Origin: a virus
Taxonomy: Duplodnaviria > Caudoviricetes
Length of the DNA: 55,674 bases
IMG/VR virus record: IMGVR_UViG_3300020165_002390
Span: 1 to 55,674 of that record
Direction: 5' to 3' (one strand)
Shown: positions 1-55,674 of the stretch, piece after piece
Numbering within the stretch: position 1 is the stretch's first letter
Layout: the number at the start of each line of letters is the position of its first letter
Notes under the pieces: model-generated
The model's database searches: none
Told to the model about the DNA's origin: nothing
Seen by the model: only the letters and a program-made list of their open reading frames with translations
Position numbers and translations under genes: made by a program

Positions 1-5
1 CCAAG

Positions 6-1352
6 GTGGCAATGACAGACACGGGACACGTGTCCGCAGGCAAACAGATCCAGTCACCAGCCAGTGCAGGTAGCAGGGGTCTGGCAAAAACAACACAATT
101 CACAAACGACAGGACACAGATGCAGATGGGCAACTCACCGATAGCAGAATCAATGGTAGAAATAAGAAACATACTAAACAGAATTGACGGTGTGAACGCA
201 CCAGTGCAGGAAGACGCAGGCGAGAAGATCGCCAACATGGCACAGAACATGACCAAAGACCAGTTCATGAGTCATGCTGATGAGTTAGGTTTAACTCCAG
301 AAGAGGCCGCGGAACACTACGAAAAGATGCAGGGCGGTGCACACGTGCAGGAAAAACAATCACCATACACCACAGACAAAGCAGGTGCGGGATACATAAT
401 GGCAAACAAAGACAAGATCATCCAACAACTGTACGCTGGTGGCGTACAAAGTGTGCTTGATCCCAAAGATGCGGTCAAGGCCATATCAGACCTAATACCT
501 GATGTCACTGAAAAAGAAATAATAGACATCATCAAAAAAGACAATGCTTTCGCTGGCGAATCAGCGGTGCAGGAAGACGAGAACGAACTGGTCAGACTCA
601 AGGAACTGTCAGGCATTGAAGAAGACGCAGGACTGACCGACGAACAGAAGAAAGGCCTTGATGCGATAGCAGAGAAATACAAAGACCGTGAGGGCGGAAA
701 TGGTGACATGTTGGCATACGGATATCTTGACGTATCCGACACTGGAATTCCAACAGACGGTTACGACAAAGAAGAAATGGAAGCCTACTCGAAAAAGATA
801 GGCGTAGACTGGAGAGAATGGGACGGTCAGCAGACAGAAGATTTTTTAGATCAAAGCGAAACTACAGGTGGCGTAACAGCATTTATGATCGATGACCTTA
901 TAAAAGTTCTAGGACCAAATTTCATGAACGATGAAAAACTACAATTCAGTGCTAAAGAATATCTAGATGACTCAGATAAATTATACCAACCAATGCCAGA
1001 GGGTGATGAATTTGACATAGAAGAGGACGAGGACTTCGAAGAAGTGCTTGGTCCACTGGGTTTCCCAGAAGACGAGACAGAACTTTTTGACGCAGAGTAC
1101 CAAGGCAGGAAAGTTCCACTGAACAAACCAATGCGTGGTGATGTCAAGAAATTCAAAGTGTACGTGAAAGATCCTAAAACAGGCAATGTTAAAAAAGTCA
1201 ACTTCGGACACGGTGGTACAAGTGCGAAGAGACCAACCATGAGGATCAGGAAATCAAATCCAAAAGCGAGAAAATCATTCAGGGCGAGACACAACTGTGC
1301 CAACCCAGGACCAAAGACCAAAGCGAGATATTGGTCTTGCAGGAAGTGGTAA
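6..1352 (+). CDS. Putative capsid-internal/virion polyprotein with an acidic body and a basic C-terminal 'RARHNC...ARYWSC' domain (may be 5'-truncated)
   Basis: 448-aa ORF with repeated V/I-Q/E-E-D motifs (PVQEDA, AVQEDE, GIEEDA) resembling prohead-protease sites, a NELVRLKELSGI motif and a Lys/Arg-rich Cys-containing C-terminal module. Confidence 0.6.
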   Translation: MAMTDTGHVSAGKQIQSPASAGSRGLAKTTQFTNDRTQMQMGNSPIAESMVEIRNILNRIDGVNAPVQEDAGEKIANMAQNMTKDQFMSHADELGLTPEEAAEHYEKMQGGAHVQEKQSPYTTDKAGAGYIMANKDKIIQQLYAGGVQSVLDPKDAVKAISDLIPDVTEKEIIDIIKKDNAFAGESAVQEDENELVRLKELSGIEEDAGLTDEQKKGLDAIAEKYKDREGGNGDMLAYGYLDVSDTGIPTDGYDKEEMEAYSKKIGVDWREWDGQQTEDFLDQSETTGGVTAFMIDDLIKVLGPNFMNDEKLQFSAKEYLDDSDKLYQPMPEGDEFDIEEDEDFEEVLGPLGFPEDETELFDAEYQGRKVPLNKPMRGDVKKFKVYVKDPKTGNVKKVNFGHGGTSAKRPTMRIRKSNPKARKSFRARHNCANPGPKTKARYWSCRKW

Positions 1353-1353
1353 C

Positions 1354-1539
1354 ATGCAGATCCGTGAAGTAGTAGGAATCACAGAAGAAGAATTCGAACA
1401 ACTAGCAGAGAAGAAAGACGCCTGCTATCATAAAGTGAAATCAAGATATAAAGTATGGCCATCGGCCTATGCCTCTGGTGCTCTAGTTCAGTGTCGTAAA
1501 AAAGGTGCGGCCAACTGGGGTAACAAGAGCAAAAAATGA
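1354..1539 (+). CDS. Small basic putative virion protein (KVWPSAYASGALVQCRK module)
   Basis: ATG at 1354, just after the upstream TAA, is preferred over the track start at 1297; N-terminus MQIREV, then a basic Cys-containing module. Confidence 0.65.
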   Translation: MQIREVVGITEEEFEQLAEKKDACYHKVKSRYKVWPSAYASGALVQCRKKGAANWGNKSKK

Positions 1540-2153
1540 GGGTATTCGAAGTAGCACATCTAGATCCCGAAGAACAGTACTGGCAGAATCCAGATCCTGA
1601 CACCATGTGGCTGACGGACAAATTGATACTGGCAAGTAAAATGGGTTACAAGTGCGGACCTGCAGGCATAGACGTACCAGAATCAGGCGATTACATTGTG
1701 CGTCCTGTGGTCAATGCATACGGTCTAGGCATAGGTGCAGAGAAGATGTTCATCGAACAAACAACCACACACATACCGCCAGGATTTTTCTGGTGTGAAT
1801 GGTTCGAAGGCAGACACCTGTCAGTGGATTACAAAGATGGTGAACAATCGCTCTGTGTGGAAGGATTCAAAAAGGAAAACACTTTCTTGAAATGGGATCG
1901 ATGGGCGAGGACAATGGATGTGATGCCAATGCCAGAGCAGATACAAGATGCAGTATCAGGACATGATGTTGTGAACTGTGAATTTATCGGTGACAAACTG
2001 ATAGAAGTGCACCTGCGACACAATCCAGACTTCGAAGGTGGCATAATGGAGTTCGTTCCGGTGTGGGAAGGTGATGACACCTCTCCCCCAAATGGGTATA
2101 AATACCGAGAGTATCCAGACGTACACGGAAGAATAGGGGCATTTGTAAGATGA
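1536..2153 (+). CDS. Hypothetical protein with ATP-grasp-like motifs
   Basis: YIVRP...GLGIGA, WCEWFEGRHLSVD and NCEFIGDKLIEVHLR resemble ATP-grasp motifs; ATGA overlaps at both ends. Confidence 0.5.
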   Translation: MRVFEVAHLDPEEQYWQNPDPDTMWLTDKLILASKMGYKCGPAGIDVPESGDYIVRPVVNAYGLGIGAEKMFIEQTTTHIPPGFFWCEWFEGRHLSVDYKDGEQSLCVEGFKKENTFLKWDRWARTMDVMPMPEQIQDAVSGHDVVNCEFIGDKLIEVHLRHNPDFEGGIMEFVPVWEGDDTSPPNGYKYREYPDVHGRIGAFVR

Positions 2154-3067
2154 GAATAAATGAATTACTAGAAGAACAGGCCAACTACGACAACTGGGAT
2201 CACCAGGAATCGGCCGACTATTCCAAATATCTTGAAAAACATTTCGGATCGCCAGACGAATTCACAAACGAACAGACAGTTTGGCACAACATCGATGGGT
2301 TCAAAAGGGTTGTGTGCAGGGATGAATACATACTACACGGGTCTCCAGCACCACACTACGACTTCGTCTATTGTTACGTTGACCTAGAAGTGCCTGAAGA
2401 CATGAGTGACGAACTGGCAAAATGTTCTGGAAGCATACTGATCGATCACCTTAAAAATGAGGTTGGTGCCAGATGTGGTTCACTGACAGCCAATGCCACT
2501 ACACTTAATTTTGTAATGGATGTGGTTGCTGGACGTACAGAAGCAGTAAAAGACGAATACGAAAAAAGAATACTAGGCATGAAAGCCATGTTCGACAATG
2601 GCGAGAAATACGAATTGGATTGGTGGCCGGATGAGTCGGGCGATGCAGATCCAGGAAATGAATACTACAAAGAAGGTTACATCACTTTGGAAGGCACAAG
2701 ATGTTGGAAAGGTTACACAAAGAAGGGCATGAAGACCATGTTCGGCAAACGTGTACCCAACTGCGTAAAAGCAGAAGATGTTCAAATAGGATCAGACGGC
2801 AACTTAATTTTTGCAGAAGGTCTAAATGAAAATTTAAAAAAATGGTTCAAGGACAAATGGGTGCGAATGGGCCCAAAAGGAAAGATCAGAGGATCATGTG
2901 GTGGTAAGAGCAAAGGTGAGGGGAAACCCAAATGCTTACCTGCCAAGAAAGCATACGCACTAGGTAAAAAAGGCCGGGCAAGTGCGGCGGCGAGGAAGAG
3001 AAGAAAAGATCCCAATCCCAACAGACGTGGTAAAGCGATCAACGTCAAAACCAAAAAGAAAAAATAA
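2150..3067 (+). CDS. Putative capsid-internal modular protein (acidic domain, CWKGY...VPNCV module, KWFKDKWV...PKCLP basic module)
   Basis: N-terminus MRINELLEE; modules separated by TLE/LNE-type motifs; very basic C-terminus. Confidence 0.55.
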   Translation: MRINELLEEQANYDNWDHQESADYSKYLEKHFGSPDEFTNEQTVWHNIDGFKRVVCRDEYILHGSPAPHYDFVYCYVDLEVPEDMSDELAKCSGSILIDHLKNEVGARCGSLTANATTLNFVMDVVAGRTEAVKDEYEKRILGMKAMFDNGEKYELDWWPDESGDADPGNEYYKEGYITLEGTRCWKGYTKKGMKTMFGKRVPNCVKAEDVQIGSDGNLIFAEGLNENLKKWFKDKWVRMGPKGKIRGSCGGKSKGEGKPKCLPAKKAYALGKKGRASAAARKRRKDPNPNRRGKAINVKTKKKK

Positions 3068-3068
3068 T

Positions 3069-3097
3069 TTGCATTCATTGTAGATTTGTTATATACT
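3069..3097 (+). promoter_or_regulatory. Sigma70-type promoter TTGCAT-N17-TATACT
   Basis: -35 at 3069-3074 and -10 at 3092-3097; AGGAGA RBS before ATG 3123. Confidence 0.65.
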
Positions 3098-3122
3098 TGT
3101 TGGATAACAACAGGAGAAACAA

Positions 3123-3380
3123 ATGGCAGTAAGAAACTTTAATGACGCTGAAAAGCAGAAATTGATCCAGATCATTTCACAGGGCTCACAGGTACTAGGT
3201 GAGGTCGAGGACTTGAAAGGTGGATTGAAAGACACAGTGAAAGCAATCGCAGAGGAACTAGAATTGAAACCAGCCCTGATCAACAAGGCAATATCAGTTG
3301 CACACAAGGGCAACTACCAGAACATCGCAGATGAGATGGACACCCTGGAGAGCATACTAAACACAGCCGGCAAACTTTAA
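3123..3380 (+). CDS. T4 DsbA-like double-stranded DNA-binding protein
   Basis: 85-aa helical protein with the pattern LKDTVKAIAEELELKPALINKAI; strong RBS; upstream of the DNA polymerase. Confidence 0.6.
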   Translation: MAVRNFNDAEKQKLIQIISQGSQVLGEVEDLKGGLKDTVKAIAEELELKPALINKAISVAHKGNYQNIADEMDTLESILNTAGKL

Positions 3381-3664
3381 TGTTAGACAAAGTCAGATCA
3401 TTCTGGCTTCGTAGTTTTGAAAGTGACCGGACAGCGTTCTATTTTGAACTTGTCAGTTTCATATTCACAGTTGGAGCCAGCCTTACACTAGCGATCACAG
3501 CCTCAGATCCGGACATGACTATCGTGTATCCGGGATTCTTGGTAGGAGCACTCACACAATGTTATGCTTCATACAGAAGAGAAGCGGCATTCGTGATGAT
3601 GATCACTGGCTACTTCGCAATCATAAATGTCTACGGTTACGGCGTGGCAAGTTATTGGTGGTAG
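3380..3664 (+). CDS. Small membrane protein (about 3 TM)
   Basis: Three hydrophobic stretches; TAATG coupling to the upstream gene. Confidence 0.6.
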   Translation: MLDKVRSFWLRSFESDRTAFYFELVSFIFTVGASLTLAITASDPDMTIVYPGFLVGALTQCYASYRREAAFVMMITGYFAIINVYGYGVASYWW

Positions 3665-3670
3665 TATAAA

Positions 3671-4339
3671 ATGAAAAAATGTCTTTTAATAGGTTGTAGT
3701 AATGGTATTCCATTGCATAAGCAGTTCTCCAAATTTTTTGGTTCCGAAGACGTTGAATGGATAAATCTATCCGCCAGCGGATTTGGCAATAGGTATATCA
3801 CCTCACGTTTATTTGAATATGTGGACGAAAGTGGAATACCAGATTACGTGTATCTACAATATTCCGGATTATCAAGAATTGACCTACCGTTTGACCCCAA
3901 AGTGACTATACCCGATTATGGAGGCCAGAGTAAAACCAACAGAAGAAATTGGGTTGCCAGTGGCGGTCGCAATGGATCTTGGCTTGCCTGTGATATGCTG
4001 AAAAAACTGTTTGCATACATGTATGATATCACATCAGAAAAGGGTCCTTACGATTTAAGTTTACATGAAATCTTTCGAGGTATAGAATTATGCAAGACCC
4101 TGAAAATACCTTACAACTGGAGCAGTTATTATGACTATACCAATCCCCCAAACAAAATGACAACTATTGATGGGTCGGTGTTCAAACTACCAGATTACAT
4201 AGACATGTCTGGTCATATTGGAGAATCTCCATTAAACGTTGCTTATGAGTTAGGAGACATTCCCGATGACGGGGTGCATTATACCAATAACACTGGTGAA
4301 CAATTTATTTTAAGAAATAAGGACAAATTTAATTTATGA
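3671..4339 (+). CDS. SGNH hydrolase-like protein
   Basis: LLIGCS (block I-like), NLSASGFGN (block II-like) and C-terminal DGVH (DxxH). Confidence 0.5.
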   Translation: MKKCLLIGCSNGIPLHKQFSKFFGSEDVEWINLSASGFGNRYITSRLFEYVDESGIPDYVYLQYSGLSRIDLPFDPKVTIPDYGGQSKTNRRNWVASGGRNGSWLACDMLKKLFAYMYDITSEKGPYDLSLHEIFRGIELCKTLKIPYNWSSYYDYTNPPNKMTTIDGSVFKLPDYIDMSGHIGESPLNVAYELGDIPDDGVHYTNNTGEQFILRNKDKFNL

Positions 4340-6999
4340 GTTACATAGATGCACTATTCAAAAAAGATGAGGACAAGATATACGTCGTAGAACGTGATCC
4401 CAAGAAGGGTCGAATATTCACAGAGTACGATGCCAGGTACGTGTTCTACTACGAGGACGCAAGGGGCAAACACAGATCAATGACGGGTGCACCATTACAG
4501 AGAGTGCAGTGTGCCACCAACAAGGAATTCATAAAAGAACAGAGGATAAGATCCAACAAGCAATTATACGAGAATGACATCAATCCTGTGTTCAGGTGTT
4601 TGGAAGAGAACTACTTGGGCAAGGAAACCCCAAAACTCAACGTGATGTTTTTCGATATTGAAGTTGACTTCGATCCAGATCGAGGTTATTCAACAACAGA
4701 TGATCCGTTCATGCCCATAACTGCCATAAGTTGTTACATGAGCTGGACGGACCAACTGGTCACATTTGCAGTACCTCCCAAGACCATCAGCATGACAGAC
4801 GCGAAAGAACTTACAAAGAGATTCGAGAACACCATGTTGTTCGAGAAGGAGAAGGACATGCTGGACGCATTCCTGGAACTAGTGCAGGACGCAGACATAC
4901 TGTCAGGTTGGAACTCAGAGGGATATGATATTCCATACACAGTTGGTAGGATACAAAAAGTATTAAGTTCAGATGACACAAGGCGTTTGTGTTTTTGGGG
5001 TGAAAAACCTAGAAAGAGAGTATTTGAAAAATATGGTCGAGAACAGTTAAGTTTTGATCTGGTAGGTCGTGTACACTTAGACTTGCTGGAACTATACAGG
5101 AAATACACATACGAAGAAAGACACAGTTTCAGACTGGACGCAATAGGCGAGCATGAATTGGACGAGAGAAAAACAGTATACGAGGGGTCACTGGACAACT
5201 TGTATAAAAATGACTTTGGACTTTTCATAGAATACAACAGACAGGATACTGCACTGTTGGCCAAGCTCGAGAAGAAACTGAAGTTCATAGAACTTGCCAA
5301 CGAGATAGCACACCAGAACACTGTGTTGCTACAGACCACAATGGGTGCAGTGGCGGTGACTGAACAGGCCATAGTGAACGAGACACACAGACGTGGTATG
5401 CAGGTACCAGGTAGGAAATACAAGAAGGACGGTGAGGAGAACCAACCGGCCGCAGGAGCCCACGTGGCAACCCCACAAAAAGGGATACACGACTGGATCG
5501 GTTCTGTTGACATCAACTCGCTCTATCCGAGTGTGATCCGTGCCTTGAACATGGGGCCTGAGACTATAGTAGGACAGATAAGGCCAGTGATAACATCAGC
5601 AGAGATCAACAGGGCCAAACACGCCAAGAAATCATTCGCGGCCGCATGGGACAGCCAGTTCGGTAGTTGGGAATACCAAGCAGTCATGAATCAAGAGAAA
5701 GGCACAGAGATCATAGTAGACTGGGAAGACAAGACCAGTGTGCGTATGAGTGCCGCTCAACTTTATGACATAGTGTTTGACGGCAACAACAAATGGATGC
5801 TGAGTGCCAATGGCACAATATTCACATACGAGTATGAAGCGATCATACCAGGACTGCTGAAACGTTGGTATGAGGAAAGACAAGAGATGCAGAGAAAAAT
5901 GCGTGACTGTGGAGACAACGAGATTGAACGGGAGTATTGGGACAAGAGGCAACTTGTTAAAAAGATTAACTTGAACAGTCTGTATGGTGCAATACTTAAT
6001 CCGGGTTGTAGGTTCTTTGACATGAGGATAGGACAATCGGTCACACTCACTGGTAGATGTATAACCAAACACATGGCCAGCAAGGTCAATGAAATAGTCG
6101 CAGGCAAGTATGACCACAAAGGTGAGAGTGTTGTGTATGGAGACACAGACTCTGTGTATTTCTCAGCATACAAAACATTACAAAAAGAGATCAACGAAGG
6201 CCTCATACCATGGACCAAAGATTCTGTGCTAGGACTATATGACAAGATAGCGGAAGAGGTCAACGGGTCATTCAAGTCATTCATGACTCGGGCATTCCAC
6301 ACACCAAGTACACGTGGAGAGGTCATTGCGGCGGGTAGAGAACTTGTTGCGTCGAAGGGACTGTTCATCACAAAGAAGAGATATGCGGTGCTGTACTATG
6401 ACAAGGAAGGCAAACGTGCAGACGTAGAAGGCAAGGATGGCAAGATGAAAGCGATGGGACTGGATCTTAAACGTTCTGACACACCTGTGTTCGTGCAGGA
6501 TTTCTTGAGTGATCTTCTTTACATGGTGCTACAGGGCAAGGAAGAAAAAGAAGTGTTAAAAAAAATAAGCGAGTTCAGGTCAGAATTCAAAGCAAGGCCA
6601 GGATGGGAGAAAGGTTCTCCAAAAAGAGCGAACAACATGACCAAGTACACAGCGGCAGAAGAAAAGGCCGGTAGGGCAAACATGCCAGGGCACGTCAGGG
6701 CCAGCATGAACTGGAACAGGTGTAGGGAGATGTATGGTGACAAATATTCCATGCCAATAACAGATGGTGCAAAAGTGATTGTGTGCAAACTTAAAAATAA
6801 TCCCATGGGCTATACCAGTATCGCATATCCTGTGGATGAGATGCGTATACCAGAGTGGTTCAAGGAACTGCCGTTTGACGGTGATGCCATGGAGGCCACA
6901 ATACTGGACCAGAAGATAGACAACCTCATAGGAGTGTTGGATTGGGACGTGCAAAGCACAGAGACCACAAACACATTCAATAAACTGTTTACTTTCTAA
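4336..6999 (+). CDS. Family B DNA polymerase (gp43-like) with 3'-5' exonuclease
   Basis: ExoI FDIEVD, ExoII GWNSEGYDIPY, ExoIII YNRQD; polymerase motifs DINSLYPS, KINLNSLYG, YGDTDS, KKRYA. Confidence 0.97.
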   Translation: MSYIDALFKKDEDKIYVVERDPKKGRIFTEYDARYVFYYEDARGKHRSMTGAPLQRVQCATNKEFIKEQRIRSNKQLYENDINPVFRCLEENYLGKETPKLNVMFFDIEVDFDPDRGYSTTDDPFMPITAISCYMSWTDQLVTFAVPPKTISMTDAKELTKRFENTMLFEKEKDMLDAFLELVQDADILSGWNSEGYDIPYTVGRIQKVLSSDDTRRLCFWGEKPRKRVFEKYGREQLSFDLVGRVHLDLLELYRKYTYEERHSFRLDAIGEHELDERKTVYEGSLDNLYKNDFGLFIEYNRQDTALLAKLEKKLKFIELANEIAHQNTVLLQTTMGAVAVTEQAIVNETHRRGMQVPGRKYKKDGEENQPAAGAHVATPQKGIHDWIGSVDINSLYPSVIRALNMGPETIVGQIRPVITSAEINRAKHAKKSFAAAWDSQFGSWEYQAVMNQEKGTEIIVDWEDKTSVRMSAAQLYDIVFDGNNKWMLSANGTIFTYEYEAIIPGLLKRWYEERQEMQRKMRDCGDNEIEREYWDKRQLVKKINLNSLYGAILNPGCRFFDMRIGQSVTLTGRCITKHMASKVNEIVAGKYDHKGESVVYGDTDSVYFSAYKTLQKEINEGLIPWTKDSVLGLYDKIAEEVNGSFKSFMTRAFHTPSTRGEVIAAGRELVASKGLFITKKRYAVLYYDKEGKRADVEGKDGKMKAMGLDLKRSDTPVFVQDFLSDLLYMVLQGKEEKEVLKKISEFRSEFKARPGWEKGSPKRANNMTKYTAAEEKAGRANMPGHVRASMNWNRCREMYGDKYSMPITDGAKVIVCKLKNNPMGYTSIAYPVDEMRIPEWFKELPFDGDAMEATILDQKIDNLIGVLDWDVQSTETTNTFNKLFTF

Positions 7000-7007
7000 A
7001 TACAATT

Positions 7008-7805
7008 ATGTTGAGCATTGAAGAAATAAAGTTACTGATAGAAAAACTGGAACGGGTCAAGAAAGAGGACCTACAACAGTTGATAGACTCAAACCTCAAG
7101 ATTCTCAAGGACATAGAGTTGGCCGTTGACGCAAACAACAAGGAAGTAATAGATAGGCTTGACAAGACACCCGAATGGTTCAGACGTGATCTTGACCAGA
7201 AAAAACTCACGCCCATGATCGATCCCACTCTACAGAGATTCGTGCAGAGCAAGATATTCCAGTTCGCAAAGACCAATATCTACAACAGCCTCGAGATAGG
7301 ACCAGGGGACGGCATGTTCTCCATGGATTTCAGGGCATGGAGATTGAATTACTTCGTGGACGTGCTTCTTTGCAGGGAGAAAGTGATTAGGGCACTGTTC
7401 AATACACAACACCACAAATACCTAAAATTTATTACCACAAAACAAACAGATTGTTCAAGTGTGCCGGAGAACAGTTGCAACCTTGTGTTCAGTTGGGACA
7501 CATTTGTTTTCTTCACACAGAAACACATACAACAGTACCTACATGACATCAAGAGGGTTTTGATCCCAGGCGGTTATTGTTTCATACAGTACGCTGACTG
7601 CCACTTCGATCAGGAACTTGACCTTGCCCAAAGAGGTTACTGGAACTACAACACAAAAACTGCGATGACGCAGATCATCAAAGACGAGGGATACGAATTG
7701 GTAGAGATGAATCAATTCAGGCCCGGTGCCAGTTACGCCATATTCAAAAATCCTGGTAAACAAAATCCGGCTGTGTACAGAGTTTCTGAAATAACACTAG
7801 ACTAA
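7008..7805 (+). CDS. Class I SAM-dependent methyltransferase with N-terminal coiled coil
   Basis: LEIGPGDG motif I; LVFSWDTF; RVLIPGGY. Confidence 0.8.
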   Translation: MLSIEEIKLLIEKLERVKKEDLQQLIDSNLKILKDIELAVDANNKEVIDRLDKTPEWFRRDLDQKKLTPMIDPTLQRFVQSKIFQFAKTNIYNSLEIGPGDGMFSMDFRAWRLNYFVDVLLCREKVIRALFNTQHHKYLKFITTKQTDCSSVPENSCNLVFSWDTFVFFTQKHIQQYLHDIKRVLIPGGYCFIQYADCHFDQELDLAQRGYWNYNTKTAMTQIIKDEGYELVEMNQFRPGASYAIFKNPGKQNPAVYRVSEITLD

Positions 7806-7826
7806 GACCTAAATATCCTATACAAT
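7798..7826 (+). promoter_or_regulatory. Sigma70-type promoter TAGACT-N17-TACAAT (spacer contains CTAAATA)
   Basis: -35 at 7798-7803 and -10 at 7821-7826; ATG follows after 9 nt with no SD. Confidence 0.55.
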
Positions 7827-7835
7827 AAGAACATT

Positions 7836-8573
7836 ATGATAGACATCTTAAAAGACATCGTTAAACATACGCATGGACTGGGATTCTTGGATCTTGTTAA
7901 AATTACTGGCGACGACAAAGAGACTGCGATCGACAGTATGGCAGAAGACAGATCTGTGATCCTGCAAGGGTCTTTCCACAAACCACAAACGGAGATGACG
8001 GGTACGTTCGGTATGCCACAGATGGGCAAACTGGACATACACTTGAAGTGTCCGGAATACAAGGAGAAGGCAAACATAACTGTGTTGTCCGGTGAGAGAA
8101 ACGGTGCAACCATTCCAACAGGAATCCATTTCGAGAACGAAAAGGGTGACTTCAAGAATGACTACAGATTCATGAATGCCGAGATCATCAATGAGAAACT
8201 TAAGACCGTGAAGTTCAAAGGTGTTAAGTGGGACGTTGAGATCGAACCAAGTGTGGCAAGTGTGCAAAGATTCAACTTCCAGGCAACAGCAAACACAGAA
8301 CACAACTCATTCGTTGTGAGAACCGAGGATGGAAACTTGATTTTCACTTTTGGTGATCAGGCATCGCATGGTGGTGAATTCGTGTTCGCGACTGACGTTG
8401 AGGGAACACTCAACAAAGGTTGGAGTTGGCCGGTAGGACAGGTGCTACAAATACTTAAACTGTCTGATTCAGCGAAAGTTACATTACACTTCTCTAACGA
8501 GGGTGCTATGCAGGTTTCGGTTGATTCAGGACTGGGCAAGTATCAATACATCATACCAGCACAGGCGCAATAA
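7836..8573 (+). CDS. Putative DNA polymerase sliding clamp (gp45/PCNA-like)
   Basis: 245 aa, beta-rich two-domain pattern ending in YQYIIPA; close to the DNA polymerase. Confidence 0.65.
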   Translation: MIDILKDIVKHTHGLGFLDLVKITGDDKETAIDSMAEDRSVILQGSFHKPQTEMTGTFGMPQMGKLDIHLKCPEYKEKANITVLSGERNGATIPTGIHFENEKGDFKNDYRFMNAEIINEKLKTVKFKGVKWDVEIEPSVASVQRFNFQATANTEHNSFVVRTEDGNLIFTFGDQASHGGEFVFATDVEGTLNKGWSWPVGQVLQILKLSDSAKVTLHFSNEGAMQVSVDSGLGKYQYIIPAQAQ

Positions 8574-10021
8574 TGACGACAGATAATAGTAAGCAAGAAC
8601 ACTTAGGGGAGTTGAGCAGAGACTTCGCTGTGTTCTTGCCTGCTATATCAAACTTCTACAACACATTCATAAGCAAACAGAGAGTTTCAGAAGGCAAACA
8701 CATATCAGCAGAGAGAATACCACAAGGTTTTGAAAATGGTGTTGAAGGGTTGAACTTCATAAATCCTGAGAAGGGCATGTTCACCTATCCAACAGCACTG
8801 TACTCGGCGGGACACGCCTGCCTTGACATGGACAAGGTCGGTGACAGGGATCACATGTTCGTCAACAGAGATAGGAAGTTCAGCACAATAGTAGGTGACT
8901 CGGGCGGATACCAGATAGGAAAAGGTGTGATCAAGTTTGATTGGAAAGACTTCGAGGGTAACAAGGCAAACACTGTAAGAAGCAATATTTTAAATTGGCT
9001 AGAACTTACTAGCGATTGGGCCATGACACTAGACGTACCCACATGGGCGGCGGATGATCTAAACAGTCCAAAGACAGGACTTACAAGTTTCCAGGACACA
9101 CTGGATGGAACAATATACAACAACAAATTCTTTCAAAAGAATAGGCTAGGGCAAACAAAACTTTTAAATGTACTACAAGGCGATGACTGGAACACGGCAC
9201 AGATATGGTATGACGCTGTCAAAGACTTCGAATTCGAAGGATGGGCGATGGGTGGTATCAACATGTGTGATATGGAAGTCATGCTCAAACGTTTGATCAT
9301 AATGAGAGATGAGAAGAAACTGGATGGCAAGGATTGGATGCACGTACTAGGAACATCACAGATGGACTGGGGTTGTTATCTTACACAGGTACAGAGACAG
9401 GTAAGGAAACATATTAATTCCAACTTCACGATAAGTTTTGACAGTGCATCTGCATTTTTATCAACTGCTAATGGCCTAGTTTACACACATAACTCATTCA
9501 CCCCAGACAGATGGTCATTTGTGATGGACAAGGCTCCAGATGATAAAACACTGAAAGGATCTGACATACAGTTTCCATTTGATAGCGGAATAGGACGTAG
9601 ATTGAAGATGAAGGATGTTTGTTGGTATGGTGAGCAGGACGTCAACAAGAATGGCAAGATTGGTGCTACCAGTTGGGACAGTTTCAGTTATACTTTGATG
9701 ATGGCCCACAATGTATACAACCAAATCAGAGCGATACAGATCGCAAACGATCTCAATGACATAGAATCTAGAAAATACAGACCAGAAGTAAAACACTGGC
9801 GTAAGACCAAAGCAAGTGACAAGACTGATGAGCCAAGCATTTATGTTCCCAGGAACATACTGTACTTCAATACTTTGGTGGAAGAAGTGTTCACCAGCGA
9901 GAAGCCTATGGATGTGATCTCAAACGCATCAAGTTATCTAGCAGACATCAGAGGCAACAGATGGGCCAGGGCCACAGGCGGTGGTAAAGGCACAAACAAT
10001 TTCAGTTCTTTATTTGAATAG
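8573..10021 (+). CDS. dpdA: tRNA-guanine transglycosylase-fold protein, likely DNA 7-deazaguanine transglycosylase (DpdA family)
   Basis: TGT motifs GDSGGYQ, MTLD, NVLQG, GWAMGG, HVLG, SFDSAS and HN; no CxCxxC Zn motif; co-located with folE, queE, queD-like and yhhQ in a phage replication block. Confidence 0.8.
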   Translation: MTTDNSKQEHLGELSRDFAVFLPAISNFYNTFISKQRVSEGKHISAERIPQGFENGVEGLNFINPEKGMFTYPTALYSAGHACLDMDKVGDRDHMFVNRDRKFSTIVGDSGGYQIGKGVIKFDWKDFEGNKANTVRSNILNWLELTSDWAMTLDVPTWAADDLNSPKTGLTSFQDTLDGTIYNNKFFQKNRLGQTKLLNVLQGDDWNTAQIWYDAVKDFEFEGWAMGGINMCDMEVMLKRLIIMRDEKKLDGKDWMHVLGTSQMDWGCYLTQVQRQVRKHINSNFTISFDSASAFLSTANGLVYTHNSFTPDRWSFVMDKAPDDKTLKGSDIQFPFDSGIGRRLKMKDVCWYGEQDVNKNGKIGATSWDSFSYTLMMAHNVYNQIRAIQIANDLNDIESRKYRPEVKHWRKTKASDKTDEPSIYVPRNILYFNTLVEEVFTSEKPMDVISNASSYLADIRGNRWARATGGGKGTNNFSSLFE

Positions 10022-10030
10022 GAGGACACA

Positions 10031-10234
10031 ATGAAGATAGCAAAGAGAAGAAGCAAAAAACTTAAGAAACTTGAGGAAGAACACACATACCTCGATAAGA
10101 AAGTAAAACAACTTACCAAAGACAGGCTCAAAGACAGAAGTACCGAGAGTAAGGATATTTTGTCAAGATTGAAGAGGACTAAATTAATGGTCAAAGATGC
10201 CATTGCAAAGGCAAAAGCCACGTTGACAAGTTGA
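10031..10234 (+). CDS. Small coiled-coil protein, YdcH/DUF465-like
   Basis: LEEEHTYLDKKV...LKRTKLMVKDAI pattern; GGAGG RBS. Confidence 0.6.
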   Translation: MKIAKRRSKKLKKLEEEHTYLDKKVKQLTKDRLKDRSTESKDILSRLKRTKLMVKDAIAKAKATLTS

Positions 10235-10251
10235 TCAAACCGTAATATAAT
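10223..10251 (+). promoter_or_regulatory. Perfect sigma70 consensus promoter TTGACA-N17-TATAAT
   Basis: TTGACA at 10223-10228 and TATAAT at 10246-10251; ATG at 10258, 6 nt after the -10 (leaderless geometry). Confidence 0.85.
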
Positions 10252-10257
10252 AATAAC

Positions 10258-10794
10258 ATGGACAGAGATTACAAAACAGGCAAGAGCGACAGTGTAGGCA
10301 TATTTTCAGGATTAGAGATAGAGCATACACCAGCATATGGATTACAGACGTTGTTCCTTGCGAGGAATGATCTACTGTTTGATCGGATAATAGAACTAGC
10401 AGAACAAGTGAATGCCAAGGCAATCTATTTTGGAGCAAACAGAAGTTTCATGCACAATATAGCCAACACATCACAATTAATCAAAAGATTAATGGACAGC
10501 GGTTATTGGTGCACAATAGACTACCAACACAGTGTACACGCAGAAGTCAAGGAGAGATTCAAGGATATTTGGAAGGAAGAAAAGTTTATACCATTCTGTT
10601 CTGTGATATTCCCTAATTCGGAGGATGACGATAATCTATGTATCAAAGTGGATGACGTAGACTTCGATGCAACAGGGCCTGGAGTATGGACAATGAGCAT
10701 GAACCATTTCAAACAGAGTGCAGGATTCACATCTTGGAACGAATACAAACAAGACGAACCATTAGAGGAGAAAGATGCCAAGAAAGTTGTCTAA
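10258..10794 (+). CDS. Hypothetical protein, possibly a degenerate QueE-like barrel without the Fe-S motif
   Basis: Motif order parallels the QueE at 21472 (see findings); no CxxxCxxC. Confidence 0.5.
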   Translation: MDRDYKTGKSDSVGIFSGLEIEHTPAYGLQTLFLARNDLLFDRIIELAEQVNAKAIYFGANRSFMHNIANTSQLIKRLMDSGYWCTIDYQHSVHAEVKERFKDIWKEEKFIPFCSVIFPNSEDDDNLCIKVDDVDFDATGPGVWTMSMNHFKQSAGFTSWNEYKQDEPLEEKDAKKVV

Positions 10795-10969
10795 AGAGGC
10801 TCTAGCATATAGAGAAGGTGTAAGAAGTTTCAATGCTTGGATGAAAGATAATAAAAAACTCGAGAAGATGGGATTGTATGGCACAGACTACTACGTGAGA
10901 AGGGTCGAAGAACTAGAAGCAAAAGTAAAAAGATTAGAAGCAAGACTAAAAACAAAGGGGAAAAAATGA
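10775..10969 (+). CDS. Small hypothetical protein (coiled coil)
   Basis: GAGGAG RBS; overlaps both neighbours. Confidence 0.55.
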   Translation: MPRKLSKEALAYREGVRSFNAWMKDNKKLEKMGLYGTDYYVRRVEELEAKVKRLEARLKTKGKK

Positions 10970-11406
10970 GTACTGAGGAAATGAGAGATCAAGCACTAAC
11001 AGAACAAGCCAACAGAGGCCATAAAATGATTTGGATTACTTTTAGAAAAGAAGGATTGCACAAATACCCAGCGGCATTGGATGATCCTAAACTAGCAACA
11101 GGTGATGAGTATGATGTGAGTTTCTTAGGATATGTACACAGACACATATTCCATTTCAAGGTAGCAATAGAAGTGACGCATGACGACAGAGATATAGAAT
11201 TCATACAGTTCAAGAGATGGATTGAGAACATGTATGCAGACGGCACAATGAAACTGGATTACAAATCGTGTGAGATGATGAGTGATGACTTGTACATGGC
11301 CATAACAAAGAAGTATCCAGGTAGAAAAATTGAAATAGACGTGAGTGAAGATGGCGAGAATGGAAGCCATGCAGTTTACGAAGTACCAGTGATGGGTGGA
11401 ATATAA
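10966..11406 (+). CDS. QueD-like / 6-pyruvoyl-tetrahydropterin synthase-like T-fold protein
   Basis: EGLH...HRH (three-His metal site), SCEM and VSED motifs matching the QueD layout. Confidence 0.65.
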   Translation: MSTEEMRDQALTEQANRGHKMIWITFRKEGLHKYPAALDDPKLATGDEYDVSFLGYVHRHIFHFKVAIEVTHDDRDIEFIQFKRWIENMYADGTMKLDYKSCEMMSDDLYMAITKKYPGRKIEIDVSEDGENGSHAVYEVPVMGGI

Positions 11407-11735
11407 TGAAAGAGATTCATATACAACAGAAGAGAGCAACAACTAGAATGGGACACCTGCCTGTAGAGGGTGGTGGCTTGAATGCTGGATATGATACAGT
11501 TGACGCAGTGGCTAACATCTGCACAACAGCAGGTAACCTCGGCATGGAGTATGGCAAGGACTTTATCTGGGCATACGCAGGATATGAAGATGTGGGAGAA
11601 GACCTTGATGAGTGTATCACACTGATGGTCAAGGAAGAAAAATACGAATCATTCCTACAACTTGCTATCCAAAACAATCACAAAATAAAACACACTAACG
11701 ACGGAACAGTCAAACTAATCAAGGAGAGAAGATAA
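11406..11735 (+). CDS. Hypothetical protein
   Basis: 109-aa ORF coupled by TAATG. Confidence 0.6.
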   Translation: MKEIHIQQKRATTRMGHLPVEGGGLNAGYDTVDAVANICTTAGNLGMEYGKDFIWAYAGYEDVGEDLDECITLMVKEEKYESFLQLAIQNNHKIKHTNDGTVKLIKERR

Positions 11736-11736
11736 T

Positions 11737-12273
11737 ATGAGAGTACCATACACGAACTTTAAGACAAGAACAGGTGATGACAACGCAGTAGGCGGTTGTG
11801 CATTCATAGGCGGTGAATGGAAAGATGTAGACACAGCAGAAATTTTTGATAATAAGAAAATTGTAGTATTTGCACTTCCTGGAGCATTCACGCCCACTTG
11901 TAGTTCACAACAGGTCCCAGGATACGAAGAAATGTACGATGAGTTCAAAGCACAGGGCATAGACGAAGTATACTGCTTGTCAGTGAACGATGCATTTGTA
12001 ATGAATGCTTGGTTCAACAACCAAGAGATCAAGAAAGTCAAACCAATTGGTGACGGCGAAGGTGTATTCACACAAGGCATGGGAATGTTGGTCAACAAAC
12101 CTTTACAAGGTTTTGGCATGAGATCTTGGAGATATTCGATGCTAGTCGACAATGGAGAGATTATGAAGCAGTTTGTCGAAGAAGGACAGAATAATGCAAG
12201 TGATGATGACGACCCATTTGAAGTGTCTGACGCAAAAACAATGTTAGATTTTATCAAGTCAAATGCCGGGTAA
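11737..12273 (+). CDS. Peroxiredoxin (Prx5-like)
   Basis: LPGAFTPTCS active site; SVNDAFVMNAW; GMRSWRY. Confidence 0.93.
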   Translation: MRVPYTNFKTRTGDDNAVGGCAFIGGEWKDVDTAEIFDNKKIVVFALPGAFTPTCSSQQVPGYEEMYDEFKAQGIDEVYCLSVNDAFVMNAWFNNQEIKKVKPIGDGEGVFTQGMGMLVNKPLQGFGMRSWRYSMLVDNGEIMKQFVEEGQNNASDDDDPFEVSDAKTMLDFIKSNAG

Positions 12274-12472
12274 CTGGGACGGAAAATCCAGACCAGTTAA
12301 CAACAAGTATCGGGAGAACTATGACGACATCTTCAAAGGAAAAACCACACGGGTGGCTAGAGGCAAAACAGTCAACGGGAGCAGTCTATGGGCTGGGAGT
12401 GGAGGAATCAAAAAGAGGCAAAGCGATAAGGAGAATCGCTCAGCCATTGACCGACAAACACTGGATAGGTAG
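12263..12472 (+). CDS. Small hypothetical protein (WDGKSRP...YRENYDDIF)
   Basis: Overlaps the peroxiredoxin stop; also overlaps ORF 12321 in another frame. Confidence 0.4.
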   Translation: MPGNWDGKSRPVNNKYRENYDDIFKGKTTRVARGKTVNGSSLWAGSGGIKKRQSDKENRSAIDRQTLDR

Positions 12473-12551
12473 TGGGCAAAGTGTCACATTGTTGCATAGG
12501 ATCAACAGGATTGCCGAATATCTATTCACAAGAACAAAGAGGCACAAATAA
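12321..12551 (+). CDS. Small hypothetical protein
   Basis: GGAG upstream; TAATG coupling to the SET gene. Confidence 0.45.
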   Translation: MTTSSKEKPHGWLEAKQSTGAVYGLGVEESKRGKAIRRIAQPLTDKHWIGSGQSVTLLHRINRIAEYLFTRTKRHK

Positions 12552-12871
12552 TGTATAGACCACTACCGGACGGTGTAACGATAAAACAATCGGAAGTGCA
12601 AGGCCTTGGATTGTTTGCAACAAAAGACTTTGAAGCAGACACGATCCTGGGTATTGTGCATATCATGAATAAAAACTTTCCACATGGTAGTATTCGTACT
12701 GCCTTGGGAGCATTTTATAATCATCATGATGATCCTAACTGCAAAAACCTAAAAGGTTTCTGGCATCAACTGCCTGTCTGTTATTTGATGACAGTGAGAC
12801 CAGTTAAGGCAGGCGAAGAACTAACAGCAAAATACACTTTGTACAAAGATTTCAGTGACAAGTGGGAATAA
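12551..12871 (+). CDS. SET-domain protein (putative lysine methyltransferase)
   Basis: GLGLFATKD, FYNHHDDPN and GEELTAKY SET signatures. Confidence 0.85.
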   Translation: MYRPLPDGVTIKQSEVQGLGLFATKDFEADTILGIVHIMNKNFPHGSIRTALGAFYNHHDDPNCKNLKGFWHQLPVCYLMTVRPVKAGEELTAKYTLYKDFSDKWE

Positions 12872-12883
12872 AGGAGTTATAAT
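12855..12883 (+). promoter_or_regulatory. Sigma70-type promoter GTGACA-N17-TATAAT
   Basis: -35 at 12855-12860 and -10 at 12878-12883; ATG at 12890. Confidence 0.6.
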
Positions 12884-12889
12884 AAGCAT

Positions 12890-14059
12890 ATGAAAATATT
12901 TTACATGGGACTAGAACCCTACGAAGGCAGATACACACTGCAATTACAAGACTGGACAGAACGTGCATACAAGAAAAGAGGTATAGAATACGTTGTTGTT
13001 CCGGGTACTACCATAGATGACACAAAAGCGATCAGTGTTGGACAGGTGCTTGACGCACACGGAAGATCATACTTTGGCATGAGTCAGATGATGAATCTTG
13101 TACAGATGATGCGTAATGGAGAAGTAACAAGTAAGGACATAGTATTCTTCGAAGACATGTTCCAGCCAGGCATGGAATCATTGCCCTACATACTACATCA
13201 AGTTGAAGACAAACACAGACCAACGATATATCTTAGATGCTTGGCACAGGCCATAGATCCAGATGACTTTGTACATGTATGGGGCATGAGCAAATGGATG
13301 AGCATGTATGAACAGATGTGTAATGAAATTCCTAATGTAAAAATACTCGCAACCAACGAAGAGATGGTGGCACACATGAAAATAGCAAATTGGTCAGCAC
13401 CCATATACAACATATCGGGCTTGAGTTTTGGCAAGGAAGAAGTGCAAAGCAGGGTTCCAGACAGGAAACCTTTCAATGAAAGAAAACAGAGAGTCATATT
13501 TGGAGCGAGATGGGATCAGGAGAAACAGCCACAGTTCTACATGACGCTGGCAATGAAATACAAAGATAAACACCCAGATGTGGAATTTGCAATATGCCAA
13601 GGTGGTCCTTTGAGATCAAACAACCAAATCTTCGTGGACGAGGCAAAGTATCTTGCAAAACAAGGCACAATAACCATACATGAGAACCTGAAGAAGAACG
13701 AGTACTACGAACTACTCGCAGACTCGAGGGTGATGTTCAACTGTGCTTTACAGGACTGGGTATCCAACACAGTGAGTGAAGCGGATGCAATGGGGTGTAA
13801 CACACTGTTTCCGGCATACAGATCATTCCCAGAGACATTCGCAAATGACCACACAAGAATGTATGTTCCATGGTCAGAGCAAGACGCAATGGAAAAACTA
13901 GAAGTATTATTAAGCAAACCATCCCCTAGTATAGGTAAATTATCTGATTGGACCGACGGTACCATAGACAGGATGATTGACATCATGACAGGCAAGGGAG
14001 AACAATGGAGAAGAGATGGAAGACACTACAGGACACCAGTTTCCGAAGCAAAATATTAA
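12890..14059 (+). CDS. GT-B (GT4-like) glycosyltransferase
   Basis: RWDQEKQP; NCALQDWVSNTVSEADAMG (EX7E-like donor motif); SFPE. Confidence 0.75.
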   Translation: MKIFYMGLEPYEGRYTLQLQDWTERAYKKRGIEYVVVPGTTIDDTKAISVGQVLDAHGRSYFGMSQMMNLVQMMRNGEVTSKDIVFFEDMFQPGMESLPYILHQVEDKHRPTIYLRCLAQAIDPDDFVHVWGMSKWMSMYEQMCNEIPNVKILATNEEMVAHMKIANWSAPIYNISGLSFGKEEVQSRVPDRKPFNERKQRVIFGARWDQEKQPQFYMTLAMKYKDKHPDVEFAICQGGPLRSNNQIFVDEAKYLAKQGTITIHENLKKNEYYELLADSRVMFNCALQDWVSNTVSEADAMGCNTLFPAYRSFPETFANDHTRMYVPWSEQDAMEKLEVLLSKPSPSIGKLSDWTDGTIDRMIDIMTGKGEQWRRDGRHYRTPVSEAKY

Positions 14060-15047
14060 CACACTGAGCAAGGCCGTGCTGGTCACGGGCGGAGCGGGTT
14101 ATGTGGGTTCACACACCTGCAAACTGTTGGCCAAGAATGGATTCACTCCAGTCACGATAGACAGGCATTACAGAGAGGGTCTGAAGTCGTTTGGCCCGAA
14201 CTACAATTTGAATCTCCCACAGGAGATGGACAGGGTTGACGAGATAGTCAACAGATACAACATAAGCAGTTGCATACACTTCGCGGGTAGCACCAGTGTA
14301 CCTGAGAGTGTTGCAAATCCTTCATTGTATTACAAAAACAATTTGATCATGACCATATCATTACTGGACAAACTTATCGAGTGTGGAGTCAAGACATTCG
14401 TTTACAGTTCAAGTGCGGCCACGTACGGTGATCCAGGAATGCAGTTGGCCATGGAGTCTGATGTTGCTGACCCGATCAGTGCATATGGAGGTAGTAAGTT
14501 AATGATAGAGATGGTGTGTAAAGATTATCTGAGAGCATACGGATTATCAAGTGTTGGATTGAGATACTTCAATGCCGCAGGAGCAGACCCAGAAGCAGAG
14601 GTAGGAGAGTTAAGGGAAAAAGAAACACACATCATACCACTGGCCATCGAGGCCGCGAAGCAGGGAAAAACATTTAAAATCTTTGGTGACAAGTATCCTA
14701 CCGATGACGGGACCTGTGTGAGAGATTACGTGCATGTGATGGACCTAGCAGACGCACACATAAAAGCATTGAATCACGCTTCGGAGAATCCAGTGGCGGA
14801 AGTGTTCAACCTAGGATCAGGGGAACCTGCTTCAAACAAGCAGTTGATAGAAGCGGTACAGAAACATGCAGGGGAGATGAACATAGAGATGCATGACAAC
14901 AGACCCGGAGATCCTGCATACCTTGTGGCAGACACCAGCAAGGTAAAGGAAATTTTAGAGTGGGAGCCCACACAGAGCAGTCTTGACAACGTGGTGGCAA
15001 CTGCTGTACAATGGTATAACAAGACACACAAGAAGGAGATACAATGA
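14016..15047 (+). CDS. galE: UDP-glucose 4-epimerase
   Basis: VTGGAGYVGSH, SSSAATYG, YGGSK, LRYFNAAGA, DGTCVRDYVHV, RPGDP. Confidence 0.92.
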   Translation: MEDTTGHQFPKQNINTLSKAVLVTGGAGYVGSHTCKLLAKNGFTPVTIDRHYREGLKSFGPNYNLNLPQEMDRVDEIVNRYNISSCIHFAGSTSVPESVANPSLYYKNNLIMTISLLDKLIECGVKTFVYSSSAATYGDPGMQLAMESDVADPISAYGGSKLMIEMVCKDYLRAYGLSSVGLRYFNAAGADPEAEVGELREKETHIIPLAIEAAKQGKTFKIFGDKYPTDDGTCVRDYVHVMDLADAHIKALNHASENPVAEVFNLGSGEPASNKQLIEAVQKHAGEMNIEMHDNRPGDPAYLVADTSKVKEILEWEPTQSSLDNVVATAVQWYNKTHKKEIQ

Positions 15048-15274
15048 CAGACTCAGATGAAAAACAAAGAGCACTAGACGCCTCAATGGAAAACGAGAGC
15101 CAGGAATCACAATCAGGTTATAGCCCAATGGTGCAGATATCTTTGAAGGAATATGACAAGTTGAAGGAGAGATCTAAATACATCACCGACAGGGATCTGA
15201 TCGGTTGCATTGACAAGATAGAAGAACTTGTAAGGGCATTAAGGAAACACATAGTCAGAGGAGATTTTGAATAG
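15044..15274 (+). CDS. Hypothetical protein
   Basis: AAGGAG RBS; ATGA overlap. Confidence 0.6.
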   Translation: MTDSDEKQRALDASMENESQESQSGYSPMVQISLKEYDKLKERSKYITDRDLIGCIDKIEELVRALRKHIVRGDFE

Positions 15275-15993
15275 TGGAAGATACATTAAAAGATAGTTGG
15301 GAACCCAAGGCTTCAACAAGCCAAGAGATTAGGAAACGTGTAGAGGAGGCTGGTGCACGAGCATGGGCCAACGACAATATCAGTGAATTCATTGAAGAAG
15401 GTGAGAAACAAAAACTTATAGACGAGGCCATACCGGCATTTGAAAATGTGTTACAAAGCCTCGTGATTGACACGAAGACTGATCCAAACAGCATGGACAC
15501 TGCAAGACGAATGGCCAAGATGTACATCAACGAGATCATGTCTGGTCGTTATGACGAAATGCCTAACCCTAGTGCATTTCCTAACTACATTGAAGGTGGA
15601 TATGAGGGCATGTTGGTCGTGAGGAGTGAACTTACGAGTTTGTGTTCACATCATCACCAAACGGTCAAGGGCGTGGCATACATTGGTATCATCGCAGGAC
15701 CTAAACTACTAGGACTGAGCAAGTACACAAGGATCGCTCAATGGTGTGCAAGACGTGGTACACTACAGGAAGATCTAAATGTGATGATTGCCAATCAGAT
15801 AGAACAAACAACTGGCAGTAAAGATGTCGGTGTGTATGTTCAGGCCACACACGGATGTTGTGAGAACAGAGGTATCAAGGCTCACAGCAGTTTGACACAG
15901 ACGACTGTGTTGCGTGGAGCATTCAAGAATGATAATGCCACTAAGAAAGAGTTCATGGACAACGTTAAACTACAACAACAGTTTGCGTGTTAA
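15274..15993 (+). CDS. folE: GTP cyclohydrolase I
   Basis: SLCSHH, GLSK, LQE, HGCCENRG; GTG start. Confidence 0.95.
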   Translation: MEDTLKDSWEPKASTSQEIRKRVEEAGARAWANDNISEFIEEGEKQKLIDEAIPAFENVLQSLVIDTKTDPNSMDTARRMAKMYINEIMSGRYDEMPNPSAFPNYIEGGYEGMLVVRSELTSLCSHHHQTVKGVAYIGIIAGPKLLGLSKYTRIAQWCARRGTLQEDLNVMIANQIEQTTGSKDVGVYVQATHGCCENRGIKAHSSLTQTTVLRGAFKNDNATKKEFMDNVKLQQQFAC

Positions 15994-15996
15994 CGG

Positions 15997-16284
15997 ATGC
16001 CTAAGAAAAACATTACAAAAAAAGAGAAAAAAATTGTAGACGACCTGTGGGAATATACAAAACAGGCCAACATGAAATCGGACAACATAGAAATGGGTTC
16101 AGATGGAATACAGAACACTGGAGACTTCTCTTACAGTTTTAGAGACCTAGGTGACATGGGACAGTTGGATCTTTTTGACGAGATGGACATGAGGGACAAG
16201 TACCCAGCACTGAATCAAGCATGGGAACACTACCAGAGTGTGCTACAAGTCTGTAAAACTAAGGAAAAAGAAGATGCGGATTAA
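15997..16284 (+). CDS. Hypothetical protein
   Basis: 95-aa ORF with KYPALNQAWEHYQ; in operon context. Confidence 0.6.
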   Translation: MPKKNITKKEKKIVDDLWEYTKQANMKSDNIEMGSDGIQNTGDFSYSFRDLGDMGQLDLFDEMDMRDKYPALNQAWEHYQSVLQVCKTKEKEDAD

Positions 16285-17323
16285 CACAGAACCAAAACTT
16301 AATTTTGAGGACGTACTGCTTCAGCCAAAACGTTCTACACTGTCTAGCAGGAGAGATGTAGACATGACTCGTAAGTTCACGTTCCGTAACTCAGGCAAGG
16401 TGATGGATTTCCTTCCTATATTTGCAAGTAACATGGACGGTGTTGGTACATTCTCTATGGCAAGGGAAATGCAGAAGCACAAGATGATGACCGTTATCAC
16501 AAAAACTACCACACCAGAGCAATGGAAAGAGGCCGCAGGCACAGGATTGAGAATGCAATCGGTGTCAGTGTGTACAGGAACCAACGTGATGTGGGATCCG
16601 GAAGCACCTGATTGGGCGACCATGAATAGAGTTTTAGAAATGTTTCCAGATGTAAAGATGATCACTGTTGATGTAGCGAACGCATATCACCAGAACATGG
16701 TAGATTTCATAAAAAAGGTTAGAGATGAATATCCAGACAAGGTTATCATAGCAGGCAACGTAGTGACACCAGAGATGACAGAAGAGTTAATAATAAATGG
16801 TGCCGACGTGGTCAAAATAGGGATAGGGCCTGGATCGGTTTGCACTACAAGAACGATGACCGGTGTTGGTGTACCACAATTTTCGGCAATAGTGGATTGT
16901 TCAGATGCGGCAAACGGTGTTGGTGGACACATAATGGCTGACGGTGGTTGTGTGTATCCAGGAGATATAGCAAAAGCATTTGGTGGAGGAGCCCACATGG
17001 TCATGATTGGTGGCATGTTGGCAGGACATGATGAATCAGAACAGCCAGTAGTAGATGGCAAAGTAGAATTTTATGGAATGAGCTCGGACAGGGCTCGTGA
17101 GAAACACGGCAAACGCAAGGACGGATACCGAGGCAACGAAGGTCGACTGATATCCTTGCCCCACAGAGGACCTGTTGAAGGAACCTTGGAAGACATACTA
17201 GGCGGAGTAAGAAGTGCCTGCACATACATAGGTGCAAGAAGACTCAAAGACATGGCCAAGTGTGCTAGTTTCGTGACAACCAACAACGTGATCAACAGGG
17301 TCTATGAGCGATACACAAAATAG
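16274..17323 (+). CDS. guaC: GMP reductase
   Basis: DVLLQPKRSTL, ASNMD, DVANAY, KIGIGPGSVCTTR, ADGGC, FYGMSS; start moved to ATG 16274. Confidence 0.93.
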   Translation: MRINTEPKLNFEDVLLQPKRSTLSSRRDVDMTRKFTFRNSGKVMDFLPIFASNMDGVGTFSMAREMQKHKMMTVITKTTTPEQWKEAAGTGLRMQSVSVCTGTNVMWDPEAPDWATMNRVLEMFPDVKMITVDVANAYHQNMVDFIKKVRDEYPDKVIIAGNVVTPEMTEELIINGADVVKIGIGPGSVCTTRTMTGVGVPQFSAIVDCSDAANGVGGHIMADGGCVYPGDIAKAFGGGAHMVMIGGMLAGHDESEQPVVDGKVEFYGMSSDRAREKHGKRKDGYRGNEGRLISLPHRGPVEGTLEDILGGVRSACTYIGARRLKDMAKCASFVTTNNVINRVYERYTK

Positions 17324-17639
17324 AATAGAAGATCTAGAACAAAAAATTGAGACACTCGAAGATCAATTGACCAGTGTTCGCAAGGTCACACCATTGCACG
17401 ATATCACTTGGTATGTTAAATGGGTATCTGTGTTCTTTGTGTGTTGTGCGGTGCTTTGCAGATCAATTGAAGAAGTACCAAAGATATATGATGTGTTCTT
17501 TTCAATAATTGGAACAGCAGGCTGGCTTTGGGTGGGATTCAAATGGCATGACCGGGCACTTATAGTTTTAAATACGATACTACTGGCGATGTTGGTATCA
17601 GGAGGAGCGAGGTATATTGTACAATGGCTGATGATGTAA
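17304..17639 (+). CDS. Small membrane protein (DUF6552-like)
   Basis: WYVKW...GWLWVG..WHDRALIVLN; about 3 TM. Confidence 0.55.
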   Translation: MSDTQNRIEDLEQKIETLEDQLTSVRKVTPLHDITWYVKWVSVFFVCCAVLCRSIEEVPKIYDVFFSIIGTAGWLWVGFKWHDRALIVLNTILLAMLVSGGARYIVQWLMM

Positions 17640-18088
17640 AGAAGAACTATTTCACAACAGGACAGATGCGTAACGCATTAATACAGATCGAGGACAAGAT
17701 GGTCCATAGCAACTGGATGCCAAACATCATACTGGGAATAAACAGAGGTGGTTGCATACCCGGTGTGTACCTTTCGCACAGGTTAAAAACAGCACACGAA
17801 GTGCTAGATGTGAGATTGAGAGATCACACTGCCAAGCCTAACCTAACCGTGTTGGAGAAAGCATTCGCATTCCAAAAGAAGATACTGATCATAGACGACA
17901 TAAATGATTCCGGGGCAACATTCCAGTACATACTTGACCACTTCGGAAAGCGTGAGGACAGGATCAAATTCGCGGCCTTGATAAACAACAAACCTTCAAA
18001 AGTAAAAGTAGATTACCATGGATACGAGATCAACAAGGACGAAGTGCCCAGTTGGATAGTATTCCCATGGGAAGAATGGGACAAGTGA
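17624..18088 (+). CDS. Purine phosphoribosyltransferase (Gpt-like type I PRTase)
   Basis: GINRGG, PRPP loop LIIDDINDSGAT and WIVFPWE. Confidence 0.88.
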   Translation: MADDVKKNYFTTGQMRNALIQIEDKMVHSNWMPNIILGINRGGCIPGVYLSHRLKTAHEVLDVRLRDHTAKPNLTVLEKAFAFQKKILIIDDINDSGATFQYILDHFGKREDRIKFAALINNKPSKVKVDYHGYEINKDEVPSWIVFPWEEWDK

Positions 18089-18840
18089 AATACATCCTAG
18101 TTTTCTCATTTATCTACAAACACTATACAAAAAGTTTCGATATAAAACTGTACAGCGATGACACTATGTTGGACGACATATCGCTGACCCACGATATAAA
18201 TTATCGCACAGTAGACAACACCCAATCAAAAAAGTACAAGGGAATCAAACAATTCAACTGGTGGTATTCTAAACTCAGAGACAAGGCCCAAGAATTACCA
18301 GAAAAAATTTTCGTGTATGAAGTGGACGAGTCCGTCCTAGGCAATTACATAAAGATAAAAATAGCAGACGATGGATCTAACAGCACAAACGGTTTCATGA
18401 CCAAGTCTAACATGTTCATGATCGATAAGTTATTCCTTTTTCCAAAATTCTTATTTGAGTCACATGACAAACTGCGGAAGTTGGGAGACATGCTATGGAG
18501 AAATCCAAAGTTCATACAGCACACAGAAGCAGGAGCGGATCCAATCGACAGAGACAACGACAACGCCGTAGAATGGCCAGGCACTGATGCTGTGCTTGAA
18601 AATGGTAATTTGACCAGTGCAACATGGCACGGCGGGGTCAAACAATTAGATGTGCCCTTAATCAAAAAATTCAACACTTATTTTTTGCACCCTTGCAAAA
18701 AGAACATGCGAGATGGAAGACCAATCAAATGGAATTTTGATCCAAGTATCTTTGAGTACGATGAAACCTTCAATATCCTACAAAACGTTAAAACACGGCC
18801 GCCACAGTATTCAAGTAACGTAAAAGTTGTATCACTGTAA
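18085..18840 (+). CDS. Hypothetical protein
   Basis: Likely GTG start at 18085 overlapping the PRTase stop region; contains SNSTNGFMTKSN. Confidence 0.55.
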   Translation: MKYILVFSFIYKHYTKSFDIKLYSDDTMLDDISLTHDINYRTVDNTQSKKYKGIKQFNWWYSKLRDKAQELPEKIFVYEVDESVLGNYIKIKIADDGSNSTNGFMTKSNMFMIDKLFLFPKFLFESHDKLRKLGDMLWRNPKFIQHTEAGADPIDRDNDNAVEWPGTDAVLENGNLTSATWHGGVKQLDVPLIKKFNTYFLHPCKKNMRDGRPIKWNFDPSIFEYDETFNILQNVKTRPPQYSSNVKVVSL

Positions 18841-18858
18841 AAAATCTTGTTTCAGTGT

Positions 18859-18888
18859 TTGACACATCCATGGTAAATCCTGTACAAT
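18859..18888 (+). promoter_or_regulatory. Sigma70-type promoter TTGACA-N18-TACAAT for yhhQ
   Basis: TTGACA at 18859-18864 and TACAAT at 18883-18888; AGGAGA RBS before 18922. Confidence 0.6.
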
Positions 18889-18921
18889 TAAGGTAACATT
18901 AAAAAACCTATAGGAGATTAA

Positions 18922-19524
18922 ATGTTCAAAAACGTAGACAAATCAATGCTGTTGAAATTAGTGGCACTTCACGTGATAGTGATCACTGTTTCAAATGCGT
19001 TAGTGGCTATACCGGTAGAGATATTCGGTGTGAAATTGACGTGGGCGGCATTCACATTCCCATTAGTAGTAATAGCAACTGACTTGACTGTCAGGCTACT
19101 GGGTAAAACAATAGCAAGACAAACAATCGCGGCGGCTTATCCATTAGCAATAATTGGATCCATTGCAGTTGTCTTGGCAGAAGGAGCACCGGGATCGGTC
19201 GCAGTAAGAATTGGTTTCGCAAGTGCCACTGCTTATGCAATTGGTACAATGCTTGACGTGTATGTATTCCAATACATCAGAGAAGGGTTCAAGAACAATT
19301 GGTGGTTGGCACCAGCGGTATCAACTATCGCGGCTAACATCATTGACACTTACACTTTCTTTGCTGTTGCATTCAACAACAGTGCAGACGAGTACATGGC
19401 GGCAAACTGGATGGAGATCGCAGGATCTCAAGTTGTAATTAAAATTGCAGTCGGCTTGTTAGTATTCCTACCAGCATATGGTATTTTACTGAACAGACTA
19501 CAAAAAAGTTACAAACTGAAATAG
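18922..19524 (+). CDS. yhhQ: Queuosine precursor (preQ0/preQ1) transporter, YhhQ/VUT family
   Basis: SN...TWAAFTFP..ATDLTVRLLG..ARQ, RIGFAS..AY, LDVYVF, DTYTFF; multiple TM segments. Confidence 0.9.
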   Translation: MFKNVDKSMLLKLVALHVIVITVSNALVAIPVEIFGVKLTWAAFTFPLVVIATDLTVRLLGKTIARQTIAAAYPLAIIGSIAVVLAEGAPGSVAVRIGFASATAYAIGTMLDVYVFQYIREGFKNNWWLAPAVSTIAANIIDTYTFFAVAFNNSADEYMAANWMEIAGSQVVIKIAVGLLVFLPAYGILLNRLQKSYKLK

Positions 19525-19525
19525 T

Positions 19526-19609
19526 ATGATGAACAAAGTCTACACAGGCGCCGGTATACTAGCAGTAGTACTAGCGGTTACGGCTGTCGTGGCATTCACA
19601 CTACTTTAG
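19526..19609 (+). CDS. 27-aa single-TM microprotein (MMNKVYTGAGILAVVLAVTAVVAFTLL), not in the ORF track
   Basis: ATG 1 nt after the yhhQ stop; fills the gap up to the hairpin; hydrophobic. Confidence 0.5.
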   Translation: MMNKVYTGAGILAVVLAVTAVVAFTLL

Positions 19610-19611
19610 AA

Positions 19612-19639
19612 TCAATGGGGGATTTATTTCCCCCATTGA
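19612..19639. terminator. Perfect 11-bp inverted repeat (possible terminator or operator)
   Basis: TCAATGGGGGA-TTTATT-TCCCCCATTGA; no U-tract; the right arm overlaps the next -35 box. Confidence 0.5.
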
Positions 19640-19664
19640 CAAAACATCTAAATACATTTATAAT
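19636..19664 (+). promoter_or_regulatory. Perfect sigma70 consensus promoter TTGACA-N17-TATAAT
   Basis: TTGACA at 19636-19641 and TATAAT at 19659-19664; ATG at 19674 with no SD. Confidence 0.85.
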
Positions 19665-19673
19665 AAAAACATC

Positions 19674-20072
19674 ATGGGAAACAAAGCAGGAAAAATTTGG
19701 GGATCAACAGAACTAATCGAAGCGAACGGTTCTTGTGAATTTCACAGGATAGATTTTGTGAAAGGTGGCACGTGTTCAAAACACAAACACGAATACAAAT
19801 GGAATGGTTTCTACGTGATGTCAGGCGAGATGAAGATCCGTGTGTGGCAGAAGGACTACGACCTAGTAGACGAGACCATACTTAAAGCCGGTGACTACAC
19901 AGCAGTGAAGCCAGGACTATATCACTCTTTCGAGGGATTAGAAGATGGTGTTGCGTTTGAGTTGTATTGGGCGGAATTCAGACACAACGATATACAAAGA
20001 GAATCTGTGGGTCATTTACAGACAGGCAACGTAGTAAGGCTTGATAAAAAAAATGACAAATCAAGAAAATAA
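19674..20072 (+). CDS. Cupin-domain protein
   Basis: KIWG, CSKHKH...FYVMSG and PGLYHSF metal-binding cupin motifs. Confidence 0.85.
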   Translation: MGNKAGKIWGSTELIEANGSCEFHRIDFVKGGTCSKHKHEYKWNGFYVMSGEMKIRVWQKDYDLVDETILKAGDYTAVKPGLYHSFEGLEDGVAFELYWAEFRHNDIQRESVGHLQTGNVVRLDKKNDKSRK

Positions 20073-21066
20073 AATACCTATCAAAGGTTACGCAACTTTC
20101 GATCCATTAAAACACTGTTGGATTGGATCCGGATTTCAAGCAGAATGGTTTCATGACCTACCTATATACAAGAACAACAAGATCATGGATCCTCTCAAAC
20201 GTATTGCAGATGAAACAGAAGAGGATTATCAAACACTTGAAAAAATATTAAAAGACGCAGGTGTAAAAACATATAGAAGTTTTTTAGATATTAACAAAGT
20301 AGGATCACTTAAAAATATATTTAGGCCTCCAGTAAATCCAAGAGATCATTTCGCAGTAATCGGAGAAACACTTTATGCTGTGTGTGGACCTATCGACGGC
20401 TATACTGATGTATTAAAAAGAGTTCCTAGAAAAAATTTAAGGATAGATAATACTCCTCCTGTCATTTCTACGGCTTCTATCTGTCGTGTTGGTAAAGATT
20501 TATGGTGGGACATACATTCTGAAGTACCAAAACAAATAATGAACAAGTATGCCCAAAAATGGAGAGATGAAGGATTCAGAGTACACATTTCGGATAGGGG
20601 ATATCACAGCGACGGAGTATTTTGTGTGGTTAAACCAGGTTGCATCGTATCTTTGAAAGAAATACAGAAATACGAGGAAAACTTTCCAGGATGGGACGTC
20701 CTCTACCTACCCGATCAATCATGGGACAAGGTAAGTCCTTTTTTGAAGATGAAGGACAAAGTGGGTGGACAGTGGTGGCTCAACGGTGAAGAACACAATG
20801 ACCAATTAATACAATTTGTAAACACCTGGTTGAAGGACTGGGTTGGGTATGTAGAAGAGACAGTGTTTGATGTGAACATGCTTTCTATTGATCAAAACAC
20901 GATTATATGCAACAATTACAACAAAACAGTTTTTGACCATTTTAAAAAACACAAAGTCGAGCCTATTGTTTTCAACTTTCGACACAGGTACTTCTGGGAT
21001 GGCGGCATACACTGTATCACACAAGATTTGTATAGGGAAGGCACACAGGAGGATTATTTTGGCTAA
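20053..21066 (+). CDS. Amidinotransferase (glycine/inosamine-phosphate amidinotransferase-like pentein)
   Basis: NPRD, HSDG, FDVNML and GGIHCIT (catalytic Cys); start moved to ATG 20053. Confidence 0.8.
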   Translation: MTNQENKIPIKGYATFDPLKHCWIGSGFQAEWFHDLPIYKNNKIMDPLKRIADETEEDYQTLEKILKDAGVKTYRSFLDINKVGSLKNIFRPPVNPRDHFAVIGETLYAVCGPIDGYTDVLKRVPRKNLRIDNTPPVISTASICRVGKDLWWDIHSEVPKQIMNKYAQKWRDEGFRVHISDRGYHSDGVFCVVKPGCIVSLKEIQKYEENFPGWDVLYLPDQSWDKVSPFLKMKDKVGGQWWLNGEEHNDQLIQFVNTWLKDWVGYVEETVFDVNMLSIDQNTIICNNYNKTVFDHFKKHKVEPIVFNFRHRYFWDGGIHCITQDLYREGTQEDYFG

Positions 21067-21487
21067 CATATATACTATATACGCAGACCACAAAAAAAAT
21101 ATTACAGCACATGATTTTGTTGCCAAAATGAGTCTGTTCCTTGATAAACTTGTTGAACACAACAAGATGATTACGTACAGAATCACGAGAATGAAACTAG
21201 GTTTTAGATCAATGGACATGCCTGAGTTCAGGATAGACATGGAGTTTGTAAACATGCAGGCACTCGACGACGCCATGACAATAACCATAGCAGACAAGGA
21301 TGTTGACAAAGTACACGTAGGTTTCAACCAATATGTGGATGTTGAAACTATACAACATTTCCTTTACCGAGATTTCCCAGACGACCTAAATAAACCAAAG
21401 TTGACAGAAAAGCAAGAACAGTTTACAATGGATGATATAGTCAAGGCAACAAAAGATATAGATCCGGACCTATGGAAAAAGAAATAG
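21059..21487 (+). CDS. DUF6614-like protein (dimeric alpha+beta barrel-like)
   Basis: YRITRMKLGFRS..PEFRIDMEF..MQALD and LYRDFPD; likely TTG start at 21059 rather than 20888. Confidence 0.55.
   Translation: MANIYTIYADHKKNITAHDFVAKMSLFLDKLVEHNKMITYRITRMKLGFRSMDMPEFRIDMEFVNMQALDDAMTITIADKDVDKVHVGFNQYVDVETIQHFLYRDFPDDLNKPKLTEKQEQFTMDDIVKATKDIDPDLWKKK
21401..21429 (+). promoter_or_regulatory. Sigma70-type promoter TTGACA-N17-TACAAT upstream of queE (inside the previous CDS)
   Basis: TTGACA at 21401-21406 and TACAAT at 21424-21429. Confidence 0.65.
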
Positions 21488-22377
21488 AAAAAAAATATTA
21501 CTATTCAGAGATATTTCACAGCATACAAGGTGAAGGACACTACACGGGTGTGCCCACTGCATGGATAAGATTCTTCTTGTGCAATTTACAGTGTAGCGGA
21601 TTCGGACAAGTGGATCCAACCAATCCGGACACGTATGATCTACCGTTTGAAGACTTTGACGTCGACAGTGTAAAGAGGGTTGAAGATTTACCCGTGTGGG
21701 AGAAAGGTTGTGATTCCAGTTACACATGGGCAAAGAAGTTCAAGAAATTGATGGGACACGAGACTCCTACTGTGATGGCGGACAAGATCGTAGACATACT
21801 CAAGACTGACACAAACGCAAATGGATTGTTCCTACATCCAAACTCACGACAACACCAACACCTGTGTTTCACAGGCGGAGAACCACTGATGATTACAGGG
21901 CAGGCCGCCAGCATGGGCATATACAAGGCATTGGAAAAGAGAGCAAACTTGCCAAGTTCAATGACATATGAAACAAACGGCACACAAAAACTTACTGAAC
22001 CATTCAAACAGTGGGTAAAAAATATTCCGGAAGAGATATTCTTTAGTGTGAGTCCCAAACTATTCACAGTGTCAGGGGAGAAGACAGAGAAGGCAATCAA
22101 ACCTGAGAACGTAGCAGAATATAAGGAGTGTTCGGACAGAGGACAACTGAAATTTGTTGTGGGAGATGAAAGACGACAATGGGAAGAACTAGAAAACACA
22201 GTGAGAAAATTCAGAGAGGCTGGTGTAGATTGGCCAGTATGGATAATGCCTGTAGGAGCAAGAGAAGAAGAACAAACAGCAGGTGCTGGTAAAGTGGCAG
22301 AAGAGGCATTCAAAAGAGGGTACAACGTGGCGGCCAGAGTACACGTATACCTGTTCGGTAATGCAATAGGCACATAG
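21472..22377 (+). CDS. queE: 7-carboxy-7-deazaguanine synthase (radical SAM)
   Basis: EIFHSIQGEG..TG, CNLQC-X38-CDS, FTGGEP, ETNG, SVSPK, LKFVV, RVHVYLFGN. Confidence 0.9.
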   Translation: MEKEIEKKYYYSEIFHSIQGEGHYTGVPTAWIRFFLCNLQCSGFGQVDPTNPDTYDLPFEDFDVDSVKRVEDLPVWEKGCDSSYTWAKKFKKLMGHETPTVMADKIVDILKTDTNANGLFLHPNSRQHQHLCFTGGEPLMITGQAASMGIYKALEKRANLPSSMTYETNGTQKLTEPFKQWVKNIPEEIFFSVSPKLFTVSGEKTEKAIKPENVAEYKECSDRGQLKFVVGDERRQWEELENTVRKFREAGVDWPVWIMPVGAREEEQTAGAGKVAEEAFKRGYNVAARVHVYLFGNAIGT

Positions 22378-22455
22378 GATTGCACATAAGTACATTATAT
22401 TTTGTTGTAACGCTCCCAGAGAAGTTCACAGCATTAACCCCCAAAAATTATTGAT

Positions 22456-23892
22456 ATGGAACTTGTTATATTATTGGCAGGTATTGTGTACGGCTTGATC
22501 ATTGGCCTAATACCAGCCGCGGGAGCAACGACAGGACTAATCACACTATTTGGATTCATGCCCTACTTTGTGGGCGACCCCTACCTGGGTGTGATCTTTT
22601 GTGTGGCAGTCGTGGCATCCTCAACAACCGGTGATTCTTTCAGTGGTGTGCTATTAGGCATACCCGGGGCCAACTCTGCGGCGGCAACAATGGTTGACGG
22701 ATTCCCAATGGCCAAGAACGGTGAGGCGACACGGGCATTGAGTGCCGCGATAACATCAAGCACAGCGAATGGTTTGTTCTTTGGATCACTTACATTTTTA
22801 TTCTTGCCATGGTACACCAAGGTTGTCATGTACATGGGCATACCAGAGTTATGGGCATTGGTACTACTAGCATTTGTGACTGTGGGCTTTGTATCCACTA
22901 GGAAATATTTCAGGAGTGCGTTGGCGATAGCATTAGGAGTCACCATAGGTCTGGTAGGAGTTGATGTAAACAACGTTCCACGTTTCACAATGGGTTGGAG
23001 ATATTTAGAAGATGGTATACAAATACTGCCTTATGTTGCAGGACTGTTCGCAATACCAGAACTTTGGAATGGATGGTTCAACAGAAAGAAGACTACAACA
23101 ATCAAAGCAGAACACGGCAGTTGGCAAGATCTAAAACAAGGTGTAAAAGATACTATTAGATGTTGGAAGGATAGCATCAGGGGAGGAGCCATAGGTTCTT
23201 TCATAGGACTGCTACCTGGACTGGGTGGTGCAATGGCAGACTGGTTAGCATACGGTGCCACGGTGGCGGCCAATCCCAAAGAGAAGTTTGGTGTGGGCAA
23301 CGTCAAAGGCGTGATAGGTGCCGAAGGTGCCAACAACGCACAGAAGGCCGCATCGTTTATTCCAACTGTGCTGTTTGGAATCCCAGGTGCAAGTTTCGCC
23401 GCGATACTGATGGGACTATTTTTATACCTGGGCATTGACCTAGGTTCACCTGATACATTTTACGACGACAGATTATTTGACAGCATGACATTTGCTTTTT
23501 TAATAGGAACAATCATAACTGCTGTCATCTGTTATGGACTGGCATATTTCGCGGGGTGGGTTACAAGAGTACCATATGTGTATTACTTTCCTTTCATACT
23601 TGCTGTGATAGTTTGGGCGACCTTGCAATACACAGGCGGGTGGGAAGACCTTGCAGTGCTATTAGTGTTCTCAATCATGGGACTACTATGTAAAAAATTC
23701 CAAGTGAGCAGGCCAGCACTGCTTATTGGATATCTATTAAGTGATCGAATATATAGCCTCACTTATCAACTAACAACACTCCACACGGTAAATGATTTAG
23801 TCACGAGACCGATCTTTATTTGCATAATGATCTGTGTTATACTTTTACTGTATTGGGGATTAACAAAACGGAGTAAACTAGACTATGCTTAA
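22456..23892 (+). CDS. tctA: Tripartite tricarboxylate transporter large permease (TctA family)
   Basis: GLIPAAG, LLGIPG...DGFPMAKNG, GLLPGLGG, EGANNA, FGIPG; about 12 TM. Confidence 0.9.
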   Translation: MELVILLAGIVYGLIIGLIPAAGATTGLITLFGFMPYFVGDPYLGVIFCVAVVASSTTGDSFSGVLLGIPGANSAAATMVDGFPMAKNGEATRALSAAITSSTANGLFFGSLTFLFLPWYTKVVMYMGIPELWALVLLAFVTVGFVSTRKYFRSALAIALGVTIGLVGVDVNNVPRFTMGWRYLEDGIQILPYVAGLFAIPELWNGWFNRKKTTTIKAEHGSWQDLKQGVKDTIRCWKDSIRGGAIGSFIGLLPGLGGAMADWLAYGATVAANPKEKFGVGNVKGVIGAEGANNAQKAASFIPTVLFGIPGASFAAILMGLFLYLGIDLGSPDTFYDDRLFDSMTFAFLIGTIITAVICYGLAYFAGWVTRVPYVYYFPFILAVIVWATLQYTGGWEDLAVLLVFSIMGLLCKKFQVSRPALLIGYLLSDRIYSLTYQLTTLHTVNDLVTRPIFICIMICVILLLYWGLTKRSKLDYA

Positions 23893-24931
23893 GAAAACAA
23901 TAATGGCCTTGTTCTTAATAACAACAACAGCATTGGCAGATTACAATTTAATCGTGCCACAAAAACCATCTGGTGGAACTTCTGTGTGGGCACAGATAGT
24001 TGTAGCAGAATGGGAGAAACACCTAGGTGAGAAGATTAACTTGATATACAAGCCAGGTGCAAGAGATCAACTGGGGCCAAACGAGTTCCAAAATGAACTT
24101 AGATTCAACAACAAGACTATACTTGTATCACATGGCGGTAACGGTATATCATATCTTACTGAGCCAGTTGATTACAACTACTTTGACTGGGAATCAGTGG
24201 GACACATGAATCTCAACATCATTGTTGGTGCGAGGAATAAAGCAGACACCACAAATGGCCCAATACAGTTTCCGTCAGGATCTGGAATGACCCCAGAGAT
24301 TATGGCAATCGTTATGTTGCTTACAGGTCCCAACGGTGATCCAATCAAAACATTTGAAGACAAGATCATTTGGGTAAAAGGAATGAAAGGCTCAGAGAGA
24401 AGACTTGCATTCATCAGAGGTGACTTGAACGCAACCAGGGAGAACCCTGCCGCATACAAGAAACACGTTATGCCAGTAATAGGCAAAGGTGACGCATACA
24501 CTTGGTTCCATCATGGACTACTAAATGTTAACACAGGTGATCATGATGAAGATCCTAACTTCACAGAACCAACGTTTGAAGCACTGTATGAATCTACATA
24601 TGGCGTTGCACCAAGTGGTGACTTCTATGATGCATACAAACTTGTAAAGAGTTGGAGAGATGCATTACAGAAAGCATTCTGGGTGAACGCAGGCAATCCA
24701 AACAAACAAAAACTTGTCGACGCTTTAGACAAGATGATCAAGGATCCTGAGTCGGTGGCCGCCATCGAAAAGAAAGTGGGCAAGTACGAGTGGAGAACAG
24801 GTGAGGAAGGTGATGCCGCAGTGAGAACACTGAAGTCATTCATCACACCTGGTGCATTGAAAACACTATCTGATTTTGGAAAGAATCAATTGGGCTACAA
24901 TGCCATCTACAAGGAAGAGTTGACCAAGTAG
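23885..24931 (+). CDS. TctC/Bug-like periplasmic substrate-binding protein
   Basis: Signal peptide; LIVPQKPSGGT and YKPGA; directly after tctA. Confidence 0.75.
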   Translation: MLKKTIMALFLITTTALADYNLIVPQKPSGGTSVWAQIVVAEWEKHLGEKINLIYKPGARDQLGPNEFQNELRFNNKTILVSHGGNGISYLTEPVDYNYFDWESVGHMNLNIIVGARNKADTTNGPIQFPSGSGMTPEIMAIVMLLTGPNGDPIKTFEDKIIWVKGMKGSERRLAFIRGDLNATRENPAAYKKHVMPVIGKGDAYTWFHHGLLNVNTGDHDEDPNFTEPTFEALYESTYGVAPSGDFYDAYKLVKSWRDALQKAFWVNAGNPNKQKLVDALDKMIKDPESVAAIEKKVGKYEWRTGEEGDAAVRTLKSFITPGALKTLSDFGKNQLGYNAIYKEELTK

Positions 24932-25528
24932 ATGTATATTTTGTTTACAGGGGCACCAGGATCAAAGTGGAGTAGTGTTGTCAAGAACATCTACTGGAGT
25001 GATGACATAGATCACACAGACTACTCCGAGGCAAGGACCTACTACCACGATGCCGATACCCCTGGACGCAAACATCTTATGCATACAGGAGCCTATTGGG
25101 ATCCAGGCATGGAGTACGACAACGGTCGAGACGAATGGGACAAGCCATTCTCGGGCACGGGCCGGAGGATCATCAAGTCACACACGTTCGCACACCAACT
25201 GGACGAACTGAAGACGCTGGGACACCCCATCGTGCTGGTCCGCAGGAGCAACATGGAATGTTATGACTGGTGGAAACTGTGTGGGGAGTTCAGCATAACA
25301 TATCCCAACTACCAACACTTCGAGAACTTGGACAAGATGTGGACGCACATACAGGATGAAAACACAGACATCACACGGTTCATACAGCAAAACCTAAACA
25401 GGATAACCTGTCCCGTGGACAATTTTGACCTGTGCCGGGTCCTAGGAATAAAAGAACCAGGTCCCAGAGACAGCATACATACACACAACTACACGAACAA
25501 GGATATCAAGGTATATGTCTACAAGTAA
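24932..25528 (+). CDS. P-loop-like protein (sulfotransferase/kinase-like)
   Basis: ILFTGAPGSKWS, IIKSH, VLVRR. Confidence 0.45.
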   Translation: MYILFTGAPGSKWSSVVKNIYWSDDIDHTDYSEARTYYHDADTPGRKHLMHTGAYWDPGMEYDNGRDEWDKPFSGTGRRIIKSHTFAHQLDELKTLGHPIVLVRRSNMECYDWWKLCGEFSITYPNYQHFENLDKMWTHIQDENTDITRFIQQNLNRITCPVDNFDLCRVLGIKEPGPRDSIHTHNYTNKDIKVYVYK

Positions 25529-26171
25529 TTGGGAAGACGCAAAATTAAGAAGCAACTACCACTTCAACAAATGGCACAAGGACACAGAATGTGTTGAACA
25601 CCTGGGCAAGTTTACAGGTGGATGGCAGACAGAACTACAAGCAGTGATAGAAGATGGCAAACCTCTGAACTGGGGCAACCGTAGAGAAGGTACAGGCAGA
25701 GAAAACACCAACATCAATGTCGAAGCAGAAGAGAATGATCTAAAGACAGCAGGTGCAGATCCCAAGATGACAATATACAGAGGACTAGCAGACTTCACTA
25801 AATGTCCAACACTGCAAAGAATGACAGACTACTTTGCAATGACTTCTACAAAATCTAAACTACACATACAGTTCACTGGAGAAGTATTGAACACGCACAT
25901 AGACAAATTGTATGATCTAGATGCCAACCCTAATAATGTTGTTCGTATAATGGTAATGTTGCAGGATTGGGAACCAGGACAATTCATAATGTACGGTAAC
26001 GAACAGTTCGACAGATGGCGGACAGGAGACATACACAAATTTGATTGGCAGAACCTACCACACTCAACAGCAAACGCCAGCAACAAGCCTAGGCCCATGT
26101 TGGTAATTACAGGTGTCATGACTGATGAGACTAGACAGATATTGTCAAAGCCGATAAAAAAAAATATATAG
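25515..26171 (+). CDS. Fe(II)/2-oxoglutarate-dependent oxygenase-like (DSBH) protein
   Basis: HID...PHSTAN...R facial-triad pattern. Confidence 0.7.
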   Translation: MSTSNWEDAKLRSNYHFNKWHKDTECVEHLGKFTGGWQTELQAVIEDGKPLNWGNRREGTGRENTNINVEAEENDLKTAGADPKMTIYRGLADFTKCPTLQRMTDYFAMTSTKSKLHIQFTGEVLNTHIDKLYDLDANPNNVVRIMVMLQDWEPGQFIMYGNEQFDRWRTGDIHKFDWQNLPHSTANASNKPRPMLVITGVMTDETRQILSKPIKKNI

Positions 26172-26197
26172 ACTTTCTTGCTACTATTATATAATAT
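26169..26197 (+). promoter_or_regulatory. Sigma70-type promoter TAGACT-N17-TAATAT (overlapping TATAAT)
   Basis: AT-rich intergenic region; ATG 26204 follows closely with no SD. Confidence 0.45.
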
Positions 26198-26203
26198 AAC
26201 AGT

Positions 26204-26878
26204 ATGAATAAAAAGATATTCGCAAAACTGCTAGTACACAGCCAAAACGACCTAAACAAGATAACACAACCCTACATCAAAGAAACATTTGGGGTGGAAG
26301 TTAAGAGATGTGACACCATAGAACAATACGTACAAGTAATAGACGACGCCTGCCTAAACAAATACTTCTCCAAATACTGGCAGAACGACATGAAGAAATG
26401 GAAGTACTCTGGACTTGCACTGATAGACGAAGTCAACAATCTTAAGCCTAGGGCAGTGCTTGATGTTGGGTGTGGGTACAATGAGTTTAAGGGCAAAATA
26501 GATAATTTGATAGGAATAGATCCATACAACGATGAAGCAGACCTTAAAGTTAGCACACTGGAATACAAGACAAATCAGAAGTTTGATGCGATATTGTGTC
26601 TTGGTTCGGTGAACTTTGGTAACAGAGACAAGATCATTGCAGAGGTATCGAGATGTGTGCATCTGCTGGCAGACAGTGGTATCATGTTCTTCAGGGTAAA
26701 CCCAGGTGTGCAACACGACAAGCCAGAAGCATACTGGATAGAGTTCTTTGGATGGAATGTTCCTTTTATCATAGAACTTTCCAATATGTTTAATTTGGAT
26801 ATATTGGATATTAGAGACGACACTAACCAAAGGAAATACTTTATATTTAGAAAGAAGTTGACTAATCTGGAAAAATAA
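26204..26878 (+). CDS. Class I SAM-dependent methyltransferase
   Basis: VLDVGCG, GID, FDAILCLGSVN. Confidence 0.85.
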   Translation: MNKKIFAKLLVHSQNDLNKITQPYIKETFGVEVKRCDTIEQYVQVIDDACLNKYFSKYWQNDMKKWKYSGLALIDEVNNLKPRAVLDVGCGYNEFKGKIDNLIGIDPYNDEADLKVSTLEYKTNQKFDAILCLGSVNFGNRDKIIAEVSRCVHLLADSGIMFFRVNPGVQHDKPEAYWIEFFGWNVPFIIELSNMFNLDILDIRDDTNQRKYFIFRKKLTNLEK

Positions 26879-26886
26879 AGTAAAAT
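26858..26886 (+). promoter_or_regulatory. Sigma70-type promoter TTGACT-N17-TAAAAT
   Basis: -35 at 26858-26863 and -10 at 26881-26886; ATG 26893 lies 6 nt downstream. Confidence 0.65.
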
Positions 26887-26892
26887 ATACAT

Positions 26893-27219
26893 ATGAAGGT
26901 AAAGAAAACAGCAAAGACAACTATTAAGAAAAAACTAAAAAAAGGTTCTAAGAAAAGTGAAGAGCCAATTGTAAAAGTTCTTAATCTAAATGTTAATCCT
27001 GAGAATCCTAGGAATGGTTTCTTTGAGCTAGACTGGAATCCTGAGTTTGTAAATATGTTGAAACAATCTGGATATCAAGGCGAGAGCGAAGAAGAGATTG
27101 TCGACAAGTGGTTCCAAACACTATGTCAGACTATTGGCAACGAGCAAGGCTTAGACGTTAATGCTTCGGGCTATGTAAAGATGACTAGAAGAGATGACGG
27201 AAAAACTGAGGTGTCGTAA
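26893..27219 (+). CDS. Hypothetical phage protein with Lys-rich N-terminus
   Basis: FELDWNPEFV..L...GY.G..EEEIVDKWF; coupled to the RNase H gene. Confidence 0.65.
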   Translation: MKVKKTAKTTIKKKLKKGSKKSEEPIVKVLNLNVNPENPRNGFFELDWNPEFVNMLKQSGYQGESEEEIVDKWFQTLCQTIGNEQGLDVNASGYVKMTRRDDGKTEVS

Positions 27220-28208
27220 TGACACACATCCTAGTAGACACAGCAAACACATTCTTTAGAGCTAGACACGTAATCAGAGGCGACACCTCCGAGAAGGTGG
27301 GCATGGCCATTCACATCATGATGAATTCAATTAAAAAAGCCTGGCAAGACTTTGGCGGCACACATGTTGTATTTTGCCTAGAGGGTAGATCATTCAGGAA
27401 AGATATGTATGCTCCATACAAACGTAATCGTAAAGAGATGGCAGATGCCATGACCGAGAAAGAAAAGGAAGAGAATGAAGTGTTCTGGGAAGTGTATGAT
27501 GACTTTGTTGACTTTGTAAAGACGAAAACAAATGCAACAGTTCTAAGAAATGGCAGAACAGAAGCAGATGATCTCATCGCACGTTGGATAGACAAACATC
27601 CTGAACAAAACCATGTTATCATCAGCACGGACAAGGATCTGAATCAATTGATTACACCTAAAGTAAAGCAATACAATGGGGTCAATGAAACAACAATGAC
27701 ACACGAGGGTTGGTTTGATAGCAAGGGCAATCCTGTTATAGATAAAAAATTAAAAGCACCCAAGCCTGCACCTGACACGGAATGGCTTGTGTTTGAGAAG
27801 GCCATGAGAGGTGACCCAAGCGATAACATATTCAGTGCTTACCCTGGTGTGCGTACAAAGGGCACAAAGAACAAGATAGGACTACAAGAAGCATTCGCAG
27901 ATCGTAAAGAGAAAGGATACACATGGAACAACCTGATGTTGAGCAAATGGGTGGACCATGATGGCAACGAGCACAGAGTAATGGAAGACTATGAGAGAAA
28001 CAGATCACTGGTAGATCTACACGCACAGCCAGAGGCCATAGTGGAAGAACTTGATCAAACAATCGCACAGGCCAAGACAGAGAACAAAAGCATTGATCAA
28101 GTTGGAATCAGATTCATGAGGTTCTGTGGCAAGTACGATTTGAATAGGATCAGTGAGCAGGCACAACTTTACGTTGAGCCTTTCAATGCGAGACTAGAAA
28201 ATGCATGA
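27219..28208 (+). CDS. rnh: T4 RNase H-like 5'-3' exonuclease (FEN family)
   Basis: LVDTAN, YKRNR, EADDLIA, STDKD, GDPSDNI. Confidence 0.9.
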   Translation: MTHILVDTANTFFRARHVIRGDTSEKVGMAIHIMMNSIKKAWQDFGGTHVVFCLEGRSFRKDMYAPYKRNRKEMADAMTEKEKEENEVFWEVYDDFVDFVKTKTNATVLRNGRTEADDLIARWIDKHPEQNHVIISTDKDLNQLITPKVKQYNGVNETTMTHEGWFDSKGNPVIDKKLKAPKPAPDTEWLVFEKAMRGDPSDNIFSAYPGVRTKGTKNKIGLQEAFADRKEKGYTWNNLMLSKWVDHDGNEHRVMEDYERNRSLVDLHAQPEAIVEELDQTIAQAKTENKSIDQVGIRFMRFCGKYDLNRISEQAQLYVEPFNARLENA

Positions 28209-29334
28209 CCTTGGAATTTATTTTGATTTAATTTACAAAGACTTCCTGCGGTCACCTCAGGCTAATTGCTATGACATGGTGCATCAAATACTATTCGAAG
28301 ATTTTTCAGAACAGGACTTAGAGGAAATAAAAAAGAAATCTGGTGATAAACTCAAGTGTATATTAATACACATCGACGAACCCCATTGGTACGACGAGGG
28401 TGACTCAGTCAGCCAACAGTTTAAAGTGTTCATGGGCCTATGCAGGAAAATTGGCATATACAACGCCGACTTCTATGTTCCATTTTTTGGAAGTGATCAC
28501 CAACAGGATTTCAAAATAATGAACAAAAACTATTTTGGTTGGAACTTCATGCCGTACAATGTTGCCTTTCCATGGTGCCACAATGATTTTACATCAATTA
28601 CAAACTCAAATGTTGAGCAAGATATACATGTAGATAAAGTGCAATACAAGTTTCTACACATGAATTTCACACACCGGATGCATCGACAACTTTTTTCCAA
28701 GTTCCTGATCAGAGAAAATCTAATCGACACCAACTGCGTGGCGATCAACTTAGAAGATAGGGCACGAACTAGCAAAACGACTAATTCCTCTAGACCTAGA
28801 TGCATATCTGTAGATCAGAACGATGATTGGCACCTTAACAAGAACTTAAAAAATTTATGGCGAGACACGCCTTTAAAAAAGGTCAGTAATACATCAATTG
28901 ATAACCATTTTTACTTGTGTCACTATGGCTTTTTAAAAAAAGCCGGTGTTTACATTGTGAGCGAGACAATGTTCAACCATCCCAGCCCATACTTCAGTGA
29001 GAAGACTGTGAGTGCCCTGTTGTCGAACAGGCCGTTCATCATCATAGGAGAACATGGCAGTCTCCGAGCTCTCAAGCAGAAGGGTTACAAGACGTTCAAT
29101 GACATGTTTGACGAATCATACGATAACATCATAGATCCCTCTTCCAGGATGGAATCAATATTTGAATTGGTCAAAGACATAAACGCCAGATCGTTAGACG
29201 AAATCAAGGAAAATGTTTTAAAATGCCAAGATAAACTATCCCACAACAGAAATTTGATGATGGCATCTATCAGTAGGTACACAAAAAAAGTCAATGCAAC
29301 ATCAGATGTTTCGTCAAACCGTAAACAGATATAG
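28201..29334 (+). CDS. Hypothetical protein with glycosyltransferase-like C-terminus (paralogue A)
   Basis: IVSET...FSEKT...RPFII.G...LK..GYKTF...DESYD motif. Confidence 0.6.
   Translation: MHDLGIYFDLIYKDFLRSPQANCYDMVHQILFEDFSEQDLEEIKKKSGDKLKCILIHIDEPHWYDEGDSVSQQFKVFMGLCRKIGIYNADFYVPFFGSDHQQDFKIMNKNYFGWNFMPYNVAFPWCHNDFTSITNSNVEQDIHVDKVQYKFLHMNFTHRMHRQLFSKFLIRENLIDTNCVAINLEDRARTSKTTNSSRPRCISVDQNDDWHLNKNLKNLWRDTPLKKVSNTSIDNHFYLCHYGFLKKAGVYIVSETMFNHPSPYFSEKTVSALLSNRPFIIIGEHGSLRALKQKGYKTFNDMFDESYDNIIDPSSRMESIFELVKDINARSLDEIKENVLKCQDKLSHNRNLMMASISRYTKKVNATSDVSSNRKQI
28655..28711 (+). repeat. 57-bp exact direct repeat, copy 1 (copy 2 at 29804-29860)
   Basis: TACACATGAATTTCACACACCGGATGCATCGACAACTTTTTTCCAAGTTCCTGATCA occurs in both paralogues. 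Confidence 0.9.
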
Positions 29335-29340
29335 GACAGC

Positions 29341-30492
29341 ATGTACGAGTACAAACACAACATTTATGATAAATTGGTATTCAGTGATTTCATTAAATCT
29401 AACCATGCCAAATACTACGATCAAATATTTCTACTGAGTTTGGAAGTGATGTCCATGGACGAGTTAGAGTCAATTAAGCAGAAGCATAACGCACAAAAAA
29501 AGAAATGCATATTCCTGTCAATGAGCGAACCACAGTGGTATGATGAAGGATCCTCTATAAGCACTCAATGGAATAAACTAGCAGAATTATTGAAACAAAC
29601 ACAAATTTTTGATACAGATTTCTTCGTGCCATGCTTTGGCAACGAGTACCAGAATGAATTGAATGTGCTGAATCAAAATTACTATGGTTGGAATTTTATA
29701 AAATACAATGTTGACCTACCTTTTGCCAACGATGATATCTTGGAACTACAAAACAAAGATGACTTTGGGAACAGCAACTTAGGTGACATCCAGTACAAGT
29801 TTATACACATGAATTTCACACACCGGATGCATCGACAACTTTTTTCCAAGTTCCTGATCAAAGAAGATCTGACTGCTGGCAACTGTGTGGCAATAAACAC
29901 TGGATCAACCGAAGCAGGGGATACCATTCACAACGAAAGCCATGAAATCCTATTTGGATCCAAGGCTTGTGTACCTGTGAATCAAAGGGATGATTGGCAT
30001 TACAGTAAAGATTTGCTGGACCTATGGGCAGAGATTCCTGTCACTGATCACGGACATCCTGCGATAGATCAAAATTATGGCCGAGCCAATCACAGTTTCT
30101 GTAGACTAGGAGCCGTGTATGTGGTAAGTGAAACCGTTTTCAATCACCCACACCCAAATTTCAGCGAAAAGACAGTGAGTGCCCTGCTTTCCAACAGGCC
30201 ATTCGTTATAATCGGGGCCTACGGAAGTCTCAGGACATTAAAAGAAAAAGGTTTTAAAACATTTAACAACTTCATAGATGAATCATATGATAACATTAAG
30301 GACCCAAACCAAAGAATGAAACAATTATTCAACACAGTCAAGAAAATTAATGAGAAAACATTAGATGAACTAGTAACACATGTAAAGGATTCTACTGAGA
30401 AATTTTTTCACAACAGCAAACTGATGATGAATAACATAGGCAAATACAAAAATAACTATGAATCGCAAGAGGAGATAAAAAATGCCAGTTAG
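29341..30492 (+). CDS. Hypothetical protein with glycosyltransferase-like C-terminus (paralogue B)
   Basis: Same motif set as the upstream ORF; tandem duplicate. Confidence 0.6.
   Translation: MYEYKHNIYDKLVFSDFIKSNHAKYYDQIFLLSLEVMSMDELESIKQKHNAQKKKCIFLSMSEPQWYDEGSSISTQWNKLAELLKQTQIFDTDFFVPCFGNEYQNELNVLNQNYYGWNFIKYNVDLPFANDDILELQNKDDFGNSNLGDIQYKFIHMNFTHRMHRQLFSKFLIKEDLTAGNCVAINTGSTEAGDTIHNESHEILFGSKACVPVNQRDDWHYSKDLLDLWAEIPVTDHGHPAIDQNYGRANHSFCRLGAVYVVSETVFNHPHPNFSEKTVSALLSNRPFVIIGAYGSLRTLKEKGFKTFNNFIDESYDNIKDPNQRMKQLFNTVKKINEKTLDELVTHVKDSTEKFFHNSKLMMNNIGKYKNNYESQEEIKNAS
29804..29860 (+). repeat. 57-bp exact direct repeat, copy 2
   Basis: Identical to 28655-28711. Confidence 0.9.
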
Positions 30493-30973
30493 AGCAAAGA
30501 CCTTAGTCAAAGACAAATTCTGGATCGTTGAAGAAAACGGCCAGAAGTTGGGCACACTACAGAAACAAGAGCATAATGGATGGATCTTCCTAAGTAAACA
30601 GGACAAGAGGCAGGTGTTTCACACGCAGGAAAGTCTGTTCACCAAGTTTGGGTTTGGCATATTTGATGAATCAAATATTACTAAACCGGAAGAAGAAATA
30701 CAGAAGGACAACTTTGATGTACATGGTTATCCATGTTCACAACACCCTTACAATCCAATGTTTGATGTGCAGAATCAACTGCCTGTGTACACCAAGACTC
30801 CAAAAAGCAAGAGCCAATTTTGTGCAGGATATTATATAATATGTTTTGAGAAAGGTTGGAGAAAGGCATATTGTCCTAAAATGATAACGCTTTCGAGGTA
30901 CCAATACAAAGGACCGATGAAAACAAAACTAGAAATGCAACAGAGGTTAAACAATGCAATCAAAGAGTTCTAA
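30482..30973 (+). CDS. Hypothetical phage protein
   Basis: GGAG RBS; LPVYTKTPKSKSQFCAGYY...CPK motif. Confidence 0.7.
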   Translation: MPVRAKTLVKDKFWIVEENGQKLGTLQKQEHNGWIFLSKQDKRQVFHTQESLFTKFGFGIFDESNITKPEEEIQKDNFDVHGYPCSQHPYNPMFDVQNQLPVYTKTPKSKSQFCAGYYIICFEKGWRKAYCPKMITLSRYQYKGPMKTKLEMQQRLNNAIKEF

Positions 30974-31217
30974 AATACAGACCAGACCCATAGAGGATCT
31001 TATAGGAAGAATAAGGACACTGAGACAAAAAGGTGAAAGACAAATTATTATTCCTGCCAAAGAAGCAGACCAACTGGCAGACAGTCTCACACAAGTAATG
31101 ACTAGAATGGTTACCATACAGGAAGAGATAATCGAGGCCTTGAAAACGGCCAGGGAGGCCCAGACTGTAGATATAGAAATGGATGGTGGCAACTTTTCTA
31201 AGACAGATAAGGAATAA
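30954..31217 (+). CDS. Hypothetical protein
   Basis: GAGG RBS; C-terminal MDGGNF. Confidence 0.6.
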   Translation: MQSKSSKIQTRPIEDLIGRIRTLRQKGERQIIIPAKEADQLADSLTQVMTRMVTIQEEIIEALKTAREAQTVDIEMDGGNFSKTDKE

Positions 31218-31980
31218 TAAACTCACACATTTTTCTGTTGTAAGCGGGATCCACAGGGTGTCCGCATATGCCTCGTTTGTGGCCAGACCAAAATACACTG
31301 AAATCATTCATCACAATTTTGCCATTGAACTCTTCGGGTACATCATTACCTGTTTGAAAGATGTACAGGTCATCTATGTTGTGCCCATAGGAAACACTTT
31401 GTATCCTTTTTAATATCCTAGAATATTGATTTTTTATAAATCCATCTCGAGTAATAAAATGTTTGAATTTTTTTTTAACTCGCTCAATTTCTGCACGTGA
31501 CTCTTGGATATCAAAACCAAAATTATCATCAAGTTCTTGCGGCAACACGTTGACTCGGCCATGCAATTTACTAAACCTCATGTACTGCCTGCCCGACTCA
31601 GGCAGTTGATGTATCACTAAGATCTTCTTTGCTAATTTGTAACTGTTGTTTTTCAAGTGTTGTGAATAATCTAATAAGATCCTTGGCAACGATGAACCTA
31701 TTTCTGCTAAATTGACCACTGGAATACCAGTTTGCTGTCGTAGTTGTGCTGGCCAACTGCCTTCCTGCTTCTCTTTATGTTGCCATTCTTTACGACTTGC
31801 GTTCAACACATGCAAGTTGTCTTTGCCTGTGGTGTCAAAATTGTTTTTGTACCATCTAGTAATACTGTGTCCTCGCTCTTTGGCAGTGTTAAATTTGGGC
31901 AATAGATGATCAATCATCTCCATGCCCGATGACAGACTGCAACCGGTAACAATGATTAAATCGTAACGTTTTGAAAACAT
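31198..31980 (-). CDS. SGNH hydrolase-like protein (lone minus-strand gene)
   Basis: VTGCS, SWP, VVNLAEIGSS and C-terminal GHP. Confidence 0.55.
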   Translation of the reverse strand: MFSKRYDLIIVTGCSLSSGMEMIDHLLPKFNTAKERGHSITRWYKNNFDTTGKDNLHVLNASRKEWQHKEKQEGSWPAQLRQQTGIPVVNLAEIGSSLPRILLDYSQHLKNNSYKLAKKILVIHQLPESGRQYMRFSKLHGRVNVLPQELDDNFGFDIQESRAEIERVKKKFKHFITRDGFIKNQYSRILKRIQSVSYGHNIDDLYIFQTGNDVPEEFNGKIVMNDFSVFWSGHKRGICGHPVDPAYNRKMCEFIIPYLS

Positions 31981-32116
31981 AAGCCTATTTACAGTTAGAT
32001 GCCACCTGATAAAAAATTACAGTGCGTAAAACACTCCTTAAATAGAAGCATGGCCGCAGTACAAAAAAATATAATAGAAGCCATTAACATATAGATGCAC
32101 GGAGTTAAATTCAAGG

Positions 32117-32914
32117 ATGGCACATAAAGCATTCAAAATTATCTTCACTGATAAAAGTAATAGGGCCGTAGACATCGATTATACACTGCACGACACCGAA
32201 TTGGCAGTAAAATGGTTTTCAAAAATCAAACACCTTAGTAAAATACAGATAGATCCAATAGAATCAGATTTAGAAGATGTTTCTAACCTCGAACTGATCT
32301 ACGAGGAATTTTGTGATTTTGCTGGATTAATTAAGATGCCTTTGCAAAATCTCGATCAGCTCACATACAATATGTTACACAAAATTTTCGAAGACAATCA
32401 CGATAGGCTAGCGGGCAAACAAGATAATGGTATCATGTACAGATTCCACCATGCCATACACGACGCGGAAAGAGGTAACGGGAAACCCAGGAGCAAACTG
32501 AATGTAGGATGGGGGGTCAAAGAAGGACTGTTGACCCAAGACATGAATTGCCACCCGTTTTATGAAAACTTCATAAAAAAAAATAATCTATATCTCCCAT
32601 GGGCAGAACTGGCCAAAACACCTTACACCTATTGGCTCAACAAAGAACCCAGTGATCAAAAGCGATTTAATGAATTGTGTAAACCACACATTACATTTAG
32701 AGCCAAATTTTTTGTAGCATTTTCTGATATCGAGAAGCCTATACCTTTCCCTAACCAATTCAACCAATATTTCAACCAATTCAAATCTCAATGGTTGAAA
32801 AGGTACAATATGGACGATTGGACAGAAAGAGATGAATGTTGTGCGCCGTTGTTGGCATACACTGATACAAATATTGACATTAGGCACCTTCGTTTTAACA
32901 AAATAATACTATAA
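32117..32914 (+). CDS. Hypothetical protein
   Basis: 265-aa ORF with FHHAIH and LYLPWAELAKTP. Confidence 0.65.
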   Translation: MAHKAFKIIFTDKSNRAVDIDYTLHDTELAVKWFSKIKHLSKIQIDPIESDLEDVSNLELIYEEFCDFAGLIKMPLQNLDQLTYNMLHKIFEDNHDRLAGKQDNGIMYRFHHAIHDAERGNGKPRSKLNVGWGVKEGLLTQDMNCHPFYENFIKKNNLYLPWAELAKTPYTYWLNKEPSDQKRFNELCKPHITFRAKFFVAFSDIEKPIPFPNQFNQYFNQFKSQWLKRYNMDDWTERDECCAPLLAYTDTNIDIRHLRFNKIIL

Positions 32915-32932
32915 TTTTTTTGGTAAATATAG

Positions 32933-33238
32933 ATGTATAGAGTTACATTTATGAGTAGACCAAAACCAATAGTGCTGTTGCAACACAGCAATAAAAGTAC
33001 CTTCAAAATGGACGAGGTCTTAGCGGCCGAGGGCATCTGGGCGGTGTTCTACGATGATAAACCTATCAACCTCAAGTCATCCAGTTTGGTTGCAAACTAT
33101 CCAGGACCAAAATACAAGAAGGTTTCATTCTCCAACCCGGGTCACGCAGAGAATCTAGCAAAGAAACTGAACACACAACACAACACGGACAAGTTTGGTG
33201 TTTACCTTTTAAAAACCGGCGACAAATTCTCAAGATAA
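32933..33238 (+). CDS. Hypothetical phage protein (start may be MSRPKP at 32951)
   Basis: WAVFY..KPINLK, GPKYKKVSFSNPGHA. Confidence 0.65.
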   Translation: MYRVTFMSRPKPIVLLQHSNKSTFKMDEVLAAEGIWAVFYDDKPINLKSSSLVANYPGPKYKKVSFSNPGHAENLAKKLNTQHNTDKFGVYLLKTGDKFSR

Positions 33239-33246
33239 TTAACTGT

Positions 33247-33642
33247 ATGGATCGCAAGACTGCATACACCCGTACCTTCATGGAACTGCTGGAACAACCA
33301 GTGCATGACGAGACTATAAAGAACAACTACTACGCATGGTGGCAGAATGTACGTGAGAGCTATCAGGCCAGATCACTGCGTTTGACCAAACCAGGACTAG
33401 AGATGTTGGAAAATTTGGACATCAAGACCTATGACATCAAGTTTCCTGCAAAGGTGATATTCACACCCCAGACATATCTCTGGTTGGATGAGTTCGTTGA
33501 CTGTCCATACTATGTTGACAAAAAGCACATCAAAGTGACCCTGGAGAAAATGGCCCTACAACTGATGCTTTTCGCAGGAGATATCACAAAATACGGACTT
33601 GCCCGTGCAATGAGCAAGATGGACGATCAAAATACCCAATAA
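33247..33642 (+). CDS. Hypothetical protein
   Basis: 131-aa ORF with WWQNVR...LRLT and CPYY. Confidence 0.65.
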   Translation: MDRKTAYTRTFMELLEQPVHDETIKNNYYAWWQNVRESYQARSLRLTKPGLEMLENLDIKTYDIKFPAKVIFTPQTYLWLDEFVDCPYYVDKKHIKVTLEKMALQLMLFAGDITKYGLARAMSKMDDQNTQ

Positions 33643-33672
33643 AATAGCGACTTTCTAGCCAAATTTACCAGG

Positions 33673-33700
33673 TTGACGCACAACACATTCCTGCTATAAT
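33673..33700 (+). promoter_or_regulatory. Sigma70-type promoter TTGACG-N16-TATAAT with extended -10 (TGc)
   Basis: -35 at 33673-33678 and TATAAT at 33695-33700; AGGAG RBS before ATG 33735. Confidence 0.7.
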
Positions 33701-33734
33701 GATACTATAAACATTTTAAACAGGAGTGTACAAA

Positions 33735-34841
33735 ATGGCGAGAACAAACAAAAACAAAGAGGCCGCAATAGGCAGTCAAAACAGAACAGTTTCACCCAAC
33801 GAGGCGAAATCAGCACTAACACATTGTATCAAATTACAGAGACCCATAATGATGTGGGGAGCACCAGGTATTGGTAAGTCCGATATTGTAAAACAGATAG
33901 CAGATGCAGAAGGCAGAGAAGTCATTGACATCAGACTTCCACTATGGGAGCCAACAGACATCAAGGGTATTCCTTATTACAATGCAAAAGAGAACAACAT
34001 GGTATGGGCGAGTCCGGCAGAACTGCCAACTGATCCTAAGTCTAAGGCAATAGTGTTCTTGGACGAGTTGAACTCGGCGGCACCGGCTGTACAGGCGGCG
34101 GCATATCAATTAATTTTAAACAGAAGAGTAGGACAGTATCACCTACCAGAAGGCGTTTCGATCGTGGCGGCAGGTAACAGGGACAGTGACAAGGGTGTCA
34201 CTTACAGAATGCCGGCTCCATTGGCAAACAGATTTGTCCACGTAGAATTAAGAGTGGACTTCGAAGACTGGATGGAATGGGCAACCAACCAACACGTACA
34301 CGCAGATGTCGTAGGGTACTGCACATTTGCCAAACAAGATTTATACGACTTTGACCCTAGAGGTAGCTCTAGATCATTCGCAACTCCTAGATCATGGAGT
34401 TTCGTATCCCAACTTCTATCAGATGACCTGCCAGAAAGTACGCTCACTGACCTCGTAGCAGGTTGCGTAGGAGAAGGCCTGGCCGTTAAGTTTATGAATC
34501 ATCGTAAAATTAGCGGTCAGTTACCTAACCCATCTGATATATTGAGCGGCAAGGTCCGAGACCTTAAGAGCAAGGAGATATCAGCAATGTACTCCCTAAC
34601 AGTTTCTTTGTGTTATGAACTACAACAGGCACACGAGAAGAAAGACAAGACTTGGAATGAACAAGCGGACAGGTTCTTCAATTACATGATGGACAATTTC
34701 GAAACAGAGTTGGTTGTGATGGGTGCCAAGATTGCCTTGACAAACTACAAACTTCCGTTCGATCCTAGCAAGTTGAAATCATTTGATAGGTTCCATAAGA
34801 AGTTTGGCAAGTATGTCATTACTGCTATGGAGTCTAAATAA
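33735..34841 (+). CDS. MoxR-like AAA+ ATPase
   Basis: Walker A GAPGIGKS, Walker B VFLDE, AAGNR, LANRF, TPRSW. Confidence 0.9.
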   Translation: MARTNKNKEAAIGSQNRTVSPNEAKSALTHCIKLQRPIMMWGAPGIGKSDIVKQIADAEGREVIDIRLPLWEPTDIKGIPYYNAKENNMVWASPAELPTDPKSKAIVFLDELNSAAPAVQAAAYQLILNRRVGQYHLPEGVSIVAAGNRDSDKGVTYRMPAPLANRFVHVELRVDFEDWMEWATNQHVHADVVGYCTFAKQDLYDFDPRGSSRSFATPRSWSFVSQLLSDDLPESTLTDLVAGCVGEGLAVKFMNHRKISGQLPNPSDILSGKVRDLKSKEISAMYSLTVSLCYELQQAHEKKDKTWNEQADRFFNYMMDNFETELVVMGAKIALTNYKLPFDPSKLKSFDRFHKKFGKYVITAMESK

Positions 34842-35056
34842 TGTATCTGTACAAACACATCAACAGACGTAAAGAACACAAACCAACTGGATTGTTTGCT
34901 TCGAGAGTTTTCCAGATAGGAGACACATGGAGAGTAGACAGATACAAAAAGGTAAATGGACAATATGAAATTGATGAACAATACGGTGATGGATACTTTG
35001 ATTCAAAGGAAAGTGCTGAGACAGAAGCAAGATCAATTGAGTGGGGTATAGCATAA
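34841..35056 (+). CDS. Small hypothetical protein between MoxR and the vWA gene
   Basis: TAATG coupling at both ends. Confidence 0.55.
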   Translation: MYLYKHINRRKEHKPTGLFASRVFQIGDTWRVDRYKKVNGQYEIDEQYGDGYFDSKESAETEARSIEWGIA

Positions 35057-36288
35057 TGCAAGATCAAAGAATCATAGACAAACTGGTCACAGGAAGGATT
35101 GCCTTACTACTGAAGCATCCGTTCTTTGGCAACCTTGCAACAAGACTGAAACTTGTGAATGCAGATGATTGGTGTCCAACAGCAGGTACAGATGGTAGAC
35201 ACTTCTATTACAACACCAAGTTCATAGATTCACTCACACCCAAAGAAACAGAATTCCTGTTTGGACATGAGGTTCTACACAATGTATTCGAACACATGCT
35301 GGTGAGGATTGGTGACAGAGATCCACAACTTTGGAACATAGCGGCGGACTATGCCGTGAACCAGATATTGAAAGATAGCAACATAGGTGACATGCCCAAA
35401 GGCAAGAAAGGTGAGAACAAAGGCTTCCAGGATGACAAGTACAAGGACTGGGCATCAGAAAGAATTTACGATGACTTGATGAAGACTGCCAAGAAGAACG
35501 GTAAGAAGTTCCTAGAGAAGTTGGGTGAACTGATGGACGATCACCAGGAGTGGGGCAAAGGCGATGGTCAAGGTGAGGGAAAAGGTAATGATAAAAAAAG
35601 TGGCAAGAGCGGTAAGCCTGTTTACACAAAAGAAGAATTGAAGAAGATCAGAGATGAAGTAAAAGAAGCAATGGTAAGTGCGGCACAGAGCACAGGTGCT
35701 AGTAATCTGCCGGGTGCTTTACAGAGACTGGTAAAGGATCTCACAGAGCCTAAGATGGACTGGAGAGAAATACTACAACAACAGATAATGAGCACATTGA
35801 AGTCGGACTACACTTGGATGAGACCCAGCAGAAAAAGTTGGCACACATCTGCCATACTGCCAGGACAGAACAATGACGAGATGATTGACATATGCTTGGC
35901 ACTTGACGCCAGTGGTAGTATCAGCAACGAACAGTGTAAAGAGTTCTTGACAGAAGTAAAGAACATAATGGATCAATACAAGGACTTCAGAATACATCTT
36001 TGGAGTTTTGACACCGCGGTGTTCAATCCTAAAGTGTTCACACCAGACAACGCAGATGAGTTACTAGACTACGAACTGGGTTCAGGTGGCGGTACTGAGT
36101 TTGAATGTAATTGGGACTACATGAAGGAAGAAGGCATAGAGCCCAAGAAGTTTGTTATGTTCACAGATGGTTGGCCTTTCGAGACGTGGGGTGACGAACA
36201 CTACTGTGACACAATATTCTTGATAAACAATCCATACGAGAGAGACATTGAAGCACCTTTCGGAATGACGGTACAGTACAATGACTAA
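35056..36288 (+). CDS. Metallopeptidase-like + vWA-like protein (DUF2201-type MoxR partner)
   Basis: TAGTDG, HEVLH (HExxH), WNIAADYAVN; MIDAS DASGS, GGGT, FTDG. Confidence 0.85.
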   Translation: MQDQRIIDKLVTGRIALLLKHPFFGNLATRLKLVNADDWCPTAGTDGRHFYYNTKFIDSLTPKETEFLFGHEVLHNVFEHMLVRIGDRDPQLWNIAADYAVNQILKDSNIGDMPKGKKGENKGFQDDKYKDWASERIYDDLMKTAKKNGKKFLEKLGELMDDHQEWGKGDGQGEGKGNDKKSGKSGKPVYTKEELKKIRDEVKEAMVSAAQSTGASNLPGALQRLVKDLTEPKMDWREILQQQIMSTLKSDYTWMRPSRKSWHTSAILPGQNNDEMIDICLALDASGSISNEQCKEFLTEVKNIMDQYKDFRIHLWSFDTAVFNPKVFTPDNADELLDYELGSGGGTEFECNWDYMKEEGIEPKKFVMFTDGWPFETWGDEHYCDTIFLINNPYERDIEAPFGMTVQYND

Positions 36289-36367
36289 CGACACAAAGGC
36301 ACTATACATATCAACCGCAATATTCGTACTTTGCATAATATGGGCGACTGTGAGGTACTACCAATGA
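36281..36367 (+). CDS. 28-aa single-TM microprotein (MTNDTKALYISTAIFVLCIIWATVRYYQ), not in the ORF track
   Basis: Overlaps the upstream stop and is coupled by ATGA to the next ORF. Confidence 0.5.
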   Translation: MTNDTKALYISTAIFVLCIIWATVRYYQ

Positions 36368-36726
36368 TGTTGTTTCCAAACACCAATCCTTATTCTGGCA
36401 AAATGCACAAAGTAAAGTGTTTCCGTAATTGGATGATTGATACTGCAACTGTGTTGTTCGACGATAACCACAACGATTTGAGGGCATTGCCAAAGACTGT
36501 GAGATTACAGTTACTAGTAGTGTTGAGTTTTGTATGGAGTACCGTATTCACTGTGTATTTCTTTTCAATAGCCACTATGCTTTGGGGTTGGGTAGGACTA
36601 GTGATAGGACATTTGGCAGTGGTATTTGCTATGTACTTCACTTTCAAACAATTCCACAAACAACCCTACAAAAAAGTTCCTGACAGAGATGAGCCTCCAA
36701 TGTACGATGACGTGTGGGGAGCATAG
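36364..36726 (+). CDS. Membrane protein (2 TM)
   Basis: Hydrophobic segments; likely ATG at 36364 or later. Confidence 0.6.
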   Translation: MMLFPNTNPYSGKMHKVKCFRNWMIDTATVLFDDNHNDLRALPKTVRLQLLVVLSFVWSTVFTVYFFSIATMLWGWVGLVIGHLAVVFAMYFTFKQFHKQPYKKVPDRDEPPMYDDVWGA

Positions 36727-36915
36727 ATGAGTAAGTGGATAATAGGTATCATGATGCTCGTTGTCATAGCAATGTTCTGGAAAGGCGTGGAAGTGCTTGG
36801 TCCAAGTAACACCAATCGAGACGTGCTTTACGAAGGACCAAAGAAGTCGGTAAAGGAAAGATGGGACGCGGCCTATGAATGGATGGAGAAGAAGCGTGAA
36901 AATCAATCCAAATAA
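36727..36915 (+). CDS. Small membrane-anchored protein
   Basis: N-terminal hydrophobic helix; GGAG RBS. Confidence 0.55.
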   Translation: MSKWIIGIMMLVVIAMFWKGVEVLGPSNTNRDVLYEGPKKSVKERWDAAYEWMEKKRENQSK

Positions 36916-37162
36916 TTTTTTCAAAAGAGAACTAGACACATTGCCACCACACTTCGTGAACACAGTGGTAAAGGCACACGAGGCAGATGTAGAGAAGATG
37001 CGTAAGTGGATCTATGAGAACTGCCATGGCAGGTACTCAATTACCAAAGATGTAATCTACCAAGGCGACACGTCTAGATCATGCACAGTGATTGGTTTCG
37101 AGAATCCAGGAGATCTAACCCTGTTCGCATTGAGTGGTAAAGCCCAAATAAATCAAAACTAA
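36896..37162 (+). CDS. Hypothetical protein
   Basis: Likely GTG start; KWIYENCHGRY...IGFENPGDL..F.L. Confidence 0.6.
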   Translation: MKINPNNFFKRELDTLPPHFVNTVVKAHEADVEKMRKWIYENCHGRYSITKDVIYQGDTSRSCTVIGFENPGDLTLFALSGKAQINQN

Positions 37163-37165
37163 CCG

Positions 37166-37194
37166 TTGCACTCCATAACTAATTTTAGTATAAT
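37166..37194 (+). promoter_or_regulatory. Sigma70-type promoter TTGCAC-N17-TATAAT
   Basis: -35 at 37166-37171 and -10 at 37189-37194; AGGAGA RBS before ATG 37235. Confidence 0.7.
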
Positions 37195-37234
37195 ATACGT
37201 ATATTAATACCAATTGCAATTAGGAGAAATAACA

Positions 37235-37552
37235 ATGGCAACAAAAAAGAAAAACTTGAAAAAGTCTGCCACAACTGCTACTGCACCTCAGGCGACAGCG
37301 ACGGCTCAACCTCAGGCGGCACAGGCACAGGCACAGGCTCCACAACCGGATCCCACTGCTTTATCAATCGGCGACTTGAAGAACCTATTAACCATACTTG
37401 ACGTGGCATCCACAAGGGGTGCATTCAAGGCCAACGAGATGGCAGGTGTAGGAATTCTATACAACAAACTACAGGCGTTCTTGGCCAAAGTGGCACCAGA
37501 ACAAGCACCTGAAGGTACAGCAGGAGCACCAGCGACTGCGGAAGGACAATAA
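37235..37552 (+). CDS. Hypothetical protein with Lys-rich and Ala/Gln/Thr/Pro low-complexity N-terminus
   Basis: LSIGDLK..LDVASTRGAFKANEM core; (GCACAG)x3 at 37319-37336. Confidence 0.7.
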   Translation: MATKKKNLKKSATTATAPQATATAQPQAAQAQAQAPQPDPTALSIGDLKNLLTILDVASTRGAFKANEMAGVGILYNKLQAFLAKVAPEQAPEGTAGAPATAEGQ

Positions 37553-38088
37553 TGGCAACACTAATGAACGTTAATGACCAAGCCATGCCAATGGGTGCAG
37601 ACTCAGGAGCAGGTGAGGGAGCGACCGGTCCTAAGAGACACTTCAAACACATTGGAGAGCTCGTGGACGGTGGAGCAAAGGTAGTAATCATGTACAGGAC
37701 TGTTCCTGGTGAGGCCGACAACTGTCTTGTGGTGGGAACCAAGTTCTTGCCTGACATGTATCACAACGCATTGATGAAGGCCGTTGAATCAGAGGGCGGA
37801 CAAGACGCTGAGGAATTTGCGGACTTCGCCAGCAGACAGACGTTCCCAGATGGAACGAACATGTTGGCCATGATGCACAACGACAACTACATCAAGAAGT
37901 TCAAGACCAAGGAAATCATGGTCACTTTCGGCAACACCGCTGACGGTAGGATACTACTGAACAAGTTGAACGAGATGATAGCCAAGGAGAAGGGAACCAC
38001 TGTCAAGGACATGGCAACCGATCCGGAGGCACCAGCCAAAAAGACAACCAAGAAAGCGGATGCCAAAAAGACAACCGCCAAAGAATAA
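37552..38088 (+). CDS. Hypothetical phage protein
   Basis: KHIG...KVVIMYRTVP...CLVV; Lys-rich tail. Confidence 0.7.
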   Translation: MATLMNVNDQAMPMGADSGAGEGATGPKRHFKHIGELVDGGAKVVIMYRTVPGEADNCLVVGTKFLPDMYHNALMKAVESEGGQDAEEFADFASRQTFPDGTNMLAMMHNDNYIKKFKTKEIMVTFGNTADGRILLNKLNEMIAKEKGTTVKDMATDPEAPAKKTTKKADAKKTTAKE

Positions 38089-38404
38089 GACTTGGGTACA
38101 ACTGACGCAAGATTTCGTCAAGGAATGGCCGGAGGTTCTAGAGGGATTACATCTCAGGAACATGCCGGTCAAGTACCTGATGTACATAGACCTTTTACTC
38201 AAGAACAACATCACCATACACTACGACATAGCCAAGGAATTAAAATCCAAGAAACAGGAAACCATCGCTAGGTATCTGAGGAAAACGATAGAGGATAACT
38301 ACGTCAAGATAAAGAGCGTGGACATGAAGTTTGACATACCGGCATTGAAGCGTGACATGGAATCTCGAACTTCGTTAATAATGGCTAAGACTTTTAAGAA
38401 ATAG
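38060..38404 (+). CDS. Hypothetical protein
   Basis: EWPEVL...MPVKYL; last gene of the plus-strand block, overlapping the convergent gene. Confidence 0.6.
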   Translation: MPKRQPPKNKTWVQLTQDFVKEWPEVLEGLHLRNMPVKYLMYIDLLLKNNITIHYDIAKELKSKKQETIARYLRKTIEDNYVKIKSVDMKFDIPALKRDMESRTSLIMAKTFKK

Positions 38405-39689
38405 AATTGAACTTATTTTTTAACCATTCCAATTCATAAGACAACTGTAAAGCGTTTTTATCGCCTTTAACTTCATCGAAATATTGTACGGCGTCGAGAG
38501 CACCTTTATGTACATATGATGCATATTTGCCTACACCCAACTCACACCATTTTTTCAGCCTGTGCCGAGATTCTACTGTGGGTTTCATTTCACACAACTT
38601 GAGCACTTCTCTAAATGCCACACGCCAACTGATCTCTGGTGTTTGATTAAAATAACTTGTTCCACACAACTGTGGAACTACTGTGTGTGGTTGCGACAGC
38701 GTGAAATCTAAACTAGGATGAATTGTTGATAGGCATAGGTGTTTATTGTACAATATCACTGCCCTGTGTCCATACGACAGTCCATTCACAGGATTTTTAG
38801 CATGGAAGATGTAATGACAGGCTTCTCGTAGCCTATCAGGTTGGAAAGTGAAGTCAAAAGTAGGATCCAAATCTATTGTAGGGAACACTGCAAAGAAATA
38901 GGCCGTCTCACTCATAACGGCCGCGGCGTGGTATGCCTGTGTTCTTCCCTTAACCCCTTGTATGCGTTTTGCCCTTGGATATGCATCCTTGAGTGCCTTC
39001 CAATATTTGTCCGCACTGGGCTCGTCATAGGACAGGAAAACTATATCCATCGGCCTACGTGCATAATCTAAATTGAAGTGTACCTGTCTATCTATGTCAT
39101 AGAACTGGTTTATATCCTTGTCTCCAGGAACCAACATTATGTCCTTGGTTTCGCCCCATGTGTAAATCTTCTCATCCTCCCAAAAACTAGGATAAAAATC
39201 AGGAACAGGTTCGTCCTCTAGATCTTTATTGATCATCCATGTGTACAAAGTCTTTTGTTTTTTGTAGGCATCAACAGGATCTTTCAATTTGAAAATAGTT
39301 TTTGTAATTGGTCTTTGAAACAAAGTTTCGTGTTCATGGTAATTGATATCTTTGAAATCTCTGAGGAATCTTATAGAGTGCATCTGTTTTTTGAATTCCA
39401 TGGTAGGTATCAGCATCACGTTTCCCTCCTTGTTAAGTCCTCCCTGCGGATGTGTGGTATACCAAACGTGTATCTGGTCTCGTTCGTGCTGTTCGGGAAT
39501 GAAATCTAAGTCGATATCTTGCATATCAACAAAGTTACTAAAGAACCAAAAATATTCTGTTTTTATATCATTGATAACAGATTTAAGAACTGTGAGATAA
39601 CTCTCAACAAACGGCACTATCCTTGTGTTTGCAAAGGGCGATAGTATGTGCTTTGTTTGTTTGAATCTAACTTGCACACTATCGAACAT
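38394..39689 (-). CDS. Glycosyltransferase-like protein (GT-A-like C-terminal domain)
   Basis: DIVFLSYDEP, GVKG..AYHAAA, NPVNGLSYG, WRVAFRE; homologous to 53592-54494 but lacks its VDGD. Confidence 0.55.
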   Translation of the reverse strand: MFDSVQVRFKQTKHILSPFANTRIVPFVESYLTVLKSVINDIKTEYFWFFSNFVDMQDIDLDFIPEQHERDQIHVWYTTHPQGGLNKEGNVMLIPTMEFKKQMHSIRFLRDFKDINYHEHETLFQRPITKTIFKLKDPVDAYKKQKTLYTWMINKDLEDEPVPDFYPSFWEDEKIYTWGETKDIMLVPGDKDINQFYDIDRQVHFNLDYARRPMDIVFLSYDEPSADKYWKALKDAYPRAKRIQGVKGRTQAYHAAAVMSETAYFFAVFPTIDLDPTFDFTFQPDRLREACHYIFHAKNPVNGLSYGHRAVILYNKHLCLSTIHPSLDFTLSQPHTVVPQLCGTSYFNQTPEISWRVAFREVLKLCEMKPTVESRHRLKKWCELGVGKYASYVHKGALDAVQYFDEVKGDKNALQLSYELEWLKNKFNSIS

Positions 39690-40740
39690 GTATAAATTCC
39701 TTTATTCTATCACAAATGTAATCAACTTCCTTTATTTTCAAATGTGGATATATAGGCAAACTCAACGCCATAGCACAAACCTTTTCAGCATTGGGGTATT
39801 GTCCGATATTCATACTGTCTAATGTCTTAGGATAATGTATTTTAGTCTCTATACCGTTTTGTGCAAGAAATGTTTTCAAGTCATCTCGCCTATCGGATAG
39901 AATGACTAACTTGTGATGACTGGATTTTGCGTTGTCTTGCGATTCTATGATAAGACTATCTGGTAATAGTTTTTTATATCGTTTGAATACCTTCTCCCTC
40001 TTCTTCTGCAGTTTATTAAATTTGCTTAACAACAACAGTAATTGGTTTGCATGATCTTCGGATATTAAACTGTTGTACCCATATGGCAAATTGCTGTTCT
40101 GTCCGTGCCTACGTAACGATATCACTGTGTCGTACACATCCTTGCTGTCGGTCAGCACCATACCACCTGCGCCAAAACTAGGCATGTTCTTCATAGGATC
40201 AAAACTGAAAACGCTGACATCTCCTAGAGCACCTGACGGAGTCTTGCCGTGCATCGCTCCCTGTGATTGTGCGGCGTCTTCTATCAATGGTATCTTGTGA
40301 TTATCACAGTATTTTCTTATCCTGGTGTAGTCGGCCGGATTCCCAAACATGTTGACATAGAGAATTGCATTTGGTAGGCCCATTATGCCCCAGTCACCTA
40401 TGTTTCCATTCTCATCCGTGTCAACAAATCGTATGTCTGCACCCAGACGTTTTATCGCACCCGCGGTTGCCACGTAACTAAATGCTGGACACAGTACCGT
40501 ACTACTTTTGTTTAGACCAACTGCCTTCATGGCGAAGTACAGTCCGTCTGTGGCACTGCCCACACCTATGGCATATTTCCGTTTGTATTTTTTTGCAATT
40601 TCTGTTTCCAATTGGTTGAGGTACTTGCCTTGTAGGACGTCTCCAGACTCCCATACTGCTTTGGCTCTTCTTGAAAGTCTCCAACTGTAATCCTTGTAGA
40701 GCCTGTCAACACCATTAAATTTAATTTTGTAGCCAGTCAT
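39679..40740 (-). CDS. DegT/DnrJ/EryC1/StrS PLP-dependent sugar aminotransferase
   Basis: SATDGL, IEDAAQS, SFDPMKN (PLP Lys), IHYP, LSLPIYP. Confidence 0.92.
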   Translation of the reverse strand: MTGYKIKFNGVDRLYKDYSWRLSRRAKAVWESGDVLQGKYLNQLETEIAKKYKRKYAIGVGSATDGLYFAMKAVGLNKSSTVLCPAFSYVATAGAIKRLGADIRFVDTDENGNIGDWGIMGLPNAILYVNMFGNPADYTRIRKYCDNHKIPLIEDAAQSQGAMHGKTPSGALGDVSVFSFDPMKNMPSFGAGGMVLTDSKDVYDTVISLRRHGQNSNLPYGYNSLISEDHANQLLLLLSKFNKLQKKREKVFKRYKKLLPDSLIIESQDNAKSSHHKLVILSDRRDDLKTFLAQNGIETKIHYPKTLDSMNIGQYPNAEKVCAMALSLPIYPHLKIKEVDYICDRIKEFIHVR

Positions 40741-41665
40741 AATAACTTTTTAGTCCTTGATCTAGTGTAAACTGTGGTTCATACTCCAGCAAGTCTTTTG
40801 CCCTACTAATGTCTAGTGTACCACGCATTGGATACAGTTTGTGATTGCCGATGTCCTCTATGTCTGAATCACTACCTGTGATATCTATAATTTTTTCTGC
40901 CAATGTCCTCAGGCTTATGGCGTTGCCGGCCGTTATATTGAAACTGACGTTGGCCACAGATGACAGAGCCGCTAGTATTATACCTCTTGCCGCATCTTGC
41001 CTGTACGTAAAATCAACTTTGTTTTCACCATTGTGTAATGTAATTGTTTTGTTGCTCATTGCTTTCTCGAAAAATTTAGATACTACCCTATCAGGCATAT
41101 CGCCAGGTCCATACACGCCGCTTGGTCTTATGATGTTGTAGTTTAACTCATCTCTCTTTGCAAACAGTTTAACCATACGTTCGCCTGTTAATTTTGCTTC
41201 ACCGTAAATGTTCTTTGGCTTTGTATTTGCATCTTCTTTGGTGCCATCTACAAAATCTCCATAAACCATACTGCTACTAATATAAACAAATTTTTTAATA
41301 TTCCATTTTGACGAGTGCCACAATAAATTAGTGGTTGTGTTGATTACTTTTGGGATTCCAAGAATAGGATCTTCGTCGACTATTTTTGCTCTGGGATAAG
41401 TTGCTAAATGAATCACTATTTCCGGATTGTGTGAAAATGCTTTCAAGCAAACAAGCCTATCCAATATATCTCCTGGTATCATTGACACGTTTTCTAGTTT
41501 CCAATTCCTGGTTCGCCATTCGTAAAGTTTGTATAATTCTTGTTTGGTCATTATGCCATATGTGTCATGATTATCAACTACGGTAACTTTGTGCCCGTCA
41601 TTAGACAACATCTCTACGATCTTCGAACCTATAAAGCCTTTTCCGCCTGTTACTAAAATTTTCAT
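40721..41665 (-). CDS. NAD-dependent nucleotide-sugar epimerase/dehydratase
   Basis: VTGGKGFIG, ISSSMVYG, YGEAK, RPSGVYGP. Confidence 0.92.
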   Translation of the reverse strand: MKILVTGGKGFIGSKIVEMLSNDGHKVTVVDNHDTYGIMTKQELYKLYEWRTRNWKLENVSMIPGDILDRLVCLKAFSHNPEIVIHLATYPRAKIVDEDPILGIPKVINTTTNLLWHSSKWNIKKFVYISSSMVYGDFVDGTKEDANTKPKNIYGEAKLTGERMVKLFAKRDELNYNIIRPSGVYGPGDMPDRVVSKFFEKAMSNKTITLHNGENKVDFTYRQDAARGIILAALSSVANVSFNITAGNAISLRTLAEKIIDITGSDSDIEDIGNHKLYPMRGTLDISRAKDLLEYEPQFTLDQGLKSYYDWLQN

Positions 41666-41666
41666 A

Positions 41667-42764
41667 TTAATTTGTATAGTAGCCTACTCCGTATTTTTTG
41701 TCAACAACATTCTTACCGCATTTTTGAGAACATTCAACAAATGCATTTTTATTAAAACTATCAAATAAAGTTTGCCATAAGTCATCATTTAAAATTTGTT
41801 CTAAAGATCTGTTGCCCTTTGCGTTTACTAGATGCTTATTCTTAACGAAGAAACTATCCTTCCAATTTATAACTTTTCCGTCATGTTCTAAACTCTTATA
41901 CGGAAAACTTGTCCAACTACACGGAAATATTGTTCCTTCTGCATTCATGTACAACCCTCTGTTTCCTATGAGGCACATAGGCACAATGTCTCCAGTAAAT
42001 TGTTTTTTAATTTCATTAAATTTTTTATAATTTGTTTTCATGTAATTTAATCTTACTGGTATTCTGCCGGATAAATTTTTTATGTGCCGTTCATATCTGT
42101 GCGTCTTGCTGATAAATTTATCGCTTGGCTCCAAAGGATCACTTTCTCCGCCATAAGCATCACCATACTTCGATCCAAATTTGGTGCTATACGTGAGTTG
42201 TAATTGATCACACCCTTGTTTTTGTGCTAATTGTTTTATATGGTCTAACTTCTCTTCGTTGAATTTAAATATTATAGTCGCCCAGTTTACAAAAATCTCA
42301 CTTTCATCAGCACATATTTTCATTCCGGTCATAATACTATCCCAATGATTGTTTACCCTGTATAAATCATTAGACTCTTGATCATAGCCATCTACACTAA
42401 AGTTTATTGAATCGTGCTTGTTAGATACTGCGGCAAAATCCTTCCACCATTTAGCGGTTTTATAACTTCCGTTAGTTATTGTGAATATTTGTATTTTTGG
42501 ATTGTATGATTTTATGTAATCTATTATTGCAACATAGTCTTTAGCATAAATTGGATCACCTACGTCACCACACATTGTAAACCTTTGTGTATATTCAAGA
42601 ATGTTATGGGGGAATACCCTTTTAAATTCTTGTAATGAAATCTCTTTTTGCATCCAACTTATATCTGGATGTTCCTGTCTAGGACATCTTGGACACTTTA
42701 GGCTACACTTTGAACTTGGCTCTATATGCCAATGATACATCTGCCACCCATATCTATTCAACAT
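41667..42764 (-). CDS. Radical SAM protein with C-terminal twitch/SPASM domain
   Basis: CSLKCPRC, GDVGDP, TNG, FSVDG; C-terminal C...GTIFPC...CSQKC. Confidence 0.88.
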   Translation of the reverse strand: MLNRYGWQMYHWHIEPSSKCSLKCPRCPRQEHPDISWMQKEISLQEFKRVFPHNILEYTQRFTMCGDVGDPIYAKDYVAIIDYIKSYNPKIQIFTITNGSYKTAKWWKDFAAVSNKHDSINFSVDGYDQESNDLYRVNNHWDSIMTGMKICADESEIFVNWATIIFKFNEEKLDHIKQLAQKQGCDQLQLTYSTKFGSKYGDAYGGESDPLEPSDKFISKTHRYERHIKNLSGRIPVRLNYMKTNYKKFNEIKKQFTGDIVPMCLIGNRGLYMNAEGTIFPCSWTSFPYKSLEHDGKVINWKDSFFVKNKHLVNAKGNRSLEQILNDDLWQTLFDSFNKNAFVECSQKCGKNVVDKKYGVGYYTN

Positions 42765-43260
42765 AAAAATAAATCTCCGGTATGTATAATTTATGTTCTA
42801 AAACAAATCTTACTATACTGACCACGTCGCTTGTGGTCATTTTTTTTCTGCTTTGATTTGCTGTTAATTTTGTATCAGTAACTCCTGGATTAATAAGATA
42901 TGATTTGCATTTGGTTGTTTTCAAATTTACAATATCACAGTGTGCTTTCCTTAAATCTCTTTTGTAATCAACATAGTCTTGATAATTCGAACCTGTAGGC
43001 ATATATGAAGATACTGAACTACCAATTGATATTATTTTCTTTGATTCATCTTTCCATTTGGTAAAGAAAAAATTAAGCAGTTTAGTTTGGCAATCGTTGT
43101 GCCATGCATTGTTTATGAATACTTTGCAATCTTTTAGTTTATTATATACCACTTCTGGGTCATTTATATCTCCATGTGCTCTATCAAATATTACAAAGTT
43201 GTAGGGCATATCCAGTAATGCTTTTCCTATTCCAGAAGTAGTTCCTGTTATACCTATCAT
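42754..43260 (-). CDS. Short-chain dehydrogenase/reductase (compact)
   Basis: ITGTTSGIG, FINNA, YVDYK, INPG. Confidence 0.8.
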   Translation of the reverse strand: MIGITGTTSGIGKALLDMPYNFVIFDRAHGDINDPEVVYNKLKDCKVFINNAWHNDCQTKLLNFFFTKWKDESKKIISIGSSVSSYMPTGSNYQDYVDYKRDLRKAHCDIVNLKTTKCKSYLINPGVTDTKLTANQSRKKMTTSDVVSIVRFVLEHKLYIPEIYFYVE

Positions 43261-44726
43261 AACACTTTTACCCCATACTTTGCTGTCCAGTCTTTACCAT
43301 CTTTGGTGTCATTTACCATGGGCATACCCTTGATGTTCAAACTAGTATTCAAAAGTATGGGACAACCTGTCTCTTTCTTCCATGCTTTCAGCAGTTCATA
43401 AAACCCTTCATTGTCGCTTTTTGACACGGTTTGCACCCTAGATGTGCCGTCATAGTGCAATATGGCAGGACAGTCTTTACCATGCGTGTACGCCGCTGTG
43501 TATTGCATATAGGGGGTGTTTTTCACGCCGGTAGGTAGGTCAAAATAGTCGTTTACATCCTCTTCTAGTATGGCTGGAGCAAACGGTCTGAACTTCTGTC
43601 TTTTCTTTATACCATTTACCAGATCCTTGATCTCCTCACCCCTGGGGTCGGCTAATAACGATCTATTACCAAGTGCCCTTGGTCCAAACTCTGCCCTACC
43701 ATTTGCAACTCCCACCATCTTGTTTTCTTTCAATTCTTTAATAATTGCGTCCACAGGATACTCACCTTCTATGTTGTGCCCTAGGAATGGATGTTTCCAA
43801 TTGATGTGTGATTTTTGGTGTGCCGCTATACAACCCAGACTGGATCCTGCATCTCCTGGATTTGGTATGATCCATATGTTGTCAAACAATCCTAAATTTG
43901 CAAGTAACTTGTTGGCCGCACAGTTAAGTGCTACCCCGCCGGCATATACCAAATTACGTGAACCGTACTTGCTGGCCCTGTGCCATAGATCTGCAAGGCA
44001 TTCTTCTGTGACTGCCTGTATGCTGGCCGCTAGGTCCATCGGGTCTGCTTCCGGATGCCATTCACTCAGTCCTCTGTGTAAATTTTTCTTAAGTTTGAAA
44101 GGTGACTGATGCACAAAGTCATTGTATATGTCTTCCTTATATTTGGGTTTGCCGTATGCGGCCATGCCCATTAGGATATATTCTTCTTCCGCAGGTTTCA
44201 ATCCACAACGATGTGTGAATGCTGAATACAATATACCTATGCTGTGTGGATACTTAATTGTTTCTTTTCTTTCTATCCAAATTTTGTCCGCAGTTGATAT
44301 GGAAACAGTATCCCATTCACCTATGGCGTCCACTGTGAGTATTGTTGCTCCTGTGTCCTTGAATGGTGACGTGAAATAACCTGCCGCGGCGTGTGAGTCA
44401 TGGTGTTTCACATACTCATCAATCTTGATGTTGAAGTGATCCAGGTGCCACTGTGGCATCTCTGTGTAACTGAAGGCATCTGCCCATTGTCCTGCGTACA
44501 GTTGCCTTGTTTTCTTAAGCCATGGTTTTTCGTAGTAAACAACTTTATCGAATGGACCATAGGTCATTGCTTCATTCACTATTGCCCAATTCAAGTAATG
44601 ATCATTCTTAACTTTTGAATAACGTTCACTGTGTGCCGCCCACAATATTTCACCTATGCCAGAGCTATAGTCCACAACACTCATGGACGCATCGTGGTTC
44701 ATGCAGTTTATTCCTAGTATCCTCAT
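43257..44726 (-). CDS. O-carbamoyltransferase (NodU/CmcH/TobZ family)
   Basis: HDAS, ERYSKVK, HHDSHA, DAIGE, GGVALN, EFGPRALGNRS, RPFAP, DGTSRVQT, LLNTSLN; start moved to ATG 44726. Confidence 0.93.
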   Translation of the reverse strand: MRILGINCMNHDASMSVVDYSSGIGEILWAAHSERYSKVKNDHYLNWAIVNEAMTYGPFDKVVYYEKPWLKKTRQLYAGQWADAFSYTEMPQWHLDHFNIKIDEYVKHHDSHAAAGYFTSPFKDTGATILTVDAIGEWDTVSISTADKIWIERKETIKYPHSIGILYSAFTHRCGLKPAEEEYILMGMAAYGKPKYKEDIYNDFVHQSPFKLKKNLHRGLSEWHPEADPMDLAASIQAVTEECLADLWHRASKYGSRNLVYAGGVALNCAANKLLANLGLFDNIWIIPNPGDAGSSLGCIAAHQKSHINWKHPFLGHNIEGEYPVDAIIKELKENKMVGVANGRAEFGPRALGNRSLLADPRGEEIKDLVNGIKKRQKFRPFAPAILEEDVNDYFDLPTGVKNTPYMQYTAAYTHGKDCPAILHYDGTSRVQTVSKSDNEGFYELLKAWKKETGCPILLNTSLNIKGMPMVNDTKDGKDWTAKYGVKVL

Positions 44727-45673
44727 TAGGATTCCTTTGTGGCTAGATATTTCTCGGCCTCTAGTGCGGCCATACAACCCATTCCTGCGGCCGTGACTGC
44801 CTGCCTGTAAGTTTTATCTTTCACATCACCTGCGGCATACACACCAGGTATATTTGTTTCTGTACTGTCTGGTCTAGTAATGATGTAGTTTTCATCGTCC
44901 ATTTCTATCTGTCCTTTGAAAATTTGTGTTGCTGGGTCATGTCCTATTGCTATAAACACACCATCAACATCTACAGTTGTAGTGCCTAAACCAAAATCAT
45001 CTTTTGTATTTTTTAATTTTACGCCAGTAACATTTAGTGGATCGTCATTTCCGATCACTTCTTCTATTTGGCTATTCCATATAACTTCTACTTTTGGATT
45101 GCTGAACAACCTATCTTGTAATATTTTTTCCGCTCTTAGACTGTCTCTTCTGTGTACAAGGTAAACTTTACTAGCAATATTTGTTAAGTATAATGCTTCT
45201 TCAACAGCACTGTTACCGCCGCCTACCACTAATACTGTTTTGTCTTGGAAAAAGAATCCATCACAAGTAGCACAGGCACTTACACCATAACCGTTAAATT
45301 TCTTTTCACTGTCGATGCCTAACCATCTTGCTTGGGCGCCTGTTGATATAATCACACTGTCTGCCGTGTATGTTTCCCCACTTTCTCCAATTGCCGTGAA
45401 AGGCCTTTGACCGAAGTCCACTGACTTGATCATGTCTGTGATGATATCTGTTCCAACACTCTTTGCTTGTTGTTGCATTTGTTCCATTAACCACGGACCT
45501 TGTATCACATCACCAAATCCTGGATAGTTTTCAACGTCTGTCGTTATCGTCAACTGACCACCTGGTTGTGTGCCTTGCACCATCATTGGCTTCAGCATGG
45601 CCCTCGCTGTGTATATTGCGGCTGTGTATCCTGCGGGTCCTGATCCGATTATCAATACTTTCGAGTGTTTCAT
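44726..45673 (-). CDS. trxB: Thioredoxin-disulfide reductase
   Basis: IIGSGPAG, VENYPGF, CATCDG, VGGGNSA, AAGDV; start moved to ATG 45673. Confidence 0.95.
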   Translation of the reverse strand: MKHSKVLIIGSGPAGYTAAIYTARAMLKPMMVQGTQPGGQLTITTDVENYPGFGDVIQGPWLMEQMQQQAKSVGTDIITDMIKSVDFGQRPFTAIGESGETYTADSVIISTGAQARWLGIDSEKKFNGYGVSACATCDGFFFQDKTVLVVGGGNSAVEEALYLTNIASKVYLVHRRDSLRAEKILQDRLFSNPKVEVIWNSQIEEVIGNDDPLNVTGVKLKNTKDDFGLGTTTVDVDGVFIAIGHDPATQIFKGQIEMDDENYIITRPDSTETNIPGVYAAGDVKDKTYRQAVTAAGMGCMAALEAEKYLATKES

Positions 45674-46227
45674 CTTATATTGAACCATCCTTTCGCTCTG
45701 TTTTTTAACACTTCCCATGTTTCCAATTCAATGTCATATTCAAAGTTCTGTGTTGTTAGATGTTTTCCCACCAACTTGGCTCCGTTCTTCAGATGGAACT
45801 TCTCTGCCATTTCTGTTAGAGGTGAGAGTGTGACCAATCTGTTCAAGTGATTGGATTGCTTGATCATCTTGTACACTTCGTTGACCATGTGCTTTCCGCC
45901 ACCTTTCTTCTTGGCCCACACCGTGTAGGCTATTGCCGTTGAACCTTGTACTCCTGCCCTGTTTACTGCCTGCATGGCGGCGTCCCGACTCATGGTATCC
46001 ATCTCCTCCACGCTCTTTGGTATTCCGTGTGTGAAGGCGAAACACATAACAGCCGCTATGTCACCTTCCTCGTCTTTGATCCCAAATATCTTCCTGCCAT
46101 GGGATTGTCTAAACTCTAGGCTTAATTCTGGTCGTACCGGATCTTCCGTGACATCTATGTACGGCAACTCTATCAGTTCGAACTTGGCCTTCTTTTCCAG
46201 TGCCTTTTTAATTTTTGTTAATACCAT
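45670..46227 (-). CDS. Hypothetical protein, GNAT-like fold possible
   Basis: AYTVWAKKKGGGK, LVTLSP and FHLKNGA resemble GNAT motifs A/B. Confidence 0.45.
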   Translation of the reverse strand: MVLTKIKKALEKKAKFELIELPYIDVTEDPVRPELSLEFRQSHGRKIFGIKDEEGDIAAVMCFAFTHGIPKSVEEMDTMSRDAAMQAVNRAGVQGSTAIAYTVWAKKKGGGKHMVNEVYKMIKQSNHLNRLVTLSPLTEMAEKFHLKNGAKLVGKHLTTQNFEYDIELETWEVLKNRAKGWFNIR

Positions 46228-46228
46228 T

Positions 46229-46333
46229 TTACTTGTATATGAATGGGTCTTTCTTTTTCAGCTCTTTGAGTCTTTTCCTGTACTTCAGTTCTTGTTTGAT
46301 CTTGTCGATCATTTTACGTATCCATGTTAACAT
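46229..46333 (-). CDS. 34-aa basic peptide ending KKKDPFIYK, not in the ORF track
   Basis: MLTWIRKMIDKIKQELKYRKRLKELKKKDPFIYK; AGGAG RBS; TAATG coupling to the upstream gene. Confidence 0.65.
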   Translation of the reverse strand: MLTWIRKMIDKIKQELKYRKRLKELKKKDPFIYK

Positions 46334-47127
46334 TATTTGTCTCCTATCAGTTTGTTAAAAGTTGGTAACATTAATTGTACAGCATCCTGGTGTGATTCGT
46401 CAAGTGGATGTGTGGTGGCTCGGGCGTAGTCATTCAGCAGTGCCCATTGGTTGAAACCCATCATGCGTTCTCCAAAAGTGAACCATTTGGTAATGTCTAT
46501 CTCTGAGTGCAGTGCAGTCATCAGATCATCCTTGTCCTTGTGGTGTCGCATGTGATCGTAAAACAGCGTGTTGTCCGCTAGTGTGAAGAAAAATGGTATT
46601 TTCCTCTTCTCCAGTATGTTCTGCAACCATGTGATCGATTTCCAACTGAGATATATCTCATGATACTCGTTGGCGGCATTTTTATAAAGACTGTCTGCGA
46701 AGTCTCGCACTCCTATCTTTGCAGTTTCCTCGGATCTCTTTTGCCAGATCTCTTGCTGTATGTCTGAGTCCGACAATTTAGACATGGCTTCTTCATGCCC
46801 TTTCCTGGTGTCCCAAGGCGATATCGAAACCCAACGACTGCCATCTAACTTCTTGTATTCTGGCATGGCCCAGTCATACCTTGAGGGGAAACTCCACATC
46901 ACTGCGACGGCACCAATGTACTCGTTTGAATTTATTGCCATGAACACACGGCGTGCTATGGCTTGGTTGCCCAATCCACCAGAGGCTGTGCAGACGTATT
47001 CCATTCCTGCGTTCTCGCAAAGGCGGTGTGCCCATGTCTTCGCTGATGGCGTGTTGCCATTGACATCGTCACTGAGTTCGTTCCCGAATGTGAAACTGCA
47101 ACCACCTGCTATGAATTTCTTAGTCAT
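46333..47127 (-). CDS. SGNH hydrolase-like protein
   Basis: AGGCSFTFG, GGLGNQAI, VMWSFPSR, HPLDESH. Confidence 0.55.
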   Translation of the reverse strand: MTKKFIAGGCSFTFGNELSDDVNGNTPSAKTWAHRLCENAGMEYVCTASGGLGNQAIARRVFMAINSNEYIGAVAVMWSFPSRYDWAMPEYKKLDGSRWVSISPWDTRKGHEEAMSKLSDSDIQQEIWQKRSEETAKIGVRDFADSLYKNAANEYHEIYLSWKSITWLQNILEKRKIPFFFTLADNTLFYDHMRHHKDKDDLMTALHSEIDITKWFTFGERMMGFNQWALLNDYARATTHPLDESHQDAVQLMLPTFNKLIGDK

Positions 47128-48301
47128 ATATTTTTAGTATGTTATTTAAAAGTGGAAACACATCTCCGAAATTTTCTTTCCTATACTGATCCGTTTGTAG
47201 TATTCTTCTTTTTCTTTCTGCTCTTATTTCAGGAGAATCCCTGTCAGCGGCATTCATGAATCTTATGCTGGGTTGATAGTCTGTAAGCATGTGGTATCTA
47301 TCTACTACTATGTCTTTGACTTGTTGTGGCAGTGTTTGAATGTTGAACACATCTGGGTCAAAGCAAGTGTTCACATAGAAAAACTTGGGTTGAAACTGTG
47401 CCACCCACAATGCCATCTTGGCCCAGTTGAACACGTTGAATATATTCACTGTCGAACATATTTGAAAATCCATGTTAGGAGTTTTCATTTCTTTAAACTT
47501 GACAAGATTTTGATTTACTTCTCTCCACTTGGCAGGATGTCTTTGATACTCAAAAGGTTCTCCCACATCATCAATACTAAATGCCACTTCCACATGTTTG
47601 AAGCAACTCCATAGGTCAAATATTTCCTGTGGTGGCAACTGTGTGCCATTTGTGTTGTAATGTATATCTATGTCCTTGGCATATCCCTTCTCAACACAGT
47701 GCATCAGTATCTTGAAGTGATCCTTGATCATAAACGGTTCACCGCCTGTGAATTCAAAGTACTCCACATATTTCAGATCCTCCTGCAACTCCTCGAAGAA
47801 CTGTGGGTTACGTTTTGGCCATCCTCCCTCCTTGAGTTGTTTCCTGGCCACAGGATTATCTCCACCCTTGGCCGTCTCATAATCTATTTCTTCCTGAGCC
47901 CATTTTGAGGAACTCCACGATCCACATATCCTACATTTAAGATTACACACGTTGCCCAACTTAAAGTCAATAAACTTCAGCGTTGGCTCGCTGTTAGGTG
48001 TCCAGTTTTCTAAACTGCTACGCATTTTGTAAATTGAATTCTGTCTTTTACTTGTTTTGCCGGCATCTTCTTCTTGCCAACAACTTTGACATCCTTTAGG
48101 ACGCTTACCTTCCCTGAACTTTTTCCTTAGAAGTTCCATGTACTCTGTTTGCTGTATGGATTTTAAACTTTGTTCGTACACTTTGACTCCAGGAATACTA
48201 CCCTTGTACAAACAGCAAGGAGACGCACCGCCATTTACATCAACTTCTAAATGGTTCCACGGTAATGGGCATATGTTTGAATCTATATACTTGTCCACCA
48301 C
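47120..48301 (-). CDS. Radical SAM protein with N-terminal twitch-like domain
   Basis: CPLPW...PCC...CQSC, then CNLKCRIC, FTGGEP, YNTNG, FSIDD. Confidence 0.9.
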   Translation of the reverse strand: MVDKYIDSNICPLPWNHLEVDVNGGASPCCLYKGSIPGVKVYEQSLKSIQQTEYMELLRKKFREGKRPKGCQSCWQEEDAGKTSKRQNSIYKMRSSLENWTPNSEPTLKFIDFKLGNVCNLKCRICGSWSSSKWAQEEIDYETAKGGDNPVARKQLKEGGWPKRNPQFFEELQEDLKYVEYFEFTGGEPFMIKDHFKILMHCVEKGYAKDIDIHYNTNGTQLPPQEIFDLWSCFKHVEVAFSIDDVGEPFEYQRHPAKWREVNQNLVKFKEMKTPNMDFQICSTVNIFNVFNWAKMALWVAQFQPKFFYVNTCFDPDVFNIQTLPQQVKDIVVDRYHMLTDYQPSIRFMNAADRDSPEIRAERKRRILQTDQYRKENFGDVFPLLNNILKIYD

Positions 48302-49635
48302 TCTAACGCCTTTTTGTTTTTTGCTAATATTTTCTTGATGTCTGTGCCACGTATGCGATCTAATCTTTCAATTTCTGCCTTGCCGTCTTTCTGCCCTTTT
48401 TTGTAAATTTCCTCATCATACACCAGCTCATTGTTTCTCTTCTGTTTCTGCATTTCATCTAACTGTGCAAAGAAATTGTTAAGATTTTTATTTTTATATT
48501 TGATGGTTTTTTCTCTTGCGTCATCGATCATCTCACTCATTATATCATATGGCATGAACAGTGGTGCCATTGCATTGTCCTCGGAGAAGTTGAAAACCTG
48601 TTTGGTCAACAGTTCTATTCCTAGTTCGTTGCTGAGTAAAACCATATTTTCAAGATCGAACAATCCTGGCATGGTTATAGTGAGGTCCAGTTGTATACGC
48701 TGGTAAGGTCCCTGGACGTATTTCAACCCATACCTCATGTTTTCAAGCCATTCGGAATATTTCAACCCTGTCCTGATGTACTCTCCAGTTTCACCTGTCC
48801 CGTCGATAGAAGCACAAATCTGAAATTGTTGGTAGTGTTTCAATATGTCTTCGAATAAATTTTTACCATAAAAGTTGATACGACTCATGTTTGAGTTGTA
48901 CCTGGCCAAGACATTTTCAGCATATCCTAGTTCCTTGATCCTCTCCATTGCCGTCCAATGTATCTTCCACATCAAAGGTTCTCCACCGCACCAGTATATC
49001 TCTGTTATTCTTTTTTCCTCCACTGCCGCCGTAAACTCCTTAACCACTTGCTGGTCATGGAACTTTTCTAATTTTTCCTTTATGTCCTTCCTGCCCCATA
49101 TCCTGTGATCTTTGTACACGTACTCCGGATCGATTTCTCCCAGGCCGTACTTCCTGTTCTCCGCTTCCCATGTGCTACTCAACATGTCACCGCACATCCT
49201 ACAACTGAAATTGCAAAGGTTTGTAAAACGATAGTCAAAACTTTCTACTTTCATTTTCGTTTCACCTGTTTCGTCCGTGCTGGCAAATGCTTCGTCAACT
49301 TTGTGCTTGTACAGATGGTTGAAGTGCTGTCTGTACACCTGCTCGTTAAGCAATTTGTCGTTGCACACGGCACACTGTGGTATCTCCTCACCGGCCAGTA
49401 ATTTTTGTCTCACAGTCTTCATGTATTCTGAATTCCAATGCTGGTCGAGGGTTGTAAGGTTTATTTTGTCATTGTGTCCTTTAGGATCAATTGTGTCTAT
49501 GTACTGTTTGAAGTTTGCCGATGACTCACGTGAACTGCAACACAGTCTTCTTTCCATCTGTGGTGATAGGTATGTGTGCGTCCACGGCGCCATGCAGAAC
49601 GTTTTGTTGCCTTCTGACGGTTTAATCTTCTTCAT
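48283..49635 (-). CDS. Radical SAM protein with N-terminal twitch-like domain
   Basis: CMAPW...LCC...CAVC, then CNFSCRMC, GGEP, ASIDG. Confidence 0.9.
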   Translation of the reverse strand: MKKIKPSEGNKTFCMAPWTHTYLSPQMERRLCCSSRESSANFKQYIDTIDPKGHNDKINLTTLDQHWNSEYMKTVRQKLLAGEEIPQCAVCNDKLLNEQVYRQHFNHLYKHKVDEAFASTDETGETKMKVESFDYRFTNLCNFSCRMCGDMLSSTWEAENRKYGLGEIDPEYVYKDHRIWGRKDIKEKLEKFHDQQVVKEFTAAVEEKRITEIYWCGGEPLMWKIHWTAMERIKELGYAENVLARYNSNMSRINFYGKNLFEDILKHYQQFQICASIDGTGETGEYIRTGLKYSEWLENMRYGLKYVQGPYQRIQLDLTITMPGLFDLENMVLLSNELGIELLTKQVFNFSEDNAMAPLFMPYDIMSEMIDDAREKTIKYKNKNLNNFFAQLDEMQKQKRNNELVYDEEIYKKGQKDGKAEIERLDRIRGTDIKKILAKNKKALEWWTSI

Positions 49636-50905
49636 ACAATTCCTTCAACTCGGGAAAAGTTTCAAGCATGTTTTCGTCACGGAGGTCGTCTAGCCTCTTC
49701 ATCCACGATTTGAATTGGTCTATGTGCTCGTGGTTGTCTCTACGCATCATGTAGTCTATGCCTGACTGGAAGCCTTTGGTCGCCCTTGTCAATGGATCTA
49801 GAGGTGCTAGCCATTCTATGTGCTTTTCGATCTTGTCCTTTACTTTTTGTTTGTATGCCAATGGCGCTAAATCTATCCTCTGTCCAAACGGAGACTGTAA
49901 TAAGTTGAAGTTGAAGTCTTGTGGTTTTAAAAATCCCATGTCAACCCAATTCCTATGGAAGTCTGTGATGTGCCAGGCATTTATAAGTCCTACTGTGGAA
50001 CTGATGTAGAAGTCAACTTCGGGACACACCTCCAACATCCTTTTCCTGTTGGCCACCACATCGTCCCATACCGTTCCTTTCCTCATTAGTTCAGCACGTT
50101 TACCTTCTGCGTCAAGGCTGGCACCTATAGAGACTGTGTCAAATTTTTTCCATAATTCTAGTACATCCATGTCCTTGAATTTTGTCTTAGTGAAATTGGT
50201 GTTGTAGATCAGTCTCACGTGATACATTTTTCTTTTGTCCAGCTCTTTCAATATCCTGTAGTGTTCCTCCATTATCAAAGGTTCTCCGCCTGCGAAATAG
50301 AACTGCTCAACATGATCAAACTGTTCTAACATCTGATCCCATATGTCATTGGAACTTCTTCCGACACGTAATATCTTGGCATGTTTTGGTGGTTCGCCTG
50401 CTAACTTCTTATGGTCCTCATACCAATTTGAACTGAACCATGTGCCGCAACTCCTACAGGCCAAATTACATAGATTGCTGAATCGTATATCCCAGTACTT
50501 GATCACAAAATCTGCACTGCCGTCTTCTTTGGTGTTATCAATCATTCCTATGTTGTGTCCAAAGTGTTTGTTCGAACTCATACGTAAACTGAAAAATCCC
50601 GACTTTTCTTGATCATAACATTTGGTGCAGTTTTTACTGGATTTGTTTGACAACATGTTTTGTCTCAACTGTTTCATGTCCTTGCCATTGAACACAGTTT
50701 CCATGGAATCCTTGTTTAAGTTTCCCACAGGATAATCATCTATTGCGAAGCAACATGGATAGGCCCTGCCGTCTGGAAAAGCGTGGAGATGTAGCCATGG
50801 CATCATACAAAATGTGTCACTGTCGATCAACAACTCACGCTGTCTCTCGGTCATGTCTTTAATCTTTAACTTCTCGGGCTCCTTGGCCCCGTAATCATAT
50901 GCCAC
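49622..50905 (-). CDS. Radical SAM protein with N-terminal twitch-like domain
   Basis: CMMPW...PCC...CTKC, then CNLACRSC, FAGGEP, ASLDA. Confidence 0.9.
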   Translation of the reverse strand: MAYDYGAKEPEKLKIKDMTERQRELLIDSDTFCMMPWLHLHAFPDGRAYPCCFAIDDYPVGNLNKDSMETVFNGKDMKQLRQNMLSNKSSKNCTKCYDQEKSGFFSLRMSSNKHFGHNIGMIDNTKEDGSADFVIKYWDIRFSNLCNLACRSCGTWFSSNWYEDHKKLAGEPPKHAKILRVGRSSNDIWDQMLEQFDHVEQFYFAGGEPLIMEEHYRILKELDKRKMYHVRLIYNTNFTKTKFKDMDVLELWKKFDTVSIGASLDAEGKRAELMRKGTVWDDVVANRKRMLEVCPEVDFYISSTVGLINAWHITDFHRNWVDMGFLKPQDFNFNLLQSPFGQRIDLAPLAYKQKVKDKIEKHIEWLAPLDPLTRATKGFQSGIDYMMRRDNHEHIDQFKSWMKRLDDLRDENMLETFPELKELYEED

Positions 50906-52238
50906 GGTACCATTCTCCTATTATTGGGAAAGTCTTTTCAAATTCTTTTCCTGATCGTTTGTCATATTGACTGTAGAATGCCTTGAAGTCTTTTTGTAGT
51001 TTACTCTGTTCGGCCGCACCTGCATGTGGTGTTTTGACAACATCCAAGTAGTCGATAAGTCTTTGTGTTTGATTAATTTCCATGTGTTCTAAATGTTTTT
51101 CGTTAGTATTTAAAAACTTTACCAAGTCCAGTTTAAATTTATTTCTTAAATCATCCGGTAGCACAAGCGGTGATTGGAAACTCGGAAACCTCAATATGTT
51201 CAGTGTAAAGTTAACTTCTGGTCCGTACACCTTGCCTGCACTCTTGAACCAAACCATTTTCTCTAAAAACTCAGGTAATGACTCTAGACATAGTGCGTTA
51301 ATTGTACACATATTGTGGAGGGCACGTGGAACCTTATCCACCATCATGTGCAAGAAGTTGGAATGCCAATCTCCATAAACTAGTCCGTCTCTGATGTATT
51401 CTGCTTGTCCAAATGTTGCTTCACAACTAGTATACAATTCGAAGTTATCAAACTTCTTTAATTTTGTTTTGAATCTATCAATGATGCTCTGCTTTGCACC
51501 TAGGTTAGAGTTTATTGCGAGGGTCATGTTGGGATTCATTTTATCTCCCTGTGTTTCTATCCAATCTAGTAGTCTCCATAAATTAGGTGACATCATAGGT
51601 TCTCCGCCTGTTATCCTCAGTTCATCTAGGCTCTTGTGTAGGTCTGTTTCCCACCATTTGTAGAATGCTTCCACGTATGGATTGGTCTCATCTTTCTTGT
51701 ACGGCTCTGCACTTTCATGGCTGTGTGTGAAATGATTCCTGCCATCTGTTTTCATATCGGTGTATGGTCCTTGCCTCTTGATGTTGTTTGCCCAAGTGGA
51801 ACTGAATGCAGGATTACAATACGTACAAGCAAAGTTACAGGTTCTGTCAAATGCTATTTCTAGTGTTTTCAAGTCTACGTCTTCCTTGTGATCTAGGTTA
51901 TATGCTGTGTCTAGATCTTCATCTGTGAATATTTGTGATTTATACACCCTATCACTTATGTTGTCTCTGTTGATGTCTTCAATCTTCCAACAGTACTCGC
52001 ATCCTGCAGGCCTCTCTCCGCACTGCATCTGCCTACGCTGTTCTTTTTTCTCAGGTGTGTTGTGTAGCAGTTTCGGATTTGATTGCACAGCGATTGGATC
52101 AATCTTGTGCGGAAGCGGATGGTGACAACTTGTGGTCATCCCACTGCCCAGCCATATAGTCGCATTGTACCATTTGGCCCCACAGAAACTTGCAGATTTG
52201 GTGTCTAGTATTTTTTTCTTGTATTCTAAATCATTCAT
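50895..52238 (-). CDS. Radical SAM protein with N-terminal twitch-like domain (SCHH subtype)
   Basis: CGAKW...SCHH...CEYCW, then CNFACTYC, TGGEP; start probably ATG 52238. Confidence 0.9.
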   Translation of the reverse strand: MNDLEYKKKILDTKSASFCGAKWYNATIWLGSGMTTSCHHPLPHKIDPIAVQSNPKLLHNTPEKKEQRRQMQCGERPAGCEYCWKIEDINRDNISDRVYKSQIFTDEDLDTAYNLDHKEDVDLKTLEIAFDRTCNFACTYCNPAFSSTWANNIKRQGPYTDMKTDGRNHFTHSHESAEPYKKDETNPYVEAFYKWWETDLHKSLDELRITGGEPMMSPNLWRLLDWIETQGDKMNPNMTLAINSNLGAKQSIIDRFKTKLKKFDNFELYTSCEATFGQAEYIRDGLVYGDWHSNFLHMMVDKVPRALHNMCTINALCLESLPEFLEKMVWFKSAGKVYGPEVNFTLNILRFPSFQSPLVLPDDLRNKFKLDLVKFLNTNEKHLEHMEINQTQRLIDYLDVVKTPHAGAAEQSKLQKDFKAFYSQYDKRSGKEFEKTFPIIGEWYRGI

Positions 52239-53605
52239 ACGTTTCTGCACTCCTCCCAGAACTCTTCCATCTCAGGAAAGGTGTTCAAGAACCTTGTGAG
52301 ACGTCTGCGGTCGTGTTCGTTGAAGAAAGCGTAAAAGTTTTTTTTATTTTGCGTACTTGCGTCAGCGTTTTCGCGCCAGTATGCGAGATTACGTTGCATC
52401 TTCTGGATCTCGAAATCGTTGAACTTGCTGTACCCTCTGTCGTTCCCACAATGCTTCTGCATGTATTCTATGTTTTCCTCATGTATTATTTGGTAGGATT
52501 CCGGGAGCAGTGTGATCTGTTGCCATGTGGGTTGCCTCAGCAGTGGCACGTCAAACCATATACGTTGGTATGTGGTGCTGTACTTGGCACGCAGTTCCAG
52601 TATCTTTTCAAGTAATTGGTCCATGCTGGTTATACTGAGATTGTTGTATGTGCATATGAACGTTATGGAATTCCTCCCTGGTATACGCTCCAGGAACTCC
52701 TCCACGTTGTCCATCATGTAGTTGAAATCCAATCCGTTCCTGATGTACTCCGCACGTTTGCCCCATGCATCCACGCTCACGAACTGCATCATGTGTTCCA
52801 CCTTGTCCTGCATACATATCTCCTGTGCCATGTTGAAGTATTTCTCCTTCAGTTTCTTGTCCGGGGGACACATGTTGCTGGTCACGTTCAGGTGTAGGTC
52901 CTGTTTGGGGTTGTCAATTATGTACTGGAACACCTTGTATGTGTTCACATCCATCATGGGTTCCCCTCCCGTCATACGGAAGTGTTTTAGATTCTTGTAC
53001 AGCGTTGGCCACCATCTCCAGAACGCTTCAACGTATGGATTATCTTCACGATTTGTTAAAGGCCTGTTCTCTCCTTGGAAGTGTTCCGGCATGTTGTGGG
53101 GTGGTGACGTTGGATATTCTCCATAACGATCGACTTCCTTGCCCCACGTGGTGGAGAACTGTGGTGAGCAGTAACTACACTTGAAATTGCAGGCGTTGTT
53201 GAAGTTGACCTCAACGTACCTCGGAGTCCACTTGTCGTCCAGTGGTTTTTTCATGATGTCATCGAAGTCCTGCATGGCCCATGGTTCGCCCGACCTGTAG
53301 TGCCTGTCACTCATCTCTCCAGTCTTCTCTATGTTCCAGCAGTAGGAACACCCTTCTGGCTTCTTGCCCTCCAGCATCTCCTTCCTCTGTTGCAGTTTAT
53401 CAGTGGTGTTGTGCAGGCTCGCGGGGTTGTAGTTGAGCTTGTCTGGGCTGATCTTGTGCAGTGGAGGATGATAGCAACTGTTTGTCTTGCCCGTGGGCAG
53501 GTGCAGTGAGGTCTGGTTCCACTTGGCCAGGCACATGGTGGGAGACACGGTCTCTAATTTCTCTCTGGCCTTGTCTGCGTCTGACTTGTAATCACTGGTA
53601 CTCAC
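52235..53605 (-). CDS. Radical SAM protein with N-terminal twitch-like domain (SCYH subtype)
   Basis: CLAKW...SCYH...CSYCW, then CNFKCSYC, TGGEP, VSVD; GTG start. Confidence 0.9.
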   Translation of the reverse strand: MSTSDYKSDADKAREKLETVSPTMCLAKWNQTSLHLPTGKTNSCYHPPLHKISPDKLNYNPASLHNTTDKLQQRKEMLEGKKPEGCSYCWNIEKTGEMSDRHYRSGEPWAMQDFDDIMKKPLDDKWTPRYVEVNFNNACNFKCSYCSPQFSTTWGKEVDRYGEYPTSPPHNMPEHFQGENRPLTNREDNPYVEAFWRWWPTLYKNLKHFRMTGGEPMMDVNTYKVFQYIIDNPKQDLHLNVTSNMCPPDKKLKEKYFNMAQEICMQDKVEHMMQFVSVDAWGKRAEYIRNGLDFNYMMDNVEEFLERIPGRNSITFICTYNNLSITSMDQLLEKILELRAKYSTTYQRIWFDVPLLRQPTWQQITLLPESYQIIHEENIEYMQKHCGNDRGYSKFNDFEIQKMQRNLAYWRENADASTQNKKNFYAFFNEHDRRRLTRFLNTFPEMEEFWEECRNV

Positions 53606-54494
53606 GGTCTTGCACTCCTTTGTTCCTGTGCTCCGGCAACGTGAACTTGAAGAACTTGCTGTCCTCTGGTGTGAAGTCTGCTATTGGTATGTCCAACCTC
53701 TGTTTGATGCTCTCACCATACATCCGTATCTCGTCGTCCATGTTGTTGGCGTCTATTTTGTTGAAGAACATTTCTCTCATGCCTCCTATGTCACTGATGT
53801 CACTTTGTTCATTGGAGTTGCCCAGCACAGTGTGATACAGTCCCATCCTGGCGCCCAGCATGGCGTATTTGCCATTCTCTACATCGGCCCCCACTGTCAT
53901 CCAGGTGCTCAGCACACGCAGGTTCTCAGGCCACACATTCTTGTTGAAGTCGTTGGCCGGTATGGGTTTGCCTTTGTCCAATCCCATTTTCACGCCCTCC
54001 CTGTATCCGGCAGTGAATGCCTGGTCCTTTTCCGCATTGATCACTGTGGTCGAATAACAGTTGTGTAGATTTTCATGTGGTACACCCCAACAGAAGTCTA
54101 ATCTGTTCTCCTCGGTGTCTGCGTTTTCGTGTGTACGCATGTTGAGGCAAGTCTGTTTTGGCCATCCTACCAACCCGCCGTTTCCGTACACCAGTCCATT
54201 CACATTGTTTTTAGCACGCCACCTGTGGACAGCGTCAGGATTGGTCTTGCTCCAATCCAAAGTCTCTAGTAGGAATTTCTCATTTATGATGTTGTCTCCG
54301 TCCACACTGATAAAGAAATCAGTTTCCGCTAGTTCCGCCGCGGCCTTGTGTGCAGAATCGAATCCAACTACCCCATCGACACGCTTGGCCCATGGCACCT
54401 TGTTTTTTAGATCTGCCCAATTCAGTTCCTTGTTGGGTTCTTTGAAACTTATGTAAACGAAATCTAGATCGCTTACTCGTACTCGAGCAACCAT
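53592..54494 (-). CDS. GT-A-like glycosyltransferase
   Basis: FVYISFKEP, GVVGFDSAHKAAA, VDGD (DxD), NGLVYGNGG; start probably ATG 54494. Confidence 0.65.
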   Translation of the reverse strand: MVARVRVSDLDFVYISFKEPNKELNWADLKNKVPWAKRVDGVVGFDSAHKAAAELAETDFFISVDGDNIINEKFLLETLDWSKTNPDAVHRWRAKNNVNGLVYGNGGLVGWPKQTCLNMRTHENADTEENRLDFCWGVPHENLHNCYSTTVINAEKDQAFTAGYREGVKMGLDKGKPIPANDFNKNVWPENLRVLSTWMTVGADVENGKYAMLGARMGLYHTVLGNSNEQSDISDIGGMREMFFNKIDANNMDDEIRMYGESIKQRLDIPIADFTPEDSKFFKFTLPEHRNKGVQDREYQ

Positions 54495-54796
54495 GCTTTT
54501 CCTCCATCTACGATCCCAATTGGCCAATGTATGTCCCCGTCCAAGAACACGTAACCTTTGTGTGGTGTTGATATCAACTGAGAATACTGTGTCTTTGCCT
54601 TGGGTTTTATTTGATCTTTTTCAACTATGTCTGTTTTGCCATCCACGTTGGACAGCGTGTAGTATTGCTCGCCTCTCCTCATTATTTCCAATTTCTTGTC
54701 AAGAGGCACTTCTATCTGTTTGCCGTCTATGTTTACAAAGTGTCTCTTGGGAGGTCGAACCTTGAAATCCTTTAGTGCTTTAAAAATCTCTGACAT
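54473..54796 (-). CDS. Hypothetical protein
   Basis: AAGGAG RBS before ATG 54796. Confidence 0.55.
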   Translation of the reverse strand: MSEIFKALKDFKVRPPKRHFVNIDGKQIEVPLDKKLEIMRRGEQYYTLSNVDGKTDIVEKDQIKPKAKTQYSQLISTPHKGYVFLDGDIHWPIGIVDGGKAWLLEYE

Positions 54797-55574
54797 TAAT
54801 CTCCTTGTCGAAGTAGTGCCATGGCCTGGACACACGACGTTCTCCTAGGTAATATGCATCTCCTGACTTGTTGGGGAACAGGAAGTTGTTTTGATCTTTG
54901 ACCCAGTCTAGATTATTTACACCAGGCTTATGATGAAGGAACTTGAACCATTCGTAGTCTATGAGATGTTGATTGGTTGGATCTAAAATCCTATATGCCA
55001 GGGCGAACACCACATCCGTGCTAGGATAAGTGTCGTGGCAATTGATCAACATGTGCTCCTTGACTTCATTCCACTTGTAAGTTATCTGTTCTGCCAATTC
55101 AAAAAATTTCTTAGATCTTTCTGATTTACGGAAGTACATCAGTCCATTGTATATGTTGGGTAGATGATTTCTTTTGAACAAGTTCCTGTACGGTGTCTCC
55201 TTGACCACTTGATCCTTGTAGTTCCTGCAATCAACACTGAACACCAGATCGTGTTGCCATAGGTGGTACCACCACCAGTCCGTGTTGGCCGTCCACAGCA
55301 TGTCCGCTTCTAGTTTGATCGTGTACTCGAAAGGAGTCCACCAACATGCCTTGTGCTCGTTGGCCCATTTTATTTTGTGTTCCGAGGCATCATCCTCCTC
55401 CAACACCTGTACCACGTCTACCGCTTCGTGTTCAAATTTACTTTTCTCATCAGTGATCACGCACACACTGTTCTCACGATTCCATTTCTTTATGGACTTG
55501 GCCAATCTTATGGACAGTTCGACGTAGTCTGTTGTGTCATTGTTCTGGGCGAACCACAGGAATCCCTTAGACAT
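54780..55574 (-). CDS. Nucleotide-diphospho-sugar transferase (GT8-like)
   Basis: KGFLWFAQN, TPFEYTIKLEAD (D/ExD), YNGLMYF, TDVVFALA. Confidence 0.65.
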   Translation of the reverse strand: MSKGFLWFAQNNDTTDYVELSIRLAKSIKKWNRENSVCVITDEKSKFEHEAVDVVQVLEEDDASEHKIKWANEHKACWWTPFEYTIKLEADMLWTANTDWWWYHLWQHDLVFSVDCRNYKDQVVKETPYRNLFKRNHLPNIYNGLMYFRKSERSKKFFELAEQITYKWNEVKEHMLINCHDTYPSTDVVFALAYRILDPTNQHLIDYEWFKFLHHKPGVNNLDWVKDQNNFLFPNKSGDAYYLGERRVSRPWHYFDKEINVRDF

Positions 55575-55674
55575 CGGCTAACTCCTTGTTTAGCACATGC
55601 ACGTCTTGTCCTACGGTGTGCATGATCTTGCCGTCGCCCTGCCAGGCCAAACCTTCGTCACTGATCGACAGTAC
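55567..55674 (-). CDS. 3' end of a truncated CDS (...QDVHVLNKELADV*), possibly another GT-like gene
   Basis: Open frame from the window edge to TAA at 55567-55569, overlapping the next start. Confidence 0.5.
   Translation of the reverse strand, partial: VLSISDEGLAWQGDGKIMHTVGQDVHVLNKELADV

Follow-up and report, generated by a model that had tools for sequence, protein, structure and literature searches.

The stretch of DNA analysed here (the window) is a contig of 55,674 b with a GC content of 42.2%, which represents ~16%, or about one sixth, of the genome of an abundant, cosmopolitan, uncultured marine jumbo phage. Its lineage marker is a family-B DNA polymerase gene (PolB) at positions 4336..6999 on the plus strand (Pfam DNA_pol_B, 7e-37; phrog_262, 2.6e-194). 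By PolB, the closest cultured phages are Phosso (50.5%) and Atu_ph07 (46.5%), and 445 relatives occur among viral contigs. Lineage-wide counts refer to a set of 459,788 b made up of the window, five relatives' contigs and four contigs of a distant branch. Gene searches covered the window's 53 larger ORFs and 100 cluster representatives from relatives' contigs.

A series of plus-strand genes in the window is consistent with modification of guanine in the phage's DNA. The gene at 8573..10021 encodes a 482-aa protein that is a candidate DpdA-type transglycosylase of the TGT (tRNA-guanine transglycosylase) fold. Its predicted structure (AF2 pLDDT 92.6, pTM 0.92) retrieved tRNA-guanine transglycosylases as all of the best 50 Foldseek matches (E about 1.5e-8), and VIA-align against TGT gave a Z of 18-19 with an rmsd of about 4.6 A over about 300 residues. 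The Pfam TGT model fails to detect the protein; profile comparison with hhalign related it to bacterial TGT (E 2.7e-4) and to DpdA3 of phage phiST (E 1.4e-4, probability 52%, 113 columns). Residues D109, S110, G112, H257 and D290 are invariant in the family, the DSGGYQ block aligns with that of TGT, and both the DSGGYQ and FDS blocks are conserved. A phmmer comparison with CGPG_00065 of phiST gave no match (best E 0.18), and tblastn with CGPG_00065 matched only 11 phage records, none of them from Campylobacter. The 482-aa protein is encoded on all six relatives' contigs that span the region (84-97% aa identity), and its family comprises 949 representative clusters. Gene context suggests that it acts on DNA rather than tRNA.

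Downstream lies a DpdL homologue, a QueD-like, predicted CDG decarboxylase (10966..11406), which matches CGPG_00067 of phiST by phmmer (E 3e-11, 36% identity) and keeps the signature LxxxHRHxF, defined for DpdL elsewhere (10.1101/2023.04.13.536721), as L-GYV-HRH-I-F. Between it and a GTP cyclohydrolase I (FolE) gene are a glycosyltransferase-like ORF (12890..14059; Pfam Glycos_transf_1, E 2.9e-5, 24.1 bits, under the 26.4-bit cut-off), which may take part in DNA modification, and a gene for an NAD-dependent sugar epimerase/dehydratase (14016..15047; Pfam Epimerase, 1.7e-50). The FolE gene itself is located at 15274..15993 (Pfam, 2.6e-38; NCBIfam FolE, 1.1e-40, under the equivalog cut-off), followed by a YhhQ-type transporter of the queuosine precursors preQ0/preQ1 (18922..19524; NCBIfam NF008406, 9.9e-57; TIGR00697, 113.6 bits, over the 50.95-bit cut-off) and a QueE-like radical SAM protein (21472..22377; phrog_2076, 1.6e-53). 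The latter is 42-45% identical to QueE-like proteins of the vibriophages KVP40, nt-1 and VH7D, and also matches 15 Campylobacter and 7 Cellulophaga phage records. Of the genes for CDG synthesis, the window encodes FolE and the QueE-like protein; QueD/PTPS came only from the contig of a relative (L120:17554-18009). Neither the window's 53 ORFs nor the relatives' 100 representatives matched the QueC family, the genome being incomplete, and they likewise contained no DNA methyltransferase family. Across the roughly 460 kb of fragments, SNase, UvdE and an exoribonuclease were the only nucleases recognised, with neither a restriction-type enzyme nor a methyltransferase to accompany one.

The first-pass annotation had proposed that the window avoids GCWGC throughout, and exact counting bears this out. 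GCAGC and GCTGC each occur 0 times, alongside 81 GCSGC, 290 GATC, 156 GGCC and 77 CCGG. Composition alone predicts 64.0 (order 0), 61.7 (order 1) or 47.3 (maximal-order Markov) copies of GCWGC, and a codon-preserving null of within-gene synonymous-codon shuffles (500; 300 for counts split by flank) predicts 68.9+/-6.2, with a minimum of 48. Observed over expected is therefore far from 1 under every null, the expectations ranging from 47.3 to 68.9. The claim that Ala-Ala pairs switch to GCG or GCC proved equally sound, since none of 71 Ala codons followed by another Ala is GCA or GCT (42 GCG, 29 GCC), and the five Ala runs quoted in its support all lie where they were placed. Elsewhere GCA prevails among Ala codons (539 of 1,004). 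In the second frame, AGC and TGC are used for 0 of 25 Ser/Cys codons that follow a codon ending in GC. Every relative examined shares the purge, which operates by synonymous choice in each of the three frames. GCSGC, enriched 1.84x, is the sink of this recoding; deamination products are not. GCWGC is one of several purged restriction-type palindromes; ACGCGT (0 vs 3.0 expected; a count as low in 9 of 300 shuffles) and GCATGC (0 vs 4.7; 0 of 300) are likewise absent from 1..55674 whatever their flanks. GCWGC is found once, and unflanked GCGC not at all, in 10 contigs of the lineage; in 80 PolB loci totalling 548 kb, the counts are 0 and 1, respectively.

The same annotation judged AGCT and GCGC to be less strongly under-represented, which was mistaken: their avoidance is absolute but conditional on the flank. 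We define an H-G flank as a 5' G, preceded by a non-G, lying directly against the site on at least one strand. AGCT occurs 15 times vs 127.7 expected (O/E 0.12) and GCGC 9 times vs 56.2 (O/E 0.16; 500 shuffles each). Without an H-G flank, AGCT is present 0 times vs 90.0+/-8.0 (minimum 67), GCGC 0 times vs 28.5+/-4.9 (minimum 14) and GTGCAC 0 times vs 5.5; with the flank, the corresponding counts are 15 vs 36.5, 9 vs 27.2 and 5 vs 5.4. The surviving AGCT copies, all flanked on at least one strand, start at 4741, 5264, 17081, 27026, 27260, 29067, 32358, 33358, 34365, 37658, 44663, 46260, 48425, 50241 and 53436 (span 4741..53439). Those of GCGC, likewise all flanked on at least one strand, start at 8565, 19548, 32843, 40169, 45336, 49587, 49864, 52373 and 53851 (span 8565..53854), and the flanked GTGCAC copies at 337, 2007, 4487, 10509 and 15353 (span 337..15358). 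Among the avoided words are those known by the enzyme names AluI, HhaI, ApaLI and MluI.

Lineage-wide, the flank is present on at least one strand in 107/107 AGCT and 82/82 GCGC copies, none having a GG-only flank, and GTGCAC obeys the rule in 39/39 and 8/8 copies (47/47). G at position -2 is found in 2/113 unique AGCT contexts vs a background of 26.6% (p 9e-13) and in 3/81 unique GCGC contexts vs 14.7% (p 0.0025). In an unbiased scan of 101 palindromic cores, only AGCT, GCGC and GTGCAC were flanked by H-G in 100% of copies (P 6e-55, 6e-29 and 1e-19), and no core reached 100% with the control flanks H-A, H-T or notC-C. Survivors occupy every reading frame and intergenic DNA as well, with 96 distinct contexts among 107 AGCT copies. 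O/E is graded by the number of G flanks, being 0 with none, 0.2-0.3 with one and 0.6-0.7 with both. The guanine context of the surviving copies probably marks where the phage's own DNA modification shields its DNA. The literature searched contained no account of such a flank rule.

The pressures on the separate words are separable. AGCT is conditional on the flank in 71 of 82 PolB loci and relaxed in 10 loci scattered on the PolB tree, with sites within core genes. In one branch (G006) AGCT is wholly absent (0 in 132 kb), only the cores ending in C (GCGC, GTGCAC) being rescued, and further 6-bp palindromes are depleted differently between the two branches. One metagenome-assembled genome (MAG) includes contigs of related phages, and its bacterium shows no avoidance of the words; counts are ordinary in a bacterial contig and in a second contig from that MAG with similar GC. 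The cultured DpdL phage phiST also has ordinary counts (GCWGC 68, AGCT 356 in 79 kb), and since it possesses the DpdL pathway, the pathway itself is not the cause of the purge.

We infer, with a probability of roughly 0.6, that several sequence-specific nucleases are avoided and that a 7-deazaguanine-type modification at H-G-R (non-G, G, purine) shields adjacent sites. Several DNA-cutting enzymes, most likely host restriction systems, would exert strong selection on the phage, which would respond in two ways. Silent recoding would purge target words, leaving few or no copies of GCWGC, ACGCGT and GCATGC in any flank. The phage would also modify its own DNA through the 7-deazaguanine pathway (FolE, QueE-like protein and DpdL, with QueD on a relative's contig), the DpdA-type transglycosylase exchanging guanines in finished DNA and writing at the G of H-G-R. 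Where a modified G, or the C paired with it, abuts AGCT, GCGC or GTGCAC, that strand would be protected from cutting; sites flanked on one or both strands would be tolerated and all others purged. The H-G exemption is the pattern that a context-specific DpdA would leave, which is indirect evidence. A point against this reading is that a bare 7-deazaguanine has no bulky group, so that shielding from outside the site would need further decoration. It is a tentative suggestion, to which we give somewhat less than even odds, that the flank rule reflects, at the level of the genome, a hypermodification so far undescribed, a 7-deazaguanine derivative placed at H-G-R by the new 482-aa DpdA family. 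The hypermodified base may possibly carry a sugar, given the glycosyltransferase and epimerase genes between DpdL and FolE. H-G-R covers about 41% of all G.

As to the original attribution to a host defence, selection against cutting at GCWGC stands as the best explanation, given the synonymous purge, its sharing by relatives and the several palindromes involved; the enzymes probably belong to the host and may be TseI/ApeKI-like. The further claim, that the phage's own base modification does not protect GCWGC, agrees with the modification genes present and with the failure of the H-G flank to rescue this word. That failure (0 vs 45.4 without the flank and 0 vs 23.9 with it), shared by ACGCGT, also counts against a general shield at H-G-R. 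So do the unrescued AGCT of the G006 branch despite a DpdA-type protein 84% identical to the window's, the continued depletion of flanked AGCT and GCGC, and the GCATGC survivors across the lineage, only 9/13 of which follow the rule. Moreover, systems of the phiST type reportedly act on every G and not on one context (10.1101/2023.04.13.536721), and H-G-GTGCAC is tolerated here although phage CAjan leaves GGT unmodified.

An H-G-R context reads Y-C-D on the complementary strand, and sequence alone cannot tell a modified G from the paired C. All flank statistics would thus fit equally well if, under the same nuclease pressure, the opposite strand carried a modified cytosine introduced by a DNA methyltransferase with a short motif, either an orphan host enzyme or the product of a phage gene beyond the available fragments. 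In GCGC and GTGCAC, the final C of the site would itself be the target of a C-C-D enzyme, in keeping with the G006 branch, where these C-ending cores are rescued and the T-ending AGCT is not; a CCD-specific methyltransferase exists in the chlorella virus enzyme M.CviPII. We nevertheless consider this unlikely, as the genes searched include no DNA methyltransferase family whereas the deazaguanine insertion set is complete, AGCT rescue in the window's lineage would need T-C-D too, and last-C methylation of GCWGC gives no rescue. It is rather improbable that the cutting enzymes are the phage's own, destroying host DNA as in chlorella viruses, with site loss as self-protection and the flank shield unchanged. 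The absence or near-absence of GCWGC and unflanked GCGC in every member examined would fit such a lineage-constant factor, and the window covers only a sixth of the genome. The lack of any recognised restriction-type nuclease or partner methyltransferase argues against it, weakly, because Pfam often misses Type II nucleases; the repeated relaxation of AGCT avoidance in scattered branches and the differing 6-bp words look more like patchy host defences.

Less probable still is a role for modification-dependent defences aimed at the avoided words, some hosts methylating GCWGC, AGCT or GCGC and others cutting the methylated form. All three words are reported to carry m4C methylation in uncultured aquatic prokaryotes, and BisI-family enzymes reportedly cut methylated GCNGC; such defences alone do not explain the H-G exemption, and GCSGC is enriched and not avoided, although BisI-type enzymes take GCNGC. 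Nucleases that themselves refuse H-G-preceded sites through extended degenerate recognition would require no modification, and half-site recognition by dimeric enzymes could produce the graded O/E. We find this scarcely credible: three different cores share one exemption, and G-G-AGCT would have to be cut by enzymes that spare H-G-AGCT. Because the exemption is common to the three cores and a GG flank exempts nothing, one separate agent reading H-G-R is far simpler. Mutational bias, codon usage, chance or assembly artefact, favoured only by the general dependence of short-word counts on composition, is refuted by the codon-preserving shuffles, the recurrence of the pattern in contigs from many independent assemblies, the absence of a deamination signature and the ordinary counts in the MAG's bacterial and similar-GC contigs.

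On the preferred reading, of avoided nucleases and a modification at H-G-R, two phage strategies usually treated as separate, restriction avoidance and DNA modification, interlock in one genome, and the exceptions predict, precisely and testably, which context (H-G-R) is modified in an uncultured phage. If the hypermodification suggested above is real, surviving forbidden words and their flanks could reveal, from sequence alone, both the motif that a phage modifies and which restriction systems its host carries, and the new 482-aa DpdA family would belong to one of the ocean's commonest giant phages. The same logic could serve metagenomic viral contigs, to infer modification motifs, sort phages by the defences they face and narrow hosts by methylomes. 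The analysis also draws attention to a large family of the TGT fold that goes undetected by standard family models.

Two marks of restriction-site avoidance are found here, under-representation against a composition- and codon-aware null and a word that is a known restriction specificity. A BbvI-type GCAGC enzyme would leave the same footprint as TseI/ApeKI. Enzymes of the TseI/ApeKI type with exactly GCWGC specificity exist, as does M.AbaBS3I (PMC3643589, PMC8557920). GCWGC methylation is reported from uncultured aquatic bacteria (PMC6329791), and aquatic methylome studies, that one among them, include AGCT and GCGC as methyltransferase motifs and place the avoided-word specificities in different taxa. 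As in the virulent dsDNA phages surveyed by Rusinov et al. 2018 (PMC6286503), recognition-type palindromes are strongly depleted through synonymous changes, several words at once and differing between related lineages. Unlike in those phages, three words here are conditional, with an absolute two-base H-G exemption, and the link between site and host enzyme is putative; the term 'flank' did not occur in a term search of the survey's text.

The DpdA of CAjan is reported to insert preQ0 at the G of GA and GGC, but not GGT, and that of iggy at GA only, and sites holding these contexts resist cutting (PMC7544227, PMC10484667). As proposed for the window, these are TGT-family enzymes that exchange G after replication within a 2-3-base context, the modified G being followed by a purine, and the context varies between related phages. 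Unlike them, the window's protein belongs to a separate 482-aa family that Pfam TGT misses; CAjan and iggy make preQ0 with QueC, whereas here DpdL is present and QueC was not found in the ORFs searched. The context proposed here also departs from theirs in having a non-G before the G, in including GGT and in placing the shielded G outside the site. PhiST, as described by Cui, Hutinet et al. (10.1101/2023.04.13.536721), resembles the lineage in combining FolE, QueD, QueE and DpdL with a distant TGT homologue near a polymerase gene, without QueC. Its DpdA3, of 259 aa, reportedly exchanges every G for 7-deazaguanine (dDG), whereas the window's remotely similar enzyme has 482 aa and, unlike phiST, the window avoids words.

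We have found that GCWGC (GCAGC/GCTGC) has been purged from the window by silent recoding, and that AGCT, GCGC and GTGCAC are retained there only beside a G that is itself preceded by a non-G (an H-G flank). The first-pass annotation had proposed window-wide avoidance of GCWGC, and exact counts bear this out (GCAGC 0, GCTGC 0), with 47-64 copies expected by Markov models and 68.9 ± 6.2 (minimum 48) in 500 within-gene synonymous-codon permutations. Avoidance is seen in every reading frame and governs codon choice. GCA and GCT were used in 0 of 71 Ala codons followed by another Ala (42 GCG, 29 GCC), and GCA is the commonest Ala codon elsewhere in the window; likewise, AGC and TGC were used in 0 of 25 Ser and Cys codons directly following a codon ending in GC. 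The Ala-Ala switch had already been noticed in five runs, at 2984, 5638, 19129, 22678 and 34095, each of which we recovered. GCSGC, the sink for GCWGC recoding, is 1.84-fold enriched, and GTAGC/GCTAC, which C-to-T deamination would produce, shows no enrichment (O/E 0.61), a result that led us to reject deamination as the cause of the purge. GGCC (156 copies), CCGG (77) and GATC are frequent, as had been claimed. The accompanying view that AGCT and GCGC are avoided less strongly did not hold, since 15 AGCT against 127.7 expected and nine GCGC against 56.2 equal the strongest depletion in the window. Measured against codon-preserving shuffles of positions 1-55674, GATC is commoner than expected (290 vs 195.5 ± 10.0, z +9.4), as is CATG (306 vs 235.1), and TATA is rarer (210 vs 339.0).

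The survivors, or remaining copies of an avoided word, follow a flank rule. All 15 AGCT survivors of the window read GAGCT on at least one strand, and all nine GCGC survivors read GGCGC. When sites were classed by G flanks on no, one or both strands and compared with 300 shuffles of the window, AGCT occurred 0, 12 and 3 times (79.0, 43.2 and 4.3 expected), GCGC 0, 5 and 4 times (23.1, 25.6 and 7.0 expected), and GCWGC was absent from every class (40.7, 26.1 and 2.6 expected). A second-order rule concerns position -2, directly 5' of the protective G: a further G hardly ever occurs there, with 2/113 unique AGCT contexts (p 9e-13 against a background of 26.6%) and 3/81 GCGC contexts (p 0.0025 against 14.7%). 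The few GG-flanked cases all have an H-G flank on the opposite strand, so that 107/107 AGCT and 82/82 GCGC sites comply across 459,788 b (the window, five relatives' contigs and four distant-branch contigs). Within the window, copies lacking an H-G flank number zero for AGCT (90.0 ± 8.0 expected), GCGC (28.5 ± 4.9), GTGCAC (5.5) and GCWGC (45.4), and copies with one number 15 (36.5 expected), 9 (27.2), 5 (5.4) and 0 (23.9), respectively.

GTGCAC emerged separately as the third word to obey this rule, with 39/39 and 8/8 compliant survivors in two branches. In an unbiased scan of 101 palindromic cores, only AGCT, GCGC and GTGCAC were H-G flanked at 100% of sites (P 6e-55, 6e-29 and 1e-19), with a wide gap to all others, and no core reached 100% with the control flanks H-A, H-T or notC-C. 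Survivor sites are spread over the three reading frames and intergenic DNA, and their contexts (10 bases either side of the core) are mostly distinct (96/107, 70/82 and 41/46), which rules out a single inherited site counted repeatedly. GCTAGC survivors also carry an H-G flank (5/5). Two further signals were judged by-products: CGGCCG, flanked at 8/8 sites in the distant branch, follows from the GCG-GCC choice at Ala-Ala, and the depletion of CTGCAG (3 vs 13.6) arises because G+CTGCAG contains GCTGC.

The window is a whole viral contig of 55,674 b with an estimated completeness of 16%; since completeness is rated at 6-25% for relatives' contigs of 37-89 kb, the genome is estimated at roughly 350 kb. 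It encodes a family-B DNA polymerase (PolB), by which its nearest cultured relatives are jumbo phages, namely Sinorhizobium phage Phosso (50.5%), Agrobacterium phage Atu_ph07 (46.5%) and Rak2-like coliphages (~42%). A scan of viral contigs returned 445 stretches with a PolB relative, of which 80 were kept (protein identity 94-100%); none was found in prokaryotic genome contigs. Near-identical DNA (half or more of sampled words) is present in 17 public runs, almost all of them marine metagenomes by label; the 20 runs containing the stretch come from 13 studies. Megablast of 6 kb of the window against phage records gave no match, no tRNA genes were detected in the window, and the available portions of the marine jumbo-phage literature (PMC9123017; PMC12619734, which treats another lineage) contain nothing on the identity or host of this phage.

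Both patterns extend to relatives. The 80 PolB loci, which overlap one shared region and total 547,844 b, contain no GCWGC, one unflanked GCGC and 55 unflanked AGCT, all of the latter in 10 loci. The whole contigs of five relatives (271,789 b; 83-86% identity to the window across the 38-50% that aligns) contain no unflanked AGCT or GCGC and one GCWGC, an Ala-Ala pair in a gene absent from the other contigs examined. A distant branch is represented by four contigs in the metagenome-assembled genome (MAG) G006: C13 aligns collinearly with the window (identity about 70-72%), and the placement of C22, C19 and C12 rests on shorter matches and on the shared word pattern, which makes it partly circular for the latter two. 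This branch (132,325 b) has no GCWGC, no AGCT of any kind and 24/24 GCGC flanked. Word counts are ordinary in the bacterial contig C17 of the same MAG (first 60 kb of 387 kb, GC 29%) and in a 16-kb contig of phage-like GC. The phage-like C13, C12 and C19 (L113-L115, L120-L123) also carry cellular-type genes, encoding cytochrome b, TolC- and HlyD-like proteins, KdsA, a CHASE2-cyclase, SufE, NifU and rubrerythrin, alongside zero GCWGC and zero AGCT, a pattern on which their phage assignment partly rests. On another relative's contig (G001, 77257-88896, minus strand; L084/L085), a 3,879-aa open frame reaches the contig end.

The ten relaxed loci are scattered across the PolB tree (gap-free pre-aligned FastTree, 78/82 rows; L016, L057, L068 and G006 C13 dropped for length), and their unflanked AGCT sites lie in conserved core genes, PolB included. 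AGCT thus exists in three states, being absent in the G006 branch, flank-conditional in most of the lineage and relaxed in 10 loci; GCWGC and unflanked GCGC are at or near zero in all members, whatever the AGCT state. Other palindromes are depleted by branch: ACGCGT 0 (4-25 expected, depending on the model), GGGCCC 2, GCTAGC 3 and GCATGC 13 (48-65 expected) in the window's branch (327 kb), and GCATGC 0 and ACATGT 1 (19-60 expected) in the G006 branch. Several independent, partly lineage-specific palindrome pressures are what a phage meeting many restriction-modification systems should show.

DpdA enzymes are described, in the accessible parts of PMC7544227 and PMC10484667, as acting after replication, when they insert 7-deazaguanines within short contexts whose first base is the G that becomes modified. 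The H-G exemption is most likely the expected trace of a DpdA-type enzyme writing at H-G-R (non-G, G, purine) in the phage DNA. Immediately adjacent to the site, the modified base would keep that strand from being cut; bare 7-deazaguanine is small and would need added groups to shield a site from outside it. Words whose nucleases ignore the neighboring base, such as GCWGC and ACGCGT, would have to be fully purged. Writing at H-G-R would account for the grading by number of flanked strands and for one rule common to three unrelated words, and a GG flank would fail because a base would then separate the modified G from the site.

A candidate for such an enzyme was not apparent to family searches. 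Pfam TGT in six frames gave no match in the window or relatives even at E<=10, DUF6610 (DpdA4) gave none, and DpdA3 of phiST, a cultured Cellulophaga phage with a DpdL/DpdA3 deazaguanine system, gave none by phmmer and reached only 11 records by tblastn. The six-frame Pfam TGT search was equally negative on the record of Vibrio phage nt-1, which the available text of 10.1101/2023.04.13.536721 treats as deazaguanine-modified; the search is therefore insensitive, and family models can miss phage DpdA entirely. ORF 8573-10021 belongs to a family of 949 representative clusters with invariant D109, S110, G112, H257 and D290. Its profile matched tRNA-guanine transglycosylases (TGT) in 35/35 PDB hits, at weak E-values of 0.7-0.97, with its DSGGyQ aligned on the TGT DSGGYQ, and Pfam TGT touched 2/59 members. 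By hhalign the family matched bacterial TGT (E 2.7e-4, 232 columns) and phiST DpdA3 (E 1.4e-4). The structural model is confident (pLDDT 92.6), its best 50 Foldseek matches were all TGT (E ~1.5e-8), and it aligned to TGT structures with Z 18-19 and rmsd ~4.6 Å over ~300 residues (VIA-align). The aligned aspartates are presumably the catalytic pair of TGT. All six relatives' contigs spanning the region encode the protein (84-97% identity, both motifs retained). Other candidates were set aside: ORF 20041-21066 is amidinotransferase-like, ORF 18052-18840 has only 5 homologue clusters, and the AF2 model of ORF 7836-8573 failed (pLDDT 38.8, mostly strands). The last (plus strand, 245 aa) comes directly after the genes for the polymerase and a methyltransferase-like protein; its conservation is 97-99% within the lineage and 86% in the G006 branch. 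It has at least 7,875 homologue clusters with no family match; as a guess, it might be a sliding clamp.

Genes for deazaguanine synthesis are present as well. The window encodes FolE and a QueE-like radical SAM protein, which is nearest the KVP40/nt-1/VH7D vibriophage proteins (42-45%) and also matches Campylobacter and Cellulophaga phages, groups whose deazaguanine DNA modification is discussed in the available portion of 10.1101/2023.04.13.536721. ORF 10966-11406 is a homologue of phiST DpdL (E 3e-11) and bears LxxxHRHxF, given there as the DpdL signature and missing from true QueD sequences of the same alignment; QueD is encoded on one relative's contig. Between DpdL and FolE lie a glycosyltransferase-like ORF and an epimerase. 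Plus-strand genes at 16238-19524 and 22456-23892 encode GMP reductase (NF003470, 450 bits, above cut-off), a purine phosphoribosyltransferase, a YhhQ-type preQ0/preQ1 transporter and a TctA transporter, a combination that suggests purine or deazapurine salvage by the phage; one relative's contig carries a xanthine/uracil permease. A small SET-domain ORF (12551-12871, plus strand; Pfam SET 9.6e-11) lies between a redoxin gene and the glycosyltransferase. Flanked by a cupin gene and the gene for the QueE-like protein, ORF 20041-21066 (plus strand) is of amidinotransferase fold, its last 64 aa (C-terminal) matching SxtG and arginine:glycine amidinotransferase (E 1e-7). Its homologues in metagenomes number 3,689, and it might tailor the deazapurine. 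A minus-strand block at 38394-55574 looks like a sugar- or metabolite-tailoring pathway, with a DegT-type aminotransferase, an SDR epimerase, a carbamoyltransferase, a thioredoxin-reductase-like flavoprotein and six radical SAM proteins (41667-42764 and 47120-53605), SPASM and twitch types among them.

The same flank could instead mark modification of the C of the pair, in the context Y-C-D (H-G-R read on the opposite strand), and such cytosine modification would fit the G006 branch neatly. The nucleases behind the avoidance could also be phage-borne. That the deazaguanine pathway itself causes the purge is rejected by phiST, which carries DpdL and shows no word avoidance, so that the purge reflects the lineage's enemies and not the pathway. 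According to the accessible part of 10.1101/2023.04.13.536721, phiST reportedly replaces all G; in the present phage, writing at H-G-R would cover 40.8% of G. Writing at H-G-R by a DpdA-type enzyme remains our preferred reading.

As to the enemies, the available parts of methylome papers report GCWGC from Chloroflexi, AGCT from Thaumarchaeota and GCGC from a Planctomycete, with all three in no single taxon. The ordinary counts in C17 give no support to the bacterium of G006 as host. Among GMP-reductase matches in MAGs, one (L097) is a phage relative, and four (L098-L101) were discarded for ordinary word counts. Contigs of the phage group are binned in two SAR11-like MAGs, titled Rickettsiales and Pelagibacteraceae, which is either a host lead or mis-binning.

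Restriction-site avoidance by phages is classical, as the accessible text of PMC6286503 sets out. The open-access literature, so far as its available text extends, yielded no description of a flank exemption in word avoidance, whether flank-conditional or modification-linked; the rule on position -2, the addition of GTGCAC, the three states of AGCT and the enzyme of TGT fold are extensions of the flank observation made here. The base 3' of the exempt H-G flank is A in AGCT and G in GCGC, GTGCAC and GCTAGC. In the portions of PMC7544227 and PMC10484667 available, the DpdA of phage CAjan acts in the contexts GA and GGC and that of phage iggy in GA only, and sites with these contexts resist restriction enzymes. 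Differences between branches of the present lineage would follow from such variation of DpdA contexts between related phages.

Follow-up and report, generated by a model that had tools for sequence, protein, structure and literature searches.

The open reading frame at 10258 to 10794 is a real, well conserved gene of an unnamed phage protein family. This family tracks one variant of a 7-deazaguanine DNA-modification module, the variant that bears a glycosyltransferase (GT), with either class of the transglycosylase DpdA (DpdA3 or DpdA2). The product (hereafter the target) is predicted with confidence to fold as a small beta/alpha partial barrel, and, judged on defining features, it falls outside the radical SAM family. 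In the reading preferred here, which falls just short of probable, the target serves a non-radical step on a deazapurine or pterin intermediate that is specific to the GT-bearing module. The fold analysis, the comparison with QueE, and the promoter of the target are new here.

Gene and neighbourhood

The window, meaning the whole stretch of DNA that was analysed, is an entire IMG/VR record of 55,674 bases with an estimated completeness of 16%, so gene absences inside it carry little weight. The features used below are listed by position.

8573 to 10021, plus strand: DpdA3-type DNA transglycosylase, 482 aa (40.6% identity over 522 columns to PA5oct gp168, E 1.5e-129)
10031 to 10234, plus strand: small DUF465 gene (PF04325, E 9.4e-06), kept in most marine relatives
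10223 to 10251, plus strand: sigma-70-type promoter, TTGACA-17-TATAAT, matching the consensus at 12 of 12 positions
10258 to 10794, plus strand: target gene, 178 aa, from the ATG at 10258 to the stop codon ending at 10794
10775 to 10969, plus strand: 64-aa ORF rich in Lys and Glu, overlapping the 3' end of the target by 20 nt and present only in part of the close relatives
10966 to 11406, plus strand: DpdL, with the motif LGYVHRHIF (phrog_17812, E 1.5e-33; no PF01242 match in the record)
12890 to 14059, plus strand: GT of the GT-B type (weak Glycos_transf_1 match, E 2.9e-05, under the curated cut-off)
14016 to 15047, plus strand: UDP-glucose 4-epimerase, GalE (TIGR01179, 332 bits against a cut-off of 262)
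15274 to 15993, plus strand: GTP cyclohydrolase I, FolE (PF01227, E 2.6e-38)
17624 to 18088, plus strand: phosphoribosyltransferase (PF00156, E 6.9e-14), whose homologue PA5oct gp163 adjoins QueE in that phage
18922 to 19524, plus strand: YhhQ/Vut_1-type transporter of queuosine precursors (PF02592, E 1.7e-24)
21472 to 22377, plus strand: QueE (CDG synthase) of a divergent phage type, 301 aa (phrog_2076, E 1.6e-53), with a long insert after the cluster loop

A longer start for the target is ruled out by an in-frame TAA at 10243 to 10245. The product of 8573 to 10021 has no Pfam or NCBIfam match of its own; PA5oct gp168 (by gene order QCG76197) is given as DpdA3 in table DS1 of PMC10516641. The initial annotation had placed the target between dpdA and a QueD-like gene, and that position holds, with the downstream neighbour renamed: the gene at 10966 to 11406 is DpdL and not QueD, because it carries LxxxHRHxF. 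DpdL is described as a QueD paralogue and proposed CDG decarboxylase, a QueD-like T-fold protein in which this signature replaces the CxxxHGH of QueD (PMC10516641). No variation was seen at L54, H58, H60, or F62 among 47 DpdL sequences, and very little at R59.

The gene at 21472 had been called the true QueE, and the match to phrog_2076 bears this out. NCBIfam QueE models align with its residues 9 to 42 only, at scores under their cut-offs. In this protein and its close relatives, C37, C41, and C80 are invariant and the usual third Cys at +3 is absent (CNLQCSGFG...GCDS), so the position of the third cluster ligand may be shifted, by about 38 residues; the alignment also contains ACP17-type phage QueEs, and these retain CxxxCxxC. 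Neither QueC nor a canonical QueD was detected in the window record.

Several other genes of the window are recorded here as observations. A GMP-reductase-family enzyme (16238 to 17323) and the phosphoribosyltransferase (17624 to 18088) lie within the deazapurine gene set. The same pair of activities occurs in the pathways of the deazapurine nucleosides toyocamycin and tubercidin, and nucleotide-level chemistry by this pair is a possibility. A TctA tricarboxylate transporter subunit is followed, within 22456 to 24931, by a 348-aa protein with a signal-peptide-like N-terminus, which may be the matching binding protein. A long minus-strand block at 38394 to 53605 includes genes for five radical SAM proteins (SPASM domains in two), together with a carbamoyltransferase, a DegT-type aminotransferase, an NAD-dependent epimerase/dehydratase, and a thioredoxin-reductase-like flavoprotein; it looks like a separate sugar- or peptide-modification cluster.

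Family and conservation

No Pfam, PHROG, or NCBIfam family was matched by the target. The 108 members of its family alignment gave no recurring Pfam match (the commonest family occurred in 4 of the 108) and no Pfam or NCBIfam match to QueE or radical SAM enzymes. Matches to the target at E <= 0.001 numbered 404, nearly all of 172 to 185 aa and from marine metagenomes, and an exhaustive search of cluster representatives at 50% identity gave 467 at E <= 0.001, 245 of them at E <= 1e-10. An artefactual reading of the ORF is ruled out by conservation over these 467 clusters. Residues conserved in at least 90% of the 108 diverse members are F16, G18, E20, E22, T31, L32, F33, G59, A60, N61, D88, K130, D132, D133, N140, G142, V143, W144, T158, W160, Y163, and D166; H23, part of the EIEH motif highlighted in the initial annotation, lies outside this family-wide set. 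No relatives were found in contigs of cellular genomes, a weak negative obtained with one search pattern only. A single sequence (P0131) gave no match when searched against viral contigs; a search with an alignment did recover loci.

Relatives of 250 to 352 aa (n=25) were considered as possible fusions to DpdL and rejected as such: the extra part is a low-complexity tail in which no DpdL or QueD family was found. Pfam left 23 of the 25 without any match, the other two being a T4 portal match, probably a chimeric call, and a weak deaminase match (E 0.0062). In one branch of the family (P0131, P0132, P0169, P0198, and P0226; loci L101 to L133), the low-complexity C-terminal tail measures 80 to 170 residues and has a conserved LGLDP...LKPE stretch and a Lys-rich end, and the GT lies directly upstream of the target homologue.

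Co-occurrence with the deazaguanine module

Two scans of viral contigs returned 393 and 335 loci encoding relatives of the target; the best 80 of each were kept, resulting in 159 loci, some of which share a contig. Neighbouring genes were searched for by tblastn with several divergent queries per gene, and only loci with enough flanking sequence were counted. Over all loci, DpdL lay within 2.5 kb downstream in 130 of 132 and was directly adjacent in 101 of 132, DpdA lay upstream in 128 of 128, and the GT was found between -2.5 and +5.5 kb in 108 of 109. With one locus taken per 95% cluster (100 clusters), the corresponding counts were 81/83, 63/83, 87/87, and 71/72; per 70% cluster (25 clusters), 18/20, 14/20, 24/24, and 18/19; and per 50% cluster (5 clusters), 5/5, 4/5, 5/5, and 4/5. 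At the two DpdL exceptions, DpdL lies at +3.4 to +3.7 kb, and one locus has no GT match. Co-occurrence with deazaguanine genes, one of the checks proposed in the initial annotation, is very strongly supported by these counts. The gene order polB, clamp, DpdA, target, DpdL is common to nearly all loci. The whole block belongs to a conserved replication module (polB, clamp), so inheritance of gene order could account for part of the co-location.

Cultured phages

Among 50,697 phage records, 13 hold a homologue of the target, namely 11 records of PA5oct-like jumbo phages and 2 of Acidovorax phage ACP17. A profile search of 12 DpdL-bearing phage genomes left 10 without the target family at E <= 1, including Cellulophaga phage phiST; only the two positive controls matched. 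A homologue of the GT was found near DpdL in ACP17, PA5oct, Phosso, BUDD, BCSR5, and BUCT-ZZ01; within 6 kb none was found in phiST, RHph_I1_18, Ahp1, Bakedbeans, D479, or MA9V-3.

Directly upstream of the GT in two of these phages lie ORFs of 143 aa (BUDD) and 155 aa (BCSR5) that overlap its start by 4 and 11 nt. The two ORFs are homologous to each other and, as judged by hhalign to target residues 17 to 91 (E 6.8e-4, probability 27%, and E 4.4e-5, probability 69%), appear to be remote homologues of the target. Two genes upstream of the target-like ORF, both phages encode a PAPS-reductase-like protein (L092 1897 to 2388 and L095 7267 to 7911). Such proteins belong to the PP-loop ATPase group that includes QueC, and this one could be a stand-in for the missing QueC. 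In Sinorhizobium phage Phosso, a 177-aa "glycosylase" (L090 5379 to 5909) lies between clamp and DpdL, the slot of DpdA and the target in the window. It was rejected as a target homologue (hhalign probability 1%) and matches phrog_11575 and, weakly, 8-oxoguanine glycosylase (E 0.025); a search within 6 kb gave no DpdA homologue. A 174-aa ORF of BUCT-ZZ01 was likewise discarded as a counterpart, being exonuclease-like instead.

Promoter

The initial annotation had credited the target with its own perfect sigma-70 promoter, and the site at 10223 to 10251 confirms it and recurs in relatives. Perfect TTGACA-N17-TATAAT sites occur twice in the window against 0.11 expected; the second, at 19636 to 19664, lies 9 nt upstream of a cupin gene starting at 19674. 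The -35 box of the target promoter is inside the 3' end of the upstream DUF465 gene, and the -10 box ends 6 nt before the target ATG. Of 116 distinct regions upstream of relatives, 44 have a perfect 12/12 promoter, with varying spacer and flanks, against a background of 3 in 2000 random 70-nt windows. These 44 regions are in essence the marine branch of the family. The distance from the -10 box to the ATG was 5 to 6 nt in 42 perfect regions among 45 regions inspected, a gap too short for a Shine-Dalgarno sequence, and the mRNA would have no leader or almost none. The promoter sequence also suggests that the target is transcribed early by the host RNA polymerase.

Contigs from four metatranscriptome runs of one study cover 97 to 98% of the window at flat depth, a pattern for which DNA carry-over is a possible source. 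All four runs have a contig break at 10256 to 10258. With about 30 nt of overlap and a loose end that is a variant, this break was read as strain branching in the assembly graph and was dismissed as a transcript start.

Sequence comparison with QueE

According to the initial annotation, the target follows the motif order of QueE. One part of this stood: all seven motif pairs fall on equivalent strands (beta1' and beta1 to beta6) of the two AF2 models described below. The other part did not, as sequence similarity is not above chance. BLASTP of the target against QueE gave only a 14-residue match, out of register (E 0.034), and semi-global alignment gave z = 0.21, with 194 of 500 shuffles scoring as high. 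Comparison by hhalign of the 108-sequence target family with a 17-sequence QueE family, which included phage QueEs only 23 to 40% identical to the window QueE, gave a probability of 0.2 to 0.3% in default, local, and global modes; this profile check went against the proposed relationship, and the best local alignment paired target 5 to 100 with QueE 199 to 301, out of register.

Tests restricted to strands gave a more favourable picture. Five of the seven motif pairs, which were chosen by eye, rank in the top 0.03 to 0.11% of all ungapped profile window pairs, and for three of them no other stretch of QueE matches as well as the equivalent strand. A free-chain test was marginal (52.0 against a null of 42.5, sd 4.9, with a maximum of 53.7 in 30 shuffles), and the motif chain of the initial annotation itself scored 22.2 and is not the best chain. 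In a strand-permutation test with windows anchored on DSSP strand ends, which controls for generic strand composition, the true order ranked 10, 87, 20, 165, and 1 of 5040 in the five window settings tried, these being all that were run.

On beta1', target F16-x-G18-x-E20-x-E22 aligns at a register shift of 0 with QueE F15-x-S17-x-Q19-G20-E21, a window pair that ranks 1 of 293 along QueE. The family-invariant target residues F16, E20, and E22 correspond to F15, Q19, and E21 of QueE, whose N-terminal QGEG strand has a role in substrate binding. At the end of beta2, the nearly invariant G59-A60-N61 of the target family stands against the invariant G135-G136-E137 of QueE, the GGE motif that binds SAM. 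The lack of the Fe-S cysteine loop, also noted initially, extends to the whole family: a cluster motif of the CxxxCxxC type or a spaced one was found in 0 of 269 members, and in the loop after beta1 there is no Cys in 100 of 108 aligned members and no conserved Cys. With no cluster loop and with G-A-N in place of GGE, the target cannot do radical SAM chemistry or cleave SAM.

Predicted fold

The AF2 model of the target, made from a deep alignment, has a pLDDT of 92.5 and a pTM of 0.87; that of the window QueE has a pLDDT of 87. Target strands are beta1' at 15 to 19, beta1 at 30 to 34, and beta2 to beta6 at 55 to 58, 84 to 90, 110 to 115, 128 to 131, and 144 to 147, with helices only after beta1, beta2, and beta3. 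In QueE, beta1' is at 13 to 18 and beta1 at 28 to 34, followed by the long insert and by beta2 to beta6 at 130 to 135, 163 to 168, 188 to 193, 224 to 230, and 256 to 260, with a helix after each. The two independent models thus share the same secondary-structure order, beta1' and then six parallel strands, and differ in that the target has no helices after strands 4 and 5.

When the target model was compared with 48,161 chains, the solved QueE structures 6nhl, 5tgs, and 4njg ranked 4, 7, and 14, with 119 to 125 residues aligned, and about 11 radical SAM enzymes (QueE and eight others, read from entry titles) were in the top 50, along with GH5 enzymes and other TIM barrels. QueE took ranks 1 and 2 in a second structure comparison against 999 chains. 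These ranks carry some weight because the QueE hypothesis was fixed before the structure search. Foldseek against the PDB gave no match at E <= 0.001 and no QueE among the matches listed, and PDB sequence searches with the target gave a best E of 0.94 (single sequence) and 0.5 (profile). The sole significant match in a viral structure library was the homologue from ACP17 itself; below significance, a putative QueE ranked 7 (E 0.19) and a radical SAM protein ranked 11.

STAS, metallo-beta-lactamase, and Mre11/SbcD-type chains scored about as high as QueE, over shorter spans; the STAS or anti-sigma-factor antagonist domain (four-strand alpha/beta, about 110 aa) was compared because of fold matches. 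A calcineurin-like metallophosphoesterase of the Mre11/SbcD type was rejected, as the conserved His/Asp metal-binding motifs of that family (DxH, GD, and GNH[DE]) do not occur in the target. The conserved polar residues of the target lie where successive parallel strands end on their C-terminal side, the location of the active site in barrel enzymes; this placement favours an enzyme or ligand-binding subunit over a structural protein. A complex prediction of the target with DpdL scored 0.00, a value that counts neither for nor against binding.

Structure prediction and fold comparison with QueE, the other check suggested initially, did not show a fold unrelated to that of QueE. The target is probably a cluster-less partial barrel of the radical SAM or QueE type. 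The initial claim of a radical-SAM-derived barrel is plausible in view of the QueE ranks, and the odds that the target descends from QueE or from a different radical SAM enzyme are about even.

Possible role

The target would be an early-expressed, phage-specific protein and a constant component of one version of the 7-deazaguanine DNA-modification module, a version made up of the DpdA transglycosylase, the target, DpdL, and the GT-B glycosyltransferase and fed by FolE and QueE with no QueC. Most likely it would bind a pathway intermediate of the deazapurine or pterin type, for example CDG, through the retained N-terminal F-x-G-x-E-x-E strand and the strand-end polar residues N61, D88, K130, D132, and D133. 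It would then do or assist a non-radical step between the QueE product and the base that ends up in DNA, and this step would exist only in modules that also carry the glycosyltransferase. QueE ancestry, ligand binding, and catalysis are all inferred, and the target is a good candidate for a missing pathway step. The initial suggestion of an unrecognised step gains from the co-occurrence and loses its generality to the 10 of 12 DpdL phages that have no member of the family. A more specific version is rather improbable as a whole: a cluster-less QueE paralogue acting as a non-radical enzyme on the QueE-made 7-deazapurine, giving together with the GT an undescribed DNA base, possibly a sugar-bearing deazaguanine, and being the "other unknown enzyme" of the failed ACP17 reconstitution.

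The target could also be a pathway component that does not derive from QueE, a generic small alpha/beta protein that partners the GT, for instance to hold the acceptor base or the DNA or to handle the sugar donor, its QueE likeness being the common likeness of parallel beta/alpha proteins. This is a tentative alternative, less likely than the preferred reading. The family is confined to places with a GT (108 of 109 loci and the cultured phages), the start of the GT falls inside its remote homologue in BUDD and in BCSR5, and in one branch the GT is directly upstream, at -1.1 to -2.2 kb. The negative hhalign result, the match of 1 of 108 family members to DUF4434, and the ESM Atlas feature matches to glycoside-hydrolase-like TIM barrels (scores 0.85 to 0.91, of lead level only) point the same way. 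It sits less well with the structure searches, in which QueE gave the longest aligned span and a high rank among both 48,161 and 999 chains, with the strand-permutation test, which favours the QueE order, and with Phosso and BUCT-ZZ01, which have the GT without the target family.

A role apart from deazaguanine chemistry, as a DNA-binding or anti-defence accessory of the replication module kept beside DpdA and DpdL by the inherited gene order of T4-like and jumbo phages, is unlikely. It would explain why the order polB, clamp, DpdA, target, DpdL recurs in nearly all loci, which are not independent events on that account, and the 159 loci do collapse to 5 clusters at 50% identity; the 27 kb between the PA5oct gene and the dpd genes, the subfamily with long low-complexity tails and a Lys-rich end, and the 10 of 12 DpdL phages without the family also fit. 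Yet the target was never met without DpdA and DpdL in the loci examined and the 13 phage records, in ACP17 it is part of an operon with a different gene order, BUDD and BCSR5, with a DpdA of another class, have its remote homologue next to the GT, and its conserved polar strand-end residues suggest an enzyme. Least likely, and very doubtful, is that the true CDG decarboxylase is the target, or includes it as an obligate subunit alongside DpdL. The QueE pocket holds a carboxylated substrate with Mg2+, which was counted in favour of this, as was the direct adjacency of DpdL in 101 of 132 loci. The failure of the published reconstitution with dpdL and dpdA (PMC10516641) would agree, but dDG is made in phiST, which has no member of the target family, and 9 more DpdL phages would do the same.

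In research on phage-host conflict, 7-deazaguanine DNA modifications of phages are a topic of present interest, and reconstitution of the DpdL branch is yet to be achieved. The preferred reading, a GT-linked non-radical step, names a candidate from a family never met without DpdA and DpdL, and it is directly testable because the carriers PA5oct and ACP17 are already cultured. If QueE ancestry is true, the target would clearly exemplify a radical SAM scaffold put to new use in the absence of its cluster. With a conserved perfect promoter 5 to 6 nt from its start codon, the gene is a candidate leaderless early phage gene.

Comparison with known systems

No paper describing the target protein family was found, a weak negative since the family has no name to search by. 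Table DS1 of PMC10516641 gives no assignment to the GT or the target homologue, either in ACP17, where the two genes are interleaved with the module, or in PA5oct. In ACP17 the target homologue is, by gene order, YP_009609722 and the GT is YP_009609724; the PA5oct copy of the target is gp121. In the same source, expression of ACP17 dpdL with dpdA only gave no dDG, and its authors suggest that other unknown enzymes may be needed. The homologues of the target in ACP17 and Pseudomonas phage PA5oct are 31% and 40% identical to it, and both phages share DpdA, GT, DpdL, QueE, and FolE with the window module. The order in ACP17 is QueD, a small ORF, FolE, target, DpdA2, GT, DpdL, QueE, differing from the window in arrangement and in the DpdA2 class, and the row from the target to QueE is tight, with several 4-nt overlaps. 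PA5oct has a row of DpdA3, GT, DpdL, an epimerase-like gene, the phosphoribosyltransferase, and QueE, with FolE elsewhere; unlike in the window, 27 kb separate the target copy of the PA5oct-like phages from the dpd cluster. According to a preprint (PMC12191111), PA5oct DNA is resistant to several restriction enzymes, and the pattern points to a modified G.

Compared with the window QueE, the target is shorter (178 against 301 aa), and the two have the pathway context in common. The system of phiST, in whose DNA dDG was measured (PMC10516641), shares with that of the window a DpdA, FolE, QueE, and a DpdL bearing LxxxHRHxF, and the record holds no QueC. Because phiST has dDG without the target family, the target is dispensable for plain dDG. 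The DpdA of the window has 482 aa against 259 aa in phiST, and where phiST is without the target family and without the GT, the window module adds both, plus GalE.
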